From Epithemia pelagica (taxonomy: Eukaryota; Protista; Bacillariophyta), in NCBI GenBank assembly GCA_946965045.2, contig OX337242.1, positions 2,108,001 to 2,172,000 of the forward strand: 64,000 nucleotides of DNA, given 5' to 3'. Each line of letters begins with the position of its first letter. Positions within the stretch are counted from its first letter, which is position 1. The notes below the pieces were generated by a model. That model made no database searches. It was given only the letters and a program-made list of their open reading frames with translations, and was not told where the DNA came from. This document shows, piece after piece, positions 1-64,000 of the stretch. The position numbers and the translations under genes were made by a program.

Positions 1-460
1 GCCAACCAGGACGGTACGATCCACATCGACCACCACTGGACAACAGGGCCCTTACCAAAGTTTTAATCCGATTTCTGTCGATCAAGCCACTCGCACGGAG
101 GAAAGCTACGCTCGGGGTCGAAACTATGCAATGGGTAAGTGGTCGCCAATTGTACGACCAGTCACACACGCACAGCAAGAAAAGTATTCGGACCAGGAAC
201 TGAGTCCCATTGAATTGATCGCCAAACAACGAGCCGAGAACGCGAAACGTCAACGAGCGGAGGCAGCAGCGGCTGCAGCTGCAGCCGAGGAAGAGGAACG
301 ACAAAAGGCACAAGAACAACAACAACAACAAGAATCTCAAGAAGAACAAGAAATACAAGGGAATGAAGAGGTTGACGCATCTTCGTTGAGTGAGGATTGG
401 ACGTTCTCACCTCATCGACCACAGTTTCCCATTGGAGTTGGTCCCTATGTGGTCCAATAA
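1..460 (+). CDS. 3' end of a gene entering from the left edge; low-complexity Glu/Gln/Ala-rich C-terminus, function unknown
   Basis: The frame of ORF 131..460 stays open back to base 2, so the gene starts outside the window. Confidence 0.45.
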   Translation, partial: PTRTVRSTSTTTGQQGPYQSFNPISVDQATRTEESYARGRNYAMGKWSPIVRPVTHAQQEKYSDQELSPIELIAKQRAENAKRQRAEAAAAAAAAEEEERQKAQEQQQQQESQEEQEIQGNEEVDASSLSEDWTFSPHRPQFPIGVGPYVVQ

Positions 461-1681
461 AGGAAAATGTGATTGAGGGAGCGTTTCGCTTTTCTGCATT
501 TATTTATATACAAAGTTGTAGAGTATTTTCCTGATCCACTTCACTGAAAACTGTTTCACGTCAACTCATGGTCAAGCGTACCATCTTTGTATTCGGAATA
601 CCCCGCATTGGTCAATGTTGCAGAAGGCTTATCCGACATCAAACAGAAGCCACTCACACTCCAGTAAATTGCATGAAGCGTCAAGTCGACGTTGCTCCTA
701 ATCTAGCTTTGGTTTGACTATTCGATCCGGTTAGACTTTTTTCTAGGATGCCTGTCTCAGATGAAATTCAAATTGAGCAACGTGTCTCGAGGAGGATAAA
801 GTACAACGAGACGAAAAGGGCGTACTCCTCTCGTTATTGGCAACTTGTGGCAAATGCACGCCACAAGATTACTCAAACAGGTTCTCAATCCTCCTGCTTC
901 CGGGAGCATGTTTGATGGTGAAGTAGCCTCTGGTTCAGAGCTCGGAGCGGAATGAAAGAGGGCGTTTCTCAAATGCTTTTTTATATATTGTAGACCCAGA
1001 GGTGCAAGATGGGTCCTGATTCACTTGATGGATGATTGTTTGGCCAAAGCCCGACTCTGAAGACGTCGGATCGACCGATGTTGCACAAAAGGCTTTTCAC
1101 TCTTTTCAGACACCACAAGCGCGAACGCTTTGGCGTATGGGGCAACATACGAGAAGTCCAAAGTCCGAACCCTTTTCCATTTGTCGTTAGACCGTTTATC
1201 CAGTATTCTCATTCGATAACACATACAAGTACAAGAGACCTCAAAAGCTGAAAAGTTCGGATCAGTACGAGTATCTTGTGTTTTGAGATCCTGCTCTGCA
1301 CTCAAAACTCATCGCCTCTCTTTGACTTCAACCTTCAAGACTCCGAAATTTACCAGAAGCGTCGTAACGCGAAGTACGACATCAGACATTATTAACAAAA
1401 GCGAACTGTGAATGCGAAGGCTCTCATTTCCCACGTAGCATTTTCACCACGTTCAATTGTAAAACCCAATCATCTTTCTTGAAAACGACTCAAGTTCTTC
1501 CGGGAGAATACACAAACGCTTCGACGATGCAACAAAATCGAATGGACACATCGCTTGGACGGGACAAACAGGGACCAAACGAGAAGACACAAACACAGCA
1601 ACCAAAGACCCTTTGCAAGGACCACAAAAACAAACCATTGCAACAAATATCACATGTATCTTTGCAAAAACCATCTTCGAA

Positions 1682-2710
1682 ATGTTGAAGGTGGTTCGTT
1701 CCTCAATGCTAAAGCCCAAGTCCCCACTGAGCGCCTACAACCTATTCTTCCAAGTGGAACGGAAACGTATCATTGATGGAACCGAGTCCTCCGTGACTTG
1801 CCCCATTACCATAGACGAGGTGGAATCGATCCGATCTAAGCACAAGCTCAAGGGCAAACGAGTTCATCGAAGAACACATGGCAAAATAAGTTTCCAGGAA
1901 TTGGCCCGTACGGTAGCAAGTCGATGGAGGCACTTGCCGTCTCCGGCAAGGGAACTCTTGGAGCAGCAAGCGATTGTAGAGAAACGAGAGTACGCTAAGC
2001 AATATAAAGAATGGGAGAATCAGGAGGGAGCAAATACCAAGGACAGTATGGACATTGAGTCCTCACTTTCTTCGAATCTCGACAAATTCGATTTCGATCC
2101 AACCTGTTCCAAAGCAACAGCACAGGACAAGTGCACAAAATCTACTCCAGGAGGAAAGCATCCAGCCCTTGATCTTGTGGATGAACAGCGAACCAAGGCT
2201 CTCTCTTTCATGCAAAGCCTTCAGCATCAAAGAACTCAGGCCAAGATGGGTGTGCAAGATCAGAGAGTCGTTTCGCCTGGAACTGTGGTACCATCTATGG
2301 CGTCTCAAGTTTGGAGTACAACGGATATGGAGACGTCCTTGTTGTTGGGTAACCGCCCTATGGACTGCGACTCAAATTCATCAATCCAGGCAAGTTCTGA
2401 GACCAACAACGCAACTATTGAAACCACGTGGACCCCACAGCGGAACGACACGACTGTCGATGAAAACGAAAATCAACTTGCCATCGACTACCTGATTGCG
2501 GCATTGTCTTCAGACTCGTATACATGTACAAGCACTGCCACTGATGCAGCACCCATGAGCTCTTCTCTGTCTCCTTCTTCCATCAATTGTTTACCATGTC
2601 CAGCCTTTTCGTCGTCACCGCCGCCACCCCCACCATTCTATGGCGACTTTATGGACAGTGAGTGGGAAGCAATTGATACGGATATCCTGGAAGCACTCTT
2701 GGAAGCATAG
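1682..2710 (+). CDS. HMG-box DNA-binding protein (diatom type, with insertion in the box)
   Basis: PKSPLSAYNLFFQVERKRI...HRRTHGKISFQELARTVASRWRHL...EKREY. First ATG is at 1682; the track start at 1613 is TTG. Confidence 0.85.
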   Translation: MLKVVRSSMLKPKSPLSAYNLFFQVERKRIIDGTESSVTCPITIDEVESIRSKHKLKGKRVHRRTHGKISFQELARTVASRWRHLPSPARELLEQQAIVEKREYAKQYKEWENQEGANTKDSMDIESSLSSNLDKFDFDPTCSKATAQDKCTKSTPGGKHPALDLVDEQRTKALSFMQSLQHQRTQAKMGVQDQRVVSPGTVVPSMASQVWSTTDMETSLLLGNRPMDCDSNSSIQASSETNNATIETTWTPQRNDTTVDENENQLAIDYLIAALSSDSYTCTSTATDAAPMSSSLSPSSINCLPCPAFSSSPPPPPPFYGDFMDSEWEAIDTDILEALLEA

Positions 2711-3281
2711 CAGCTTCATGTCTCAAGGGATGGAACCCTTTCCCAATTGTGACAGTCCAGTCAGTGTCAATTGTATGGAGACGGGGGTCTCTGTGTATGA
2801 TTAGAATAGACTGTCGTGCATGTATTGAATAGAGAGCGATGTTCATAACGATAATCACTTGTCAGAAGTAAACTGTGGTAGAATACAAAGTCATGGAAAG
2901 AAAACTGTTCTCGTTTGTTGGTTCTCCATCGAGATGGACTTCATGTTTCTAGCAAGAACTGGGGTCTTGCATCTTGTGTTCCTCAATTCGCTCGAAATTG
3001 TACATCACCTGGCGCGTAAGACATGCGCGCGTTAGAAGTACACTAATTGTTATAGTACTATTCATCGATATGGATGGACGGGCGTGAGTGTGACGGCAGT
3101 CAGCACCAACAAACCAAGCATGAAGAGCCTGACATTCTCATATTTTGACAAGAGAAAAACACGAGGGGACCGAAAGGAACAAAAGTTGTTGGTTCACCCA
3201 GGGTGTGTTTGATACATTCGATACGAAAAGCAATCCACAAGAAAAGATTTCTTTGTTTTTAGCGAAAGAAACTCCATCATT

Positions 3282-4116
3282 ATGAAGCAACAACAACAGC
3301 AACAACTCCTGTGCGACAAGGCCAATTCCGAAACGGAAATCACCCTCAAAGGAAGTGTGGATATTGTTTCAGATTTCTTTTTTACCGCCATCAATTCCAT
3401 TCTTTACCAACGAGGTACGTTGGAGCCAGTATTGCTTTGTATGCTGGAATGCTCTTTGGTGGCACTCACCAACAATCATGATCCTGTGTCCTGTTGTAAT
3501 ACTTTCTGCCTTGCTTCCCCATACACCAGGAATCTACATGCCGGAAACCTTTAAGCGTGAAATGAAATATGGCTTGACTGTCTTGACGACGACCGATCAA
3601 GGCTTGCTTCGTTATTTGGAGGCAGTCCAAAAACAGGTGGAACACTGGATGTTACTGGGAAACATTCAACGATTGGTAGTTGTTGTCCAAGGTGTCGATT
3701 CCATGGAAACCTTGGAACGATGGCAATTCAATGTCGCTGTCCAAGATGACGGGAAGGAAAATGGCGAAAATCAATCCCCCAATACAGCTCCCTCGATAGA
3801 TTCCTTGACGGGTAAAGATGCCACGTCCAAGCACAGCCAGAACAAAAAGACTCTCAAGGAAATTCACAATGAAATTCAAGCCATTATTCGACAAATCACT
3901 GCCAGTGTCACCTTTTTGCCCCTGCTGCAGGAACCCTGCACCTTTGATCTGCTTGTATATACCGACAAGAATGTCTCGGTTCCGAAACAATGGGCCGATT
4001 CCGATCCATGCTATATTTTGAATTCGAATGAAGTGAAACTTCGGAGTTTTACCACTTCCATTCATCAAGTCGATTCCATGGTGGCATATAAGGAGGCTGA
4101 CGAGTGGGAACTCTAA
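3282..4116 (+). CDS. MAD2: Spindle checkpoint protein MAD2 (HORMA domain), 2 exons: 3282-3414 and 3530-4116
   Basis: ITLKGSVDIVSDFFFTAINSILYQRG|IYMPETF..KYGL, ERWQFNV, EIQAIIRQITASVTFLPLL, FDLLVYTD, VKLRSFTTSIHQVDSMVAYK. GTACGT...CAG intron 3415-3529 joins the frames in phase 1. Confidence 0.95.
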
Positions 4117-4732
4117 AAGAGAGAGAGAGAGACTGTCATCCTCCAATGTGGTTAAGCATGGCCTCTTCCTGAACAACGGATTCGTTGCACAACCAGGTCC
4201 TTTTCACCTATCTTGAACTGTCATGAACCCCAAATGAAGTATGTGAGGGTTGCATTATTGAGTGAATCGTCACAGCAAAACTACTCATACCATATAGATA
4301 AAACTGTCCTTGCTCTTTTCAAAACAAACCCTATAGCATCCACTGCAGCTGCTCGATAAAATGTTCCGCGCCGGTTCTCAAAGGTGGAACCAATGGTGCA
4401 GGCATAGCACCCTCGAACACAAAACTCGAATACAGAGGACACTGTGATCTCCACCAGAGTCATTCCATTTCGCCTCTTCTCGTCTGAAGTTGCTTTGTTC
4501 GCCATTGTCGTTTTCCAAACGACTTTCTCGTGTCTGAGACAAGTACACACCAGTGCCTATACCATATTATTATGTTCGCTCAAAGAACCAACAGCAGTGT
4601 CTGTGGAAGGTCCTACAAGGATGAGGTTTCTACTAGGTCTATAGTTCCCTTCTACAGGTCTTCTCTTTTCGCAATGCCTGTTACTCGCGGCGAGCAGCCA
4701 TACGTTGACAATCGTTTCCCAAAGTAGCGCGA

Positions 4733-5404
4733 TTAGTCTTGCTTTTGGCTGGAACCACTGCCATTGGATCGAGTCGTTGTGTGGTTCAGAACGTTTTGTT
4801 GCAAAAACTCGTACAAGGAAGCGGGTGCACTGCCGGAATACCGATTCACCACGACCGGTTTCTCTTGTGTGGTGGCGGTAGGATTCTCCAGCACTAAAAA
4901 GGTGGGCAAGGCTGCGACGGAATACTGGGCCGCCACCGCATCGACCGAATCGACATTGACACTGGCCCACCCAATGCGTCGGTCATTCAATTGCGCGGTA
5001 TGTTGTTGCATCCAGTCCTCCCAGGGTCCTTGAATGGTCCGGCAGGGTTGACACCAAGGAGCGGTAAATTTGATCACGAGCAACTCGTAGTCCTCTTGCA
5101 CAAACTTGGTCCAGGCGGGTTCCGATTCAATCGATGGAATGGTGGGCGCCAACAAAGGGCCACTGCCACCGCCGCCGCAACACGAACAACAGTCGGCTTC
5201 GTCGTCCTGGTCGGTACTCACGGTCGAGGAGGATTTGGTTTTGGCACTCCGTCGTTGTTGGAGTGGTGGAGGAGTGGTCGTTGGTTGCTTTTTGCCCAAC
5301 ACGACCAAGAGTTTGTCCCACAACCATTTCAAGGCCCACACACACAGGGGTAAAATGGCCGTATAGGGAATGCACACACCCCCAATGCAACACAAGCCCG
5401 ACAT
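4733..5404 (-). CDS. Thioredoxin-domain protein with N-terminal Cys-rich hydrophobic anchor
   Basis: LLVIKFTAPWCQPCRTI...VNVDSVDAVAAQYSVAALPTFLV. First ATG at 5404 (MSGLCCIGGVCIPY). Confidence 0.88.
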   Translation of the reverse strand: MSGLCCIGGVCIPYTAILPLCVWALKWLWDKLLVVLGKKQPTTTPPPLQQRRSAKTKSSSTVSTDQDDEADCCSCCGGGGSGPLLAPTIPSIESEPAWTKFVQEDYELLVIKFTAPWCQPCRTIQGPWEDWMQQHTAQLNDRRIGWASVNVDSVDAVAAQYSVAALPTFLVLENPTATTQEKPVVVNRYSGSAPASLYEFLQQNVLNHTTTRSNGSGSSQKQD

Positions 5405-5963
5405 TTGTTGTGGTTGTTTGTTATTGTTGTCCTCTTGAGTGGAATCTATCGATTGTTCTTGTTGCTGGATCAATCTTTCTAAACAACAACGATAGAATGC
5501 GGAAGAAGGTAAAGAGAGCGAGTAGGATGCAATATGGGATGGTGGTGGGTGTGACGGTGTGTGACCTGCTGTGACTTGCCGTAGACCATAGGTTCAATCT
5601 AAAACCGAGAGGTCTTTGGCCGCGTTTGAGTCATCCTAAAAGAAATAAGATTCATTTCGAAGAAAGTAAGCTCTAAATTGCGACTCATCTACACGCTAGG
5701 AGTTACTTTGTACTTTTGTCCGTTGGAGTCTCTGATACTACGAAAACAAAGACAGGTGTTGGATCGATGGAGACATTAGACGTCCCCAGAGTCCTCTGAT
5801 TCTCGCTTTTCCTTTGTTCACTCGTCCCTGTGTGTATGTGCTGACTCCAGACAGAGCGATAGAGATTGATCGAGTAAAGCATTGGAACGTACGATCGAAG
5901 TCTAGTTGTCCTTCCTTCCTTCCTTCCTGATCGACCCTTCCAGAACAAAGACAACCCGACAGC

Positions 5964-8900
5964 ATGCGGTCCAAGGATAATCCTCTAAACGGAAATGGCC
6001 ACGTATCCAAAAAGGCATCCTCATCATTCTTGTTGTATCGACCCTCCTCTCCCAAACAAACCAAGAAAACAACGACGACAAGCCTCTATGCTTCCAACGG
6101 CTCTCGCACTACGGCCGCCACCAAGAAATATGCTGCGTACAACCACAATGCCAAGAATGGTTGGGGACGACTACGATCTCATCCTTCTTCTACTAGTACT
6201 CCTACTCCTGGAAGATGGTGGTCCTCCCTGTCGCGACGGTCGCAAACACGTACCGTGGCTGGCACACTCTTGTTCTCTTTGGTCTTGGTCTACATGGCCA
6301 TGGTGGTGACCTTGACGCAATTGCACGACGACGACGACAGCAGCAGCAGCAACCATCTTGATTCCCACGGTAGTACTTCTGCGGTACATAGTATTGATCG
6401 AGTGGTGCAGTCACGTGTCCAACGTCGACACGACTATCCCCATCAACGGCCACCACCCGAACCACCACAACCACAATCAGAGAAACACGAAACCCATGAG
6501 GCCTCCATTCCACAACCACCACCACCCCAACAGGACTCCGAAACAGAACAACAGCAACCATCACAACATGAGCAGCTAGAGCAACACCATGAGGCCGAAC
6601 AAGTGCGAAGACGGCGACGCAATCGGGCTCGTCAACGACGTTACCAACAACAACAACAACAACAACAACAGGATCCGTACCAACCTCCCATTCATCAAGG
6701 ATCTGGTCCCTTGTACAGTCCCTTTCGCATGTACAATTTGTCGGTCGATATGAATCACGGCATTCAACCGCAACAAGTCTTGCCGTCAACGTCCACCACC
6801 AACAACAACAATCCAAATCCTACTGGTTCTTCTTCTTCTTCTTCCTGGGCGTGGCAAGCCGATCGCGTCGATGGACCCATCCAAGACCATCCAACACCCG
6901 ATCATGTCTTGACAGCCTATATGGAAGAGGTGGATTTGAACGAATGGGCCATTCAACCCTTGCCGATTCGACAGCATGCCCAAGCAACGCAATTAAGGTC
7001 CATTGCCTACACACGAGTTCGATCCTGTTCGCGCTTGACACAAGCCTGGCCGGTCGATGATACACCGGCGGAAACGGATGCCTTTTTGCCCTGGATTCAT
7101 GATGTCTTCCCCACGGCCAATGGCCAATTTGTGCAATTTGTCGCACAAAACAAACGACGATGTCGTTCGGGTACGACACGCCAGCGCAATGAAACGCATA
7201 TTTTGCGACGCATGCAACCTCAAGTCGCACTCTTTCAACACGTGTCCGTCAAACGGATCCCAAACAGCCTGTCCAACCATCCAGAAACAGTCCAAACGAA
7301 TACCACGTTTCGCTATCGATTATCCACGCACGCGGATGCCGATCCCGATGGATTGGCCACGCGCTTCATTTGTCGGTTTCAACCCAGTGGGATTGAAACC
7401 TTGTCCGTCTTTAACTTTGATTACGATTGGACGTCGTATCGGAAACGATACAAGAATACCTTTGCCCAAGACGATGGAGGAATCAAATCCATTCATACGT
7501 CGCAATTGATTTTTCAGTGTCCCATTCCCGAATTCTTGCATGACGATATTCGGACCGGACAGCATGTCCACAACGATTGGACGTCCTTGTTTGTCGATGT
7601 CATTCCCATTCGTACGCCACCTCGCTTTGGGACACCGGTCCAATACTTGCAACCCCGCTATCAGGAATTTCAAACGCGCAATACCAGTCTCCTCTTTAAT
7701 GCGACGCACGCCTGGGGCACGAATCATGTTTTGCCGACGGTGGAAAATTCCGGACGATGGCAAAACATTCCCATTTGTTTGCCCAGTTTGTTGCAATATG
7801 GAAAGGGGAGTCGTCGTCAACAGCAACAACACCAGCAATCGAAACAAGACAAAGAGGAAGCAGAGGATGACCAGGTACGACACCAATCCGCGGCTGCTGA
7901 CGCGGAACCAGCACCCGTATTCTCCGACGCACAAGAATTGCCCTTTGATCCACAGTTTATTCATTCGACAGCAAAGACTAACCGTCACAAAAGAGACAAT
8001 GATGATCGTGGTCCTATTCAGCATCGTCTCGTGGCGTGTATTTGGGCTTCGGCGGGATACAATACACGAGGCAATCGGTTTGCCATTAACGATGGTCAGC
8101 GACGGTTGCTGGAATGGATCTCCTACAACAAGGTGATTGGTTTTGATCATTTTTATTTGTACGACAATTCCGGTGCCTTTGCTTCGGGCAGCAACGATAC
8201 ATCATCGTCAACCAGCTTGAAACCGATTGCCGACTTGTTTCCCGACGACATTACGTACATTCCATGGCCCAGTCAAATTTGCAACAATCGTCCCAACAAT
8301 GTCGATTCTCCGGGAGAACGATCGTCCCAATATGCCGCCGAAGCTTCGTGTCGATTACGATTTGGTCCCCATGTGGAATGGATTGGACAATTTGATATTG
8401 ATGAATACTTGGTTCCCATGGGCAAACACGATACGATACTGTCCTTGTTGGATCAGTTGGATGAAGAAGATACCCGCATCCTATCCTTTGGATCTTGGCG
8501 AGCCTGGCCTCGTCGTGCCTTTATCAATGAAATCCATCCCATTGATAATCCCAGTGTTTGTTGGCACAATGAAGCCTGTTTTGATTTGTCCATACCGCAA
8601 AATGTGACCATGTTGCAAGCCTACAATTGCGATCGACAGCCACCCGGTCACAAGACCGAAGTCATGCCGGCCGAAAAGCAAGTGTATCGGACGAATTATG
8701 TCACACATCATTTTATTCATTATTCCGCCGTGACCAAATTGTCGGAAAAGAATCGGACTGAATACGAAGCTGATGGATTTCGATGGCGGTTCCGAGCCTT
8801 TCCCGATCCACGACAACGCTTTGCCAAGGAAGAAACGGAGGGTCTCATGTTGCACGCCAAGGCGGTGGCATTGCAAGATACGGCTGGCTACCAACGCATG

Positions 8901-9194
8901 TGCAGCGTGGACAATTTGAAATTGCCCATTCGAAAACAGGGCACCTGTCGTTTGGGTGTCCCGTGGCCCAAGGGATCGTGGCCGACGGATTTCAACAATC
9001 CGCCTCTGGCCGGTACCAAGGAAGGATATGCCTTTAATTGCTATGTCAATGCCCATATTGAAGAACTCCTCATCCCACGGTTGGAAGAAGAATTGAAGAA
9101 ACACTCGAACTTGCTAACGGCATCACCACCGGCAACTTCGGAAATGGAGGAACAAAAACATGAAGAAGAAGCCAAGGCTGCGTTCACGCTTTGA
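5964..9194 (+). CDS. Type II membrane glycosyltransferase, GT92/DUF23-like (GT-A fold)
   Basis: Single N-terminal TM segment (LLFSLVLVYMAMVVTL); LLEWISYNKVIGFDHFYLYDNS; WIGQFDIDEYLVP (DxD motif); 1076-aa uninterrupted ORF. Confidence 0.8.
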   Translation: MRSKDNPLNGNGHVSKKASSSFLLYRPSSPKQTKKTTTTSLYASNGSRTTAATKKYAAYNHNAKNGWGRLRSHPSSTSTPTPGRWWSSLSRRSQTRTVAGTLLFSLVLVYMAMVVTLTQLHDDDDSSSSNHLDSHGSTSAVHSIDRVVQSRVQRRHDYPHQRPPPEPPQPQSEKHETHEASIPQPPPPQQDSETEQQQPSQHEQLEQHHEAEQVRRRRRNRARQRRYQQQQQQQQQDPYQPPIHQGSGPLYSPFRMYNLSVDMNHGIQPQQVLPSTSTTNNNNPNPTGSSSSSSWAWQADRVDGPIQDHPTPDHVLTAYMEEVDLNEWAIQPLPIRQHAQATQLRSIAYTRVRSCSRLTQAWPVDDTPAETDAFLPWIHDVFPTANGQFVQFVAQNKRRCRSGTTRQRNETHILRRMQPQVALFQHVSVKRIPNSLSNHPETVQTNTTFRYRLSTHADADPDGLATRFICRFQPSGIETLSVFNFDYDWTSYRKRYKNTFAQDDGGIKSIHTSQLIFQCPIPEFLHDDIRTGQHVHNDWTSLFVDVIPIRTPPRFGTPVQYLQPRYQEFQTRNTSLLFNATHAWGTNHVLPTVENSGRWQNIPICLPSLLQYGKGSRRQQQQHQQSKQDKEEAEDDQVRHQSAAADAEPAPVFSDAQELPFDPQFIHSTAKTNRHKRDNDDRGPIQHRLVACIWASAGYNTRGNRFAINDGQRRLLEWISYNKVIGFDHFYLYDNSGAFASGSNDTSSSTSLKPIADLFPDDITYIPWPSQICNNRPNNVDSPGERSSQYAAEASCRLRFGPHVEWIGQFDIDEYLVPMGKHDTILSLLDQLDEEDTRILSFGSWRAWPRRAFINEIHPIDNPSVCWHNEACFDLSIPQNVTMLQAYNCDRQPPGHKTEVMPAEKQVYRTNYVTHHFIHYSAVTKLSEKNRTEYEADGFRWRFRAFPDPRQRFAKEETEGLMLHAKAVALQDTAGYQRMCSVDNLKLPIRKQGTCRLGVPWPKGSWPTDFNNPPLAGTKEGYAFNCYVNAHIEELLIPRLEEELKKHSNLLTASPPATSEMEEQKHEEEAKAAFTL

Positions 9195-9729
9195 GTGAAA
9201 CCACCTTGGAAAGCACCTTGACCTAAATGGTATTTATTCGAACAGCAAACGCAACAGTCCGTTGGAAGGAGGTGGTAATGTTTCTTTGTATTGACGGCCA
9301 AGATAAATCAAGTATTGTTCCTTTTGTCGCCCAGTATCAGGAGGAGAACATGCGCGTCATTTTGCCACAACTCTCTCCTTTTAGTCTAGTAGATTCACAA
9401 CGATGTAGACAACACAGGGAATCATACAATTCTTACTTTCTCTACTATAGGATCGTTTCAACACGACAACGACAACAAATATAAGTCGGAGAACAGCAAC
9501 ACGCCCCTTGCGATCCTACCAAGGTGAGTTTGTTTACACCTCTTTGCTTCCAGTTCAAGGGGTGTGTGGAGTGTGGACGGTCTCGAGTGCACTGAATATC
9601 CTTTCCAGTGACAGCAGGCTGCCACAAGCTGGACAGTCTGCATTCTCAAGTTTCTCATTGGACACTGCGACCAATGAGGATGAGATCGTGGTCTAGGAAT
9701 TCTTGTGTGTGCGTGCCGAACCTTGACAA

Positions 9730-10850
9730 TTACTTTTTCTTCATTTGTTCTTCCATATATTCGACATATTCATCCAAAATGACAGGCCATGCCGAAGTGC
9801 TTTCATCGTAATTGCTCAAGTCATCGTCCATTTCCATACAAAAATCCAAAAAGGACGTCCATTGATCCAAACTAATGTGTGTATATGTCGTTGTATTGGA
9901 AGAAGACAAGGTAGATGGGGCTGTTGCAGCACCGCCACTGCTGGAGGATGATCCACTTCGTTCTTCCAAAAAGGTGGCAAAGGATTCCACCCGGTGTGCA
10001 GGAACCCGTTCTCCACTCTTTTTGCCCGATTTAGGGGTCGACCCTGTCGTTTCCTCTGTAGAATTGCTCAAGAGGACGAGTTTCAAAAGAGCAACGACCA
10101 AATCGGTTTCCAAGGATTTGTGTGTTCCTTGTCGAGAAAAGACAAAGCAAAATTTGTAAAATTCTTTAAATTCCGTCGCATCCAAAAACCCCGTATCCAG
10201 AGAAGGAACCAAGTCTCGCATCTTGGTCCAGGAATCAACTTGCAAATAAGTACAACCCGCAATCCATTCCGACTGCGAGAGTTGTGAGGGTTTGTCTCGA
10301 ACATTCATTTTCCACAAGAGGACCAAAATACGGATATCTTCCGTCGCATCCATTCCCAATTTTTCGCCCAAGGCAAAAATGCCTAAATGTACAATTCCAA
10401 ACAAACAGGAGGGCCGTGTTGATGATGGAATAGAAGAATAAAGAACCAGGAACCACGAGACATTTGAAAGAGGGAAGAGTGAGAACTGAGGAATGATCGG
10501 TACAAACAAAGAGCAAATGCTTGGCTACTTTGCAGGAAGAGTGTACCACCACTCGCAAACAAAAAAGCCTTCTTTCTTGTGCTGATCTTGTTTCTAGCAA
10601 ACGTACCTTCCATATTGGCCGTTTGAGGATCATCGGGATCGGCAATTTCCGCAAACATTTGTTCCACAGCCGATGTATTGAGTCCACTTGAATTCGTATT
10701 ACTAGTAGAAGTTGCGGCTGCCGGACTGCTGCTACTGGCTTGACTGCGTTTCTTCTTGGAACCCCACATGGTAGATTTCGTGGTGGTCGTTGCTTCTTCT
10801 TCTTGATCGATACTGCGCTTTTTGCCAAGGCGAGGACTTGTGCGAGGCAT
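9730..10850 (-). CDS. DCN1-like (defective in cullin neddylation) protein, 2 exons: 10850-10607 and 10382-9730
   Basis: MEG|IFALGEKLGMDATEDIRILVLLWKM, FKEFYKFCFVF, ISLDQWTSFLDF, NYDESTSAWPVILDEYVE. GTACGT...TTTAG intron 10606-10383 is phase-consistent. Confidence 0.9.
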
Positions 10851-11496
10851 TTACGCACCAACCCACAAACAACAAGAACAAAGAATGAATTCTAAAGGTG
10901 TCAAATCCAAAAATAACAACGACGAACGGGATAGAAGGACACACAAGGCGCGATACAAGGTGTCACAAACGGGTACACACCAGCCAAGAAGAGAAATCAT
11001 CCATGTGAGCAACATTCTGTAGGACACAAGATAAAAGACAAGACGATCGGGAAAAATGGAATGTCCTGTTCCAAACCACATACCAAGGATTCTCCTTCTG
11101 TCGGCAAAGACCTCGAATGATTGTTGCGCTCTAGAGAATAGGATGTTATCGATTATCGATATCTTCTGTTGGATGTTTTTGGACAGAGAAGCGCAGAGGC
11201 CTTTTTCCAACCGATGAGCCGGGCGAGGGAAAGAGAAAAACTATCCCTGCTATGTGTAGTGTAAGAGAGGGTAGCTCCTCCTCCCCATGGTAGGAGTAGG
11301 ACTACGTCTCTCATCTCTTCGACCCCATCTGCCTATGGCGATGCCCTAGATGACCCATGTAAAAAAAGAGATGGAATCGTGTGTCGATAACAAAATAGGG
11401 TAGCGAGAGCAATTTACGAAAAAGCTGGGCTTCTTCAAGTCTAGACTAGACTCAGTGAAAGACAAGAGCCCCACTTGGAGGTGTGTTGTCCACCCA

Positions 11497-14400
11497 TTAG
11501 ACTCCCACCATGTCGAAAAACATATTCGACCCTCTCTTGGCGGCCGCCGCAGAGGAAGACGACGAGGACGGTGTCTGTGTAAACTTGGACGGTCCTGGCT
11601 TGAGACGGGATCCACCATGGGGTCGACTGGAGGTGGAAGAAACGGCATAGGGTGACCTAAACATGGCTGGTTCCTTGCGATAATTGCTTGGTTTCCATTG
11701 TCGTACTTCCGATTTCGTACTGGCCGCACTGGTATGTGACTGATGCGACACGACCGACGCGGCACTTGTGGTTCTGGAATACGGAGACGATGGTGGTGGT
11801 GCTGGCACCCTTTGACTCGACGTGGACGATACCGAGTTGGTACTGGGCAACCGCGACAGCGATGTCGACAAATCGTCTTCTCGTTGTTCGACGGGTGGTT
11901 CTCCTCCTCCTCTACTACCGACAGATCCACCGCCCACACTACTCGTTGTACTCGCTGTTCGACGGACTACTGCCAGAGGGGCACCCGAAGGATGACCTTT
12001 GATGGGTACCATTTTCCGCGACAGGTGTTGTTGTTGCAATGAGTCTGTTGTACGAGTGGACGATTTAGATTTGTGGTTGGTTGGTGCAGATGGTGACGGT
12101 GTTCTGGTCTTTTCTTTGGTCGGGTTTGATCGTGTAGAAGAAGAAGAGTGATGACTTGGTGCATGTTCCAAAGAGTCATTGGATCGGTACGGTGCCCGGT
12201 AATTACTCTTGGAAGTACTCTTGTTATTGGTACTTCCACTTTTCCGTTTGGACTTGTGGTGGTGTCGGTGGCTACTGGCACTGCTCTTGCCGTATTTGGA
12301 CCAGAGCATATCAAATGCATCAATATCACCACCATCCGAAAATGAATACGACAAATCGGAAGCACTGTTTCTCCAATCTGCCGACCAACTTTCACGTTCG
12401 TCTTGGTCGCTGAAGGAACTTTCAATTTCTTCGAACGCAATGGGATACTTCTTCTTTTCCCCATGTTTCTTTTCGCGGTCACTTTTTGGTTTGCGTTGGG
12501 ACTTGTCGTCCATTTTGCTGTCCTTGTTCTTGGCGTTGTCGTCCTTGTTGTCTTCTCGCGTCGTTTTACGTTGGAGATCCCGATCGCACTTGTCACTGGA
12601 TAATTCACTAAAATGTCCGTAGTATCGGCTATCGTTCTTTCTCCCTTTGGTGGTTTTGTCATCTTTGTTCTGGCGACGAATAAAATCATAATAATCTTGT
12701 TGTCGTATACCCCCACTGTAGTTTGTTCGGACTCCTCGGTCCCTGCTCATCGTCTTGTCTCCTCTACCCACCTTGGTGCTTCGACGATTGGCAGACGCAT
12801 CTCGTTCTTCTTCTTCGTCGTCGTCCATTAAACTTTTTGTGTGATACATTGGCTTGTGTTGGCTGTGTGGAAATTCTGGTGGGGTGCACGTGGGTATCAA
12901 CTTGAATGTTTCCGTAGTCAACTTGTACACAGCGTCGTGACCTTCATGAGTTGCACTTCGATCCGAAGAAACTTCCTCTTCTTCCTCCTCTTCTTCTTCG
13001 TCTTCATCTGAACTGGTAGTGCTGTCATCCGATGTGTTGTCGTCATTATCATCGTCGTCGTCTTCATCCCAACTTTCTTCTTCCTCTTCTTCTTCTTCTT
13101 CGTCGTCCTCTTCATCTCCACCCGACGATGCCGCCTTTTGCAAGGTTCTCATAAAGGTGTCATCTTCAAAAAAGTGTCCGGGTGACCGTTTCTCTAATTT
13201 GGAGAGATAGGTACTTCGTTTTTGCTTCAATTCTTCCCGCTCGATTTGTTGCTGTAATTGCTCTTGTTTTTCTCGTAATTGTTGTTGTTCTTGTTGGAGA
13301 TGTAGCATGGACGTGGTGGCGGTAATAGTATTGGTGGTGGTATGGGTGGAAGGCTTGCGACTGACTTGCTTGTGTCGTTGGTTTTGATTCACGGGCAAGG
13401 TCGAGGGAATGGACAGAGTATCCGGGCGATGTTGCGACGAGTGGTGGTGGTGGTGGTGGTGGGGAACATGATTGTCATTTCGTGGTTGTTGTTGTTGTTG
13501 GTCAGTCTCATACTCATCCTGCTCATTGTCGCTGGGTCCCGAATGAGACGTGGACTCGGTAATATCCAAGAGCGAAGTAGTGGCCATTTGATGAGCATCG
13601 GCAGCCGAGACATGACTGTGGGGTTTAGACCAGGACCGCTCCATTCTGGAGGAATGGGTCGAGGAGGTGGACGAGCCAATGATTCGGTGATCTTTGTGGA
13701 TTTCCTCCGATCGAACATTGTAAATCTTGAGACTGGACGAAGAAGAAGACGTGGGTGGAATGGGTCTTGTGGTGGTGGTGGTGGACCGTTTGGAATGACT
13801 CGGATGAAGACTGTTGGGTCGATCGACGGACGATCGACTGGAAACAACCTTGAGTTCTGCAGGATCCATAGTTTTGGGATTCTGATTGGAGCGTCGGCGG
13901 GCCATAGGGTGGGCCGATACAGGCATTGCGTCCGAGTGCGACTGCTGCTGCTGCTGCTGCGGTTCTTCCAAAGGAATGACAACGGGCGCCAAATTCTTGA
14001 GTGTATGCATTACGACGGGTTCGGCTGCCGTGGATCGTCGCCATTGAGACGAGGAAGATGCTCGTGAGGATGATGCTTGTTCCAGACCCGCAGTCTCCTG
14101 TTTGAAGTCGACAGTCAAGACGACGGGATCCAAATTGCCCATCATTCCGGACTGTTTGGACAAGTCGGATCCACCCGAACGCTTCCATCGCAATGGAGAC
14201 GCCAAAGTATTGTTATTATTGTTGTTGTTGCTACTTCCCGAGGCAGAAAGTGCGGGTGGATCGGGTGGTCGTGTCCGTTGTTGATGTTGTTGTTGTTGCC
14301 GTTGCGAAGAGTCTTGTGAGGATGGTGGATCATTTGGATTCTCGGACTTGCTGCTGCTGCCGACTCCTCGAGGACGGTTCCGATCCAGATTTTTGCGACG

Positions 14401-15096
14401 ACTCAGAATGGCTTTGTGACCTCCACGTTTGGGTGGGGGTGGTTGCGGACGTTGTTGCTGCTGCTGCTTGGGTGGCTTGGTACACTGCTGCTGGCCATTG
14501 ACAATCACTTCATTTTCATTCGTGACTTCAATCGTTTCGGTTTTGGTGGATCGAGTCGATTTGGTCGATGTTTGTCGTGTCATGCCAATGGGAATGGCCA
14601 GCAGTTGTGATGCCGTGGGTGTTTGGGAATCTGGAAGGTTGTTTACCGAGGGAACCTCACTGTTGTCGTGCTTGTCGTCGTTCTTGTCGTTGTCGTTGTC
14701 GTTGCGGGTGTCAGTATCTTGGGGTTCCCGTGTGTGAAGAATCGTAGTCGACACGAGGTGCTGCGGTGCTGCTCGTTCCTCGACAGTTTCCTCCTCTGTT
14801 TTGGGAGCTTCCTCTCTGGCTTCTTCGTCTTTGTTTTCAATACCATCTTGGGCAAATTCAATTTCAATGGTATCTGGACTAGAAATCAGTTGCATAGTAC
14901 TGCTAGCGGTAGGTAGTCCAGTTCCGTGCTCGTGTTCTTGTTCTTCTTGTTGTGGATGTTGTGCTTCCTGGTGTGGCGATTCCGAATCCAGTGCAATCGT
15001 TGCCGCATCGTGTTGTTGTGGTTGTGGGGTCGTTGTGACACTTTTGGAATGCTGTTTTTCTGTTTGTGGTGGCTGTCGCTTTTTGAAAAAGACCAT
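11497..15096 (-). CDS. Large intrinsically disordered protein (poly-Q/H/S, acidic tract, basic region), function unknown
   Basis: 1199-codon ORF with ATG start; no recognisable folded domain. Confidence 0.7.
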   Translation of the reverse strand: MVFFKKRQPPQTEKQHSKSVTTTPQPQQHDAATIALDSESPHQEAQHPQQEEQEHEHGTGLPTASSTMQLISSPDTIEIEFAQDGIENKDEEAREEAPKTEEETVEERAAPQHLVSTTILHTREPQDTDTRNDNDNDKNDDKHDNSEVPSVNNLPDSQTPTASQLLAIPIGMTRQTSTKSTRSTKTETIEVTNENEVIVNGQQQCTKPPKQQQQQRPQPPPPKRGGHKAILSRRKNLDRNRPRGVGSSSKSENPNDPPSSQDSSQRQQQQHQQRTRPPDPPALSASGSSNNNNNNNTLASPLRWKRSGGSDLSKQSGMMGNLDPVVLTVDFKQETAGLEQASSSRASSSSQWRRSTAAEPVVMHTLKNLAPVVIPLEEPQQQQQQSHSDAMPVSAHPMARRRSNQNPKTMDPAELKVVSSRSSVDRPNSLHPSHSKRSTTTTTRPIPPTSSSSSSLKIYNVRSEEIHKDHRIIGSSTSSTHSSRMERSWSKPHSHVSAADAHQMATTSLLDITESTSHSGPSDNEQDEYETDQQQQQPRNDNHVPHHHHHHHSSQHRPDTLSIPSTLPVNQNQRHKQVSRKPSTHTTTNTITATTSMLHLQQEQQQLREKQEQLQQQIEREELKQKRSTYLSKLEKRSPGHFFEDDTFMRTLQKAASSGGDEEDDEEEEEEEEESWDEDDDDDNDDNTSDDSTTSSDEDEEEEEEEEEVSSDRSATHEGHDAVYKLTTETFKLIPTCTPPEFPHSQHKPMYHTKSLMDDDEEEERDASANRRSTKVGRGDKTMSRDRGVRTNYSGGIRQQDYYDFIRRQNKDDKTTKGRKNDSRYYGHFSELSSDKCDRDLQRKTTREDNKDDNAKNKDSKMDDKSQRKPKSDREKKHGEKKKYPIAFEEIESSFSDQDERESWSADWRNSASDLSYSFSDGGDIDAFDMLWSKYGKSSASSHRHHHKSKRKSGSTNNKSTSKSNYRAPYRSNDSLEHAPSHHSSSSTRSNPTKEKTRTPSPSAPTNHKSKSSTRTTDSLQQQHLSRKMVPIKGHPSGAPLAVVRRTASTTSSVGGGSVGSRGGGEPPVEQREDDLSTSLSRLPSTNSVSSTSSQRVPAPPPSSPYSRTTSAASVVSHQSHTSAASTKSEVRQWKPSNYRKEPAMFRSPYAVSSTSSRPHGGSRLKPGPSKFTQTPSSSSSSAAAAKRGSNMFFDMVGV

Positions 15097-15456
15097 GGTA
15101 CTCCTGTTGTTGTTTTAGGTTGTTCCAGGACAGCGAAACGAGATGAGTGAGGCACACAGGCCCCCGTCCAAACACTCTGCAAATGTATCAAAATGTGAGG
15201 GTGTTGATCCGTTGACACTTTATCCGTTAGGCTGGTCCGTTGGCCAGTACGGTCGCCAAATGGACTTATCTGGTCAACGGTTTGATAAAGTTAGCTAGGA
15301 ACATTCTTTCGGATTGTATAGGGGCCAGGGGCGTACGCTCGGGTTAACTACGCTTCGAAACCATCCGTTGTGCACGTGCATGACACTTAGTTACCGATGT
15401 CACACTTAAGTACTTCTAAATCGAGGCAATTATCGGAATGCCTGCCGGCGCCCACA

Positions 15457-16230
15457 GGGGGTTGATTCGTGGTTCCCTCCTCATCTTTCTTCCGATCTCA
15501 TTTTCCCACAGCGAGGTCTTGTTTCTTGTCGAGAAAATGATGCAATCCTCCACCAGGCAACCAAAGAACCGTTGTCTCAAGTCGCTCGTCTTATGGAATA
15601 GTATGACTTACTAATCTTTTCGGCATTGTCGTCATGAGAGAATTTTCGTCGTCGTCGTCGTCGTTGTCGTCGTCGTCATGAGAGAATACAATCGCAAGCG
15701 TCGTGTGGTTTGGAGGATATGGGTGTGTGTGTGTGTGTACACGGCGAGTCCATCACGCACGCGAGACACTACAAACGTTTGTTCCTCGGGTGTGGCACGT
15801 GAGAGACTCCCCTCTTCTTTGGGTGCCGATAGCGATGCGACAGTCAGTCCACTCGTCGCCACCGTCCACCCAAAACAAGTCTCTTCATGTCTCTGTGTGT
15901 GCCCCCAAAGCGCAAGACCTACTATACTAGTGCAGGGAGTCCACAATGGTGCGCACGTTCCATTCATTCTACTAGTACTTCTGTTCGTTCTACCTGGTAC
16001 ATGAATAATCAAAATAGGGTAGAACGAACTACGACTATTCCTGGGTCCCCATTGTCAACAATGCGGAACCAGGGAACATTTGCCCCAGACGCGCACAGAC
16101 ATAAATTGTTGATCGCGAGACTGTCCAACACAAAACACACATGATTCGAGATTCGGAATCGTCGTTCAAACGACGAACCACCTGCTTGTGAGTGGGTGAC
16201 GAACCAACCAACAAACTACAACCTATCGCG
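15457..16230. repeat. Segment D1, diverged direct duplicate of 17017-17630
   Basis: Shared blocks such as AACCAAAGAACC..CAAGTCGCTCGT..TATGGAATAGTATGA, GATAGCGATGCGACAGTCA and CATGTCTCTGTGTGTGCCCC. Confidence 0.8.
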
Positions 16231-16459
16231 ATACCTCTTTGCTCCACTTCACAAAATTGGCATTGTACACAAATCACCACTTTTCTGCGATGCCACCGCT
16301 TAGGCGTGCTGTAATTTCAAGTTTTTCGGTAATGTTGTGTCTCGCACGTAATCGACCAAGTTGTTGTAGTTGCAAGCTGCGTTGTGGTCAGAAGGCGGGG
16401 ATTGGACATGGTGATTTGAGATTGCATTCCCCATCTTAACGAGAGGACAGGCTATCATC

Positions 16460-17079
16460 ATGGCAACCATCACCAGCAGCCAAACAGTGTGTTCCACAGA
16501 TTCCACAATTCGGACCTCCAACGTCCAAAACCCAAAGCCATGCTCGATCACGGTAGGTCATGGAGCCGGAATATCCCTTGACCAACGGATCTCCAGCGCA
16601 TACTGACATGTATTTCTTTCTCTGTGTGTTTGCAGCTTTCAAAACGATCCAGAATGTCTCGTTTTCAAACATCTGAACGAGAAATTGCGGAGAGCTTTCT
16701 CCGTAACCTTGGCGTCGAGCTCGACGATACCCAGCAGGAGTTTTTGGGAGCCACAATTGGAGAAATACAGCGTCGCATCCAGCTAAACAATGATGAACCG
16801 GTGGACAACGCCGTTGTCCGTTTCATTTTTAATCCAACGGGATTGATGGAGAACCATCTTCCTGGATTGATCGATCATGTCCGCGAATTTTCTCTCGCTA
16901 GGCGGGTTGCCGAGATCCCAGATGAAAGCAACAGCGCTGGAGTCTCGTCTTCGTCGAAATTCGATCGGAGGCGGCGGCGAGATCCTTATGGACAATCACA
17001 CCCAGAGGTCGAGTGCGGGGGGTTGAGTTGCGGTTCCTCCCTCAATTCTCTCTTGCATCATGATGATCCTCCCCACTAG
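16460..17079 (+). CDS. Orphan two-exon gene, copy A (178 aa; exons 16460-16552 and 16636-17079), with a substituted C-terminus
   Basis: ATG-GCA-ACC-ATC start; 83-nt intron GTAGGT...TACTGAC...TTTGCAG in phase 0; homologous to copies B and C up to IPDESNSAGVSS. Confidence 0.7.
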
Positions 17080-17630
17080 GAAACCAAAGAACCATTGTCA
17101 AGTCGCTCGTTGTATGGAATAGTATGATTTACCAATCTTTTCGTTATTGTCGTCATGAGAGAATGCAATCGCAGTCGCAAGCCTCATGTCGTTTGGAGCA
17201 TATGGGTGTGTGCGTATGCACTACAAACGTTTGGGTTTGGCGGGTCCGGCCCTTTCCTCTATTGCGTTCTTTGGGTGCCGATAGCGATGCGACAGTCACT
17301 CCACTGGTAGCCACCGTCCACTCAAAACGAGTCTCATCATGTCTCTGTGTGTGCCCCAAAAGCACAAGACCTACTATACTATAGCAGTGAATCCACAATG
17401 GCGCGCAAGTTCCATTCATTCTAGTAGTTCCATTCGTTTTACCTAGTACATGGATAATCAATATCCGTGGGGTAGAACACCCTATGAGTATTCCTGCATG
17501 GAACATTTGCCCAAGAAGCACACACACAAAACACAAATGAAAGATCCGGTCACCACACCACAAAGTCCCAACCAGAGGAGTGTGACGTTCCACGAACCAA
17601 CCAACCAAGCAACATAGCCACCACAACCCT
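17017..17630. repeat. Segment D2, diverged direct duplicate of 15457-16230
   Basis: Same shared blocks as D1; overlaps the last codons of gene copy A. Confidence 0.8.
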
Positions 17631-17768
17631 GTCCTGTACAATAATAAGATTCATATCTCGAAACACACGCAACACTTCACAGTCGGGGTTCCATCATTGT
17701 CGTACCTGTCTTTGAAGATGCGCACCCACACTGCGTTCCATTCGCGCTCTCTCTCTCTAGCTAGCTAG

Positions 17769-18362
17769 CTAGAATAGAGGGATTACCGAGCAAGAGGTCG
17801 GCGTCAGATTCTCCGTCCAGTCCTGGGTCATGGTTTCCAACATGGACGCCACCGAGTTTGACGACGCCGATCTTGTTGTTTTGGTTGCTACGGTTGGAGT
17901 TGCCTTGGTGGTGAATGGTTCGCTCCCATTGCTCGTTTCCATTGCATGCTGCTGCGATTCGGTCAAATGGGTTGGTTCCTTCTTCTTCTTCGAGGAGGAA
18001 TAGACTTGAAGGGCATCCGAGTCCACGTCGTCGTTTAGTACTAGTAGCCCATGGTTTCGGGCCCGTGGCTTGTCCACTACATTTGGATTTGGTAGTTGTT
18101 TCGACCGAGTTCTTTTGTTGTTCAATTTGCGAGTCATTCGACACAGGCGCACTTCAATCACATCCACAGAAGAAATGGTTTGGAGAACCATATTATTATT
18201 CGGAGACTTGAAGAATTCGGTCTTTGGTTGGAGGACTGGAACGCTTTGTCGCTTTTGTTTCTGTTTTCTAGCCGCCGATCGTGGAGAGCCCTTGTCCGTC
18301 TTGCTCTTGTCTGGGTGTTTGTTCGGAACCACACTGAAGCGTCTCCGAAACAAAAATGCCAT
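17769..18362 (-). CDS. Hypothetical basic, disordered protein (197 aa)
   Basis: ATG-started ORF followed by a (CTAG)/(CT)n-rich 3' region; no domain recognised. Confidence 0.5.
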   Translation of the reverse strand: MAFLFRRRFSVVPNKHPDKSKTDKGSPRSAARKQKQKRQSVPVLQPKTEFFKSPNNNMVLQTISSVDVIEVRLCRMTRKLNNKRTRSKQLPNPNVVDKPRARNHGLLVLNDDVDSDALQVYSSSKKKKEPTHLTESQQHAMETSNGSEPFTTKATPTVATKTTRSASSNSVASMLETMTQDWTENLTPTSCSVIPLF

Positions 18363-18934
18363 GATCCTTGTATATTGCCACCACTAAGGACGATGGCGTT
18401 GTCACGACAAGAAGCTGAAACACGTGGAGAAGACCGTGGCACTCGGGTATTATAAAGGTTTGCAGTAAGCCACGACGATGACGACGACGACGACGACGAC
18501 AAGAACAACAACAACAACAAATTGAGCCCGCTCTCCTCCAAGGAAATCACCAGTCTCTCTCTCTCTCTCTCTCCGTTTTGTTTGCTTTCCGGGAATGGTT
18601 CCGAAACCAGGGCTGTTTTTGTTCGCGCACAAATGTGGGTCTGAAGAGAAACTCTTGCTGTTGTCAATAAGTTGGGTATTGCCCACCATGGCGAGTGGCG
18701 AGGATGATATTATGTGGAACAGGATGAAGCCTTCTTGTTTTCGAGGTGGAAGGTGCACCGCCCAACGTGCAATTGACACACATCTTTGCTTCCGTTCAAA
18801 GCTCAAAATGTCTTTTGCGACTCGCAAGGGTGTAGAAGTCGTACATTAGATAGGCATTATAGATTGTATCATCCTTGATCCGTTGTCCGTTGAATCGGAT
18901 GGCGAGATCGAGATTCGAGATGGAAGGTAGGAAT

Positions 18935-18995
18935 GACACAAGACACAAGACACAAGACACAAGACACAAGACACAAGACACAAGACACAACACAC
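18935..18995 (+). repeat. (GACACAA)n 7-mer microsatellite, about 8 copies
   Basis: Directly visible; a related GAGACAC x2-3 lies at 26281-26299 ahead of copy C1. Confidence 0.9.
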
Positions 18996-19190
18996 AACAC
19001 GGCTGCCAACACCGCTTGGGCGTGCTGTAATTTCAAGTTTTGAGGTAGTTGTGTGTCTCGCACTCTCGCACATTCGAACCAAGTTGTTGTATCTGCAAGC
19101 TGCGTTGTGGTCAGAAGGCGGGGATTGGACATGGTGATTTGAGATTGCATTCCCATTTTGAACATCATAACGAGAGGACAGGCTTTCATC

Positions 19191-19897
19191 ATGGCAACCA
19201 TCACCAGCAGCCAAACGGTGTGTTCCACAGCTTCCACAATTCGGACCTCCAACATCCAAAACCCAAAGCCATTCTCGATCATCACGGTAGGTAATGGAGC
19301 CGGAATATCCCTTGACCAACGGATCCCCAGCGCATACTGACATGTATTTCTTTCTGTGTGTGTTTGCAGCTTTCCAAACGTCAAAGCATGTCGCGTTTTC
19401 TAACATCTGAACGAGAAATTGCGAATAGCTTTCTCCGTAACCTTGGCGTCGAGCTCGACGATACCCAGCAGGAGTTTTTGGGAGCCACAATTGGAGAAAT
19501 ACAGCGTCGCATCCAGCTAAATAATGATGAACCGGTGGACAACGCCGTTGTCCGTCTCAATTATGATGCAACGGGATTGTCGAATCGCTATCTTCGTAGT
19601 CTGATTGATCATGTCCGCGGATTTTCTCTCGCTGGGCGGGTTGCCGAGATCCCAGATGAAAGCAACAGCGCTGGTGTCTCGTCTTTGACGAATCCTATTT
19701 TGGGGAGTTCTGCCGATGGTGAGGGGGACACAAACGACAGCAACGAAACAGTTGCGGACGGTCAAGCAGTCCCGGCTGCCCACAGCAACTGGTCTGTGGA
19801 CGCCGTGGCAGGCTCTGCTGCCCCTTCTCAAATCACCGACTTAACAGCCGAGACCGAGGACACATCAACTATCGAAGGAGGTGATCATGAAGACTAG
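19191..19897 (+). CDS. Orphan two-exon gene, copy B (207 aa; exons 19191-19286 and 19370-19897)
   Basis: Same 83-nt intron with branch point CTGAC and TGCAG acceptor; several exon-1 differences between copies are synonymous in this frame (ACA/ACG, TGT/TGC, CCA/CCT). Confidence 0.75.
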
Positions 19898-21332
19898 AAG
19901 TAGGGCAGCAAAAAGCACTTTGGGGACTTCAAGTTGTGAAGGGGCAGATAAACAAGAAGAAGAGGAAAGGATAATGCGAACAACAAAGTCTCCTGAACTA
20001 ATCTAGGAAAAAGTGTCATAACCTGAAATTTGAAACAGAGTCTCGTGTAAGGCACGCACATGCTTTAGGTTTGTCGGGATGGTGGTGGTGCGGCCCATTG
20101 TCTGTTTGGAAAATTTAAACTGGACTCGCATCCCAAGCGTGGGCAAAGAGAGGGTTTCCAGAATGTCGGACGTGTACCTTGTGGAATGTTCACGCGAATT
20201 TTTCAGTTTGGAGGTGAAGCGGATGTACTCGCTCTCCACGATTGGTGCACTCCTGCTGAATGTCGACCACAGGTCTCGCAAGTGGGAACTTCATGCGATC
20301 TGAAGACGTGTTGGATACGGGAAACGGTATTACATGGAAGCTTCCAGACATGGTAGTCAAGCCGCATGGTGGGAGCATGATGGTCGGTATCGTTGCGATT
20401 GGTGGATCGACCAAAATTCCTGCGAATCTTGGCTTGTGGACAAGAACACTAGATAGACTCTTTCTCCTTTGATGGATCTCGGTGACGAGGTCAGGTCTCT
20501 GTTCCCATCCAACCAAAAGACTTGTGAATTCGCATATACAAGACTATCCTGTCGACAACGAGTTCTTTCATGGTTTGTTTTAGCTACACTATAGTGATAG
20601 TAAAGCAATTCATCTTGTTGTAATATTCAGTTAAATCAATTGATCAATGCGGCAAATATATGTGCGGGTATATCACTGCATGGATGACGGTTCATTAGTA
20701 CCACCACAGTACCAAATCCAAGGTCGAACAATGTAAAATGGAGTATAATTCGAAGAAAGAAAGTCCAAGTTTGTGACACTCTCGCCATCAGTAAGATGGT
20801 CTTTTTCATTGTCATGCAGAGATTTTGTGGTTAGAACGATGTCAACCCACATTTATGCCATACCACCATGGCCTATTGGCTGAACCAATGTCACGGATCA
20901 ACTTTGCGAGTGCTTCGTCCATGACGATGATCCAAGTTGTTGGAGGCTACTACTCCAGCGGAAGATGGCAAAAACAGTGCAATCGCGAACACTTTCTAGG
21001 ATATTATGGACAACTATCATCTGAATGAAGCTGTGCAATATGTTCGCGATTGGAGAACTACATCCCGCGGTATCATCATCGTTGATGCGCAAATCACGAG
21101 TTCTGCACTTCAAAAAATGGAACGAGATACGATAGACACATGTGCACGTGTGGAGGGTCGGCCGGCGAAGACCTACAATCTCTACGAGTAGCTAGAGACA
21201 GAGACCAAGACCAAGTGAATACTGTAGGCATAATATTACAATACAAAATCGGCTCCTTGTCGAACGTGGGACTCGACACCGGGAATTATTAATACTACCT
21301 ACACAGCTTGATAGGGAGTAAGTTCACAACTT

Positions 21333-21353
21333 CCCTGGGACACCCGCTACTTT
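21333..21353 (+). mobile_element. Left terminal inverted repeat of the Transib/RAG-like element (C[C]CTGGGACACCCGCTACTTT)
   Basis: 20/21 match to the reverse complement of 31365-31385 (CACTGGGACACCCGCTACTTT). Confidence 0.85.
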
Positions 21354-21560
21354 CACATTCCGAGCGTTGCGTGTGTACGAGTGGTCTCACATAGGAGTTG
21401 CTCTTTAGTACGAGTAGCCTTTAAGTAGCACGTATCCCCCTCGAAAACTGAGCTCCTACGCTCAATCCCAGCAATTCACCAACCTCATAGCCATATTGAA
21501 AACAAAACAAGAAGACCATGGCGGCAGTTTGATCAACCTTTACACAATCATACCTCTGTC

Positions 21561-22016
21561 ATGCCTCCTCCTGCTACCCGCCAGTGTGCTGTTACGAGTT
21601 TCCCGACAGAAATTGGTCTATTCCTTGTCTCAGAGAGCAACCTCTTTCCATCCGTCCACTCTCATTTTGTTTCTATTTCTGTTCGAGCAATTCACTGCTC
21701 TGCCCATGTAAATCAAGACGATCGATCAATGGAAAGTAAAATGAAAGTGTCATTTTGGTCTGCAAATTCAGACCAACCAGTCCACGAAGCCATTGTTTCT
21801 GTTCCACTTGAATGGTCTCCAAGAATCTTTCTGGCAGCAATACGATTGACCGTCACCCAACGAAACAACGTTTGCCTGTATAAAGTGACCGACACTCCAC
21901 CAGGCTACTGCCGGATCAATGAGGTCCATTGGCTGTATGAGAACATTACAGCAACAACCAGGAGTATTTTGGAAGAGCAACATGCTTTTGTCTTTATTTT
22001 TGGTGGTGACTCGTAA
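21561..22016 (+). CDS. Small ORF inside the transposon, convergent with the transposase; possible ubiquitin-like fold ending in GG-DS
   Basis: ATG starts at 21561 and 21729; alternating beta/alpha pattern; stop lies 65 bp from the transposase stop. The fold call is inference. Confidence 0.45.
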   Translation: MPPPATRQCAVTSFPTEIGLFLVSESNLFPSVHSHFVSISVRAIHCSAHVNQDDRSMESKMKVSFWSANSDQPVHEAIVSVPLEWSPRIFLAAIRLTVTQRNNVCLYKVTDTPPGYCRINEVHWLYENITATTRSILEEQHAFVFIFGGDS

Positions 22017-22081
22017 TCAACACACAAGTACAAAGCAAAAACAAGCAGCAATTAATGATGGTTTATTAGTATCTTTCATGA

Positions 22082-25000
22082 CTATCTGGTTTTTATTGTA
22101 TCAATTTGGATTGATTTTAAGCAAGGAAAAGGGTCAGTTCGGAGAGGTAAAGAGAGCAGATCATTGCGATCATCGTCTCGTTTCAATTTCTTTTGCCGAC
22201 TATTCTCATCCCTCCGCATATCCTCCTTTCTATTCTGACGCTTTCTTTCTTGTACCTTTGCCACTTGGGCTCTCACTTGCGGAAGCTTTGAAATGGTTTC
22301 ATCTACAATGTGGGAGAGGCTTGCTGACTGATGATTGAGAGATTTTGTCCGTGCCTCAGCTTGCAAACCAGTCTGATGAACTCTCTCGCCTTGCTCTTCT
22401 GTCAAGTCTCCCACTCCTTTGTAGAATCTAACAGAAGCAAGCAGATGATCCTCCACAAAATGAAACTTTGGTGTGATACTCAAACCAAGAGCTCGCCACA
22501 TATATGAGGATTGTTTAATTTGTTTTGCGAGCCTCTCGTAGTCGAGGCTGGTTGGGTGGTATCGCTTTATGGAACACAATGAAAAGACAGCATCAAGGTG
22601 TCCAAGTAACCTTTCATAGCCATCCAATACTGTCTTGATTGTATCTTGAGAAGCAACGACATCGCTATCATCCATACCAATCCAAACCAAGAGACAGTCA
22701 TTCCATAATGACGCAAAGATTTCGCGGCGGTTCCGAAGAAGAGCTCGCAAAGAATTTCCCTGTAAGTCTCCCCCATGGTATATAGCTGGCTTTATGCCAT
22801 GCTTCTTCAATACATCTTCAATCCACGCTCATAGTGGCTGACCAGTGGCTTTGCTGTTGGCTGGTAGTTGTGCCTCTTTCTCCCACTGCTGTTTTATGAG
22901 CTTCAGTTTCTCTTTTGCTGCTTTCAGCTTGTCCTTTGCTTGTTGCTGCGCTGGTCCAGTAAGTTGGGTACTGCGATTGGCTTCGGCAATACTTGCCACA
23001 GTGTCTTGTTGTTGATACGTTGCTGTTTCAAGAGCAACGTACTGCTCAGTGTACTGTTCCGCAGCACTTTGCAATTGCGAGATGAGACTGTCATGCACCT
23101 TATTGCCCAATCCAAGGAGTAAATGGAGAATTGGTGGAGCAGTGTCCTTTACCTCTACACACAACAATGGCTGCTGATCAGTTTTGAAGCCTCGTACATT
23201 GTTTGCACTATTCAAATATGCCGCAGAGCTGCTTTTCAACACATTTCGATGTGCCGCCATGCTTTGAAGTGTCCACATACGACCATGTCTCCTGTGTACT
23301 CGTGACCATTCTGCTTTGCTCAGGTCACAGTACCAACACCAGCAAGAAGAATAGCCTTCACGACCATAGTTTGTCATGATCTGAGAGCCATCTCCACTGC
23401 TGATGCATTGGATTGGAACGTGTCTAAGCTCTGGATCCCATTCGTTAGATACGGTTTCGTCTCCCAATGTAACTAACACAGCCCTTTCACGACCCTCTGT
23501 TGCTCTTCTCTGCCACACACTAATGGACCCAGCTTCAATTATCTTGGCAATTGCTTGATTTATGTGTGGCATAAAGGTTTTTGACAGGATTTCATAAGTG
23601 TCTTTCCGACACTTCGCCCGGGCAACAAGGAAGGGTTCAGATCTTTTGCAATGCTTGTCTCCGTCTATCCAACGAGTAATGATGCAGAGACAACCTCGTG
23701 AAGCCCCTTGGCCATGATCACAGGACCATAATAAGTCAATGGAGTGAAATTGTGGTATTTTGGATGACTGCTTCACAACAGAAATGACGTAGGTCTTCAA
23801 TGTTTCGAATATATCACGGCAGAACCATTCCACGGAACGACTTCTCGATAAAGAGAGAGACGATGTTGTCGGTGGAGGAATTTGCGATCGAGACACAAGC
23901 AATTCCTTCCTAATTTTGTCTCTTCCTGCCATGACCGTTTGTCCAAAGTGGACGCGAAGATGGCTGGCAATGATCTCTGCTTGCATTGTATTCAATCCAG
24001 CTTTGCAAAGCATTGCTGTTGTTTCAATGACAGACATCGGCTTGGCAACAACAATGTTTTTGCAAGAGCTTGCAGCACTGAGCATTGCTTCGGGGTATCT
24101 GTTTCTGACAAAAGCCAAGAGAATAGCAGCAGCGTGTTCCATTGATGACAGACCATCGGCCTCTACTTCGTCTTCATTTTCTTCTTCATCAATGTGATCC
24201 TGCTCTCGTTCAATGGAACAAGAGTCAGGAACAAACTGCTTCAAAATATTGTCAAGGAATGGATGATCTCGTTCATTCTCTCGTAAACACTTCATATTGC
24301 GTGACTTTGGTATCCGACAGAGACGGATGCGAGTAGAGTTCCCCATCTGAACGTTGAAGAGATCATACTTTCTCTTTGACTGTTCAAGAGTAACTAGGTT
24401 GCGAAGTACTGTCGAGACTGACCAGGTATTAGATGGGTCAATGCCAAACTTTTGGAGCGCATGTAAGGATTTGGCCTCAGCAAGAGGCGACATCATTGTG
24501 GATGAGACTGCCATTGCAGAGCGTTCTTCTCTTTTCTTTCGAAGGTCTTGGCCAAGTTTTATTATGATGTCCGCTGCATCCTTGTCAAAACTTTCAGGTT
24601 TTCTCCACCATGAGCGACTTGCAAGCTGTTCCCTTTTGAATATCTTGGGAAGAAGAAACTGATTGATTGTTCGGAATATCATTTCGTGCTCCTCCATTTT
24701 GTGTTGGTATTCTATTGTTGCTGAATCATCCATACCAGGATTGTCTGGAGAAAAACAAACTTCAGGCAATGGAGCTGCTGAGGAAAGAGTACTGCGAGAC
24801 AGGGATGGCTGCATTTCTTGCTTAATGGCCTGTTTGAGTTGATCAACAAATGGTTTCGGGCTGATTCGTCTTGGTGGCTGCGATAGGTGACAAGGCTCTT
24901 CATACAGTGGGAGGGCTCTTTGCCCAATTCCCAGTTTAATCCAGATACACTTTTGGTCCCTTTTTTTGGTTTCCACCTTGTCTTGGTACTCGGAATAGGT

Positions 25001-25099
25001 GAACAGGCGACTTGTATACGACAGTTCAGCCATGTTCAACAGTCGATCAAATCCATCAGCTGCATTCCGTACCAAATTTTGGCCTTTCTTCTTTTTCAT
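22082..25099 (-). pseudogene. RAG1/Transib-superfamily DDE transposase with one in-frame TGA (22829-22831)
   Basis: ORFs 22829..25240 and 22082..22810 are in the same frame (QPL*AWIEDVLKKHGI). Motifs in RAG1-core order: WSCDHGQG (D1), KDTYEIL, SGDGSQ...CWCWYCD (D2 plus CxxC), PPILHLLLGLGN, YHGGDLQGN, TPKFHFVEDH, EEQGERVH (E). Confidence 0.85.
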
Positions 25100-26009
25100 T
25101 TTAGTCACTTCAAATACAACAGAAGCCACACGGAATGTCAAGGCTTGGATGGGTGAAAGAAACTTGAGTCTTAAGACTCGAGCCCCAAGCGTGCTCCCAA
25201 CAGGATACCGTCCAGAGTTAGATACGAGCCCATATTGCAATGCTGATTGGCAATTGTTTTTTCAACAGCAGATTGGTGTTCTCAGATGGTTGGTCGAGCT
25301 GGGAAGGATCGACATTACTGCGGAGGTTTCAATGTTGGCGGCTTTCTTAGCAGGAGCAAGAGAAGGTCATGTTCATGCGATGCTTCATGTCTTTGCTTAT
25401 CTGAACTTGCATGACCGTTCGAGACTGGTCTTAGATCCTTCATATATTCAGCACGGAGAAGAATTGACAGCTGATTGGGCAGGTTTTTATCCAGACGCCA
25501 AAGAGGACATTCCAGCAGACGCTCCAGAACCATTGGGCAATCCAGTCCAGATGACGGTCTTCGTCGACTCTGATCATGCTGGAGATTTGATCACCAGACG
25601 CTCAAGAACTGGAGTTTTAATCTATCTGAATCGAGCTCCTGTAACTTGGTACAGTAAGAAACAGACCAGCGTCGAAACATCGACATTTGGGTCAGAATTT
25701 ATGGCTCTCAAAGTGGGCATTGAAATGGTAAAAGGACTTCGATGCAAGTTAAGGATGATGGGCGTACCTCTGGATGGACATGCGCATATACAGGTTGATA
25801 ACATGTCCGTGGTACTGAATACGTCGGTCCCTGAATCAACACTGAAAAAGAAGTCAAATTCAATCGCATATCATTTTGTTCGTGAGAATGTTGCATCGGG
25901 CATGTGTCGTGTTGCTTTTGAACTGTCGAAGACTAACCTTGCTGACATTCTTACAAAGATTCAAACAGGTACAGAGAGAACACGGTTAGCATCAATGATC
26001 CTATATTAG
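25100..26009 (+). mobile_element. Ty1/copia (CoDi-like) pol 3' fragment: end of RT plus RNase H
   Basis: EATRNV...GYRPELDTSP...QQQIGVLRWLVELGRIDI; VFVDSDHAGDLITRRSRTG; WYSKKQTSVETSTFGSEF; VDNMSV; SIAYHFVRE; NLADILTK. Confidence 0.93.
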
Positions 26010-26134
26010 TGCGTTTCCCGCCAACCTCTGTTGGGTCTGGGTACGTCCTGCACCTAAAAGATGAAAGGGCTTTAAGCAGGTCTAGATGGAACGAGAGAAG
26101 ATTGGCACAGTTACTCCATTACGAGACGAAGAAC

Positions 26135-26266
26135 TGTGAGGGGACCAAAATATGGCTAGCCTATTGAGCGAATTTAGCGATAGTAAGGCCTCTAAGCTTG
26201 AGGCATGAGATAGTCACAATTTTATATTTTCGAGTCACACCCCTACGCGTATTTTGCTCCTGAACA
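26135..26266 (+). mobile_element. Candidate 3' LTR of the copia fragment
   Basis: TGT...ACA boundaries after a purine-rich stretch downstream of the pol stop. No second LTR in the window to confirm it. Confidence 0.35.
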
Positions 26267-26304
26267 TTGCAAATTGCAACGAGACACGAGACACGAGACC
26301 CCCG

Positions 26305-26316
26305 TCCAGTGTCCAG
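26305..26316 (+). mobile_element. Probable excision footprint TCCAG-TG-TCCAG (5-bp target-site duplication)
   Basis: In units 2-5 the same TCCAG directly follows the TIR end (...CCCAGTG|TCCAG). Confidence 0.65.
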
Positions 26317-26657
26317 TAGATGAAAAGAGAGACAGTTCGTCCACGACAAACGACAACCGCCTCCACCTCCAGCGGACTGCTCTTCAGCGCCACCTCCTGT
26401 AATGCGTCATGCGTTACATTGACAACGTCCACGGAGTCTAAAACAAGAGAGACAATTTGTCCGCAACAACCAACTGCTCTTCGGCGCCACCTCCTGTACT
26501 GCTTACGTTGACTAATAACACAAAACTACTGTCACCAGACATCGTTCCAAACACATGTATCACGAATCACGACCTCAAGACCAAGGCGGGGATTGAATCG
26601 GAGATTTGAGATTGCATTCCCACTTTGTACATCATAACGAGAGGACAGGCTATCATC

Positions 26658-27367
26658 ATGGCAACCATCACCAGCAGCCAAACAGTGTGCTCCACAGATT
26701 CCACAATTCGGACCTCCAACGTCCAAAACCCAAAGCCTTACTTCATCACGGTAGGTAATGGAGCTGGTATATCCCTTGACCAACGGATCCCCAGCGCATA
26801 CTGACATGTATTTCTTTCTGTGTTTGTTTGCAGCTCTCAAAACGATCCCTAATGTCGCGCTTTCATTCATCTGATCAAGAAATTAAGGAGACCTTTCTCC
26901 GTAACATTGACGTCGAGCTCGACGATAACCAGCAGATGTATCTGCTGTTTGCAATCACTGCGATCGTAGAAAAACCCAGTCTCTCTATCGAGGAGCTTAT
27001 GGACCTGAGTCCTCTTGCCGTCGTTTTTAACCAAACGGGATTGGCGAATCGCTATCTTCGTGATCTTGTTCACCATGTTCGTCGATTTTCCGTCGCTGGG
27101 CCGGTTACCGAGATCCCAGATGAGAGCAACAGCGCTGGCGTCTCGTCTTTGACGAATCCTGGTTTTGGGAGTTCTGCCGATGGTCAGGGGGAAACAAACA
27201 ACAGCAACGAAACAGTTGCGGACGGTCAAGCAGTCCCGGCTGCCCACAGCAACTGGTCTGTGGACGCCGTGGCAGGTTCTGCTGCCCCTTCTCAAATCAC
27301 CGACTTAACAGCCGAGACGGAAGACACGTCCATAAGTGAAGGGGGTGATCAAAAAGACGAAATGTAA
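26658..27367 (+). CDS. Orphan two-exon gene, copy C1 (208 aa; exons 26658-26750 and 26834-27367)
   Basis: MATITSSQ...PYFIT|LSKRSLMSRF; 83-nt canonical intron. Confidence 0.75.
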
Positions 27368-28323
27368 AGCAGCAGAAAGCACTTTAGAGACTTCAAGTGG
27401 TGAAGGGGCAGATCAACAAGAAGAGGAAAGCATCATTCGAACAACAAAGTCTCCTGAACTAACATCAAGGAAAAAGTGTCATGACCTGGAATTTGTAACA
27501 GAGTCTCGTGTAAGGCAAACCGAGTGAAACTACCAATATTCCTGCGAATCTTTGCCACTCGTAGACAAGAACACCAGATAGACTGTATTTCTTTGATGGA
27601 TCTCGGTGACGAGGTCAGGTCCGTGTTCCCATCCAACCATAAAACATGTGAATCCGCATAAACAAAAGACAATCATGTCGACAACGAGTTCTTTCATGTT
27701 TGTTTGTTTTAGCTACCCGTTAGTGATGGTATTCATCTTGTTGTATTACTTTAAGTTAAATCAATTGATCAATGTGGCAGTGCGAGTATATCACTGAATG
27801 GATGACGGTTCATCAGAACCACCACGGTACCAAATTCGAGGTCGAACAATGGAAATGGAGTATAATTCGAAGAAAGAAAGTCCAAGTTTGCGACTTGTCC
27901 CTTGTCGTCAATAAGTGAACAGGTCACATTTTGTATGTATTTTGTATGGCACTCTCGCCATCAGTAAGATGGTCTTTTTCATTGTCATGGAGAGATTTTG
28001 TGGTTAGAGCAATGTCACATGTTACATTTGCCGATAAAAGCCAATACAAGCACCTTTACTGAATCGAAACATCTTGACATGAGGACCATCGTGTCTTCAA
28101 TGTTGTGATTTTCACAATCTTGAGGATTCCAACAACGGATTTATGAAGTCTATCCAATCGGATCATTCCTCAATGGTTCACCTAACAGGATCCCATTCCA
28201 GTACCACTATCTACCGAAGGTTTCCTTACCAATCAAACGGGGGCTCGTTTCGAAACCATCCTTGGTTTAAATTTTCCCATGACACTCTCGCCATCAGTAA
28301 GATGGTCTTGTTCATTGTCATGG

Positions 28324-30267
28324 CTAGAACGATCCAAATTTCTTGACGGGTCCTCCAGGAGGAGATTCCACATCCTTGTTGTGGTTGTCTTGCTGGTCTT
28401 CCACGGCCGATGCAATGGCTGCGACGTCCTTTTGGACTTGCACTCGAGCACCGTCATTGGTGGGTGTCCAATCCCGTAGCCTATTGGACCAATGTGGTTG
28501 TGGTTGTGGTTGTCCTCCATGTTTCGACGCCCGTCGGCTCACGGTAAAGTTGATAACCTTACCGACAATGGCCGCCGTCATGGCCCGTGTCATGGCACCT
28601 CTCAAATCTGGTGATTTCGCCAACAGGGCTTGCATATCTTCGTGTTTCCAACGCATCACGACCGAATCTTGGACAGCGACAATGGTATACAAGGCTTCTT
28701 TGGAGGACATGGCCGAACTTCGTTTCAAGGCATTGGTACGACGACGACTCATGCGACGTGGAATGGGGACCAAGGGAGTCGCTGGATCCGGTTGCGACGA
28801 CGATGAGGATGGCATTGGCTGTTGCTGTTGTTGCTGCTGGTACGTGGCAGCTACGGCGGCGGGTGTCGTACTGGCAGCCGTCACAGGAGAAGGACCAAGA
28901 GACAGCGGGTTCGTCGAGTCTGGTTGCCTCTCAGTCGACGGTAGGGTGGTACTCGCAGCACTGATTGAGCTGGAAGCAGTACCATTGCTTCCACTACTAC
29001 TGGTCGCCGTAGATGAAGTAGTTTGTTGTTGCTGTTGTTGTTGTTGTTGAGTATTCCAATAGGCTTGCAAAAAGGCCATTTCTCCAATCCACGCCCCCGA
29101 CGTCCAACTCAATCGATCTTCCGTTGCTGCGGCATCGTCTTCGACACCGGCCGCTGCATTAAAGGAAGCCGCCGTCAGGCGTCGTCCCAAGGCTTGTGCT
29201 CGTGTTTCGCCCTGGGTGACCAAACACACATGGGTCATGGCTTGTCGTTCTTGCACGACAATGTCTCCCTTTTTCACGTGCACAATTTCGGCTTGTTGAT
29301 AAATATGTTCAAATTGTTTGGGTGTGACACCGTGAGGCATAAAAAATTTGGAATAAACTTGTTCTTGGGCTTTCGTCATGTTGACGGTTCCTTCCCGTTC
29401 GGCAATGACTTGATAGATTTTCCAACTATTGACGGCGGCAAAAATAAAACTCCAGGCCATGGGTGCGACTCGACGGGGCGACAGCGAATTGTGATAAATC
29501 AAGGCGGCCAAGGAACCGGTCGCATTCAAGGCTCGCAATTCAATCACATCGGACCGCGTGAATCCCACCAAGGCACAAATGGAACCAATATTAAGGACCA
29601 AGACGGCCCAATTGTCCAACCACCATTCATACAAGCGAGCGGCAAAATCCACCAAGTAGGCCCACCACCGCACGGGAGGAGAGGCGGTGGTGGTGGTGGT
29701 TGTGGCCGTGGTACTGCTGGCCAACGTGGTGGTGGTGGTGGCCGGAGTGGCATGGCTCATCAAGGGTGCGGTCGCTTCCACAGTCGAAGCACTGGTACTA
29801 CTGACAGCCGCTGTTGTGGGGGCACTGCTGGTGGAGCCAGTGGCCGATGTGGCACTGGGAGCGGCAGTCGTCGTCGCAGGAGGTGTCGATGCGCTGGGGG
29901 ACGCCGCGGAAGGAGACGTTGGGGTGCTGGTCGTTGTGGTTGTCGTGGTGGTTGCGGCGGCGGCGGGTGGTGTCGTCGTTGAAGACGGTGGCGGCAATTT
30001 GGTAAAGGTTTTGGGTTTGGCCAAGTGAGTTTGAGGCAATTTGGGCAAATTGGGAAAGAGTCGCGGTGGTCGGGGTTCCGGGGCGGCCGGCACCCGAATG
30101 CGATAAAATTGACCCTTGTAGACACCCTTGATGGTAAAGGGACCACCCGTGTGACTTGCGGCCGTCGCCTTGGCCAATTCTTCGTCCCAAAAGGCTCGCA
30201 CCTTGGAGTGACCGGACTGCAATCGATGACGACGCAAGAGTCGTTCCAAAAAGCGGACAAACGACAA
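28324..30267 (-). CDS. Popeye-family membrane protein with cNMP-binding-like domain, copy 1 (native start lost; first in-frame ATG at 29760)
   Basis: TM region NIGSICALVGFTRSDVIELRAL...WSFIFAAVNSWKI; YSKFFMPHGVTPKQF; KKGDIVVQE; WIGEMAFL; YTIVA..MRW. Confidence 0.75.
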   Translation of the reverse strand: MSFVRFLERLLRRHRLQSGHSKVRAFWDEELAKATAASHTGGPFTIKGVYKGQFYRIRVPAAPEPRPPRLFPNLPKLPQTHLAKPKTFTKLPPPSSTTTPPAAAATTTTTTTTSTPTSPSAASPSASTPPATTTAAPSATSATGSTSSAPTTAAVSSTSASTVEATAPLMSHATPATTTTTLASSTTATTTTTTASPPVRWWAYLVDFAARLYEWWLDNWAVLVLNIGSICALVGFTRSDVIELRALNATGSLAALIYHNSLSPRRVAPMAWSFIFAAVNSWKIYQVIAEREGTVNMTKAQEQVYSKFFMPHGVTPKQFEHIYQQAEIVHVKKGDIVVQERQAMTHVCLVTQGETRAQALGRRLTAASFNAAAGVEDDAAATEDRLSWTSGAWIGEMAFLQAYWNTQQQQQQQQQTTSSTATSSSGSNGTASSSISAASTTLPSTERQPDSTNPLSLGPSPVTAASTTPAAVAATYQQQQQQQPMPSSSSSQPDPATPLVPIPRRMSRRRTNALKRSSAMSSKEALYTIVAVQDSVVMRWKHEDMQALLAKSPDLRGAMTRAMTAAIVGKVINFTVSRRASKHGGQPQPQPHWSNRLRDWTPTNDGARVQVQKDVAAIASAVEDQQDNHNKDVESPPGGPVKKFGSF

Positions 30268-31385
30268 TCAAACCTTGATTTCCTTGATTTCCTTCTCTGC
30301 TCAGGAGATGAGTGTCTCCATTCCATCTTGCCTTTCAAACGCTTGTTGACTAACATCTGAGACAGTATCCAACAGAGTATGTTTGCCGGTAACAACACAA
30401 ACTTTGGGACATGACGTGGACAGTTTCAGAGTTCCCTTGGCTGGTGTGGTTTCCAGCATGCACCAGTTATGCGTCAAACCATAGAGAAGCTCTACTCCAG
30501 CACGTATGTGCGGTGTTACCAATAAGCGATCGTTGACGTCCATTTATAATGGACATGGGCTGAACTACTTGGTAGATTGCGAACGAGAATACCGCCGTAC
30601 TTGTTGCGTTTGGTTTGATTGTCGTTTTGTCCGCTTGTCGTTTTGTCCGCTTGTCGTCTTGTCGTTTTGTCCGCTTGTCGTTTTGTCCGCTTGTCGTTTT
30701 GTCCGCTTGTCGTTTTGTCCGCTTGTCGTCTTGTCGGCTTGTCGTCTTGTCTTCTTGTCCGCTTGTCCGCTTGTCGTCTTGTCCGCTTCATCTTGTCCGC
30801 TTGTCGTCTTGTCCGCTTCATTTTGTGAGGTTTGCGAGAACCATCCCGTGGGAGCACCGTGACAAAATAGAAGCACGACTCGTACTTCTGCAGTAATGTT
30901 GTACTAGAGAGGTACTGGATGTACTGTTAAATAGACCAAATAATGGGAATTGGGCTGTTCAAGAATATTATAGCCTATTGTGGCGAGCAGCTTCACGTAC
31001 GAGTACGAGTAGTCCTTGCCGTTGAGCTTATTTACCGATGGCTCACAAGTCACAAGACTGAGAAGTTACGTAGTGTACCTAACATTACTCGTCGGGCTTA
31101 GCTAATGAGTGATAAGTAGGACATTACAAGACAACAATTTCATCTTGTGTGTGTCATGAGGCTTAATACCGGGTGCACCGTTTTTATTGCCCCGGTCTTT
31201 TGAACAAGAGACAATCGCCAAAACGACAAGGACTAGAGCTGTTTAGCTAGTTCTAAGCTAAAATGCTGCCTTGTCTGCTAGCATAGGGCGCGTGAGGTCA
31301 TAGCCGACATAGTTTCGCGTGTTCCTGAATAGGAAGACTACTATGAAAGCGGAAAACCGCTACCAAAGTAGCGGGTGTCCCAGTG
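30256..31385 (-). mobile_element. Transposon right-end fragment (1130 bp) ending in the inverted TIR 31365-31385
   Basis: AAAGTAGCGGGTGTCCCAGTG is the reverse complement of the left TIR; the segment is absent at the native locus beyond 50575. Confidence 0.8.
30612..30820 (+). repeat. Minisatellite of TTGTCGTTTTGTCCGC / TTGTCGTCTTGTCCGC 16-mers (repeated in units 1-4; one fewer copy in unit 3)
   Basis: Directly visible. Confidence 0.9.
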
Positions 31386-31731
31386 TCCAGTAGATGAAAA
31401 GAGAGACAGTTCGTCCACGACAAACGACAACCGCCTCCACCTCCAGCGGACTGCTCTTCAGCGCCACCTCCTGTAATGCGTCATGCGTTACATTGACAAC
31501 GTCCACGGAGTCTAAAACAAGAGAGACAATTTGTCCGCAACAACCAACTGCTCTTCGGCGCCACCTCCTGTACTGCTTACATTGACTAATAACACAAAAC
31601 TACTGTCACCAGACATCGTTCCAAACACATGTATCACGAATCACGACCTCAAGACCAAGGCGGGGATTGAATCAAAGATTTGAGATTGCATTCCCACTTT
31701 GTACATCATAACGAGAGGACAGGCTATCATC

Positions 31732-32441
31732 ATGGCAACCATCACCAGCAGCCAAACAGTGTGCTCCACAGATTCCACAATTCGGACCTCCAACGTCCAA
31801 AACCCAAAGCCTTACTTCATCACGGTAGGTAATGGAGCTGGTATATCCCTTGACCAACGGATCCCCAGCGCATACTGACATGTATTTCTTTCTGTGTTTG
31901 TTTGCAGCTCTCAAAACGATCCCTAATGTCGCGCTTTCATTCATCTGATCAAGAAATTAAGGAGACCTTTCTCCGTAACATTGACGTCGAGCTCGACGAT
32001 AACCAGCAGATGTATCTGCTGTTTGCAATCACTGCGATCGTAGAAAAACCCAGTCTCTCTATCGAGGAGCTTATGGACCTGAGTCCTCTTGCCGTCGTTT
32101 TTAACCAAACGGGATTGGCGAATCGCTATCTTCGTGATCTTGTTCACCATGTTCGTCGATTTTCCGTCGCTGGGCCGGTTACCGAGATCCCAGATGAGAG
32201 CAACAGCGCTGGCGTCTCGTCTTTGACGAATCCTGGTTTTGGGAGTTCTGCCGATGGTCAGGGGGAAACAAACAACAGCAACGAAACAGTTGCGGACGGT
32301 CAAGCAGTCCCGGCTGCCCACAGCAACTGGTCTGTGGACGCCGTGGCAGGTTCTGCTGCCCCTTCTCAAATCACCGGCTTAACAGCCGAGACGGAAGACA
32401 CGTCCATAAGTGAAGGGGGTGATCAAAAAGACGAAATGTAA
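31732..32441 (+). CDS. Orphan two-exon gene, copy C2
   Basis: Same structure as C1; one D>G change near the C-terminus. Confidence 0.75.
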
Positions 32442-33398
32442 AGCAGCAGAAAGCACTTTAGAGACTTCAAGTGGTGAAGGGGCAGATCAACAAGAAGAGG
32501 AAAGCATCATTCGAACAACAAAGTCTCCTGAACTAACATCAAGGAAAAAGTGTCATGACCTGGAATTTGTAACAGAGTCTCGTGTAAGGCAAACCGAGTG
32601 AAACTACCAATATTCCTGCGAATCTTTGCCACTCGTAGACAAGAACACTAGATAGACTGTATTTCTTTGATGGATCTCGGTGACGAGGTCAGGTCCGTGT
32701 TCCCATCCAACCATAAAACATGTGAATCCGCATAAACAAAAGACAATCATGTCGACAACGAGTTCATTCATGGTTTGTTTGTTTTAGCTACCCGTTAGTG
32801 ATGGTATTCATCTTGTTGTATTACTATAAGTTAAATCAATTGATCAATGTGGCAGTGCGAGTATATCACTGAATGGATGACGGTTCATCAGAACCACCAC
32901 GGTACCAAATCCGAGGTCGAACAATGGAAATGGAGTATAATTCGAAGAAAGAAAGTCCAAGATTGCGACTTGTCCCATGTCGTCAATAAGTGAACAGGTC
33001 ACATTTTGTATGTATTTTGTATGGCACTCTCGCCATCAGTAAGATGGTCTTTTTCATAGTCATGGAGAGATTTTGTGGTTAGAGCAATGTCACATGTTAC
33101 ATTTGCCGATAAAAGCCAATACAAGCACCTTTACTGAATCGAAACATCTTGACATGAGGACCATCGTGTCTTCAATGTTGTGATTTTCACAATCTTGAGG
33201 ATTCCAACAACGGATATATGAAGTCTATCCAATCGGATCATTCCTCAATGGTTCACCTAACAGGATCCCATTCCAGTACCACTATCTACCGAAGGTTTCC
33301 TTACCAATCAAACGGGGGCTCGTTTCGAAACCATCCTTGGTTTAAATTTTCCCATGACACTCTCGCCATCAGTAAGATGGTCTTGTTCATTGTCATGG

Positions 33399-35345
33399 CT
33401 AGAACGATCCAAATTTCTTGACGGGTCCTCCAGGAGGAGATTCCACATCCTTGTTGTGGTTGTCTTGCTGGTCTTCCACGGCCGATGCAATGGCTGCGAC
33501 GTCCTTTTGGACTTGCACTCGAGCACCGTCATTGGTGGGTGTCCAATCCCGTAGCCTATTGGACCAATGTGGTTGTGGTTGTGGTTGTCCTCCATGTTTC
33601 GACGCCCGTCGGCTCACGGTAAAGTTGATAACCTTACCGACAATGGCCGCCGTCATGGCCCGTGTCATGGCACCTCTCAAATCTGGTGATTTCGCCAACA
33701 GGGCTTGCATATCTTCGTGTTTCCAACGCATCACGACCGAATCTTGGACAGCGACAATGGTATACAAGGCTTCTTTGGAGGACATGGCCGAACTTCGTTT
33801 CAAGGCATTGGTACGACGACGACTCATGCGACGTGGAATGGGGACCAAGGGAGTCGCTGGATCCGGTTGCGACGACGATGAGGATGGAAATGGCTGTTGC
33901 TGTTGTTGCTGCTGGTACGTGGCAGCTACGGCGGCGGGTGTCGTACTGGCAGCCGTCACAGGAGAAGGACCAAGAGACAGCGGGTTCGTCGAGTCTGGTT
34001 GCCTCTCAGTCGACGGTAGGGTGGTACTCGCAGCACTGATTGAGCTGGAAGCAGTACCATTGCTTCCACTACTACTGGTCGCCGTGGATGAAGTAGTTTG
34101 TTGTTGCTGTTGTTGTTGTTGTTGTTGAGTATTCCAATAGGCTTGCAAAAAGGCCATTTCTCCAATCCACGCCCCCGACGTCCAACTCAATCGATCTTCC
34201 GTTGCTGCGGCATCGTCTTCGACACCGGCCGCTGCATTAAAGGAAGCCGCCGTCAGGCGTCGTCCCAAGGCTTGTGCTCGTGTTTCGCCCTGGGTGACCA
34301 AACACACATGGGTCATGGCTTGTCGTTCTTGCACGACAATGTCTCCCTTTTTCACGTGCACAATTTCGGCTTGTTGATAAATATGTTCAAATTGTTTGGG
34401 TGTGACACCGTGAGGCATAAAAAATTTGGAATAAACTTGTTCTTGGGCTTGCGTCATGTTGACGGTTCCTTCCCGTTCGGCAATGACTTGATAGATTTTC
34501 CAACTATTGACGGCGGCAAAAATAAAACTCCAGGCCATGGGTGCGACTCGACGGGGCGACAGCGAATTGTGATAAATCAAGGCGGCCAAGGAACCGGTCG
34601 CATTCAAGGCTCGCAATTCAATCACATCGGACCGCGTGAATCCCACCAAGGCACAAATGGAACCAATATTAAGGACCAAGACGGCCCAATTGTCCAACCA
34701 CCATTCATACAAGCGAGCGGCAAAATCCACCAAGTAGGCCCACCACCGCACGGGAGGAGAGGCGGTGGTGGTGGTGGTTGTGGCCGTGGTACTGCTGGCC
34801 AACGTGGTGGTGGTGGTGGCCGGAGTGGCATGGCTCATCAAGGGTGCGGTCGCTTCCACAGTCGAAGCACTGGTACTACTGACAGCCGCTGTTGTGGGGG
34901 CACTGCTGGTGGAGCCAGTGGCCGATGTGGCACTGGGAGCGGCAGTCGTCGTCGCAGGAGGTGTCGATGCGCTGGGGGACGCCGCGGAAGGAGACGTTGG
35001 GGTGCTGGTCGTTGTGGTTGTCGTGGTGGTTGCGGCGGCGGCGGGTGGTGTCGTCGTTGAAGACGGTGGCGGCAATTTGGTAAAGGTTTTGGGTTTGGCC
35101 AAGTGAGTTTGAGGCAATTTGGGCAAATTGGGAAAGAGTCGCGGTGGTCGGGGTTCCGGGGCGGCCGGCACCCGAATGCGATAAAATTGACCCTTGTAGA
35201 CACCCTTGATGGTAAAGGGACCACCCGTGTGACTTGCGGCCGTCGCCTTGGCCAATTCTTCGTCCCAAAAGGCTCGCACCTTGGAGTGACCGGACTGCAA
35301 TCGATGACGACGCAAGAGTCGTTCCAAAAAGCGGACAAACGACAA
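33399..35345 (-). CDS. Popeye/cNMP-like membrane protein, copy 2 (native start lost)
   Basis: As copy 1; poly-Q is one residue longer. Confidence 0.75.
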   Translation of the reverse strand: MSFVRFLERLLRRHRLQSGHSKVRAFWDEELAKATAASHTGGPFTIKGVYKGQFYRIRVPAAPEPRPPRLFPNLPKLPQTHLAKPKTFTKLPPPSSTTTPPAAAATTTTTTTTSTPTSPSAASPSASTPPATTTAAPSATSATGSTSSAPTTAAVSSTSASTVEATAPLMSHATPATTTTTLASSTTATTTTTTASPPVRWWAYLVDFAARLYEWWLDNWAVLVLNIGSICALVGFTRSDVIELRALNATGSLAALIYHNSLSPRRVAPMAWSFIFAAVNSWKIYQVIAEREGTVNMTQAQEQVYSKFFMPHGVTPKQFEHIYQQAEIVHVKKGDIVVQERQAMTHVCLVTQGETRAQALGRRLTAASFNAAAGVEDDAAATEDRLSWTSGAWIGEMAFLQAYWNTQQQQQQQQQQTTSSTATSSSGSNGTASSSISAASTTLPSTERQPDSTNPLSLGPSPVTAASTTPAAVAATYQQQQQQQPFPSSSSSQPDPATPLVPIPRRMSRRRTNALKRSSAMSSKEALYTIVAVQDSVVMRWKHEDMQALLAKSPDLRGAMTRAMTAAIVGKVINFTVSRRASKHGGQPQPQPHWSNRLRDWTPTNDGARVQVQKDVAAIASAVEDQQDNHNKDVESPPGGPVKKFGSF

Positions 35346-36463
35346 TCAAACCTTGATTTCCTTGATTTCCTTCTCTGCTCAGGAGATGAGTGTCTCCATT
35401 CCATCTTGCCTTTCAAACGCTTGTTGACTAACATCTGAGACAGTATCCAACAGAGTATGTTTGCCGGTAACAACACAAACTTTGGGACATGACGTGGACA
35501 GTTTCAGAGTTCCCTTGGCTGGTGTGGTTTCCAGCATGCACCAGTTATGCGTCAAACCATAGAGAAGCTCTACTCCAGCACGTATGTGCGGTGTTACCAA
35601 TAAGCGATCGTTGACGTCCATTTATAATGGACATGGGCTGAACTACTTGGTAGATTGCGAACGAGAATACCGCCGTACTTGTTGCGTTTGGTTTGATTGT
35701 CGTTTTGTCCGCTTGTCGTTTTGTCCGCTTGTCGTCTTGTCGTTTTGTCCGCTTGTCGTTTTGTCCGCTTGTCGTTTTGTCCGCTTGTCGTTTTGTCCGC
35801 TTGTCGTCTTGTCGGCTTGTCGTCTTGTCTTCTTGTCCGCTTGTCCGCTTGTCGTCTTGTCCGCTTCATCTTGTCCGCTTGTCGTCTTGTCCGCTTCATT
35901 TTGTGAGGTTTGCGAGAACCATCCCGTGGGAGCACCGTGACAAAATAGAAGCACGACTCGTACTTCTGCAGTAATGTTGTACTAGAGAGGTACTGGATGT
36001 ACTGTTAAATAGACCAAATAATGGGAATTGGGCTGTTCAAGAATATTATAGCCTATTGTGGCGAGCAGCTTCACGTACGAGTACGAGTAGTCCTTGCCGT
36101 TGAGCTTATTTACCGATGGCTCACAAGTCACAAGACTGAGAAGTTACGTAGTGTACCTAACATTACTCGTCGGGCTTAGCTAATGAGTGATAAGTAGGAC
36201 ATTACAAGACAACAATTTCATCTTGTGTGTGTCATGAGGCTTAATACCGGGTGCACCGTTTTTATTGCCCCGGTCTTTTGAACAAGAGACAATCGCCAAA
36301 ACGACAAGGACTAGAGCTGTTTAGCTAGTTCTAAGCTAAAATGCTGCCTTGTCTGCTAGCATAGGGCGCGTGAGGTCATAGCCGACATAGTTTCGCGTGT
36401 TCCTGAATAGGAAGACTACTATGAAAGCGGAAAACCGCTACCAAAGTAGCGGGTGTCCCAGTG
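35334..36463 (-). mobile_element. Transposon right-end fragment, TIR at 36443-36463
   Basis: Matches 30256-31385. Confidence 0.8.
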
Positions 36464-36815
36464 TCCAGTACTCCTAGATGAAAAGAGAGACAGTTCGTCC
36501 ACGACAAACGACAACCGCCTCCACCTCCAGCGGACTGCTCTTCAGCGCCACCTCCTGTAATGCGTAATGCGTTACATTGACAACGTCCACGGAGTCTAAA
36601 ACAAGAGAGACAATTTGTCCGCAACAACCAACTGCTCTTCGGCGCCACCTCCTGTACTGCTTACATTGACTAATAACACAAAACTACTGTCACCAGACAT
36701 CGTTCCAAACACATGTATCACGAATCACGACCTCAAGACCAAGGCGGGGATTGAATCGGAGATTTGAGATTGCATTCCCACTTTGTACATCATAACGAGA
36801 GGACAGGCTATCATC

Positions 36816-37525
36816 ATGGCAACCATCACCAGCAGCCAAACAGTGTGCTCCACAGATTCCACAATTCGGACCTCCAACGTCCAAAACCCAAAGCCTTACT
36901 TCATCACGGTAGGTAATGGAGCTGGTATATCCCTTGACCAACGGATCCCCAGCGCATACTGACATGTATTTCTTTCTGTGTTTGTTTGCAGCTCTCAAAA
37001 CGATCCCTAATGTCGCGCTTTCATTCATCTGATCAAGAAATTAAGGAGACCTTTCTCCGTAACATTGACGTCGAGCTCGACGATAACCAGCAGATGTATC
37101 TGCTGTTTGCAATCACTGCGATCGTAGAAAAACCCAGTCTCTCTATCGAGGAGCTTATGGACCTGAGTCCTCTTGCCGTCGTTTTTAACCAAACGGGATT
37201 GGCGAATCGCTATCTTCGTGATCTTGTTCACCATGTTCGTCGATTTTCCGTCGCTGGGCCGGTTACCGAGATCCCAGATGAGAGCAACAGCGCTGGCGTC
37301 TCGTCTTTGACGAATCCTGGTTTTGGGAGTTCTGCCGATGGTCAGGGGGAAACAAACAACAGCAACGAAACAGTTGCGGACGGTCAAGCAGTCCCGGCTG
37401 CCCACAGCAACTGGTCTGTGGACGCCGTGGCAGGTTCTGCTGCCCCTTCTCAAATCACCGGCTTAACAGCCGAGACGGAAGACACGTCCATAAGTGAAGG
37501 GGGTGATCAAAAAGACGAAATGTAA
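36816..37525 (+). CDS. Orphan two-exon gene, copy C3
   Basis: Intact; same exons and intron. Confidence 0.75.
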
Positions 37526-38476
37526 AGCAGCAGAAAGCACTTTAGAGACTTCAAGTGGTGAAGGGGCAGATCAACAAGAAGAGGAAAGCATCATTCGAAC
37601 AACAAAGTCTCCTGAACTAACATCTAGGAAAAAGTGTCATGACCTGGAATTTGTAACAGAGTCTCGTGTAAGGCAAACCGAGTGAAACTACCAATATTCC
37701 TGCGAATCTTTGCCACTCGTAGACAAGAACACTAGATAGACTGTATTTCTTTGATGGATCTCGGTGACGAGGTCAGGTCCGTGTTCCCATCCAACCATAA
37801 AACATGTGAATCCGCATAAACAAAAGACAATCATGTCGACAACGAGTTCATTCATGGTTTGTTTGTTTTAGCTACCCGTTAGTGATGGTATTCATCTTGT
37901 TGTATTACTATAAGTTAAATCAATTGATCAATGTGGCAGTGCGAGTATATCACTGAATGGATGACGGTTCATCAGAACCACCACGGTACCAAATCCGAGG
38001 TCGAACAATGGAAATGGAGTATAATTCGAAGAAAGAAAGTCCAAGATTGCGACTTGTCCCATGTCGTCAATAAGTGAACAGGTCACATTTTGTATGTATT
38101 TTGTATGGCACTCTCGCCATCAGTAAGATGGTCTTTTTCATAGTCATGGAGAGATTTTGTGGTTAGAGCAATGTCACATGTTACATTTGCCGATAAAAGC
38201 CAATACAAGCACCTTTACTGAATCGAAACATCTTGACATGAGGACCATCGTGTCTTCAATGTTGTGATTTTCACAATCTTGAGGATTCCAACAACGGATA
38301 TATGAAGTCTATCCAATCGGATCATTCCTCAATGGTTCACCTAACAGGATCCCATTCCAGTACCACTATCTACCGAAGGTTTCCTTACCAATCAAACGGG
38401 GGCTCGTTTCGAAACCATCCTTGGTTTAAATTTTCCCATGACACTCTCGCCATCAGTAAGATGGTCTTGTTCATTG

Positions 38477-40441
38477 TCATGGATAGAACGATCCAAATTT
38501 CTTGACGGGTCCTCCAGGAGGAGATTCCACATCCTTGTTGTGGTTGTCTTGCTGGTCTTCCACGGCCGATGCAATGGCTGCGACGTCCTTTTGGACTTGC
38601 ACTCGAGCACCGTCATTGGTGGGTGTCCAATCCCGTAGCCAATTGGACCAATGTGGTTGTGGTTGTGGTTGTCCTCCATGTTTCGACGCCCGTCGGCTCA
38701 CGGTAAAGTTGATAACCTTACCGACAATGGCCGCCGTCATGGCCCGCGTCATGGCCCGTGTCATGGCACCCCTCAAATCTGGTGATTTCGCCAACAGGGC
38801 TTGCATATCTTCGTGTTTCCAACGCATCACGACCGAATCTTGGACAGCGACAATGGTATACAAGGCTTCTTTGGAGGACATGGCCGAACTTCGTTTCAAG
38901 GCATTGGTACGACGACGACTCATGCGACGTGGAATGGGGACCAAGGGAGTCGCTGGATCCGGTTGCGACGACAATGAGGATGGCAATGGCTGTTGCTGTT
39001 GTTGCTGCTGGTACGTGGCAGCTACGGCGGCGGGTGTCGTACTGGCAGCCGTCACAGGAGAAGGACCAAGAGACAGCGGGTTCGTCGAGTCTGGTTGCCT
39101 CTCAGTCGACGGTAGGGTGGTACTCGCAGCACTGATTGAGCTGGAAGCAGTACCATTGCTTCCACTACTACTGGTCGCCGTGGATGAAGTAGTTTGTTGT
39201 TGCTGTTGTTATTGTTGTTGTTGAGTATTCCAATAGGCTTGCAAAAAGGCCATTTCTCCAATCCACGCCCCCGACGTCCAACTCAATCGATCTTCCGTTG
39301 CTGCGGCATCGTCTTCGACACCGGCCGCTGCATTAAAGGAAGCCGCCGTCAGGCGTCGTCCCAAGGCTTGTGCTCGTGTTTCGCCCTGGGTGACCAAACA
39401 CACATGGGTCATGGCTTGTCGTTCTTGCACGACAATGTCTCCCTTTTTCACGTGCACAATTTCGGCTTGTTGATAAATATGTTCAAATTGTTTGGGTGTG
39501 ACACCGTGAGGCATAAAAAATTTGGAATAAACTTGTTCTTGGGCTTGCGTCATGTTGACGGTTCCTTCCCGTTCGGCAATGACTTGATAGATTTTCCAAC
39601 TATTGACGGCGGCAAAAATAAAACTCCAGGCCATGGGTGCGACTCGACGGGGCGACAGCGAATTGTGATAAATCAAGGCGGCCAAGGAACCGGTCGCATT
39701 CAAGGCTCGCAATTCAATCACATCGGACCGCGTGAATCCCACCAAGGCACAAATGGAACCAATATTAAGGACCAAGACGGCCCAATTGTCCAACCACCAT
39801 TCATACAAGCGAGCGGCAAAATCCACCAAGTAGGCCCACCACCGCACGGGAGGAGAGGCGGTGGTGGTGGTGGTTGTGGCCGTGGTACTGCTGGCCAACG
39901 TGGTGGTGGTGGTGGCCGGAGTGGCATGGCTCATCAAGGGTGCGGTCGCTTCCACAGTCGAAGCACTGGTACTACTGACAGCCGCTGTTGTGGGGGCACT
40001 GCTGGTGGAGCCAGTGGCCGATGTGGCACTGGGAGCGGCAGTCGTCGTCGCAGGAGGTGTCGATGCGCTGGGGGACGCCGCGGAAGGAGACGTTGGGGTG
40101 CTGGTCGTTGTGGTTGTCGTGGTGGTTGCGGCGGCGGCGGGTGGTGTCGTCGTTGAAGACGGTGGCGGCAATTTGGTAAAGGTTTTGGGTTTGGCCAAGT
40201 GAGTTTGAGGCAATTTGGGCAAATTGGGAAAGAGTCGCGGTGGTCGGGGTTCCGGGGCGGCCGGCACCCGAATGCGATAAAATTGACCCTTGTAGACACC
40301 CTTGATGGTAAAGGGACCACCCGTGTGACTTGCGGCCGTCGCCTTGGCCAATTCTTCGTCCCAAAAGGCTCGCACCTTGGAGTGACCGGACTGCAATCGA
40401 TGACGACGCAAGAGTCGTTCCAAAAAGCGGACAAACGACAA
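38477..40441 (-). pseudogene. Popeye/cNMP-like copy 3, inactivated
   Basis: CAA>TAA in the poly-Q (39209-39211), 12-bp duplication (RAMT twice) and a TAG>TAT stop loss. Confidence 0.85.
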
Positions 40442-41543
40442 TCAAACCTTGATTTCCTTGATTTCCTTCTCTGCTCAGGAGATGAGTGTCTCCATTCCAT
40501 CTTGCCTTTCAAACGCTTGTTGACTAACATCTGAGACAGTATCCAACAGAGTATGTTTGCCGGTAACAACACAAACTTTGGGACATGACGTGGACAGTTT
40601 CAGAGTTCCCTTGGCTGGTGTGGTTTCCAGCATGCACCAGTTATGCGTCAAACCATAGAGAAGCTCTACTCCAGCACGTATGTGCGGTGTTACCAATAAG
40701 CGATCGTTGACGTCCATTTATAATGGACATGGGCTGAACTACTTGGTAGATTGCGAACGAGAATACCGCCGTACTTGTTGCGTTTGGTTTGATTGTCGTT
40801 TTGTCCGCTTGTCGTTTTGTCCGCTTGTCGTCTTGTCGTTTTGTCCGCTTGTCGTTTTGTCCGCTTGTCGTTTTGTCCGCTTGTCGTCTTGTCGGCTTGT
40901 CGTCTTGTCTTCTTGTCCGCTTGTCCGCTTGTCGTCTTGTCCGCTTCATCTTGTCCGCTTGTCGTCTTGTCCGCTTCATTTTGTGAGGTTTGCGAGAACC
41001 ATCCCGTGGGAGCACCGTGACAAAATAGAAGCACGACTCGTACTTCTGCAGTAATGTTGTACTAGAGAGGTACTGGATGTACTGTTAAATAGACCAAATA
41101 ATGGGAATTGGGCTGTTCAAGAATATTATAGCCTATTGTGGCGAGCAGCTTCACGTACGAGTACGAGTAGTCCTTGCCGTTGAGCTTATTTACCGATGGC
41201 TCACAAGTCACAAGACTGAGAAGTTACGTAGTGTACCTAACATTACTCGTCGGGCTTAGCTAATGAGTGATAAGTAGGACATTACAAGACAACAATTTCA
41301 TCTTGTGTGTGTCATGAGGCTTAATACCGGGTGCACCGTTTTTATTGCCCCGGTCTTTTGAACAAGAGACAATCGCCAAAACGACAAGGACTAGAGCTGT
41401 TTAGCTAGTTCTAAGCTAAAATGCTGCCTTGTCTGCTAGCATAGGGCGCGTGAGGTCATAGCCGACATAGTTTCGCGTGTTCCTGAATAGGAAGACTACT
41501 ATGAAAGCGGAAAACCGCTACCAAAGTAGCGGGTGTCCCAGTG
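40430..41543 (-). mobile_element. Transposon right-end fragment, TIR at 41523-41543
   Basis: As above, minus one 16-mer. Confidence 0.8.
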
Positions 41544-41895
41544 TCCAGTACTCCTAGATGAAAAGAGAGACAGTTCGTCCACGACAAACGACAACCGCCT
41601 CCACCTCCAGCGGACTGCTCTTCAGCGCCACCTCCTGTAATGCGTAATGCGTTACATTGACAACGTCCACGGAGTCTAAAACAAGAGAGACAATTTGTCC
41701 GCAACAACCAACTGCTCTTCGGCGCCACCTCCTGTACTGCTTACATTGACTAATAACACAAAACTACTGTCACCAGACATCGTTCCAAACACATGTATCA
41801 CGAATCACGACCTCAAGACCAAGGCGGGGATTGAATCGGAGATTTGAGATTGCATTCCCACTTTGTACATCATAACGAGAGGACAGGCTATCATC

Positions 41896-42605
41896 ATGGC
41901 AACCATCACCAGCAGCCAAACAGTGTGCTCCACAGATTCCACAATTCGGACCTCCAACGTCCAAAACCCAAAGCCTTACTTCATCACGGTAGGTAATGGA
42001 GCTGGTATATCCCTTGACCAACGGATCCCCAGCGCATACTGACATGTATTTCTTTCTGTGTTTGTTTGCAGCTCTCAAAACGATCCCTAATGTCGCGCTT
42101 TCATTCATCTGATCAAGAAATTAAGGAGACCTTTCTCCGTAACATTGACGTCGAGCTCGACGATAACCAGCAGATGTATCTGCTGTTTGCAATCACTGCG
42201 ATCGTAGAAAAACCCAGTCTCTCTATCGAGGAGCTTATGGACCTGAGTCCTCTTGCCGTCGTTTTTAACCAAACGGGATTGGCGAATCGCTATCTTCGTG
42301 ATCTTGTTCACCATGTTCGTCGATTTTCCGTCGCTGGGCCGGTTACCGAGATCCCAGATGAGAGCAACAGCGCTGGCGTCTCGTCTTTGACGAATCCTGG
42401 TTTTGGGAGTTCTGCCGATGGTCAGGGGGAAACAAACAACAGCAACGAAACAGTTGCGGACGGTCAAGCAGTCCCGGCTGCCCACAGCAACTGGTCTGTG
42501 GACGCCGTGGCAGGTTCTGCTGCCCCTTCTCAAATCACCGGCTTAACAGCCGAGACGGAAGACACGTCCATAAGTGAAGGGGGTGATCAAAAAGACGAAA
42601 TGTAA
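41896..42605 (+). CDS. Orphan two-exon gene, copy C4
   Basis: Intact. Confidence 0.75.
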
Positions 42606-43562
42606 AGCAGCAGAAAGCACTTTAGAGACTTCAAGTGGTGAAGGGGCAGATCAACAAGAAGAGGAAAGCATCATTCGAACAACAAAGTCTCCTGAACTAA
42701 CATCTAGGAAAAAGTGTCATGACCTGGAATTTGTAACAGAGTCTCGTGTAAGGCAAACCGAGTGAAACTACCAATATTCCTGCGAATCTTTGCCACTCGT
42801 AGACAAGAACACTAGATAGACTGTATTTCTTTGATGGATCTCGGTGACGAGGTCAGGTCCGTGTTCCCATCCAACCATAAAACATGTGAATCCGCATAAA
42901 CAAAAGACAATCATGTCGACAACGAGTTCATTCATGGTTTGTTTGTTTTAGCTACCCGTTAGTGATGGTATTCATCTTGTTGTATTACTATAAGTTAAAT
43001 CAATTGATCAATGTGGCAGTGCGAGTATATCACTGAATGGATGACGGTTCATCAGAACCACCACGGTACCAAATCCGAGGTCGAACAATGGAAATGGAGT
43101 ATAATTCGAAGAAAGAAAGTCCAAGATTGCGACTTGTCCCATGTCGTCAATAAGTGAACAGGTCACATTTTGTATGTATTTTGTATGGCACTCTCGCCAT
43201 CAGTAAGATGGTCTTTTTCATAGTCATGGAGAGATTTTGTGGTTAGAGCAATGTCACATGTTACATTTGCCGATAAAAGCCAATACAAGCACCTTTACTG
43301 AATCGAAACATCTTGACATGAGGACCATCGTGTCTTCAATGTTGTGAATTTCACAATCTTGAGGATTCCAACAACGGATATATGAAGTCTATCCAATCGG
43401 ATCATTCCTCAATGGTTCACCTAACAGGATCCCATTCCAGTACCACTATCTACCGAAGGTTTCCTTACCAATCAAACGGGGGCTCGTTTCGAAACCATCC
43501 TTGGTTTAAATTTTCCCATGACACTCTCGCCATCAGTAAGATGGTCTTGTTCATTGTCATGG

Positions 43563-45506
43563 CTAGAACGATCCAAATTTCTTGACGGGTCCTCCAGGAG
43601 GAGATTCCACATCCTTGTTGTGGTTGTCTTGCTGGTCTTCCACGGCCGATGCAATGGCTGCGACGTCCTTTTGGACTTGCACTCGAGCACCGTCATTGGT
43701 GGGTGTCCAATCCCGTAGCCAATTGGACCAATGTGGTTGTGGTTGTGGTTGTCCTCCATGTTTCGACGCCCGTCGGCTCACGGTAAAGTTGATAACCTTA
43801 CCGACAATGGCCGCCGTCATGGCCCGTGTCATGGCACCTCTCAAATCTGGTGATTTCGCCAACAGGGCTTGCATATCTTCGTGTTTCCAACGCATCACGA
43901 CCGAATCTTGGACAGCGACAATGGTATACAAGGCTTCTTTGGAGGACATGGCCGAACTTCGTTTCAAGGCATTGGTACGACGACGACTCATGCGACGTGG
44001 AATGGGGACCAAGGGAGTCGCTGGATCCGGTTGCGACGACGATGAGGATGGCAATGGCTGTTGCTGTTGTTGCTGCTGGTACGTGGCAGCTACGGCGGCG
44101 GGTGTCGTACTGGCAGCCGTCACAGGAGAAGGACCAAGAGACAGCGGGTTCGTCGAGTCTGGTTGCCTCTCAGTCGACGGTAGGGTGGTACTCGCAGCAC
44201 TGATTGAGCTGGAAGCAGTACCATTGCTTCCACTACTACTGGTCGCCGTGGATGAAGTAGTTTGTTGTTGCTGTTGTTGTTGTTGTTGAGTATTCCAATA
44301 GGCTTGCAAAAAGGCCATTTCTCCAATCCACGCCCCCGACGTCCAACTCAATCGATCTTCCGTTGCTGCGGCATCGTCTTCGACACCGGCCGCTGCATTA
44401 AAGGAAGCCGCCGTCAGGCGTCGTCCCAAGGCTTGTGCTCGTGTTTCGCCCTGGGTGACCAAACACACATGGGTCATGGCTTGTCGTTCTTGCACGACAA
44501 TGTCTCCCTTTTTCACGTGCACAATTTCGGCTTGTTGATAAATATGTTCAAATTGTTTGGGTGTGACACCGTGAGGCATAAAAAATTTGGAATAAACTTG
44601 TTCTTGGGCTTGCGTCATGTTGACGGTTCCTTCCCGTTCGGCAATGACTTGATAGATTTTCCAACTATTGACGGCGGCAAAAATAAAACTCCAGGCCATG
44701 GGTGCGACTCGACGGGGCGACAGCGAATTGTGATAAATCAAGGCGGCCAAGGAACCGGTCGCATTCAAGGCTCGCAATTCAATCACATCGGACCGCGTGA
44801 ATCCCACCAAGGCACAAATGGAACCAATATTAAGGACCAAGACGGCCCAATTGTCCAACCACCATTCATACAAGCGAGCGGCAAAATCCACCAAGTAGGC
44901 CCACCACCGCACGGGAGGAGAGGCGGTGGTGGTGGTGGTTGTGGCCGTGGTACTGCTGGCCAACGTGGTGGTGGTGGTGGCCGGAGTGGCATGGCTCATC
45001 AAGGGTGCGGTCGCTTCCACAGTCGAAGCACTGGTACTACTGACAGCCGCTGTTGTGGGGGCACTGCTGGTGGAGCCAGTGGCCGATGTGGCACTGGGAG
45101 CGGCAGTCGTCGTCGCAGGAGGTGTCGATGCGCTGGGGGACGCCGCGGAAGGAGACGTTGGGGTGCTGGTCGTTGTGGTTGTCGTGGTGGTTGCGGCGGC
45201 GGCGGGTGGTGTCGTCGTTGAAGACGGTGGCGGCAATTTGGTAAAGGTTTTGGGTTTGGCCAAGTGAGTTTGAGGCAATTTGGGCAAATTGGGAAAGAGT
45301 CGCGGTGGTCGGGGTTCCGGGGCGGCCGGCACCCGAATGCGATAAAATTGACCCTTGTAGACACCCTTGATGGTAAAGGGACCACCCGTGTGACTTGCGG
45401 CCGTCGCCTTGGCCAATTCTTCGTCCCAAAAGGCTCGCACCTTGGAGTGACCGGACTGCAATCGATGACGACGCAAGAGTCGTTCCAAAAAGCGGACAAA
45501 CGACAA
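43563..45506 (-). CDS. Popeye/cNMP-like membrane protein, copy 4 (native start lost)
   Basis: Open frame, same motifs as copy 1. Confidence 0.75.
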   Translation of the reverse strand: MSFVRFLERLLRRHRLQSGHSKVRAFWDEELAKATAASHTGGPFTIKGVYKGQFYRIRVPAAPEPRPPRLFPNLPKLPQTHLAKPKTFTKLPPPSSTTTPPAAAATTTTTTTTSTPTSPSAASPSASTPPATTTAAPSATSATGSTSSAPTTAAVSSTSASTVEATAPLMSHATPATTTTTLASSTTATTTTTTASPPVRWWAYLVDFAARLYEWWLDNWAVLVLNIGSICALVGFTRSDVIELRALNATGSLAALIYHNSLSPRRVAPMAWSFIFAAVNSWKIYQVIAEREGTVNMTQAQEQVYSKFFMPHGVTPKQFEHIYQQAEIVHVKKGDIVVQERQAMTHVCLVTQGETRAQALGRRLTAASFNAAAGVEDDAAATEDRLSWTSGAWIGEMAFLQAYWNTQQQQQQQQQTTSSTATSSSGSNGTASSSISAASTTLPSTERQPDSTNPLSLGPSPVTAASTTPAAVAATYQQQQQQQPLPSSSSSQPDPATPLVPIPRRMSRRRTNALKRSSAMSSKEALYTIVAVQDSVVMRWKHEDMQALLAKSPDLRGAMTRAMTAAIVGKVINFTVSRRASKHGGQPQPQPHWSNWLRDWTPTNDGARVQVQKDVAAIASAVEDQQDNHNKDVESPPGGPVKKFGSF

Positions 45507-46624
45507 TCAAACCTTGATTTCCTTGATTTCCTTCTCTGCTCAGGAGATGAGTGTCTCCATTCCATCTTGCCTTTCAAACGCTTGTTGACTAACATCTGAG
45601 ACAGTATCCAACAGAGTATGTTTGCCGGTAACAACACAAACTTTGGGACATGACGTGGACAGTTTCAGAGTTCCCTTGGCTGGTGTGGTTTCCAGCATGC
45701 ACCAGTTATGCGTCAAACCATAGAGAAGCTCTACTCCAGCACGTATGTGCGGTGTTACCAATAAGCGATCGTTGACGTCCATTTATAATGGACATGGGCT
45801 GAACTACTTGGTAGATTGCGAACGAGAATACCGCCGTACTTGTTGCGTTTGGTTTGATTGTCGTTTTGTCCGCTTGTCGTTTTGTCCGCTTGTCGTCTTG
45901 TCGTTTTGTCCGCTTGTCGTTTTGTCCGCTTGTCGTTTTGTCCGCTTGTCGTTTTGTCCGCTTGTCGTCTTGTCGGCTTGTCGTCTTGTCTTCTTGTCCG
46001 CTTGTCCGCTTGTCGTCTTGTCCGCTTCATCTTGTCCGCTTGTCGTCTTGTCCGCTTCATTTTGTGAGGTTTGCGAGAACCATCCCGTGGGAGCACCGTG
46101 ACAAAATAGAAGCACGACTCGTACTTCTGCAGTAATGTTGTACTAGAGAGGTACTGGATGTACTGTTAAATAGACCAAATAATGGGAATTGGGCTGTTCA
46201 AGAATATTATAGCCTATTGTGGCGAGCAGCTTCACGTACGAGTACGAGTAGTCCTTGCCGTTGAGCTTATTTACCGATGGCTCACAAGTCACAAGACTGA
46301 GAAGTTACGTAGTGTACCTAACATTACTCGTCGGGCTTAGCTAATGAGTGATAAGTAGGACATTACAAGACAACAATTTCATCTTGTGTGTGTCATGAGG
46401 CTTAATACCGGGTGCACCGTTTTTATTGCCCCGGTCTTTTGAACAAGAGACAATCGCCAAAACGACAAGGACTAGAGCTGTTTAGCTAGTTCTAAGCTAA
46501 AATGCTGCCTTGTCTGCTAGCATAGGGCGCGTGAGGTCATAGCCGACATAGTTTCGCGTGTTCCTGAATAGGAAGACTACTATGAAAGCGGAAAACCGCT
46601 ACCAAAGTAGCGGGTGTCCCAGTG
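45495..46624 (-). mobile_element. Transposon right-end fragment, TIR at 46604-46624
   Basis: Matches 30256-31385. Confidence 0.8.
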
Positions 46625-46976
46625 TCCAGTACTCCTAGATGAAAAGAGAGACAGTTCGTCCACGACAAACGACAACCGCCTCCACCTCCAGCGGACTGCT
46701 CTTCAGCGCCACCTCCTGTAATGCGTAATGCGTTACATTGACAACGTCCACGGAGTCTAAAACAAGAGAGACAATTTGTCCGCAACAACCAACTGCTCTT
46801 CGGCGCCACCTCCTGTACTGCTTACATTGACTAATAACACAAAACTACTGTCACCAGACATCGTTCCAAACACATGTATCACGAATCACGACCTCAAGAC
46901 CAAGGCGGGGATTGAATCGGAGATTTGAGATTGCATTCCCACTTTGTACATCATAACGAGAGGACAGGCTATCATC

Positions 46977-47686
46977 ATGGCAACCATCACCAGCAGCCAA
47001 ACAGTGTGCTCCACAGATTCCACAATTCGGACCTCCAACGTCCAAAACCCAAAGCCTTACTTCATCACGGTAGGTAATGGAGCTGGTATATCCCTTGACC
47101 AACGGATCCCCAGCGCATACTGACATGTATTTCTTTCTGTGTTTGTTTGCAGCTCTCAAAACGATCCCTAATGTCGCGCTTTCATTCATCTGATCAAGAA
47201 ATTAAGGAGACCTTTCTCCGTAACATTGACGTCGAGCTCGACGATAACCAGCAGATGTATCTGCTGTTTGCAATCACTGCGATCGTAGAAAAACCCAGTC
47301 TCTCTATCGAGGAGCTTATGGACCTGAGTCCTCTTGCCGTCGTTTTTAACCAAACGGGATTGGCGAATCGCTATCTTCGTGATCTTGTTCACCATGTTCG
47401 TCGATTTTCCGTCGCTGGGCCGGTTACCGAGATCCCAGATGAGAGCAACAGCGCTGGCGTCTCGTCTTTGACGAATCCTGGTTTTGGGAGTTCTGCCGAT
47501 GGTCAGGGGGAAACAAACAACAGCAACGAAACAGTTGCGGACGGTCAAGCAGTCCCGGCTGCCCACAGCAACTGGTCTGTGGACGCCGTGGCAGGTTCTG
47601 CTGCCCCTTCTCAAATCACCGGCTTAACAGCCGAGACGGAAGACACGTCCATAAGTGAAGGGGGTGATCAAAAAGACGAAATGTAA
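46977..47686 (+). CDS. Orphan two-exon gene, copy C5
   Basis: Intact. Confidence 0.75.
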
Positions 47687-48643
47687 AGCAGCAGAAAGCA
47701 CTTTAGAGACTTCAAGTGGTGAAGGGGCAGATCAACAAGAAGAGGAAAGCATCATTCGAACAACAAAGTCTCCTGAACTAACATCTAGGAAAAAGTGTCA
47801 TGACCTGGAATTTGTAACAGAGTCTCGTGTAAGGCAAACCGAGTGAAACTACCAATATTCCTGCGAATCTTTGCCACTCGTAGACAAGAACACTAGATAG
47901 ACTGTATTTCTTTGATGGATCTCGGTGACGAGGTCAGGTCCGTGTTCCCATCCAACCATAAAACATGTGAATCCGCATAAACAAAAGACAATCATGTCGA
48001 CAACGAGTTCATTCATGGTTTGTTTGTTTTAGCTACCCGTTAGTGATGGTATTCATCTTGTTGTATTACTATAAGTTAAATCAATTGATCAATGTGGCAG
48101 TGCGAGTATATCACTGAATGGATGACGGTTCATCAGAACCACCACGGTACCAAATCCGAGGTCGAACAATGGAAATGGAGTATAATTCGAAGAAAGAAAG
48201 TCCAAGATTGCGACTTGTCCCATGTCGTCAATAAGTGAACAGGTCACATTTTGTATGTATTTTGTATGGCACTCTCGCCATCAGTAAGATGGTCTTTTTC
48301 ATAGTCATGGAGAGATTTTGTGGTTAGAGCAATGTCACATGTTACATTTGCCGATAAAAGCCAATACAAGCACCTTTACTGAATCGAAACATCTTGACAT
48401 GAGGACCATCGTGTCTTCAATGTTGTGAATTTCACAATCTTGAGGATTCCAACAACGGATATATGAAGTCTATCCAATCGGATCATTCCTCAATGGTTCA
48501 CCTAACAGGATCCCATTCCAGTACCACTATCTACCGAAGGTTTCCTTACCAATCAAACGGGGGCTCGTTTCGAAACCATCCTTGGTTTAAATTTTCCCAT
48601 GACACTCTCGCCATCAGTAAGATGGTCTTGTTCATTGTCATGG

Positions 48644-50599
48644 CTAGAACGATCCAAATTTCTTGACGGGTCCTCCAGGAGGAGATTCCACATCCTTGTT
48701 GTGGTTGTCTTGCTGGTCTTCCACGGCCGATGCAATGGCTGCGACGTCCTTTTGGACTTGCACTCGAGCACCGTCATTGGTGGGTGTCCAATCCCGTAGC
48801 CAATTGGACCAATGTGGTTGTGGTTGTGGTTGTCCTCCATGTTTCGACGCCCGTCGGCTCACGGTAAAGTTGATAACCTTACCGACAATGGCCGCCGTCA
48901 TGGCCCGTGTCATGGCACCTCTCAAATCTGGTGATTTCGCCAACAGGGCTTGCATATCTTCGTGTTTCCAACGCATCACGACCGAATCTTGGACAGCGAC
49001 AATGGTATACAAGGCTTCTTTGGAGGACATGGCCGAACTTCGTTTCAAGGCATTGGTACGACGACGACTCATGCGACGTGGAATGGGGACCAAGGGAGTC
49101 GCTGGATCCGGTTGCGACGACGATGAGGATGGCAATGGCTGTTGCTGTTGTTGCTGCTGGTACGTGGCAGCTACGGCGGCGGGTGTCGTACTGGCAGCCG
49201 TCACAGGAGAAGGACCAAGAGACAGCGGGTTCGTCGAGTCTGGTTGCCTCTCAGTCGACGGTAGGGTGGTACTCGCAGCACTGATTGAGCTGGAAGCAGT
49301 ACCATTGCTTCCACTACTACTGGTCGCCGTGGATGAAGTAGTTTGTTGTTGCTGTTGTTGTTGTTGTTGAGTATTCCAATAGGCTTGCAAAAAGGCCATT
49401 TCTCCAATCCACGCCCCCGACGTCCAACTCAATCGATCTTCCGTTGCTGCGGCATCGTCTTCGACACCGGCCGCTGCATTAAAGGAAGCCGCCGTCAGGC
49501 GTCGTCCCAAGGCTTGTGCTCGTGTTTCGCCCTGGGTGACCAAACACACATGGGTCATGGCTTGTCGTTCTTGCACGACAATGTCTCCCTTTTTCACGTG
49601 CACAATTTCGGCTTGTTGATAAATATGTTCAAATTGTTTGGGTGTGACACCGTGAGGCATAAAAAATTTGGAATAAACTTGTTCTTGGGCTTGCGTCATG
49701 TTGACGGTTCCTTCCCGTTCGGCAATGACTTGATAGATTTTCCAACTATTGACGGCGGCAAAAATAAAACTCCAGGCCATGGGTGCGACTCGACGGGGCG
49801 ACAGCGAATTGTGATAAATCAAGGCGGCCAAGGAACCGGTCGCATTCAAGGCTCGCAATTCAATCACATCGGACCGCGTGAATCCCACCAAGGCACAAAT
49901 GGAACCAATATTAAGGACCAAGACGGCCCAATTGTCCAACCACCATTCATACAAGCGAGCGGCAAAATCCACCAAGTAGGCCCACCACCGCACGGGAGGA
50001 GAGGCGGTGGTGGTGGTGGTTGTGGCCGTGGTACTGCTGGCCAACGTGGTGGTGGTGGTGGCCGGAGTGGCATGGCTCATCAAGGGTGCGGTCGCTTCCA
50101 CAGTCGAAGCACTGGTACTACTGACAGCCGCTGTTGTGGGGGCACTGCTGGTGGAGCCAGTGGCCGATGTGGCACTGGGAGCGGCAGTCGTCGTCGCAGG
50201 AGGTGTCGATGCGCTGGGGGACGCCGCGGAAGGAGACGTTGGGGTGCTGGTCGTTGTGGTTGTCGTGGTGGTTGCGGCGGCGGCGGGTGGTGTCGTCGTT
50301 GAAGACGGTGGCGGCAATTTGGTAAAGGTTTTGGGTTTGGCCAAGTGAGTTTGAGGCAATTTGGGCAAATTGGGAAAGAGTCGCGGTGGTCGGGGTTCCG
50401 GGGCGGCCGGCACCCGAATGCGATAAAATTGACCCTTGTAGACACCCTTGATGGTAAAGGGACCACCCGTGTGACTTGCGGCCGTCGCCTTGGCCAATTC
50501 TTCGTCCCAAAAGGCTCGCACCTTGGAGTGACCGGACTGCAATCGATGACGACGCAAGAGTCGTTCCAAAAAGCGATGATGATGATGCGAACGAGTCAT
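48644..50599 (-). CDS. Popeye/cNMP-like membrane protein, copy 5 (the only copy with the native ATG and upstream region)
   Basis: MTRSHHHHRFLERLL...; unique upstream sequence from 50576 onward. Confidence 0.85.
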   Translation of the reverse strand: MTRSHHHHRFLERLLRRHRLQSGHSKVRAFWDEELAKATAASHTGGPFTIKGVYKGQFYRIRVPAAPEPRPPRLFPNLPKLPQTHLAKPKTFTKLPPPSSTTTPPAAAATTTTTTTTSTPTSPSAASPSASTPPATTTAAPSATSATGSTSSAPTTAAVSSTSASTVEATAPLMSHATPATTTTTLASSTTATTTTTTASPPVRWWAYLVDFAARLYEWWLDNWAVLVLNIGSICALVGFTRSDVIELRALNATGSLAALIYHNSLSPRRVAPMAWSFIFAAVNSWKIYQVIAEREGTVNMTQAQEQVYSKFFMPHGVTPKQFEHIYQQAEIVHVKKGDIVVQERQAMTHVCLVTQGETRAQALGRRLTAASFNAAAGVEDDAAATEDRLSWTSGAWIGEMAFLQAYWNTQQQQQQQQQTTSSTATSSSGSNGTASSSISAASTTLPSTERQPDSTNPLSLGPSPVTAASTTPAAVAATYQQQQQQQPLPSSSSSQPDPATPLVPIPRRMSRRRTNALKRSSAMSSKEALYTIVAVQDSVVMRWKHEDMQALLAKSPDLRGAMTRAMTAAIVGKVINFTVSRRASKHGGQPQPQPHWSNWLRDWTPTNDGARVQVQKDVAAIASAVEDQQDNHNKDVESPPGGPVKKFGSF

Positions 50600-51486
50600 G
50601 GTGGTCAATCCAGAAAAGTGTGCTGGTGGCCGTAGTAGTAGTAATTGGAGGATACCAGTCGAACGAATGGAATGTCAGCCAACAGTACCGCCTGGGTAGA
50701 AACCTGGTTGTGGCCGTGGTCAGAAGCAAGCACTTGTCTTCTGGAAACTCTTTGTGTTTTGGTTCACGGATTGACTCCTCGTTCGGCAACCAGTCAGTCA
50801 GTCAGTCAATCAATCAATCAATCAATCAATTAATCGTTTTCGTCTTGTACTGGTTCGGGATGCCTCTTCTTGTGTCTAAAAAAGTCGTTCGAATCAATCC
50901 AATGAGGGAACTGCACAACAGAGACCGACCCTTGTTGTTGCAGGAATAGGCAAGTGCTCCTTGTTGTCGAGAAGAAGAAGAGTCTCTGGGACACTAGAGA
51001 AACGGATGTTCCAATCTCTCTATTCTCCAAGAGACGCGCGTGAAACACAACCAAGAAGGAGTGAGGGGAATCCAAGGGAGAGAGGTGAGAGTTTGTTTTG
51101 GAAATGGCAATGGCAGAAACCACACTCGAATTGTCTTTGTGGCAAGAAGAGGAGACGACGACCACGAGACAAATGTCTTGTTGGCGTAGTAGTCTTGTGT
51201 GTGTATCAGTGCGGGCAGCGCCAGCGTCATGTTCACCAGTGTGGTTGTGGTCTATGCACATTCGGAAGCTTTGTCCATTGCCCCGCTCTGTTTGCACGAA
51301 AATGCAGAAACCGCCACATCGTTGACGTATGCCACTTTTGTGCGACCTATGATTTCCAGTCGCTTCTAATTCGCTTAAATAATGGGTCATCAATGGCACG
51401 AACTAATTGGGCGACCCATCAAAAACACAGCCGATTTGTTAGTAAGAGGGAAGAGGGAAGACGATAATGTCCTCCTGTTGATTGAT

Positions 51487-53826
51487 ATGAAGGCATCCGT
51501 ATCAGTTGTACGAATATTCAGGACGGGTCTTGTGATTGTTCCCTTTTACTGTAGTGCGTTTGCTCCTCCAGTGGCCCTTCGCCCAACAAAAGGATCTTCT
51601 GGCCATGTTCTTGCTCATCAACTGTGGTCATCCTTATTTGCATCCAGTTCGGAGACATTCAATGGAGCCATTGAAGCAGTCTCTGCAAAAGACTTTCCGC
51701 AGCAGAGACACCAAAATATTGAGGTTTTGTTGCTTGAACGTCTAAAGTTCAATAATACAGAACCAATTGCCGTGACTGGGTATGTCACTTCCAAACGATC
51801 TTTGGGCAAGCAATTGGTCTTTGTTGACTTTTGCGTACAAGACGGAGATGTCTGTCAGGCCATGCTTCGGCAGGAATACTTTACCGGCAACCACTACACT
51901 GGATATCGACGTTGTCTTCTCAAGGGGACCAAGTTTGAAGTTGTTGGGATCGCCGCACCAACGCGAAATCCAGGCAATGTGGTGCTACTCATTCAATCGC
52001 TGCGACTTTGTGGTCTACCTCGACAGGCACAACACATTTCCATTATTTTGAATCAACATCATGAAGGAGCCATTCCCACGTCAGATGTGTTGGAGGTTTG
52101 TCCAAAGGGCTATGGGCTTGATTTATTATTTCCACCCGAAAACATGGTTGCAAAGGTTTGGTTCAAGGGTCTTTCCAAACGACTCTTACAGGCCTTGCCG
52201 AAGGATCCCAACTATCCCCAGTCGGCTGATCAAGTAGAGCTTTCCCGTCGCGGAAATTTTGTCTGTCCTCCGGCTCCACCGGAATGGAACAAAGTTCCGA
52301 AACACATCTTGACCATGGATGGTGTGGCTCCTGTTGAAACTCTGTCGATTACCGATTGCTTGTCCCAGGCAAATGTGACAACCACTCCAGCGACAGTCTC
52401 GGTGCAAGCATGGGTACAGAATCGACGCCGGTTTGAGGGCAACATTACCATGCTCTCTTTGGTTGATGAGTTGGTGCTCCTGTCACAGGATGTCAGTCAT
52501 GTACAATTTCGCTCTTGGAACAACCATAAGAATCAACAACAACCATCACAGCAGCCAGAGCAACTTCGACTCATGTGTGTTTTGCACCCGGACTTGGCCT
52601 CTCCGCGTAGTGCGGCATTGTATCGCAACCTTGCCGCTGTGGGGTCCCAACTATTGGTCCAAGGCCAAATCATTAGCAGCACTGATGAATCAGAGGAATG
52701 GCCGTCGTCATGGAACCGAGGAGGAAGGGAACATGTGCTATGGATTGAGTCCATTCAGCTCGCCCAATCCTCGTCTGGATCGGTAGCATTGCGGCACTTG
52801 TTGGATCTTCTTCACCAAGGACAAATGAGCTTGCACGAAGTTGCTCCAGCCTTGCTGATGTCGCCATTGACTCAAGAGGCTAGAGACCTTGCGAAATTCG
52901 ATGCCACGGGTCGACAATGGAAGGCCAACGAGTTGGCTGAAAAACTTCAGCAGGCCCAAAAGAGAACGGTTGTGAATTCACGTCTACTCAATGTTCTTGA
53001 CAAGTACCAATATCTTACTCAGCATCATCCAGTTTTGGCCAGCAGTCTTGCAGATATGGAGACCCTATCCATGCGGTCCAGTGCCGCAAAAGCAGGACGC
53101 TTTGGATTTTCGGTGCTGAACGACGGTTTGCCAGGGTCCAAATGGGCCAGTAAGAAGCGGCCGCAGTTGGAATGGATGGGGCAGCAGATTCGGAGCGTAC
53201 TCGAGTCACACCCCGAGTATGGCCACCGCAGACTGGAGATACTGGATATTGGAGGTGGCAAAGGATCTCTGGCGCATTATCTCGGCCAAGCGATTGACAA
53301 TGTCCACATCCACGTGGTAGATATTTGTCAAGGTGCGGTGACCAACGGTGCTGTCAAAGCACAACGTCTGGACCTTCCCGTGGGCTTTACCGTGGCTGAC
53401 GCCAGCAGTGCGAACCTAACTGTTACAGCCGATGTGGTGGTGGCCCTACACGCATGTGGCCACTTGTCCGATGTCGCCCTGGCTCATGCTGTGGAGCGAA
53501 AGGCTGGCTTTGTAATTGTTCCATGTTGCTTCAATTCCAATCCGCACCTAACAGTTCCTACAAGTACAGGCATTGGTGGCAAAATGGCAGTATCCGACTG
53601 GCTGGGACTTCCGGAACAGGATTGGGCCGCTCTCAAGCTCGTTGCAGAAGTACAGGGAGATATTCCATTGGCGAGCAAAGCAATTGAAGTCATTTGTGCC
53701 GCCAGAGCTAATGTGATGAGACAAAAAATGAATGTCGAAGTGACAGTTCGCAGCTTTCCAATTCAGTTTTCCACCCGAAACATGGTCCTGGTTGGAAAGT
53801 GTCCCGATGCAAGCCAAAAACTCTGA
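51487..53826 (+). CDS. Class I SAM-dependent methyltransferase (Methyltransf_32/GSTCD-like) with two OB-fold (anticodon-binding-like) domains; probably plastid-targeted
   Basis: IAVTGYVTSKRSLGKQLVFVDF and VSVQAWVQNRRRFEGNITMLSLVD (OB folds); ILDIGGGKGSL, VVDI, VVALHACGHLSD, IVPCCF. Signal-like N-terminus ending CSA/FAP from ATG 51487. Confidence 0.8.
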   Translation: MKASVSVVRIFRTGLVIVPFYCSAFAPPVALRPTKGSSGHVLAHQLWSSLFASSSETFNGAIEAVSAKDFPQQRHQNIEVLLLERLKFNNTEPIAVTGYVTSKRSLGKQLVFVDFCVQDGDVCQAMLRQEYFTGNHYTGYRRCLLKGTKFEVVGIAAPTRNPGNVVLLIQSLRLCGLPRQAQHISIILNQHHEGAIPTSDVLEVCPKGYGLDLLFPPENMVAKVWFKGLSKRLLQALPKDPNYPQSADQVELSRRGNFVCPPAPPEWNKVPKHILTMDGVAPVETLSITDCLSQANVTTTPATVSVQAWVQNRRRFEGNITMLSLVDELVLLSQDVSHVQFRSWNNHKNQQQPSQQPEQLRLMCVLHPDLASPRSAALYRNLAAVGSQLLVQGQIISSTDESEEWPSSWNRGGREHVLWIESIQLAQSSSGSVALRHLLDLLHQGQMSLHEVAPALLMSPLTQEARDLAKFDATGRQWKANELAEKLQQAQKRTVVNSRLLNVLDKYQYLTQHHPVLASSLADMETLSMRSSAAKAGRFGFSVLNDGLPGSKWASKKRPQLEWMGQQIRSVLESHPEYGHRRLEILDIGGGKGSLAHYLGQAIDNVHIHVVDICQGAVTNGAVKAQRLDLPVGFTVADASSANLTVTADVVVALHACGHLSDVALAHAVERKAGFVIVPCCFNSNPHLTVPTSTGIGGKMAVSDWLGLPEQDWAALKLVAEVQGDIPLASKAIEVICAARANVMRQKMNVEVTVRSFPIQFSTRNMVLVGKCPDASQKL

Positions 53827-54192
53827 GCTGTACAAGTTGCAATGGTGATGGCGCTTTCTTGGCGCATGCACCACTCTGACACACACATTGCCGTGTGGAC
53901 GGGTCCCTCTCCTTGGGATTGAAAGAGAGGGCTCGAGGAAATCTTCCATGCCGGAGAGTCGTTCGCTAATTGCGAAATCAAGGTTTCGTTCACTACACGA
54001 ACTAGCCATCGGTTGATACTTTGACTGCTCCTCGCAAGGAAACTGATGGATTGTGTTGGAAGAGTGGATGAATAGGCAGCATACTCTGATCAGCAAATAC
54101 AGGCTTTCTCATGCATAATAATCTGCGAACGAATCAGTCTTGTGCGATCTGAAGCTCCGACTCGGGAGACATTATTTGTATACTCTACTATA

Positions 54193-55257
54193 TTAATCGT
54201 AATGTGGTCTTTGATAGTGGTACCCCGGTTGTGGTTGGACACGACGATAATTCCCTTGTGGTGGGAGTCGTTGTTGTTGTGTTGCGGCCGTTTCCACGAC
54301 TTTGAGCACGCCATAGACACTGGCTGCAGCGGCACCGTAAATGGCCACCAAATAGGTTGTGACATAGGCAAACGCAGCCGATGCGGCACCACAAAAGACC
54401 AAGACAGCCACAATAGGATTGGGTTGATAACTTTGAATAATTCCCCACAAACCAACAACAAAGAAAATCAAAGCCATGATCAAGCCCAGCGTAAAATTCA
54501 TCATCACATTGATCAAGACTGTGTACATTCAACACAAAGAGCATCACCACCAAGGGCGTTGTTGTATGAGAACCAGCAAGGGAAAGAATGAAACAGCAAG
54601 GGAAATCAACAAAATGATGAGAAATGTCCTTTGAACTTTGAAAACCAGACAATCATTAGAGCGCCATGAAATAGACATACCTTTGATTCCAAATTCAATC
54701 CAAGTTTCATCTCGTCCCCTTGTCATTTGTCGAATCCCAATAAATAAGGCATCCCACATACTTTGTCGTTTGGCAAATTCCTTGCCCTGATACAGGTACT
54801 GCCAAAAGGAATCCTTGGCCTCCCCCACACCAACTTCACTCAACAAACCTGCCGATTGTTTGGCATCGCTCATGCGCGCTTGACCTTCGGCTCGAATGGC
54901 ATTCAGAGTGCGTTCCGCTTGTTCGTACCGTGCCTTGTTTTGTTGACAATATCGATCGTTGCAGGTCCAGAACCATCCCTGACTGGCCTGATAAATGCGT
55001 CGACGTTCCCAATACTCAGAGGTGGCATCGTATTCGGCTTGGACGTCAATTGTGTTCATGATACGAGTATATTCGCGTTGTTGTGACAAGGTGAGCCGTG
55101 TTCCAGATCCTACAAAGAGCAAAAAGATCCAGCCCAAGAGGTACGCTCCAGTAATGACCTTGTTGCGACGGGCAAACTGTCCGACCCCTCGTAACACCAA
55201 ACGACCCATTTGATCCGGTTCCGGTAATCGAACGACTTGTTGATGTTGATGATTCAT
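54193..55257 (-). CDS. Multi-pass membrane protein of unknown function, 2 exons: 55257-54681 and 54518-54193
   Basis: GTATGT...CACAG intron 54680-54519 joins GIK|VLINV in phase 1; one N-terminal and several C-terminal TM segments with a WFWTC...C coiled-coil loop. Confidence 0.8.
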
Positions 55258-55879
55258 GATGTGTGCCAAAGTCTGAGTATGATTTCTTCTTGAATCCACC
55301 AATCCACAACGGAGATTACAGAGACTAAAGTGATGCTCGTTTTTGGTTGGTCTTCCTATTAGATTGACACAATTCTAGAGTCGCTGTTGGATGTTGGATG
55401 ATGAATGATGAACCGTTTCTGGACTCTGGAAGAGTGCGCGTTTTCTTGTGTGACTCTGTTTTCGTTTTTCTCGCTCAATACAGCGCTTTGAACCGCCCAG
55501 CTTTCTCGCTTGTCCTTGATGGATGACCTCTTCTCTCTCTCCTTTCGTTTGCTGAACTCCGTTTCAATTTGTTGCGGTTTGATTTTTGTGCAGTTTTTTT
55601 CTTCGGTTTTTGGTAGCTTCGTGATTGAAAAGTTCCACGTGGAAACCATGAAAAAAATCTTCAGCCTACCGTATATGCGTCGATCTTAGAGATTCGATCA
55701 GAGTCCTCGCAAGCGAACCGATCAGAAGTGAAAGGAATCCCACGCTAGGAGTAGCTACTACCAAAGGACAATCTAGTTGCGATCCATTCTTTGTTCTACT
55801 CCTGAAGCCTTTCCAGTATGGTTTCGATGAGCCACAGAGAATGCGGCTCGGCATAAACGAGTTTTGCCTGGACGATTTG

Positions 55880-56430
55880 GTCGATCGCAATCGTACACCG
55901 ACATACTTATACTTGAGCGGGTTACAACAAAAATGATCCACGGTTGTAAACTGGTAGGTGGACAAGAGACGGGGCAATACCGACTCGAGTTCGGTCATGG
56001 CCAAGGCTTGTCCACGCAGTTGTGGCACCAACCGCAAAGGACATGAGAAAATCTTTCATTTCGTTCGAGGATTCACCTAGCCATCGTTTCGGTCGAAAGA
56101 CGTCCAGATCTGGTCCATAGATTTGTTCGTCTCGATGTGGGGAAGAATCGAGACGACAACGACAGGCACTCTGTACGATCCCAACTCTTGTTCGTCTCGA
56201 TGTGGGGAAGAATCGAGACGACAACGACAGGCACTTTGTACGATCCCAACTCGACCGGTTCCGAATACTGTCGACTCGATACTGCAGCGACGGTAGTCAG
56301 GAATCGACGACTCTCCTTAATTTAATCACGCAGAAAAGATACTCCGATCTCCGATACTTGATCCAGACCAACTTTGGCCTGTTCTTGGTAGACTTTCTTG
56401 GAGGGCACATGGCCAATGGACCAAGATATT
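55880..56430 (-). pseudogene. Cytochrome P450 C-terminal fragment, multiply frameshifted
   Basis: IKESRR (ExxR), ELGSYKVP, HRDEQIYG..FRPKRW, and a heme motif rebuilt across two 1-bp losses as FAVGAxNCxGQALAMTE. Confidence 0.75.
56123..56252 (+). repeat. 65-bp tandem duplication inside the P450 relic
   Basis: 56123-56187 and 56188-56252 differ at one base. Confidence 0.9.
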
Positions 56431-56525
56431 TGCCCCTGCAGTGAATTTGCTTTTCATATACATTCAAAGTCTGGCACTCATCTTCGTCCTCCACTGGGTC
56501 CCACCAGAGAAAAAACGTCCAATAG

Positions 56526-58586
56526 CTAGTTCGGTATCCCTTTGGTCGTTTCGGACGATTGTGCCGATGCGTCATTGCTGGCGGCTGCTTCTGTCGTTGC
56601 AGTTGCAGTAGGAGCCGTCGGCGGCACGACTTGAACAGTGGCGGCGGCACTGTGTTTCCAATCGTCCAACCAGGTACTCCAGGATGGCAATCGTTGATTT
56701 TGCGTATGGACGGTAAAATGAATCACCTTACCAACAATGGCCGCCGTCATGGCTCGGGTCAAGGCTGCCCGCAAATCGGTCGATTGTGCCATGACTCGTT
56801 CCAAATCCTCATGAGACCAAACCAACACGGTACAATCTTCTTGGGCCACAATCGAAAACAGCGCAGTGGGGGTCGTTATAGTAGTAGTAGGACTCGTTGT
56901 CGTCACGGGAGGAGGGTCGGAGGGTCCCCCATGGTTCCCTTCTTGTTGTTGTCGTGGTGGTTTCTTGACGGATTCCCCCATGGGTCCCATGGTTTCATCC
57001 ATGAATTTCGCCAATTCCTCCAAATCTTTGTGGTCGTCATCATCATCATCATCATCATCATCATTGTTTTGGGGTTGTGGAGGTGGTGGTTGTCGTGGTC
57101 GACCGAGTGGAAAGAACCAGACTGGGTCTGTTTTGTTGTTGTTGTTGTTGTGTTGGGGTTCCTTGTGCGTTGCTGTTGTGGCATCCTGGAACCAGGACTG
57201 CCAAAACGAGAACGGTTTGGGTGAGTCCACGGGTTGTCGTGACGAGGTGCTCGTGTCGGGGAACCACCACGACTGCCACCATGCTGGTTGGACGGTGGGT
57301 GGTGGAGGTTTGGGACGATTCCATGGAACCAGCCACTCCCCCCAAACCAAGGACCACGGAGTCGTATGATTTGTTGTCATTGTCGTCGTTGTTTTCGTCG
57401 GTTCTGGTTGGTTTGGTTGGGGGGTAGCGGTCGATGGTTTCTTGGTGGTGGTCATGGTCTTGTTCCAATAGTGTTCCAAAAAGGCCATTTCCCCGACCCA
57501 TGCTCCCGAATCTCCCAATGCCGTGGGGGAAGGTGGAATGGTCGTTGTTCCAGGAGAGGCTTGCCGTGTTTGTTGTGGTTGTGGTGGTGGTTGTCGATTG
57601 CTATCAAAGGAAATGGCCGAGAGATATCGTCCCAATACATTGGCGCGGGTCCGACCTTGGACAATCAAAAACACATGGGTGAGTGCTTGTCCCTTGCGAA
57701 TCAAGACCTGGCCCTTGGGCACGTGCACGGTATGGGCACACTGGAGCAGTGTGGCAAATTGTCGGGGAGTCACACCATGGGGCAAAAAATACTGCGTATA
57801 CCAGGCTTCGTGCGTGGCCTGACGAAACACCCCCATTCCCCTGTGTCGTTCGTGGACAATGCCCACCATCTTGTACCCATTGACACTGGCAAAGGTGGTC
57901 GTCCACGCGACGGTCACGAGGCGGACCGTGGGTTGGACGATTTGAAAAACGAGTCCGGACACATTGCCCAAGAAGGAAAAGAGCCGCAATTCCAAGACAT
58001 CGGTCCGCGTAAAGCCAATCAAGGTACAGATACTTCCCACATGTAACAGGACCACGGCCCAATTCGCGTTCCACCATGTGTGGACACGCTGCCAATATTC
58101 GGCAAAGGTAATGGTTCGACGATACAAGGGTTGATGGGCACAATAGGGGGAACTAAAGGTAAAGGGAATTTCCGGAAGCGTCCCAAACAAGGGCAAGGAA
58201 GGAACCGATGTGGTGGTGGTGGTTGTTTCCGCAAAGGCATGGGCCTGCAAGACTCGTTTCCGTCGTCCTCGAGTGACCTGAATGACGGGAGACCTGTTGT
58301 GGTTGGAACCTCGATGGGTTCGAACGTGATTATAGTAATAATAATAATACTTGGGAGCATGATGATTAGTATGCGACAAGGGTTTGGTGGGACGAAGACG
58401 ACGGGATCCAGCCACCAGCCGTGACCACACGTGGGAGGAGGACAACAACTGGTTCCACCACGACTTGGTCGAAACCGAAAACCACTTGTTGAATTCACCA
58501 CCACCACCACCACCCAGAACCGGTTTGGAGGAGAAGCGCGTTGCTACCAGTCGTCGTGGTCGTCGTCTGGAACTGGAATACATCAT
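56526..58586 (-). CDS. Diverged Popeye/cNMP-like membrane protein paralogue
   Basis: VGSICTLIGFTRTDVLELRLF, YFLPHGVTPRQF, WVGEMAFL, LFSIVAQEDC, LRAALTRAMTAAIVGKV. First ATG at 58586; Arg/Ser-rich N-terminus. Confidence 0.85.
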   Translation of the reverse strand: MMYSSSRRRPRRLVATRFSSKPVLGGGGGGEFNKWFSVSTKSWWNQLLSSSHVWSRLVAGSRRLRPTKPLSHTNHHAPKYYYYYYNHVRTHRGSNHNRSPVIQVTRGRRKRVLQAHAFAETTTTTTSVPSLPLFGTLPEIPFTFSSPYCAHQPLYRRTITFAEYWQRVHTWWNANWAVVLLHVGSICTLIGFTRTDVLELRLFSFLGNVSGLVFQIVQPTVRLVTVAWTTTFASVNGYKMVGIVHERHRGMGVFRQATHEAWYTQYFLPHGVTPRQFATLLQCAHTVHVPKGQVLIRKGQALTHVFLIVQGRTRANVLGRYLSAISFDSNRQPPPQPQQTRQASPGTTTIPPSPTALGDSGAWVGEMAFLEHYWNKTMTTTKKPSTATPQPNQPEPTKTTTTMTTNHTTPWSLVWGEWLVPWNRPKPPPPTVQPAWWQSWWFPDTSTSSRQPVDSPKPFSFWQSWFQDATTATHKEPQHNNNNNKTDPVWFFPLGRPRQPPPPQPQNNDDDDDDDDDDHKDLEELAKFMDETMGPMGESVKKPPRQQQEGNHGGPSDPPPVTTTSPTTTITTPTALFSIVAQEDCTVLVWSHEDLERVMAQSTDLRAALTRAMTAAIVGKVIHFTVHTQNQRLPSWSTWLDDWKHSAAATVQVVPPTAPTATATTEAAASNDASAQSSETTKGIPN

Positions 58587-58898
58587 CCTACCGTGATGAA
58601 ACGAAGAATACACACTTGGAGAGAACGACGACGAGTCTCTGGTTCGTAGAGAGAGACCACGACGACGACGACCGGAGGAATGAGGACGACACAACAAATA
58701 ATGGATCTTCCAAACTCCAAACGGAACAAAGCCGAAAAGATTTTATGTGCGACCCATTATTTATGCGAATTAGAGACGACCGATAGGTCTTAGATCACTT
58801 GGGTCGCACAAAATGGCATCGACGATGTGGCGCGGTCTCTCCATTTTCAACAGAGAGGGGAGCCGAATGTGAGATGATGAGGATGAACATTGAATACG

Positions 58899-60081
58899 AT
58901 GACTCTTCGCACGGCGACGGCGCCTCAACCAGAATCACAAGAGCCTTCCTCTCCGTCCACAAATACAAAATCACCGCATCCCGTAACGCAAATATCAAAT
59001 AATTACAATCTCCAGCAGGAAACAACCAGGAGGATACTGTCTCAAGAAAAAGAGATGGTTTCTAATGCTTTGGAAGACAATTAGAAGAGCTACGAAGAGA
59101 GAAAGGAATTCCTGACGACGACGAGTGGAAACGGCAGTTTTCGAATGGCTTAATCTGGAACGCATATCTTTCAAGATTCCCGAAAAGTTCGTGGAAATTT
59201 TCGTGAATCAGGAGAAGGTAATGATGGACAATGAGAAGGTAATGAGGGACAATGAGAAGGCCATGACGGACAACGAGCGTGACCTCGCGCAATCAGTTGA
59301 TTCTTCTCGGCTACTTCGTTCTTCTGCGACATGCGCCTGTTATGGAGGTCACAAAGAAGAGTGGAACGCTTTCAGGCGCTTATGTCCCGTCCGGTCGGGA
59401 AAAGTGTACAGCATCGCCTTCCGTAGACTATCGGAATAAAGATATCCCCCGAATGTTTGTGTACCGTTGTCAAATGTTGCCAGCAAAACCGAAGACCTTT
59501 CAGTTGCGTGTCCGAATTGCTCTAAATGATTATGTTCGCAATTACAAAAAATGGCTTGAAATTAGAGCTGAAGCGAGCATATTTTCAAACAAACCAGATA
59601 TTCTGGTTGTTGCGTTTGCGGGGTTCCTCGGTCAGCCACTGCTTGCTGTGGAAGTGAAGCAGCCGTGGGACTCGAACAGTCAATGATCGATCCGAAAATC
59701 TGGGGCCAGGTCTATGACTATGCCCAGTTCATGAAACTCCAGGGTCACAACAACCCATTCGTTTTCTATCTTCTTTGCGCGAATCTTTCCTTGCGTGGGA
59801 TCAAGACCATTTCTACTGCGAAGCACAAGCAAAAAGCAACCCCGTCCGTTTCCAACGGGAAAACTTACGCGATTCGAAAGAGTCTCCAGTCCTCGGATGG
59901 TCCGGTCACTCCACCCCCGCGCACGATAGCAGAAGAGCCATTGGATACTAGCACAGGTATCGCAGGTGGGACACAACCTCACGTTAGAGAGTGCAATGGG
60001 AACAGAGTATCGATTGTATCTCATTGTCTTGTTCATGGTCTTTGCGGTTGTGCACCTGTCTCGGTTTCAGAGAGTCAGTAA
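58899..60081 (+). pseudogene. Frameshifted PD-(D/E)XK restriction-endonuclease-fold gene (Crinkler/CR-REase-like) with heptad coiled-coil repeats
   Basis: KPDILVV...LAVEVKQPW, then (frameshift) KIWGQVYDYA; three 21-nt repeats at 59212-59274 encode EKVMMDN-like heptads; several frameshifts and stops. Confidence 0.6.
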
Positions 60082-63000
60082 TTCAGTTCATGTCTCATCA
60101 CAGTGTGTGGAAAGGACCCCAACATAACTCTTGAAACACACATGTCAGTTTCCTCTTGTGACGGTCCTTGGAATGGCCCAGGACATTGTTTTCGTGCAGT
60201 TGCGTCTTTTGCGGATGATGGTTCAACAGTAACGGCACGAAAAAGTCATGGCCTTATTGTCTCATGTTGGTTCTGTCGCCGTGTTTTCGGTCGACATGGA
60301 GAGATTGTACGAGTCCTGCAAGCTGTTGTGGTTGTCGTTGTGGCTCTGTGAGAGAAGGACGACCACTCCAATGGACTGCACACTACTACGACACACCTAG
60401 AGTTCCTCCAAGTCAAGTCTGAATTGTGGTTGTGTGGATCGGTATCGTTCGTGGTGCCGCTGGACCCAAAGAGTTGGGGGAACGACGTAGTAGGTAAACA
60501 CGGACCAGATTCGATCCGTCGTCATTGAGGTCTGACAGTCGTGATACTAGTGGTACTCTAGGATGTATGTTCTTGTGAATTTCATTCGTGCTGCACCATC
60601 CAAAGGCGTGGTTGTCTCGAATAATAATGGATGCTATACGGTGGCACAATCCTCACTGTCGATGATGGTATCCTTGTCGTCGTAGTAAATAATAGCTAGA
60701 GCCATAAAGCGTCAGTGAAAGGGCAAATACGAATGGGTTCTCGCGTATATAATGACAATGATCTTGGGTCGTACCATCTTGTTCATTCGGTCATGATCTT
60801 GGATCAGGGTGGCCAAAATGATTGATGCGGGCCTTTTGTGTGTACCCTGTCGGAACTTCTCGGCATATTATTCCAGAGGTTGTGTTGTAGTGGTGAGATT
60901 CGACTGATATAGTCATTCATGTGTCTCACAGACAGTGGAGACGAAAGCGTTCCACGGAGGAGACAGCACAGCAGGATGTGGTTCAAACAAGTGTGGGGCT
61001 TGGGATTCGATGCGGTGTACCGAGAATGTTGTCATGAATCGGTCGCTGTGGCGATACGAATAGCTAGGAACTGATCGTTGTTTCGAGAAGGAGACTTTGA
61101 CTCGTCTCGCGGACTCTTTTCTCTCTTGATATTGCTATGGACAAAACAAAACACAACGCGAAAAGATTTGTGGAAAGATACGGGGGATCTTGTCATGTAG
61201 ATTATGTGCGACTCACATCCACGAAACTTCGTGCCAAAAGCCTGACCCAGACATGCTGTCGATTTCGTTTCCACCTCAAACGTCTATGGATTCCATAAAA
61301 TCGAAAGATTTCTACAGCAGCAACAATCCATCGTAGGACACGCATGGGTGCAAGGGATAACTTCGGGTTTCTACAAGAGATTATGCTACCTCCCACACAT
61401 TGGAGGGTCGCCAGTTTAGAGGTCCACATCGCCATTTTGGGGCGACGTGGGCGATTAGTTCATAGATGGGCGATCGGGTCACGGGTTACTGTGAACCTTA
61501 ACATAGCTCAGTCCCGCATGACATAGTGACATTGCGAAACTTATTCGGTCCCCTCGAACAAGATCATCCTCTGTAGGACTCACCGCTATGGATCGTCTGG
61601 TTCGACATGAGTTCGCGATCTCAAAAGCAGTTGCTTCTTCCAATGCAACATAACGCTTGCCCATCCACTGTTTGTATCCCACAGGGTAAACCCATTTCCA
61701 AACCCATTCACGGATGACATGCTCTCGGGAATTCCGACTTCCGACACATTAACCACGGCCCTGCTGTAATCCTGGAGAATTGTCTCGTATTGGCTGACTG
61801 GAAAATTCTTTAGCGAAAGTGATTCTCCCCGGCCTTCTCCTTGAAGAAGTCCACATAGTACTTGCAAATGCTTGTTTGTGTCGAGAGCATCGTACTCTTT
61901 CTCCTTGCTTCTTGCAAAACTTCTGGGCTGGTGAGATCCGTAGTCGGTGCTAAACCTTTTAACTCGTCGTCAGGTTTGGTCTGCTGGTAGTCTCCCATAT
62001 CCGATGACAAATTTTGTAATTCCTATTGCATACTCCTGGTGGTTCCGCTCCATTCGTACATCCACCAATCAAACTTCATCCTCCTTGGTGGTTCCGTTTC
62101 ACACGTACGTCCACCGACACAACTTCCTTTCAACATTGTGGTTCAACCAACCCGATGGTTATTTAATCCACAATTCTGCATCTCTCCTGATGGAAAACAA
62201 TAATAGAAAAACCATCTCAATCTCTTTGTGGTTCGGCACAACGATTCTGCTGCTTACTCCACAGGAAAACAGGTTAACAACCAAATGGAATTCAACCAAG
62301 CTCGTGCTTTGTCCAGAACTGTGGTACGGGACGCCAGGACGTTTGCTGCTGGCAACACGGTCAATGTACCTCGGAGCAGGGCTGGTACTGAATCTTTATC
62401 AAATCGTTACCGTCTTTTCATCTGCTTGCTTCTTAGAGCAGGAAGGCCAGTATTTTCCACAATTACCTTACGTTTGGGGGCGATGTCCCCATAGACTGCA
62501 TGTGTCTCTTCGTCTACACCTGCCTTCTCATTCTTAGTTTCTGTCTGCTCACAATGAGCAACATCAGACAGTAAAATCCTTTCATGTCTGGCTCCCGCGT
62601 GTAACAAGAGCTTTGCGACTCATCCCAGGCCATAGCTGCATTTACAGATTTTCAGAGACCCACAGGGTGCGCAACTTTTCATAGCACGACTCGTTGTTGT
62701 CGCAAAACCGTGACGCATACACCACCTTCAGGCTGTGGTTGGCCATTAGTACTGCCCTGTTCGGCTCATTGCTTTATTATCCGCGTACATCATGGCCTCA
62801 GCCTTATGAATCCACTGATAATGGCAACTCTTTCTTGCGCATGAACGCATACTGGATTCCATTCATCAATGTTGTCCCCCCTGGAATTGGTGGGACCATA
62901 ATATGCATGGCTGTTAGGCATTTGCCCGTTGATGTTTGTATTACACACACCATCACACCACGGTGAAACTTGATCGCTTGTCGGCTCACAAGAGCGTCCC

Positions 63001-63391
63001 CGGAAACACATTCCGTTTCCCTTATATTTCTGTTGCCGCACGAGCTTCCTTGCCTCCCACACGTTGCCCCGCCATGGGGCTAACAACGCAACTGTGGTAC
63101 CTGAGGCCTTGTCCTTACACATCCAATATTGGCTACTACCAACAGCTGCTTTCATCAAGAGCACTTCTCGCTATCATTGCCAAAGTTCTCAAACCACAAT
63201 GACCCCTCTTTCTGTTGGATTACATGCACAAATGCCACGCGTTGTGAGTGCATCCCGAAGGCATTATGGCTTTGGTCATTGTTTCATTGATGATTTCTTT
63301 GAAGCAAAGATAATGCGTACAACTACCTCCTCTCACGGAGTGTTCTGCACGATGGGCGCATTGTGCCCCGTTGACATAGCTGTCGGACACA

Positions 63392-63483
63392 GCTTTCACA
63401 GACAAAACGTGTCGCGGTGACATCAACTTGCATGATGCAGTCACAGACAAAATGCTTTCACAGACAAAACGTGTCACAGTGAC
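63392..63483 (+). repeat. 30-bp direct repeat (63392-63421 and 63454-63483) with a partial third copy
   Basis: GCTTTCACAGACAAAACGTGTC(G/A)C(G/A)GTGAC. Confidence 0.8.
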
Positions 63484-64000
63484 TTGGATTGACATGCTTC
63501 GATTGACTGGGGTTGCAACATTCCCCCCTTGACCGGTGCATATATGCACGGGTCATGTGGTGCAACAAAGTGTGGCGACAACAAAGTGATGGCCCCAGCG
63601 CAACGTTCTTATTGTTTTAGACGAACATTGCAGCTTGCACAAAATTATGGTTCAACGCCATCGCACCACAAAGTGACTGGAACATGTCACATTCTTCACA
63701 TTACGTTTTCTTGTTGTACATCACAACGATTTATGCTTCATGGGTGTCTTACAGGGCCTTATCTGCCCGCACCAATGTTCATAGAGATAGTATAGGGACT
63801 AGCAACTTCAATGATTTGATAATCCATTGCTCCAACGGTTTCAGAGATCGCATGTAATTGACAGCGCAACAGAACACAGTGTTCACGCAGTACCAGGCGC
63901 AGGAAACGTTGTCTTTGTCAACAGGCCCTCGTAATTCGATACTATTACGGGCGTTGTATCTTCGCATCATAATGGAGGGTCATCACCTTGAAGTGACATC

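Follow-up and report, generated by a model that had tools for sequence, protein, structure and literature searches.

Within the window analysed here, a stretch of 64,000 nucleotides, several recurring gene copies show an unusual contrast: the central part of their coding sequence differs strongly between copies, and the adjoining intron is almost the same in all of them. A coding domain more variable than its own intron had been read in an earlier note on this DNA as a sign of diversifying selection or segment exchange, as in recognition or effector systems. We wanted to know what these copies are and which of the two processes accounts for the contrast. The explanation that we consider fairly probable as a whole is that the copies belong to a lineage-restricted protein-coding family made up of four distinct genes, A, B, C (five-fold amplified) and D, in which repeated ectopic gene conversion has homogenised the flanks around an ancient core.

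Copies of the family and their predicted two-exon structure

Direct reading and alignment confirmed the two-exon layout that the earlier note had described. A 31-32-codon exon starting with ATG, an 83-nt GT..AG intron and an ORF of 151-179 codons recur seven times in the window, always on the forward strand, and the two exons join in phase 0, in frame. In copy A, the predicted exon 1 (16460-16552; 31 codons, MATITSSQ...) is an open frame with its ATG in the context ATCATGG and its 3' end at ACG/GTAGGT. It is followed by a predicted intron of 83 nt (16553-16635; GTAGGT...CTGAC...pyrimidine tract...CAG) and by an exon 2 of 147 codons plus stop (16636-17079; ORF list and alignment), which encodes the predicted helical domain and then a tail of its own; homology to B ceases near 16958, and the junction of an older duplication is found at about 17060. 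Copy B has a predicted exon 1 of 32 codons (19191-19286), with a 3-nt insertion common to B and D, a predicted 83-nt intron (19287-19369; direct reading and identity comparison) and an exon 2 of 175 codons plus stop (19370-19897; ORF list and alignment) for the helical domain and an acidic tail.

The other five recurrences are C1 (26658-27367; exon 1 26658-26750, intron 26751-26833, exon 2 26834-27367), C2 (31732-32441; exon 1 31732-31824, intron 31825-31907, exon 2 31908-32441), which differs from C1 at 1 nt, C3 (36816-37525; exon 1 36816-36908, intron 36909-36991, exon 2 36992-37525), C4 (41896-42605; exon 1 41896-41988, intron 41989-42071, exon 2 42072-42605) and C5 (46977-47686; exon 1 46977-47069, intron 47070-47152, exon 2 47153-47686). 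Because C1-C5 differ at one nucleotide, the "seven copies" of the earlier note are seven recurrences but only three distinct genes in the window (A, B and C). The C copies are part of a tandem array (26304-50575) of about 4.7 units of 5074-5084 bp (5.08 kb), which are 99.3-100% identical according to self-BLAST. Each unit contains one C gene on the forward strand, one gene on the reverse strand encoding a 647-aa POPDC/cNMP-binding-like protein (Pfam PF04831, E 1e-9) and one 16-nt microsatellite detected by Tandem Repeats Finder.

A fourth member, copy D (G000:C18:2303136-2303462), is located about 131 kb beyond the window's end. Relics of the family were found elsewhere: four truncated ones on contig C6, which have stops in exon 1 and have lost the branch site and the AG, and one fragment on contig C7. 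The acidic tail, which had been described as nearly invariant, is in fact present in B and C only; the alignment shows that the tail of A is unrelated and that D terminates directly after ...SAGVSSC. Nor is the family entirely "hidden", since its exon-2 ORFs are already public as unnamed predictions (P0001-P0003, P0006). These predictions all begin at an internal Met, however, and lack exon 1, so the present gene model proposes a first exon that is absent from current public gene calls.

The family is real, and its genes are probably spliced into two exons, as proposed before; the sequence signals and the in-frame join make the model plausible. Direct reading of A, B, C and D revealed in each of them a 5' GT, a branch motif CTRAY, a pyrimidine tract, a 3' AG and an in-frame join, and GT, CTGAC and AG are retained in all four; in copy A, the sequence TACTGAC is found about 30 nt ahead of the 3' end of the intron. 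Exon 1 would then encode a Ser/Thr-rich N-terminal extension nearly without acidic residues and exon 2 a domain of about 75 residues folding as a 4-5-helix bundle, to which B and C would add a 70-residue acidic tail that is probably disordered.

A possible but unlikely alternative is that the genes are unspliced and start at a conserved internal ATG (MSRF...), in which case "exon 1" would be a 48-codon upstream ORF or an untranslated leader. This ATG is invariant in A-D and is the one at which the public gene calls begin, and the exon-1 frame, when read through, meets a stop inside the intron, 52 nt upstream of the internal ATG. Moreover, a substitution test, for which the 5' part of the genes offers few substitutions, did not single out any protein-level frame there, that of exon 1 included. 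On the other hand, three textbook-like splice signals are kept in A-D, whereas in the relics the branch site and AG are degraded, and the join between the exons keeps the frame. The lengths of the exon-1 indels (3 nt and 15 nt) are divisible by three, in contrast to those of 8 and 11 nt upstream of it, an argument that is qualified by the fact that both exon-1 indels are trinucleotide-repeat slips. An A at -3 together with a G at +4 constitutes a strong start context, and the exon-1 ATG, which has both, is in the stronger context of the two. The public calls, for their part, all start at the internal Met and appear to be intron-unaware.

An antisense ORF, which is open through this 5' region including the intron in A-D, was also considered as the main reading. 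It was dropped: it has no Pfam match, the substitutions read as mostly replacements (although the frame test is uninformative), and in the relics on contig C6 the frame is preceded by a stop, with no ATG nearby.

Divergence along the gene and probable exchange between paralogues

The conserved 5' block (16390-16737 in copy A, forward strand) begins about 70 nt ahead of the ATG and extends across exon 1 and the intron as far as codon 34 of exon 2. Its four parts are 77-98% identical between the four paralogues. The near-invariance reported for exon 1 and the intron holds, with pairwise identities among A, B, C and D of 89-98% and 90-96%, respectively, and self-BLAST aligns the C unit with 16460-16737 at 90.6% identity, after which the alignment breaks off sharply. 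What follows is the central divergent segment, codons 35-67 of copy A (16738-16836, forward strand), which corresponds to helix 2 and the following loop in the structure model; its equivalents in B (19472-19570) and C1 (26936-27034), on the same strand, align with it without indels. Over these 99 nt, A or B is only 36-39% identical to C (39/99 for A-C), in agreement with the strong difference noted before, and C-D identity is 44% (44/99), as against 67-69% for A or B versus D and 94% for A-B. The in-register similarity is weak but real (37/96 versus 24 +/- 4 in shuffles). An origin of the C-type centre by frameshift or inversion was rejected, as the highest identity is obtained at offset 0 in forward orientation, and a genome search for a donor found its 121 nt only in the five C copies.

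The central segment has diverged at silent sites too. The values of pS and pN are 0.88 and 0.60 for A-C, pS is 0.69 for C-D, and dS for A or B versus D is 0.57-0.69; in segment 1 dS is 0.04-0.32, and the intron differs by 4-10%. Likewise, the codon has changed for 5/6 conserved residues of the centre but for 3/23 of those of segment 1 (p 0.0025). Silent and intron divergence therefore differ strongly between segments of one and the same gene. The same disparity appears when gene bodies are compared with flanks: A and B, whose flanks are only 71-85% identical, reach 94-98% over the stretch between the start of exon 1 and the end of the central segment, and the 3' flanks of B and C resemble each other at 84-93% over 1.3 kb although the central 99 nt of these two differ by 64%. 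What sets the centre apart from the intron is the age of each segment and not an accelerated evolution of the protein. On this reading, the family is a clean, small case in which gene conversion causes an intron to look more conserved than the adjoining coding sequence, a pattern that is easily misread as hypervariability under selection.

The earlier note had also called one block of the protein mosaic, and site-pattern analysis supports this: the groupings of the paralogues switch along the sequence. Over 500 nt, the order of the patterns is AC/BD, AB/CD, AD/BC and again AB/CD (the slash separating the two pairs), which makes three incompatible groupings. AC/BD is found in exon 1, together with the 3-nt indel common to B and D, AB/CD in the centre, AD/BC at codons 72-74 and AB/CD thereafter. 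The AD/BC stretch corresponds to a C-type patch in A-type surroundings, codons 71-74 of copy B (SNRY; 19580-19591, forward strand), in which four consecutive AD/BC sites lie within 7 nt with AB/CD sites on either side. The recombination tests were made on these four sequences, which provide few informative sites (31). A PHI-like permutation test gave p 0.029. Using our own implementation of the Sawyer test (GENECONV logic, 5000 permutations), we found significant concordant runs in four different pairs at four different places (A-B, p 0.0002; A-D, p 0.005; B-C, p 0.0014; B-D, p 0.044). The alternating groupings and both tests support segment exchange, the second of the two processes suggested for this locus.

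The conversion tracts between paralogues would be tens to a few hundred bases long and would have homogenised the promoter-proximal region, exon 1 and the intron, exon 2 over its first 34 codons, and patches of the 3' half. Much older lineages, namely those of A/B, D, C and the C7 relic type, would survive in the central 28-32 codons, which encode helix 2 and the loop. Partial concerted evolution of this kind has been described for the duplicated L/M opsin genes of primates (Hiwatashi et al. 2011, PMC3213168). There, too, the paralogues of an array swap short conversion tracts, trees of different segments disagree, introns are more alike than central exons, and GENECONV-type runs are significant (PMC3213168). 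In the opsins, however, the protected positions are a few residues with a known role in spectral tuning, and selection against conversion is shown by population data (PMC3213168), whereas the protected block here comprises 28-32 codons, is saturated at silent sites, and any selection against conversion is hypothetical; the A-B pair shows that the centre itself can be converted or duplicated. The GOT1 paralogues of Tigriopus are reported to have "islands of divergence" that persist despite gene conversion (PMC3728101), and these resemble the present case in being sharply bounded within homogenised paralogues and in that conversion made new combinations; they differ in belonging to a known enzyme family with two paralogues (PMC3728101). 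Our search of the literature on gene-conversion families in diatoms returned nothing specific. On present evidence, the family displays an ordinary evolutionary pattern, and the process is a familiar one and not a new recognition system.

It is conceivable, though we consider it quite unlikely, that the 5' block is kept by a function at the nucleotide level, instead of or besides conversion; candidates would be a regulatory element in the intron or the 5' leader, or a small-RNA target or source. The four relics on contig C6 provide the arguments for it. What they share with the genes is limited to a 177-nt core (74-81%), which reaches from the end of exon 1 across the intron to nt 60 of exon 2; within it, the intron is best kept over its initial 45 nt (87-91%), above the sequence on either side; an intron 27-mer is identical in relics E1 and E2, with one mismatch in E3; and every one of these relics ends in an inverted repeat of 32-49 nt made from the start of exon 2, the hairpins being located at G000:C6:553223-553401, 558237-558415, 570656-570834 and 578560-578626. 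The better-kept half of the intron hints at a nucleotide-level function beyond what conversion alone explains. Against this, a scan of 16300-20100 gave only noise and no Rfam hit, no stable or covarying RNA structure was detected on either strand (z = +1.2 and -0.6), and the alignment fold of the 5' core holds just 6 pairs. The 27-mer occurs genome-wide only at loci of the family, and a perfect run of 27 nt at about 78% identity has an estimated chance of roughly 0.1 over this length. In addition, the discordant groupings within the block (B-D in exon 1, A-D at codons 6-19) are what conversion predicts.

Coding constraint and selection on the central segment

If conversion explains the uniform flanks, what has acted on the centre? 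Over 105 codons of exon 2, none of the four paralogues has an indel or an interruption of the frame, despite the saturated centre, and L37, I41, I44, L50 and E54 are conserved though their codons differ. In the B-C comparison of the tail, dS is 0.19 and dN 0.06 (ratio 0.32, Fisher p 0.034). The dN/dS ratio is 0.24-0.50 in segment 4 and, for unsaturated pairs, 0.50-0.63 in the centre; the central ratio alone is not significantly below 1, and the centre and segment 4 taken together give p 0.15 in the A-D comparison. The overall ratio is 0.58-0.88. In our explanation, the hydrophobic core positions of helix 2 would be held by purifying selection, and its exposed positions would have drifted apart or specialised.

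That the copies are instead decaying non-functional DNA, pseudogenes or chance ORFs would agree with the high overall dN/dS, the absence of relatives from all searches, the loss of the tail in A and D and the relics on contigs C6 and C7. We consider this extremely unlikely. Decay does not predict 105 open codons with zero indels in four paralogues across a saturated segment, core residues kept with altered codons, the low ratio in the tail or the confidence of both structure models, and the true relics have stops and truncations, unlike A-D.

Diversifying (positive) selection acting on the central helix, of the kind expected in recognition or effector families, would fit several features: the variable positions are located on a single helix and a loop with the core positions kept, the divergent block has sharp boundaries, there are at least four central types of equal length (the C7 fragment included), and segment 3 has a dN/dS of 1.0-2.0, though this is calculated from 2-4 silent changes. 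In the central region itself, however, a dN/dS above 1 with ordinary dS was not found: the measurable ratio reaches only the value given above, with silent sites as diverged as replacement sites, and for C the silent sites are saturated, which is not an effect of selection on the protein. In exon 1, neither a signal peptide nor another hallmark of secreted effectors can be seen (6/31 residues are hydrophobic, with no hydrophobic run). We found no evidence for a recognition or effector role, and diversifying selection, the first of the two processes originally suggested, appears very unlikely.

Predicted fold, relatives and possible role

Protein searches and structure models were based on the exon-2 proteins; exon 1 (31 aa) is too short to search and was handled separately. 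Pfam gave no hit for any exon-2 protein even at E<=10, and a sequence profile search of the PDB and a search of the ESM Atlas returned nothing. A word search of public proteins recovered only the family's own proteins, a HMMER profile run against 1.84 billion (1.84e9) representatives recovered these plus one spurious bacterial repeat protein (E 2e-4), and two scans of metagenome protein and DNA revealed no relative. The family is an orphan family, for which no homologue outside the organism was detected across the Pfam, HMMER, metagenome and ESM Atlas searches.

AlphaFold2 models built on a four-sequence alignment had a pLDDT of 75.8 and a pTM of 0.66 for B and a pLDDT of 81.4 and a pTM of 0.72 for C, with the same helices in both and five helices in the C model. 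The exon-2 product is thus confidently predicted to be a small bundle of 4-5 helices, which adds an unannotated, lineage-specific protein family with a confident small helical-bundle model. Our best guess for its role is that of a small soluble binding or adaptor module in which the face of helix 2 differs between paralogues. If the central types are functionally distinct, they would offer a handle on paralogue specialisation in diatoms. A more far-reaching version, which we regard as highly doubtful, is that helix 2 and the loop are a specificity determinant whose ancient types (A/B, C, D and C7 relic) are kept by selection while conversion keeps the rest uniform. The family would then be one of recognition or adaptor proteins that is specific to diatoms and diversified in an allotype-like manner, and the relics might serve as hairpin small-RNA sources against the 5' block (contig C6) or as conversion donors (contig C7).

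The helical pattern had been called SAM-like, and the SAM (sterile alpha motif) domain is similarly small (about 70 residues) and all-helical. This likeness did not hold up, since exon 2 of A, B, C and D gave no match to PF00536 or PF07647 even at E<=10, and no SAM domain was among the best 50 rows of each of the two Foldseek searches of the PDB and two wide VIA-align searches performed with the B and C models, which contained no significant fold match. The best superpositions of both models were with the four-helix-bundle coat proteins of archaeal filamentous viruses, AFV1 ORF140 (3fbz) and SIRV (3f2e), with Z 7.5 (rmsd 3.7, 85 aligned) and Z 7.3 (rmsd 2.8, 73 aligned). These Z values are under the level that the tool states as noise for helical bundles, identity is 12-14% and the Foldseek E-value is about 0.9; we therefore take the resemblance to these proteins as a common helical arrangement instead of kinship.

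Predicted gene structure and family members

In copy A, exon 1 (16460-16552), the predicted intron (16553-16635) and exon 2 (16636-17079) were read directly from the sequence, as were the corresponding parts of copy B (19191-19286, 19287-19369 and 19370-19897) and copy C1 (26658-26750, 26751-26833 and 26834-27367); copies C2, C3, C4 and C5 start at 31732, 36816, 41896 and 46977, respectively. Exon 1 is an ATG-initiated frame of 31 codons (32 in B). The predicted intron of 83 nt has GTAGGT at its 5' end, TACTGAC about 30 nt before its 3' end, a pyrimidine tract and CAG, and its removal would join exon 1 in phase 0 to an exon-2 ORF of 147-177 codons. Direct reading and alignment confirmed these exon, intron and ORF features, which an earlier note had described.

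That note counted seven copies, all of which are present. However, just one nucleotide distinguishes C1-C5, which are near-identical members of one tandem array, so that the window contains three distinct genes. The family search covered the whole eukaryotic assembly (60.5 Mb, 23 contigs), in which the window belongs to contig C18; a fourth, intact paralogue, D, is located about 131 kb past the window end (G000:C18:2303136-2303462; L008:1501-1827). The sharing of an acidic tail was also overstated: the tail is present in B and C but is missing from A and D. D terminates directly after ...SAGVSSC, and A runs on into unrelated sequence close to the junction of an older tandem duplication (15537-16043 and 17060-17496; 71% identity) that flanks it on both sides. 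The position of this junction just before the stop codon of A probably explains its unrelated C-terminal tail.

In all four paralogues, the exon-2 frame stays open for 105 codons and has no indels, despite a saturated centre (codons 35-67; 16738-16836 in A). In the central helix, L37, I41, I44, L50 and E54 are the same residues in A and C, encoded by different codons. The tail common to B and C has a dS of 0.19 and a dN of 0.06, a ratio of 0.32 (8 silent versus 9 replacement changes; Fisher p 0.034), and dN/dS ratios in segment 4 are 0.24-0.50. Unlike the intact copies, truncated relics on contig C6 contain stop codons in the exon-1 frame, their branch site has decayed and their 3' splice site reads AT rather than AG; a fragment on contig C7 begins after a stop codon. 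From the indel-free open frame, the residues kept with changed codons, the tail and segment-4 ratios and the contrast with the relics, we conclude that exon 2 is coding in its sense frame.

Exon 1 is supported by indirect evidence, and we regard it as a predicted coding exon. Its start context is good, its join to exon 2 keeps the frame, and the splice signals are retained in the intact copies only, being decayed in the C6 relics. Both indels are multiples of three, yet each is a trinucleotide slip. Its 31 residues include 13 Ser/Thr and one acidic residue. A live alternative is an unspliced gene structure with an upstream ORF, in which the exon-1 frame runs for 48 codons to a stop within the intron. 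The 5' block, which extends from about 70 nt upstream of the ATG through exon 1 and the intron to codon 34 of exon 2, has not enough substitutions to distinguish one frame from the others, and an antisense ORF, without a Pfam match, is likewise open across this block.

Divergence of the centre and probable exchange between copies

Pairwise identity is 89-98% in exon 1, 90-96% in the intron and 77-94% in codons 1-34 of exon 2. In the central 99 nt, it is 94% between A and B, 67-69% between either of these and D, 44% between C and D, and 36-39% between A or B and C. Crucially, silent sites share this pattern. Over the central 28 codons, pS is 0.88 (A-C) and 0.69 (C-D) and the dS between D and either A or B is 0.57-0.69, whereas dS is no more than 0.04-0.32 in codons 1-34. 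Moreover, five of the six residues conserved between A and C in the centre have a different codon, versus three of 23 in codons 1-34 (p 0.0025).

The matching silent-site divergence rules out a young gene in which the centre is a patch of rapid protein evolution. It also argues against diversifying selection, one of two processes proposed previously, as does a central dN/dS of 0.50-0.63 for the measurable pairs. Other possible origins concern the C-type centre, whose in-register similarity is 37/96 to A and 42/96 to D (shuffles 24 +/- 4). This similarity is weak but significant, which rules out replacement by foreign DNA, and no match indicative of a shifted or inverted origin was found. Based on the silent-site divergence, the changed codons and the in-register similarity, we infer that the centre is the same, very old segment in all types.

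The other proposed process, segment exchange, is borne out by incompatible groupings. At parsimony-informative sites, A and C group against B and D in exon 1 (three sites and a 3-nt insertion common to B and D), A groups with B in the centre, B and C group against A and D in codons 72-74 (four sites in 7 nt), and A groups with B once more in codons 77-84. A PHI-like permutation test gave p 0.029, and Sawyer-type longest concordant runs were significant for four pairs, each at another place: A-B in the centre (p 0.0002), A-D in codons 6-19 (p 0.005), B-C at the tail start (p 0.0014) and B-D in exon 1 (p 0.044). The duplicated units of A and B are 71-85% identical outside the gene versus 94-98% from exon 1 through the centre, and B and C are 84-93% identical over their tails and 1.3 kb of 3' flanking sequence, while their centres are 64% different. 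Given these groupings, tests and flank identities, the simplest account of the mosaic is repeated ectopic gene conversion. It would act between copies separated by at most about 180 kb of the same chromosome, with tracts ranging from about 10-30 nt, as in the SNRY patch of B, to about 350 nt, as in the 5' block. In the centre, conversion from one type (A/B, C or D) to another would either not occur or be lost; too little homology or selection could each suffice to explain this.

Primate L/M opsins show the same pattern of a coding part more divergent than an intron: their exons diverge more than their introns because conversion homogenises the introns while selection keeps the central exons apart (PMC3213168). 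The evolutionary mechanism is already known; the gene family itself is new.

All four paralogues carry, without any change, the perfect 14-nt palindrome CGTCGAGCTCGACG, which encodes VELDD (16712-16725 in A; equivalent position in the others). Its end is 12 nt short of the abrupt 5' edge of the divergent segment, and it could be a preferred end point for conversion tracts.

Relics, relatives and predicted fold

The four C6 relics are on the - strand (L017-L020; G000:C6:553223-553401, 558237-558415, 570656-570834 and 578560-578626), two of them 5014 bp apart within another tandem duplication. They share with the family only a 177-nt core that runs from the last part of exon 1 through the intron to nucleotide 60 of exon 2. 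Within this core, conservation is highest over intron nucleotides 1-45 (87-91%; about 60% in the 3' part of the intron). Two relics have the 27-mer ATATCCCTTGACCAACGGATCCCCAGC unchanged, and genome-wide it is otherwise confined to the family loci. At the end of each relic, the start of exon 2 recurs as an inverted repeat of 32-49 nt, forming a hairpin with a loop of 4-65 nt. Possible explanations are a fold-back rearrangement at the truncation point combined with chance, occasional interchromosomal conversion, or a real nucleotide-level element or small-RNA hairpin; for the last, no supporting RNA family or structure signal was detected in the 5' core region. The isolated C7 fragment (G000:C7:131748-131879; L046:2733-2880; - strand) covers the centre and the next block. 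Its centre is a further type of equal length, and successive pieces of its next block match first C, then B, then A and finally D, which fits an old family with several central types.

Exons 1 and 2 were taken separately in searches and structure predictions. Exon-2 proteins had no Pfam match even at E<=10, and a word-based protein search matched solely unnamed predictions from the same organism, starting at an internal Met. A HMMER profile of the four domains, run against 1.84 billion representatives, retrieved the family's own proteins and one spurious bacterial repeat protein. Metagenome scans with a protein pattern and with a 23-mer from the intron gave no match, nor did ESM Atlas or a PDB sequence profile. 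Judged by these searches, the family appears to be new and limited to this lineage.

AlphaFold2, given a four-sequence alignment, predicted a compact helical bundle, with helices 14-25, 31-50, 59-66 and 73-91 in B (pLDDT 75.8, pTM 0.66) and the same helices with an additional short one, 52-56, in C (pLDDT 81.4, pTM 0.72; all five models at least 75). Foldseek found no match in the PDB at E<=0.001. The best rows of an exhaustive structural aligner were four-helix-bundle coat proteins of archaeal filamentous viruses, with Z 7.3-7.5 falling in the tool's stated background for helical bundles. The SAM-like fold suggested earlier finds no support in the Pfam search, and SAM domains were absent from the best 50 rows of each structure search (Foldseek and the exhaustive aligner, B and C models). 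As a low-confidence best guess, the protein may be a small, soluble module for binding, with a helix-2 face that varies from one paralogue to another and a Ser/Thr-rich N-terminal extension.

The C array and neighbouring ORFs

Between B and the array (22829-26009), an 803-aa ORF (-) without a Pfam match adjoins a 336-aa ORF (+) that has no Pfam match at E<=0.01 and may resemble the end of a copia-type polyprotein that carries RNase H. The array itself (26304-50575) consists of about 4.7 units of 5074-5084 bp that are 99.3-100% identical. Each contains one C gene, an opposite-strand 647-aa POPDC/cNMP-binding-like gene with abundant poly-Q and poly-T, and about 12-13 copies of the 16-nt microsatellite TTGTCGTCTTGTCCGC (30619-30818, 35697-35896, 40793-40976 and 45858-46057), which is shorter in one unit than in the others. 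In the third unit, which has a 12-nt (4-codon) in-frame duplication (MTRAMTRAM...), the POPDC-like gene (38477-40441, - strand) is split at a poly-Q (CAG) run into ORFs of 410 aa and 192 aa, so this array member is probably already broken. The array terminates within the 5' region of the POPDC-like gene, and the last copy (48644-50608) therefore has a different N-terminus, MTTMTRSHHHH...

Follow-up and report, generated by a model that had tools for sequence, protein, structure and literature searches.

The classical En/Spm element makes two proteins, TnpA and TnpD, and RAG1 provides a reference for motif spacing, from D708 to C727/C730 and from H937/H942 to E962. We know of no solved structure of a CACTA or Chapaev transposase. 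Throughout the CACTA-Mirage-Chapaev-Transib (CMCT) clade, elements carry C(2)C and H(3-4)H motifs and have termini of the CA..TG type (Kojima, 2025, PMC12730594), so that these features do not set the Transib/RAG group apart. The DUF1280 family has been equated with Chapaev transposases (Majorek et al., 2014, PMC3985635), and an N-terminal Chapa zinc-finger domain is a Chapaev feature (Kapitonov and Koonin, 2015, PMC4411706); these three publications were used as the frame for classification.

The window analyzed here is a stretch of 64,000 nucleotides from the diatom Epithemia pelagica (contig OX337242.1, positions 2,108,001 to 2,172,000). Positions 21354 to 25119 of the window very probably hold the degraded remains of a cut-and-paste transposon of 4.23 kb with two genes and recent activity, which belongs to an as yet unnamed diatom branch of the CMCT clade and not to Transib/RAG. 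A preliminary description of the locus had assigned it to the Transib/RAG lineage. Of that reading the DDE transposase with a RAG1-core fold was retained, whereas the lineage assignment was abandoned in view of a target-site duplication (TSD) of 3 bp, a wrongly identified terminal inverted repeat (TIR) and the lack of any RAG1 Pfam match in 140 relatives.

The same assembly contains the element twice in intact form, as L001 (4229 bp) and L006 (4230 bp; L001 9691-13919 corresponds to L006 11023-6794, 99.3% identity). In blastn alignments the window copy (21354..25119, minus strand) covers the intact element from position 465 to position 4229, with window positions 25119..21354 matching L001 10155..13919 at 98.96% identity and L006 at 99.1% identity. 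The window copy lacks the first 464 bp, in which the intact element has its 5' TIR, a leader of 310 bp and codons 1-51. Of the 1063-aa transposase, the frame at 22082..25119 (minus strand) retains codons 52-1063 and the stop codon, and from the ATG at 25099 down to 22082 it is unbroken except for a single TGA (22829..22831, minus strand; R815*) where the intact copies have CGA; public-run contigs show G at 22831. The ATG at 25099, which had been taken as the right boundary, is an internal methionine (residue 59 of the intact protein) and not the start of the gene. As the 5' end, the promoter and codons 1-51 are lost and a premature stop has arisen, the window copy can neither move nor make transposase, and it is a dead, front-truncated member of the 4.23-kb two-gene element.

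On its truncated 5' side, the element adjoins a fragment of a Ty1/copia pol gene (C-terminal RT and RNase H) with downstream sequence (25117..26303, plus strand), which shares 47-56% amino acid identity with the Copia pol of L001 (tblastx). The sequence ACATTCCG at 25131-25138 (read as 'gACATTCCG', 25139-25131) was considered as a remnant of the 5' TIR. This reading was dropped because public-run Copia contigs run through 25117, one of them extending leftward past this position into different sequence, and because the bases in question are Copia coding sequence, encoding ..RNV.. of pol.

The true ends of the element, CACGTTCCGATGG...CGCTCGGAATGTG, were defined by L001 and L006, two independent insertions with identical ends and unrelated flanks. 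The TIRs are 13 nt long and imperfect, CACGTTCCGATGG and CACATTCCGAGCG agreeing at 10 of 13 positions; the 3' TIR CACATTCCGAGCG is retained in the window at 21354..21366 (plus strand), its partner in the intact copies being CACGTTCCGATGG. The TSD is 3 bp at two clean sites (TGT/TGT at L001, AAG/AAG at L006), and the probability of a chance 3-bp match at both is about 2e-4. The flanks of 5 nt are unequal (AGTGT vs. TGTGG at L001, CCAAG vs. AAGAT at L006), and a 4-bp TSD fails at L006 (CAAG vs. AAGA, or GAAG), so that only 3 bp suits both sites; the full-length copies thus gave neither the 5 bp of Transib/RAG that had been proposed nor the 4 bp of Chapaev. The L001 copy splits the frame of a Copia RT (..TYASV|VSRESVRIAL..), and removal of the element together with one TGT restores the frame. 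The Copia-B copy in L001, deleted at the insertion spot, was of no use as an empty-site reference, and the coordinates of the RVT_2 profile stop short of the junction; it was the second insertion, L006, that decided the TSD. A relative with 33% identity (L004) has the TIRs CACGTATGTTTCGAGATG / CACATATGGTTCGTGATG and flanks (ACA/ACT) that are equal at two of three positions. Generic inverted-repeat scans of L001, L002, L003 and the window did not yield a convincing TIR, and subterminal repeat arrays were not obvious, with TTCCG mildly enriched in the first 160 bp. The copies are 99.0-99.3% identical to each other, which suggests that the element was recently active.

The boundaries in the preliminary description were different, since it took a 21-bp sequence beginning with CAC (CACTGGGACACCCGCTACTTT) as the TIR of a Transib/RAG-lineage element with 5-bp TSDs. 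The 21-mer occurs once on the plus strand (21333-21353, 20/21 match) and in four perfect copies on the minus strand (at 31365, 36443, 41523, and 46604), i.e., five matches where none is expected by chance; it adjoins the element and is inverted relative to the four perfect copies. Each of these copies, however, forms the final 21 nt of one of the consecutive units in a tandem array (26304..50575; about 4.8 units of 5.08 kb, 99.4% identical), which is host DNA outside the transposon and carries a host Popeye-like gene (POPDC/cNMP-binding-like). Between the window and L001 or L006, shared sequence is confined to 21354 to 25119. Neither of the two contains the 21-mer or its 17-nt core, and the copy at 21333..21353 (plus strand), which begins exactly at the true 3' end of the element, is therefore flanking target DNA and not a TIR. 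Its first 5 nt also lie within a very high-copy repeat (21294-21337). A composite element spanning 21333-31385 between inverted 21-mers was likewise rejected, as its flanks (AACTT and TCCAG) show no 5-bp repeat or other TSD, the partners are array unit ends and the intact copies are without the 21-mer. What the true ends (CACGTTC and CACATTC) have in common with the RSS heptamer (CACAGTG/CACAATG) is CAC(A) alone. The fold of the transposase is that of RAG1 and Transib, but as the ends were set by two insertions that arose independently and each have a TSD of 3 bp, and as RAG1 Pfam models gave no match, a Transib/RAG-lineage element with 21-bp TIRs and 5-bp TSDs is very improbable.

The same copies bear on the possibility that the frame is a domesticated, transposase-derived host gene and not part of a mobile element. 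The length of the ORF, its preservation at 1063 aa in two copies and the position of the L006 copy next to host genes would be in keeping with domestication. Nevertheless, copies at three loci unrelated to each other have the same 4.23-kb boundaries, TIRs and TSDs; one of them (L001) lies inside a Copia RT gene, and the window copy has lost its front and contains a stop. Moreover, nonsynonymous changes outnumber synonymous ones between copies (11 to 6; 21 to 11), as under neutral decay, and we give the domestication scenario almost no credence.

The long minus-strand frame reported previously is real and carries its six motifs in the order given (WSCDHGQG, SSGDGS...CWCWYCD, ILHLLLGLGN, DLQGN, TPKFHFVEDH, and EEQGERVHQ), the acidic, cysteine and histidine residues of which hardly vary across alignments of 44-60 homologs. 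Based on conservation, secondary-structure position and spacing, D519 (23719-23717), D628 (23392-23390), and E963 (22387-22385; all minus strand) are the predicted catalytic residues. C646 (23338-23336), C649 (23329-23327), H938 (22462-22460), and H943 (22447-22445; all minus strand) are putative zinc ligands on grounds of conservation; the two pairs, C646-x2-C649 and H938-x4-H943, are located between D628 and E963 and show little or no variation. The distances from D628 to CxxC (18-21 residues) and from HxxxxH to E963 (20-25 residues) are as in RAG1, and the mapping of the motifs to the RAG1 core proposed earlier agrees with this spacing.

Structure prediction pointed in the same direction. 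The AF2 model of the 1063-aa transposase has a pLDDT of 83.8, with values above 90 through most of the core. Foldseek searches of the PDB returned 49 matches at E ≤ 1e-3, all of them RAG1, BbRAGL, or HzTransib (best E-value 4e-13), and VIA-align gave Z-scores of 21.8 to mouse RAG1 (residues 460-1007, over 472 residues), 19.4 to BbRAGL and 19.3 to HzTransib; the next, unrelated matches had Z-scores of about 10 or less and were confined to a coiled-coil insert. The model thus indicates that the transposase is a DDE enzyme with a RAG1-core fold (RNase-H domain, ZnC2/ZnH2 zinc site, and C-terminal helices). The insert, about 80 residues between the ZnC2 and ZnH2 parts, is predicted to be helical and matches coiled-coil proteins only. 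In profile searches against PDB sequences the RNH-ZnC2 block had its best match in BbRAGL (segment CxxC...GV..PLL...H, weak E-value of 0.077), the ZnH2 block matched designed helical proteins only, and the whole-length family profile returned only coiled-coil noise from the insert. No CACTA or Chapaev transposase structure was among the PDB matches, and a structural match to RAG1/Transib only can therefore not discriminate within the CMCT clade; the RAG1-type fold is probably common to the entire clade.

At the sequence level, searches of the window proteins and of the protein P0001 against Pfam and PDB sequences gave nothing relevant, P0001 being without any Pfam match, and the family profile recovered P0001 alone from a word-indexed protein search. 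The family comprises 837 clusters at E ≤ 1e-3. Among the 140 family members searched, RAG1 Pfam models had no match and neither did Transposase_21 (PF02992), for 54 cores even at E ≤ 10, while DUF1280 (PF06918) was the only recurrent Pfam family (6/140 relatives, best E-value 9e-7; by set, 3/44, 3/96, and 5/54 members). The DUF1280 matches raise the possibility of a Chapaev-superfamily element in the strict sense, which would fall in the clade of animal Chapaev/DUF1280 and would have shifted its TSD length. DUF1280 clusters are also the nearest named neighbors by language-model features and by shape, and an AFDB 'Zinc finger PHD-type domain-containing protein' ranks second, a name that a nematode DUF1280 cluster bears as well. 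Neither P0001 nor the window protein matches DUF1280, however, P0001 has no Pfam zinc-finger match, and a cysteine-rich N-terminal domain of the Chapa/RING type was not seen. Since, in addition, the TSD is 3 bp and not the 4 bp cited for Chapaev, a 4-bp reading being excluded by L006, and the element has a second gene, we consider a strict Chapaev assignment unlikely.

The ends and TSD of the element are thus EnSpm/CACTA-like, its nearest curated family by sequence is Chapaev/DUF1280 and its fold is that of RAG1/Transib, and these three mixed affinities led us to favor an unnamed diatom CMCT lineage. Placement in the CMCT clade is based on the CxxC and HxxxxH motifs found between D628 and E963, the termini, the TSD, the Pfam matches in 6/140 relatives, and the language-model and structure neighbors.

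The second gene, ORF2 (21561..22016, plus strand), encodes 151 aa, is intact in the window and is convergent (tail-to-tail) with the transposase. It is present in the same position and orientation in L001 and L006 (99% identity) and as homologs in L004, L005, and L007 (25-37% identity), accompanying the transposase in four divergent lineages, and a homolog was also found in an MMETSP transcriptome record. Its AF2 model (pLDDT 85.6) is that of an alpha/beta protein for which no credible relative was found by Foldseek in the PDB or AFDB clusters, by VIA-align wide or by atlas features; a Pfam search of the window ORF2 and three homologs gave no match. In the proposed mechanism the transposase would bind the CAC...GTG ends, cut via D519/D628/E963 while C646/C649/H938/H943 hold a structural zinc, and integrate with a 3-bp stagger, and ORF2 would act as an accessory factor that is needed for or regulates transposition.

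It is conceivable, though we lean against it for now, that the family as a whole is a large unnamed, mainly diatom/protist CMCT lineage (837 clusters, no Pfam model) in which a RAG1-fold transposase is obligatorily paired with a small convergent partner of novel fold. If true, RAG1-RAG2 would no longer be the only case of a RAG1-type enzyme dependent on a co-transposed helper, a second one having arisen independently, and the family would be an experimentally tractable outgroup for how RAG-type transposases gain accessory subunits. The intact siblings of the window copy show that diatom-type genomes hold recently mobile transposons in which an enzyme with the complete architecture of the RAG1 core occurs together with ends of the CACTA type, a duplication of 3 bp and a second gene that is conserved, a mix of features that blurs the border between the 'Transib/RAG' and 'CACTA/Chapaev' groups. 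They also offer a non-animal point of comparison for the origin of features of the V(D)J recombinase, namely the zinc site, end recognition, and partner-protein dependence. As a caution, motifs in RAG1-like order and ends that start with CAC occur across the clade and are no evidence for the RAG lineage.

Compared with EnSpm/CACTA, the diatom element likewise has 5'-CAC...GTG-3' termini with a 3-bp TSD (Repbase convention as in Kojima, 2025, PMC12730594) and encodes more than one protein. Its termini, however, read CACG/CACA followed by TTCCG and not CACTA, its TIRs are short and imperfect without obvious subterminal repeat arrays, its 140 relatives lack a Transposase_21 (PF02992) match, and its ORF2 is a separate convergent gene and not a product of alternative splicing. 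With Chapaev it is linked by DUF1280 (PF06918), the sole curated family matched by its relatives and the nearest named neighbor by language-model features and predicted shape, whereas it differs in its 3-bp TSD, its second gene, the lack of a detected N-terminal Chapa or RING zinc domain in the transposase and its diatom host, Chapaev having been described from animals (PMC3985635, PMC4411706). In contrast to Transib/RAG, it has a TSD of 3 bp instead of 5 bp, no heptamer/nonamer-like end and no significant RAG1 Pfam domain in its family; the transposase has the predicted-helical insert of about 80 residues between ZnC2 and ZnH2, and ORF2, a 151-aa alpha/beta protein without a Kelch match, is not the Kelch-propeller RAG2 of RAG/ProtoRAG. 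With Transib, RAG1, and ProtoRAG (HzTransib 6PQX, mouse RAG1 4WWX, and BbRAGL 6B40) it nevertheless has in common a predicted core fold of about 470 residues (Z-scores of 19-22), the D, D, CxxC, H, HxxxxH, and E residues in equal order and spacing, and CAC at the ends, and with ProtoRAG it also has in common a second gene placed tail-to-tail with the transposase.

The minus strand of the window carried a frame running from an ATG at 25099 to a stop at 22082-22084, with a TGA at 22829-22831 as its sole interruption, and all the motifs listed for it in the preliminary description were found in the order stated. Using an exhaustive HMMER search the transposase family was found to comprise 837 representative clusters (E ≤ 1e-3), and in alignments of 44-60 members the residues D519(HG), D558, D628, C646, C649, H717, G834/G835, K936, H938, H943, E963, and H966 were invariant or nearly so. 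The AlphaFold2 model built from 60 sequences (pLDDT 83.8; >90 for most of residues 380-1063) placed D519 at the end of a beta-strand, D628 after another strand, and E963 within a helix.

Comparison of this model with RAG1 and HzTransib, which had been proposed as a check, supported a RAG1 fold (VIA-align Z 21.8 and 19.3, respectively). The match to mouse RAG1 covered 472 residues at an rmsd of 4.0 (model 411-1009 against RAG1 460-1007), BbRAGL scored Z 19.4, and unrelated matches reached Z ~10 or lower and were confined to the coiled-coil insert at 738-828. In the Foldseek search of the PDB all 49 matches at E ≤ 1e-3 were RAG1, BbRAGL, or HzTransib (lowest E 4e-13), and the first match beyond these had an E-value of 0.1. 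The reference residues of RAG1 are D708, C727/C730, H937/H942, and E962; the spacings from D628 to C646/C649 and from H938/H943 to E963 fit those from D708 to C727/C730 and from H937/H942 to E962, and we infer the residue-by-residue correspondence from conservation, secondary-structure position, and spacing rather than from superposition.

The ends of the element are defined by full-length copies. The protein search retrieved an intact transposase of 1063 aa (P0001, from locus L001, an ENA contig) that was 99% identical to the window protein and had Arg at the position of its stop, and the second gene of the element (ORF2), used as a query, identified a third copy elsewhere in that assembly, on a separate contig (locus L006). 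The two intact copies (L001 9691-13919 and L006 11023-6794) were 99.3% identical over 4230 bp and lay in unrelated flanks. They ended in CACGTTCCGATGG... and ...CGCTCGGAATGTG, with an inverted-repeat match at 10 of 13 positions, and were flanked by TGT on both sides in L001 and by AAG on both sides in L006, which makes the target-site duplication (TSD) 3 bp long; lengths of 4 and 5 bp are excluded by the L006 site, and the 5-bp TSD previously proposed was not upheld. In L001 the element interrupts a Ty1/copia reverse transcriptase frame (..KARFVAGGHTTEAPATLTYASV and VSRESVRIALTLAALNDL..; RVT_2 E 1e-12 in the right part), which is rejoined once the element and one TGT are taken out. A divergent relative (L004, 33% protein identity) had terminal inverted repeats (TIRs) CACGTATGTTTCGAGATG and CACATATGGTTCGTGATG with flanks ACA/ACT. 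The terminal 9-mer CACGTTCCG recurred at position 152 of the L001 element, and TTCCG occurred three times within its first 160 bp (L001 9691-9850); these repeats may be subterminal sites bound by the transposase. The retroelements of L001 were nested: a plus-strand Copia (~9302-15378) was split by the DNA transposon, and inside or adjoining it was a minus-strand Copia (~1764-9301) with a 1807-aa pol and identical repeats of at least 201 bp at 1764-1964 and 9101-9301.

The 21-mer previously taken as the TIR, CACTGGGACACCCGCTACTTT, did not hold up as an element end. It had one plus-strand match at 21333 (20/21) and four perfect minus-strand matches at 31365, 36443, 41523, and 46604, with none expected, and both it and its 17-nt core were absent from every fetched locus, including the intact copies. 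The perfect copies, ~5080 bp apart, are each the final 21 nt of a unit in a tandem array (26304-50575; ~4.8 units of 5.08 kb, 99.4% identity), the last of which ends at unit position ~3950, short of the 21-mer. Each unit contained a 647-aa gene with matches to the Popeye/cNMP-binding domain (PF04831, E 1e-9; one such gene is on the minus strand at 28324-30267), an ORF of 179 aa, and ~13 copies of the 16-bp microsatellite TTGTCGTCTTGTCCGC; the unit junctions shared the microhomology CCAGTG|TCCAGT. The array is duplicated host DNA, and older partial unit copies (84-90% identical) lie in direct orientation upstream of the element at 16294-16958 and 19010-20844. The copy at 21333 begins directly outside the genuine element terminus at 21354 and is therefore target DNA. 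An element spanning 21333-31385 and bounded by 21-mers was rejected, as its flanks (AACTT and TCCAG) lacked a target duplication; 26305-26316 was likewise rejected as an excision footprint with a 5-bp TSD, being the left edge of the array (..CCCCGTCCAGTG|TCCAGTAG..) and unrelated to the transposon. At its first 5 nt the 21-mer overlaps a very high-copy short repeat (21269-21337), whose word depth in contigs from public runs was ~25 times that of the transposon and which had several alternative continuations there (at 21256, 21294, 21301, and 21337). Elsewhere in the window, a 65-bp tandem repeat was present in two copies at 56123-56252 (98% identical).

The window shared only 21354-25119 with the intact copies. 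Its copy retains the genuine 3' terminus at 21354 and is 5'-truncated by 464 bp, comprising the 5' TIR, a 310-bp leader, and codons 1-51. These codons truly belong to the protein, as residues 1-51 can be aligned to the N-terminal regions of distant homologs (..HYG.xLP....S(L/I)..) and have a pLDDT of 80-89 in the model. Joined to the break is a mid-pol Copia fragment (25117 to ~26303; 47-56% amino acid identity to the L001 Copia). In the public-run contigs the Copia sequence extended leftward past 25117 into other sequence, the element continued past 25119 into an L001-type 5' region, and G at 22831 gave an intact CGA codon. Of the codon changes in the window copy relative to L001, 21 were nonsynonymous and 11 synonymous, with R815* in addition, a pattern that fits neutral decay; the feature is an ordinary dead transposable element copy.

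ORF2 (21561-22016, plus strand, 151 aa) is intact in the window, where it lies downstream of the transposase gene in convergent orientation. Homologs (25-37% identity) occupied the same position and orientation in the three divergent relatives (L004, L005, and L007), beside transposase homologs of ~30-33% identity, and a further homolog was found in an MMETSP transcriptome record labelled Entomo... Conserved residues included F65, P82, W85, N120, and G148. AlphaFold2 predicted a compact alpha/beta domain (pLDDT 85.6, pTM 0.83), for which neither the PDB (best E 0.03, TM < 0.3), nor the AFDB clusters, nor the wide VIA-align search (best Z 4.2) gave a significant match; no Pfam model matched ORF2 of the window or three of its homologs. 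The protein was unlike RAG2 and unlike BAH. The conserved linkage to the transposase suggests that ORF2 may encode an accessory factor.

No Pfam model matched the window proteins or P0001. Among 140 relatives the RAG1_* and Transposase_21 models had no match, and DUF1280 was the sole recurrent family (6/140, best E 9e-7); DUF1280 clusters were also the nearest named neighbors by language-model features and by shape. The AFDB cluster matches were a mix of RAG1, one protein named as a PHD-type zinc finger, and uncharacterized proteins, some of which we take, from their accession prefixes, to be diatom proteins. Full-text literature searches returned no description of RAG1-like, Transib, or Chapaev elements in diatoms. 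DUF1280 represents Chapaev transposases, which were clustered with RAG1 (Majorek et al. 2014, PMC3985635), and Chapaev has been placed inside a broad Transib superfamily (Kapitonov and Koonin 2015, PMC4411706). The defining characters of the CACTA-Mirage-Chapaev-Transib (CMCT) clade are the motifs C(2)C and H(3-4)H, termini of the form CA..TG, and TSDs of 2-5 bp, with CAC..GTG termini and 3-bp TSDs assigned to EnSpm, the CACTA superfamily (Kojima 2025, PMC12730594). On these criteria of motif, termini, and TSD, the element is a member of the CMCT clade and neither Transib nor RAG, so that of the earlier Transib/RAG-lineage reading the RAG1 fold stands and the lineage, like its 5-bp TSD, does not. 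The family behind the window copy is a new variant within the CMCT clade, resembling EnSpm in its DNA features (CAC..GTG termini, 3-bp TSD) and Chapaev by sequence (DUF1280 matches among relatives).
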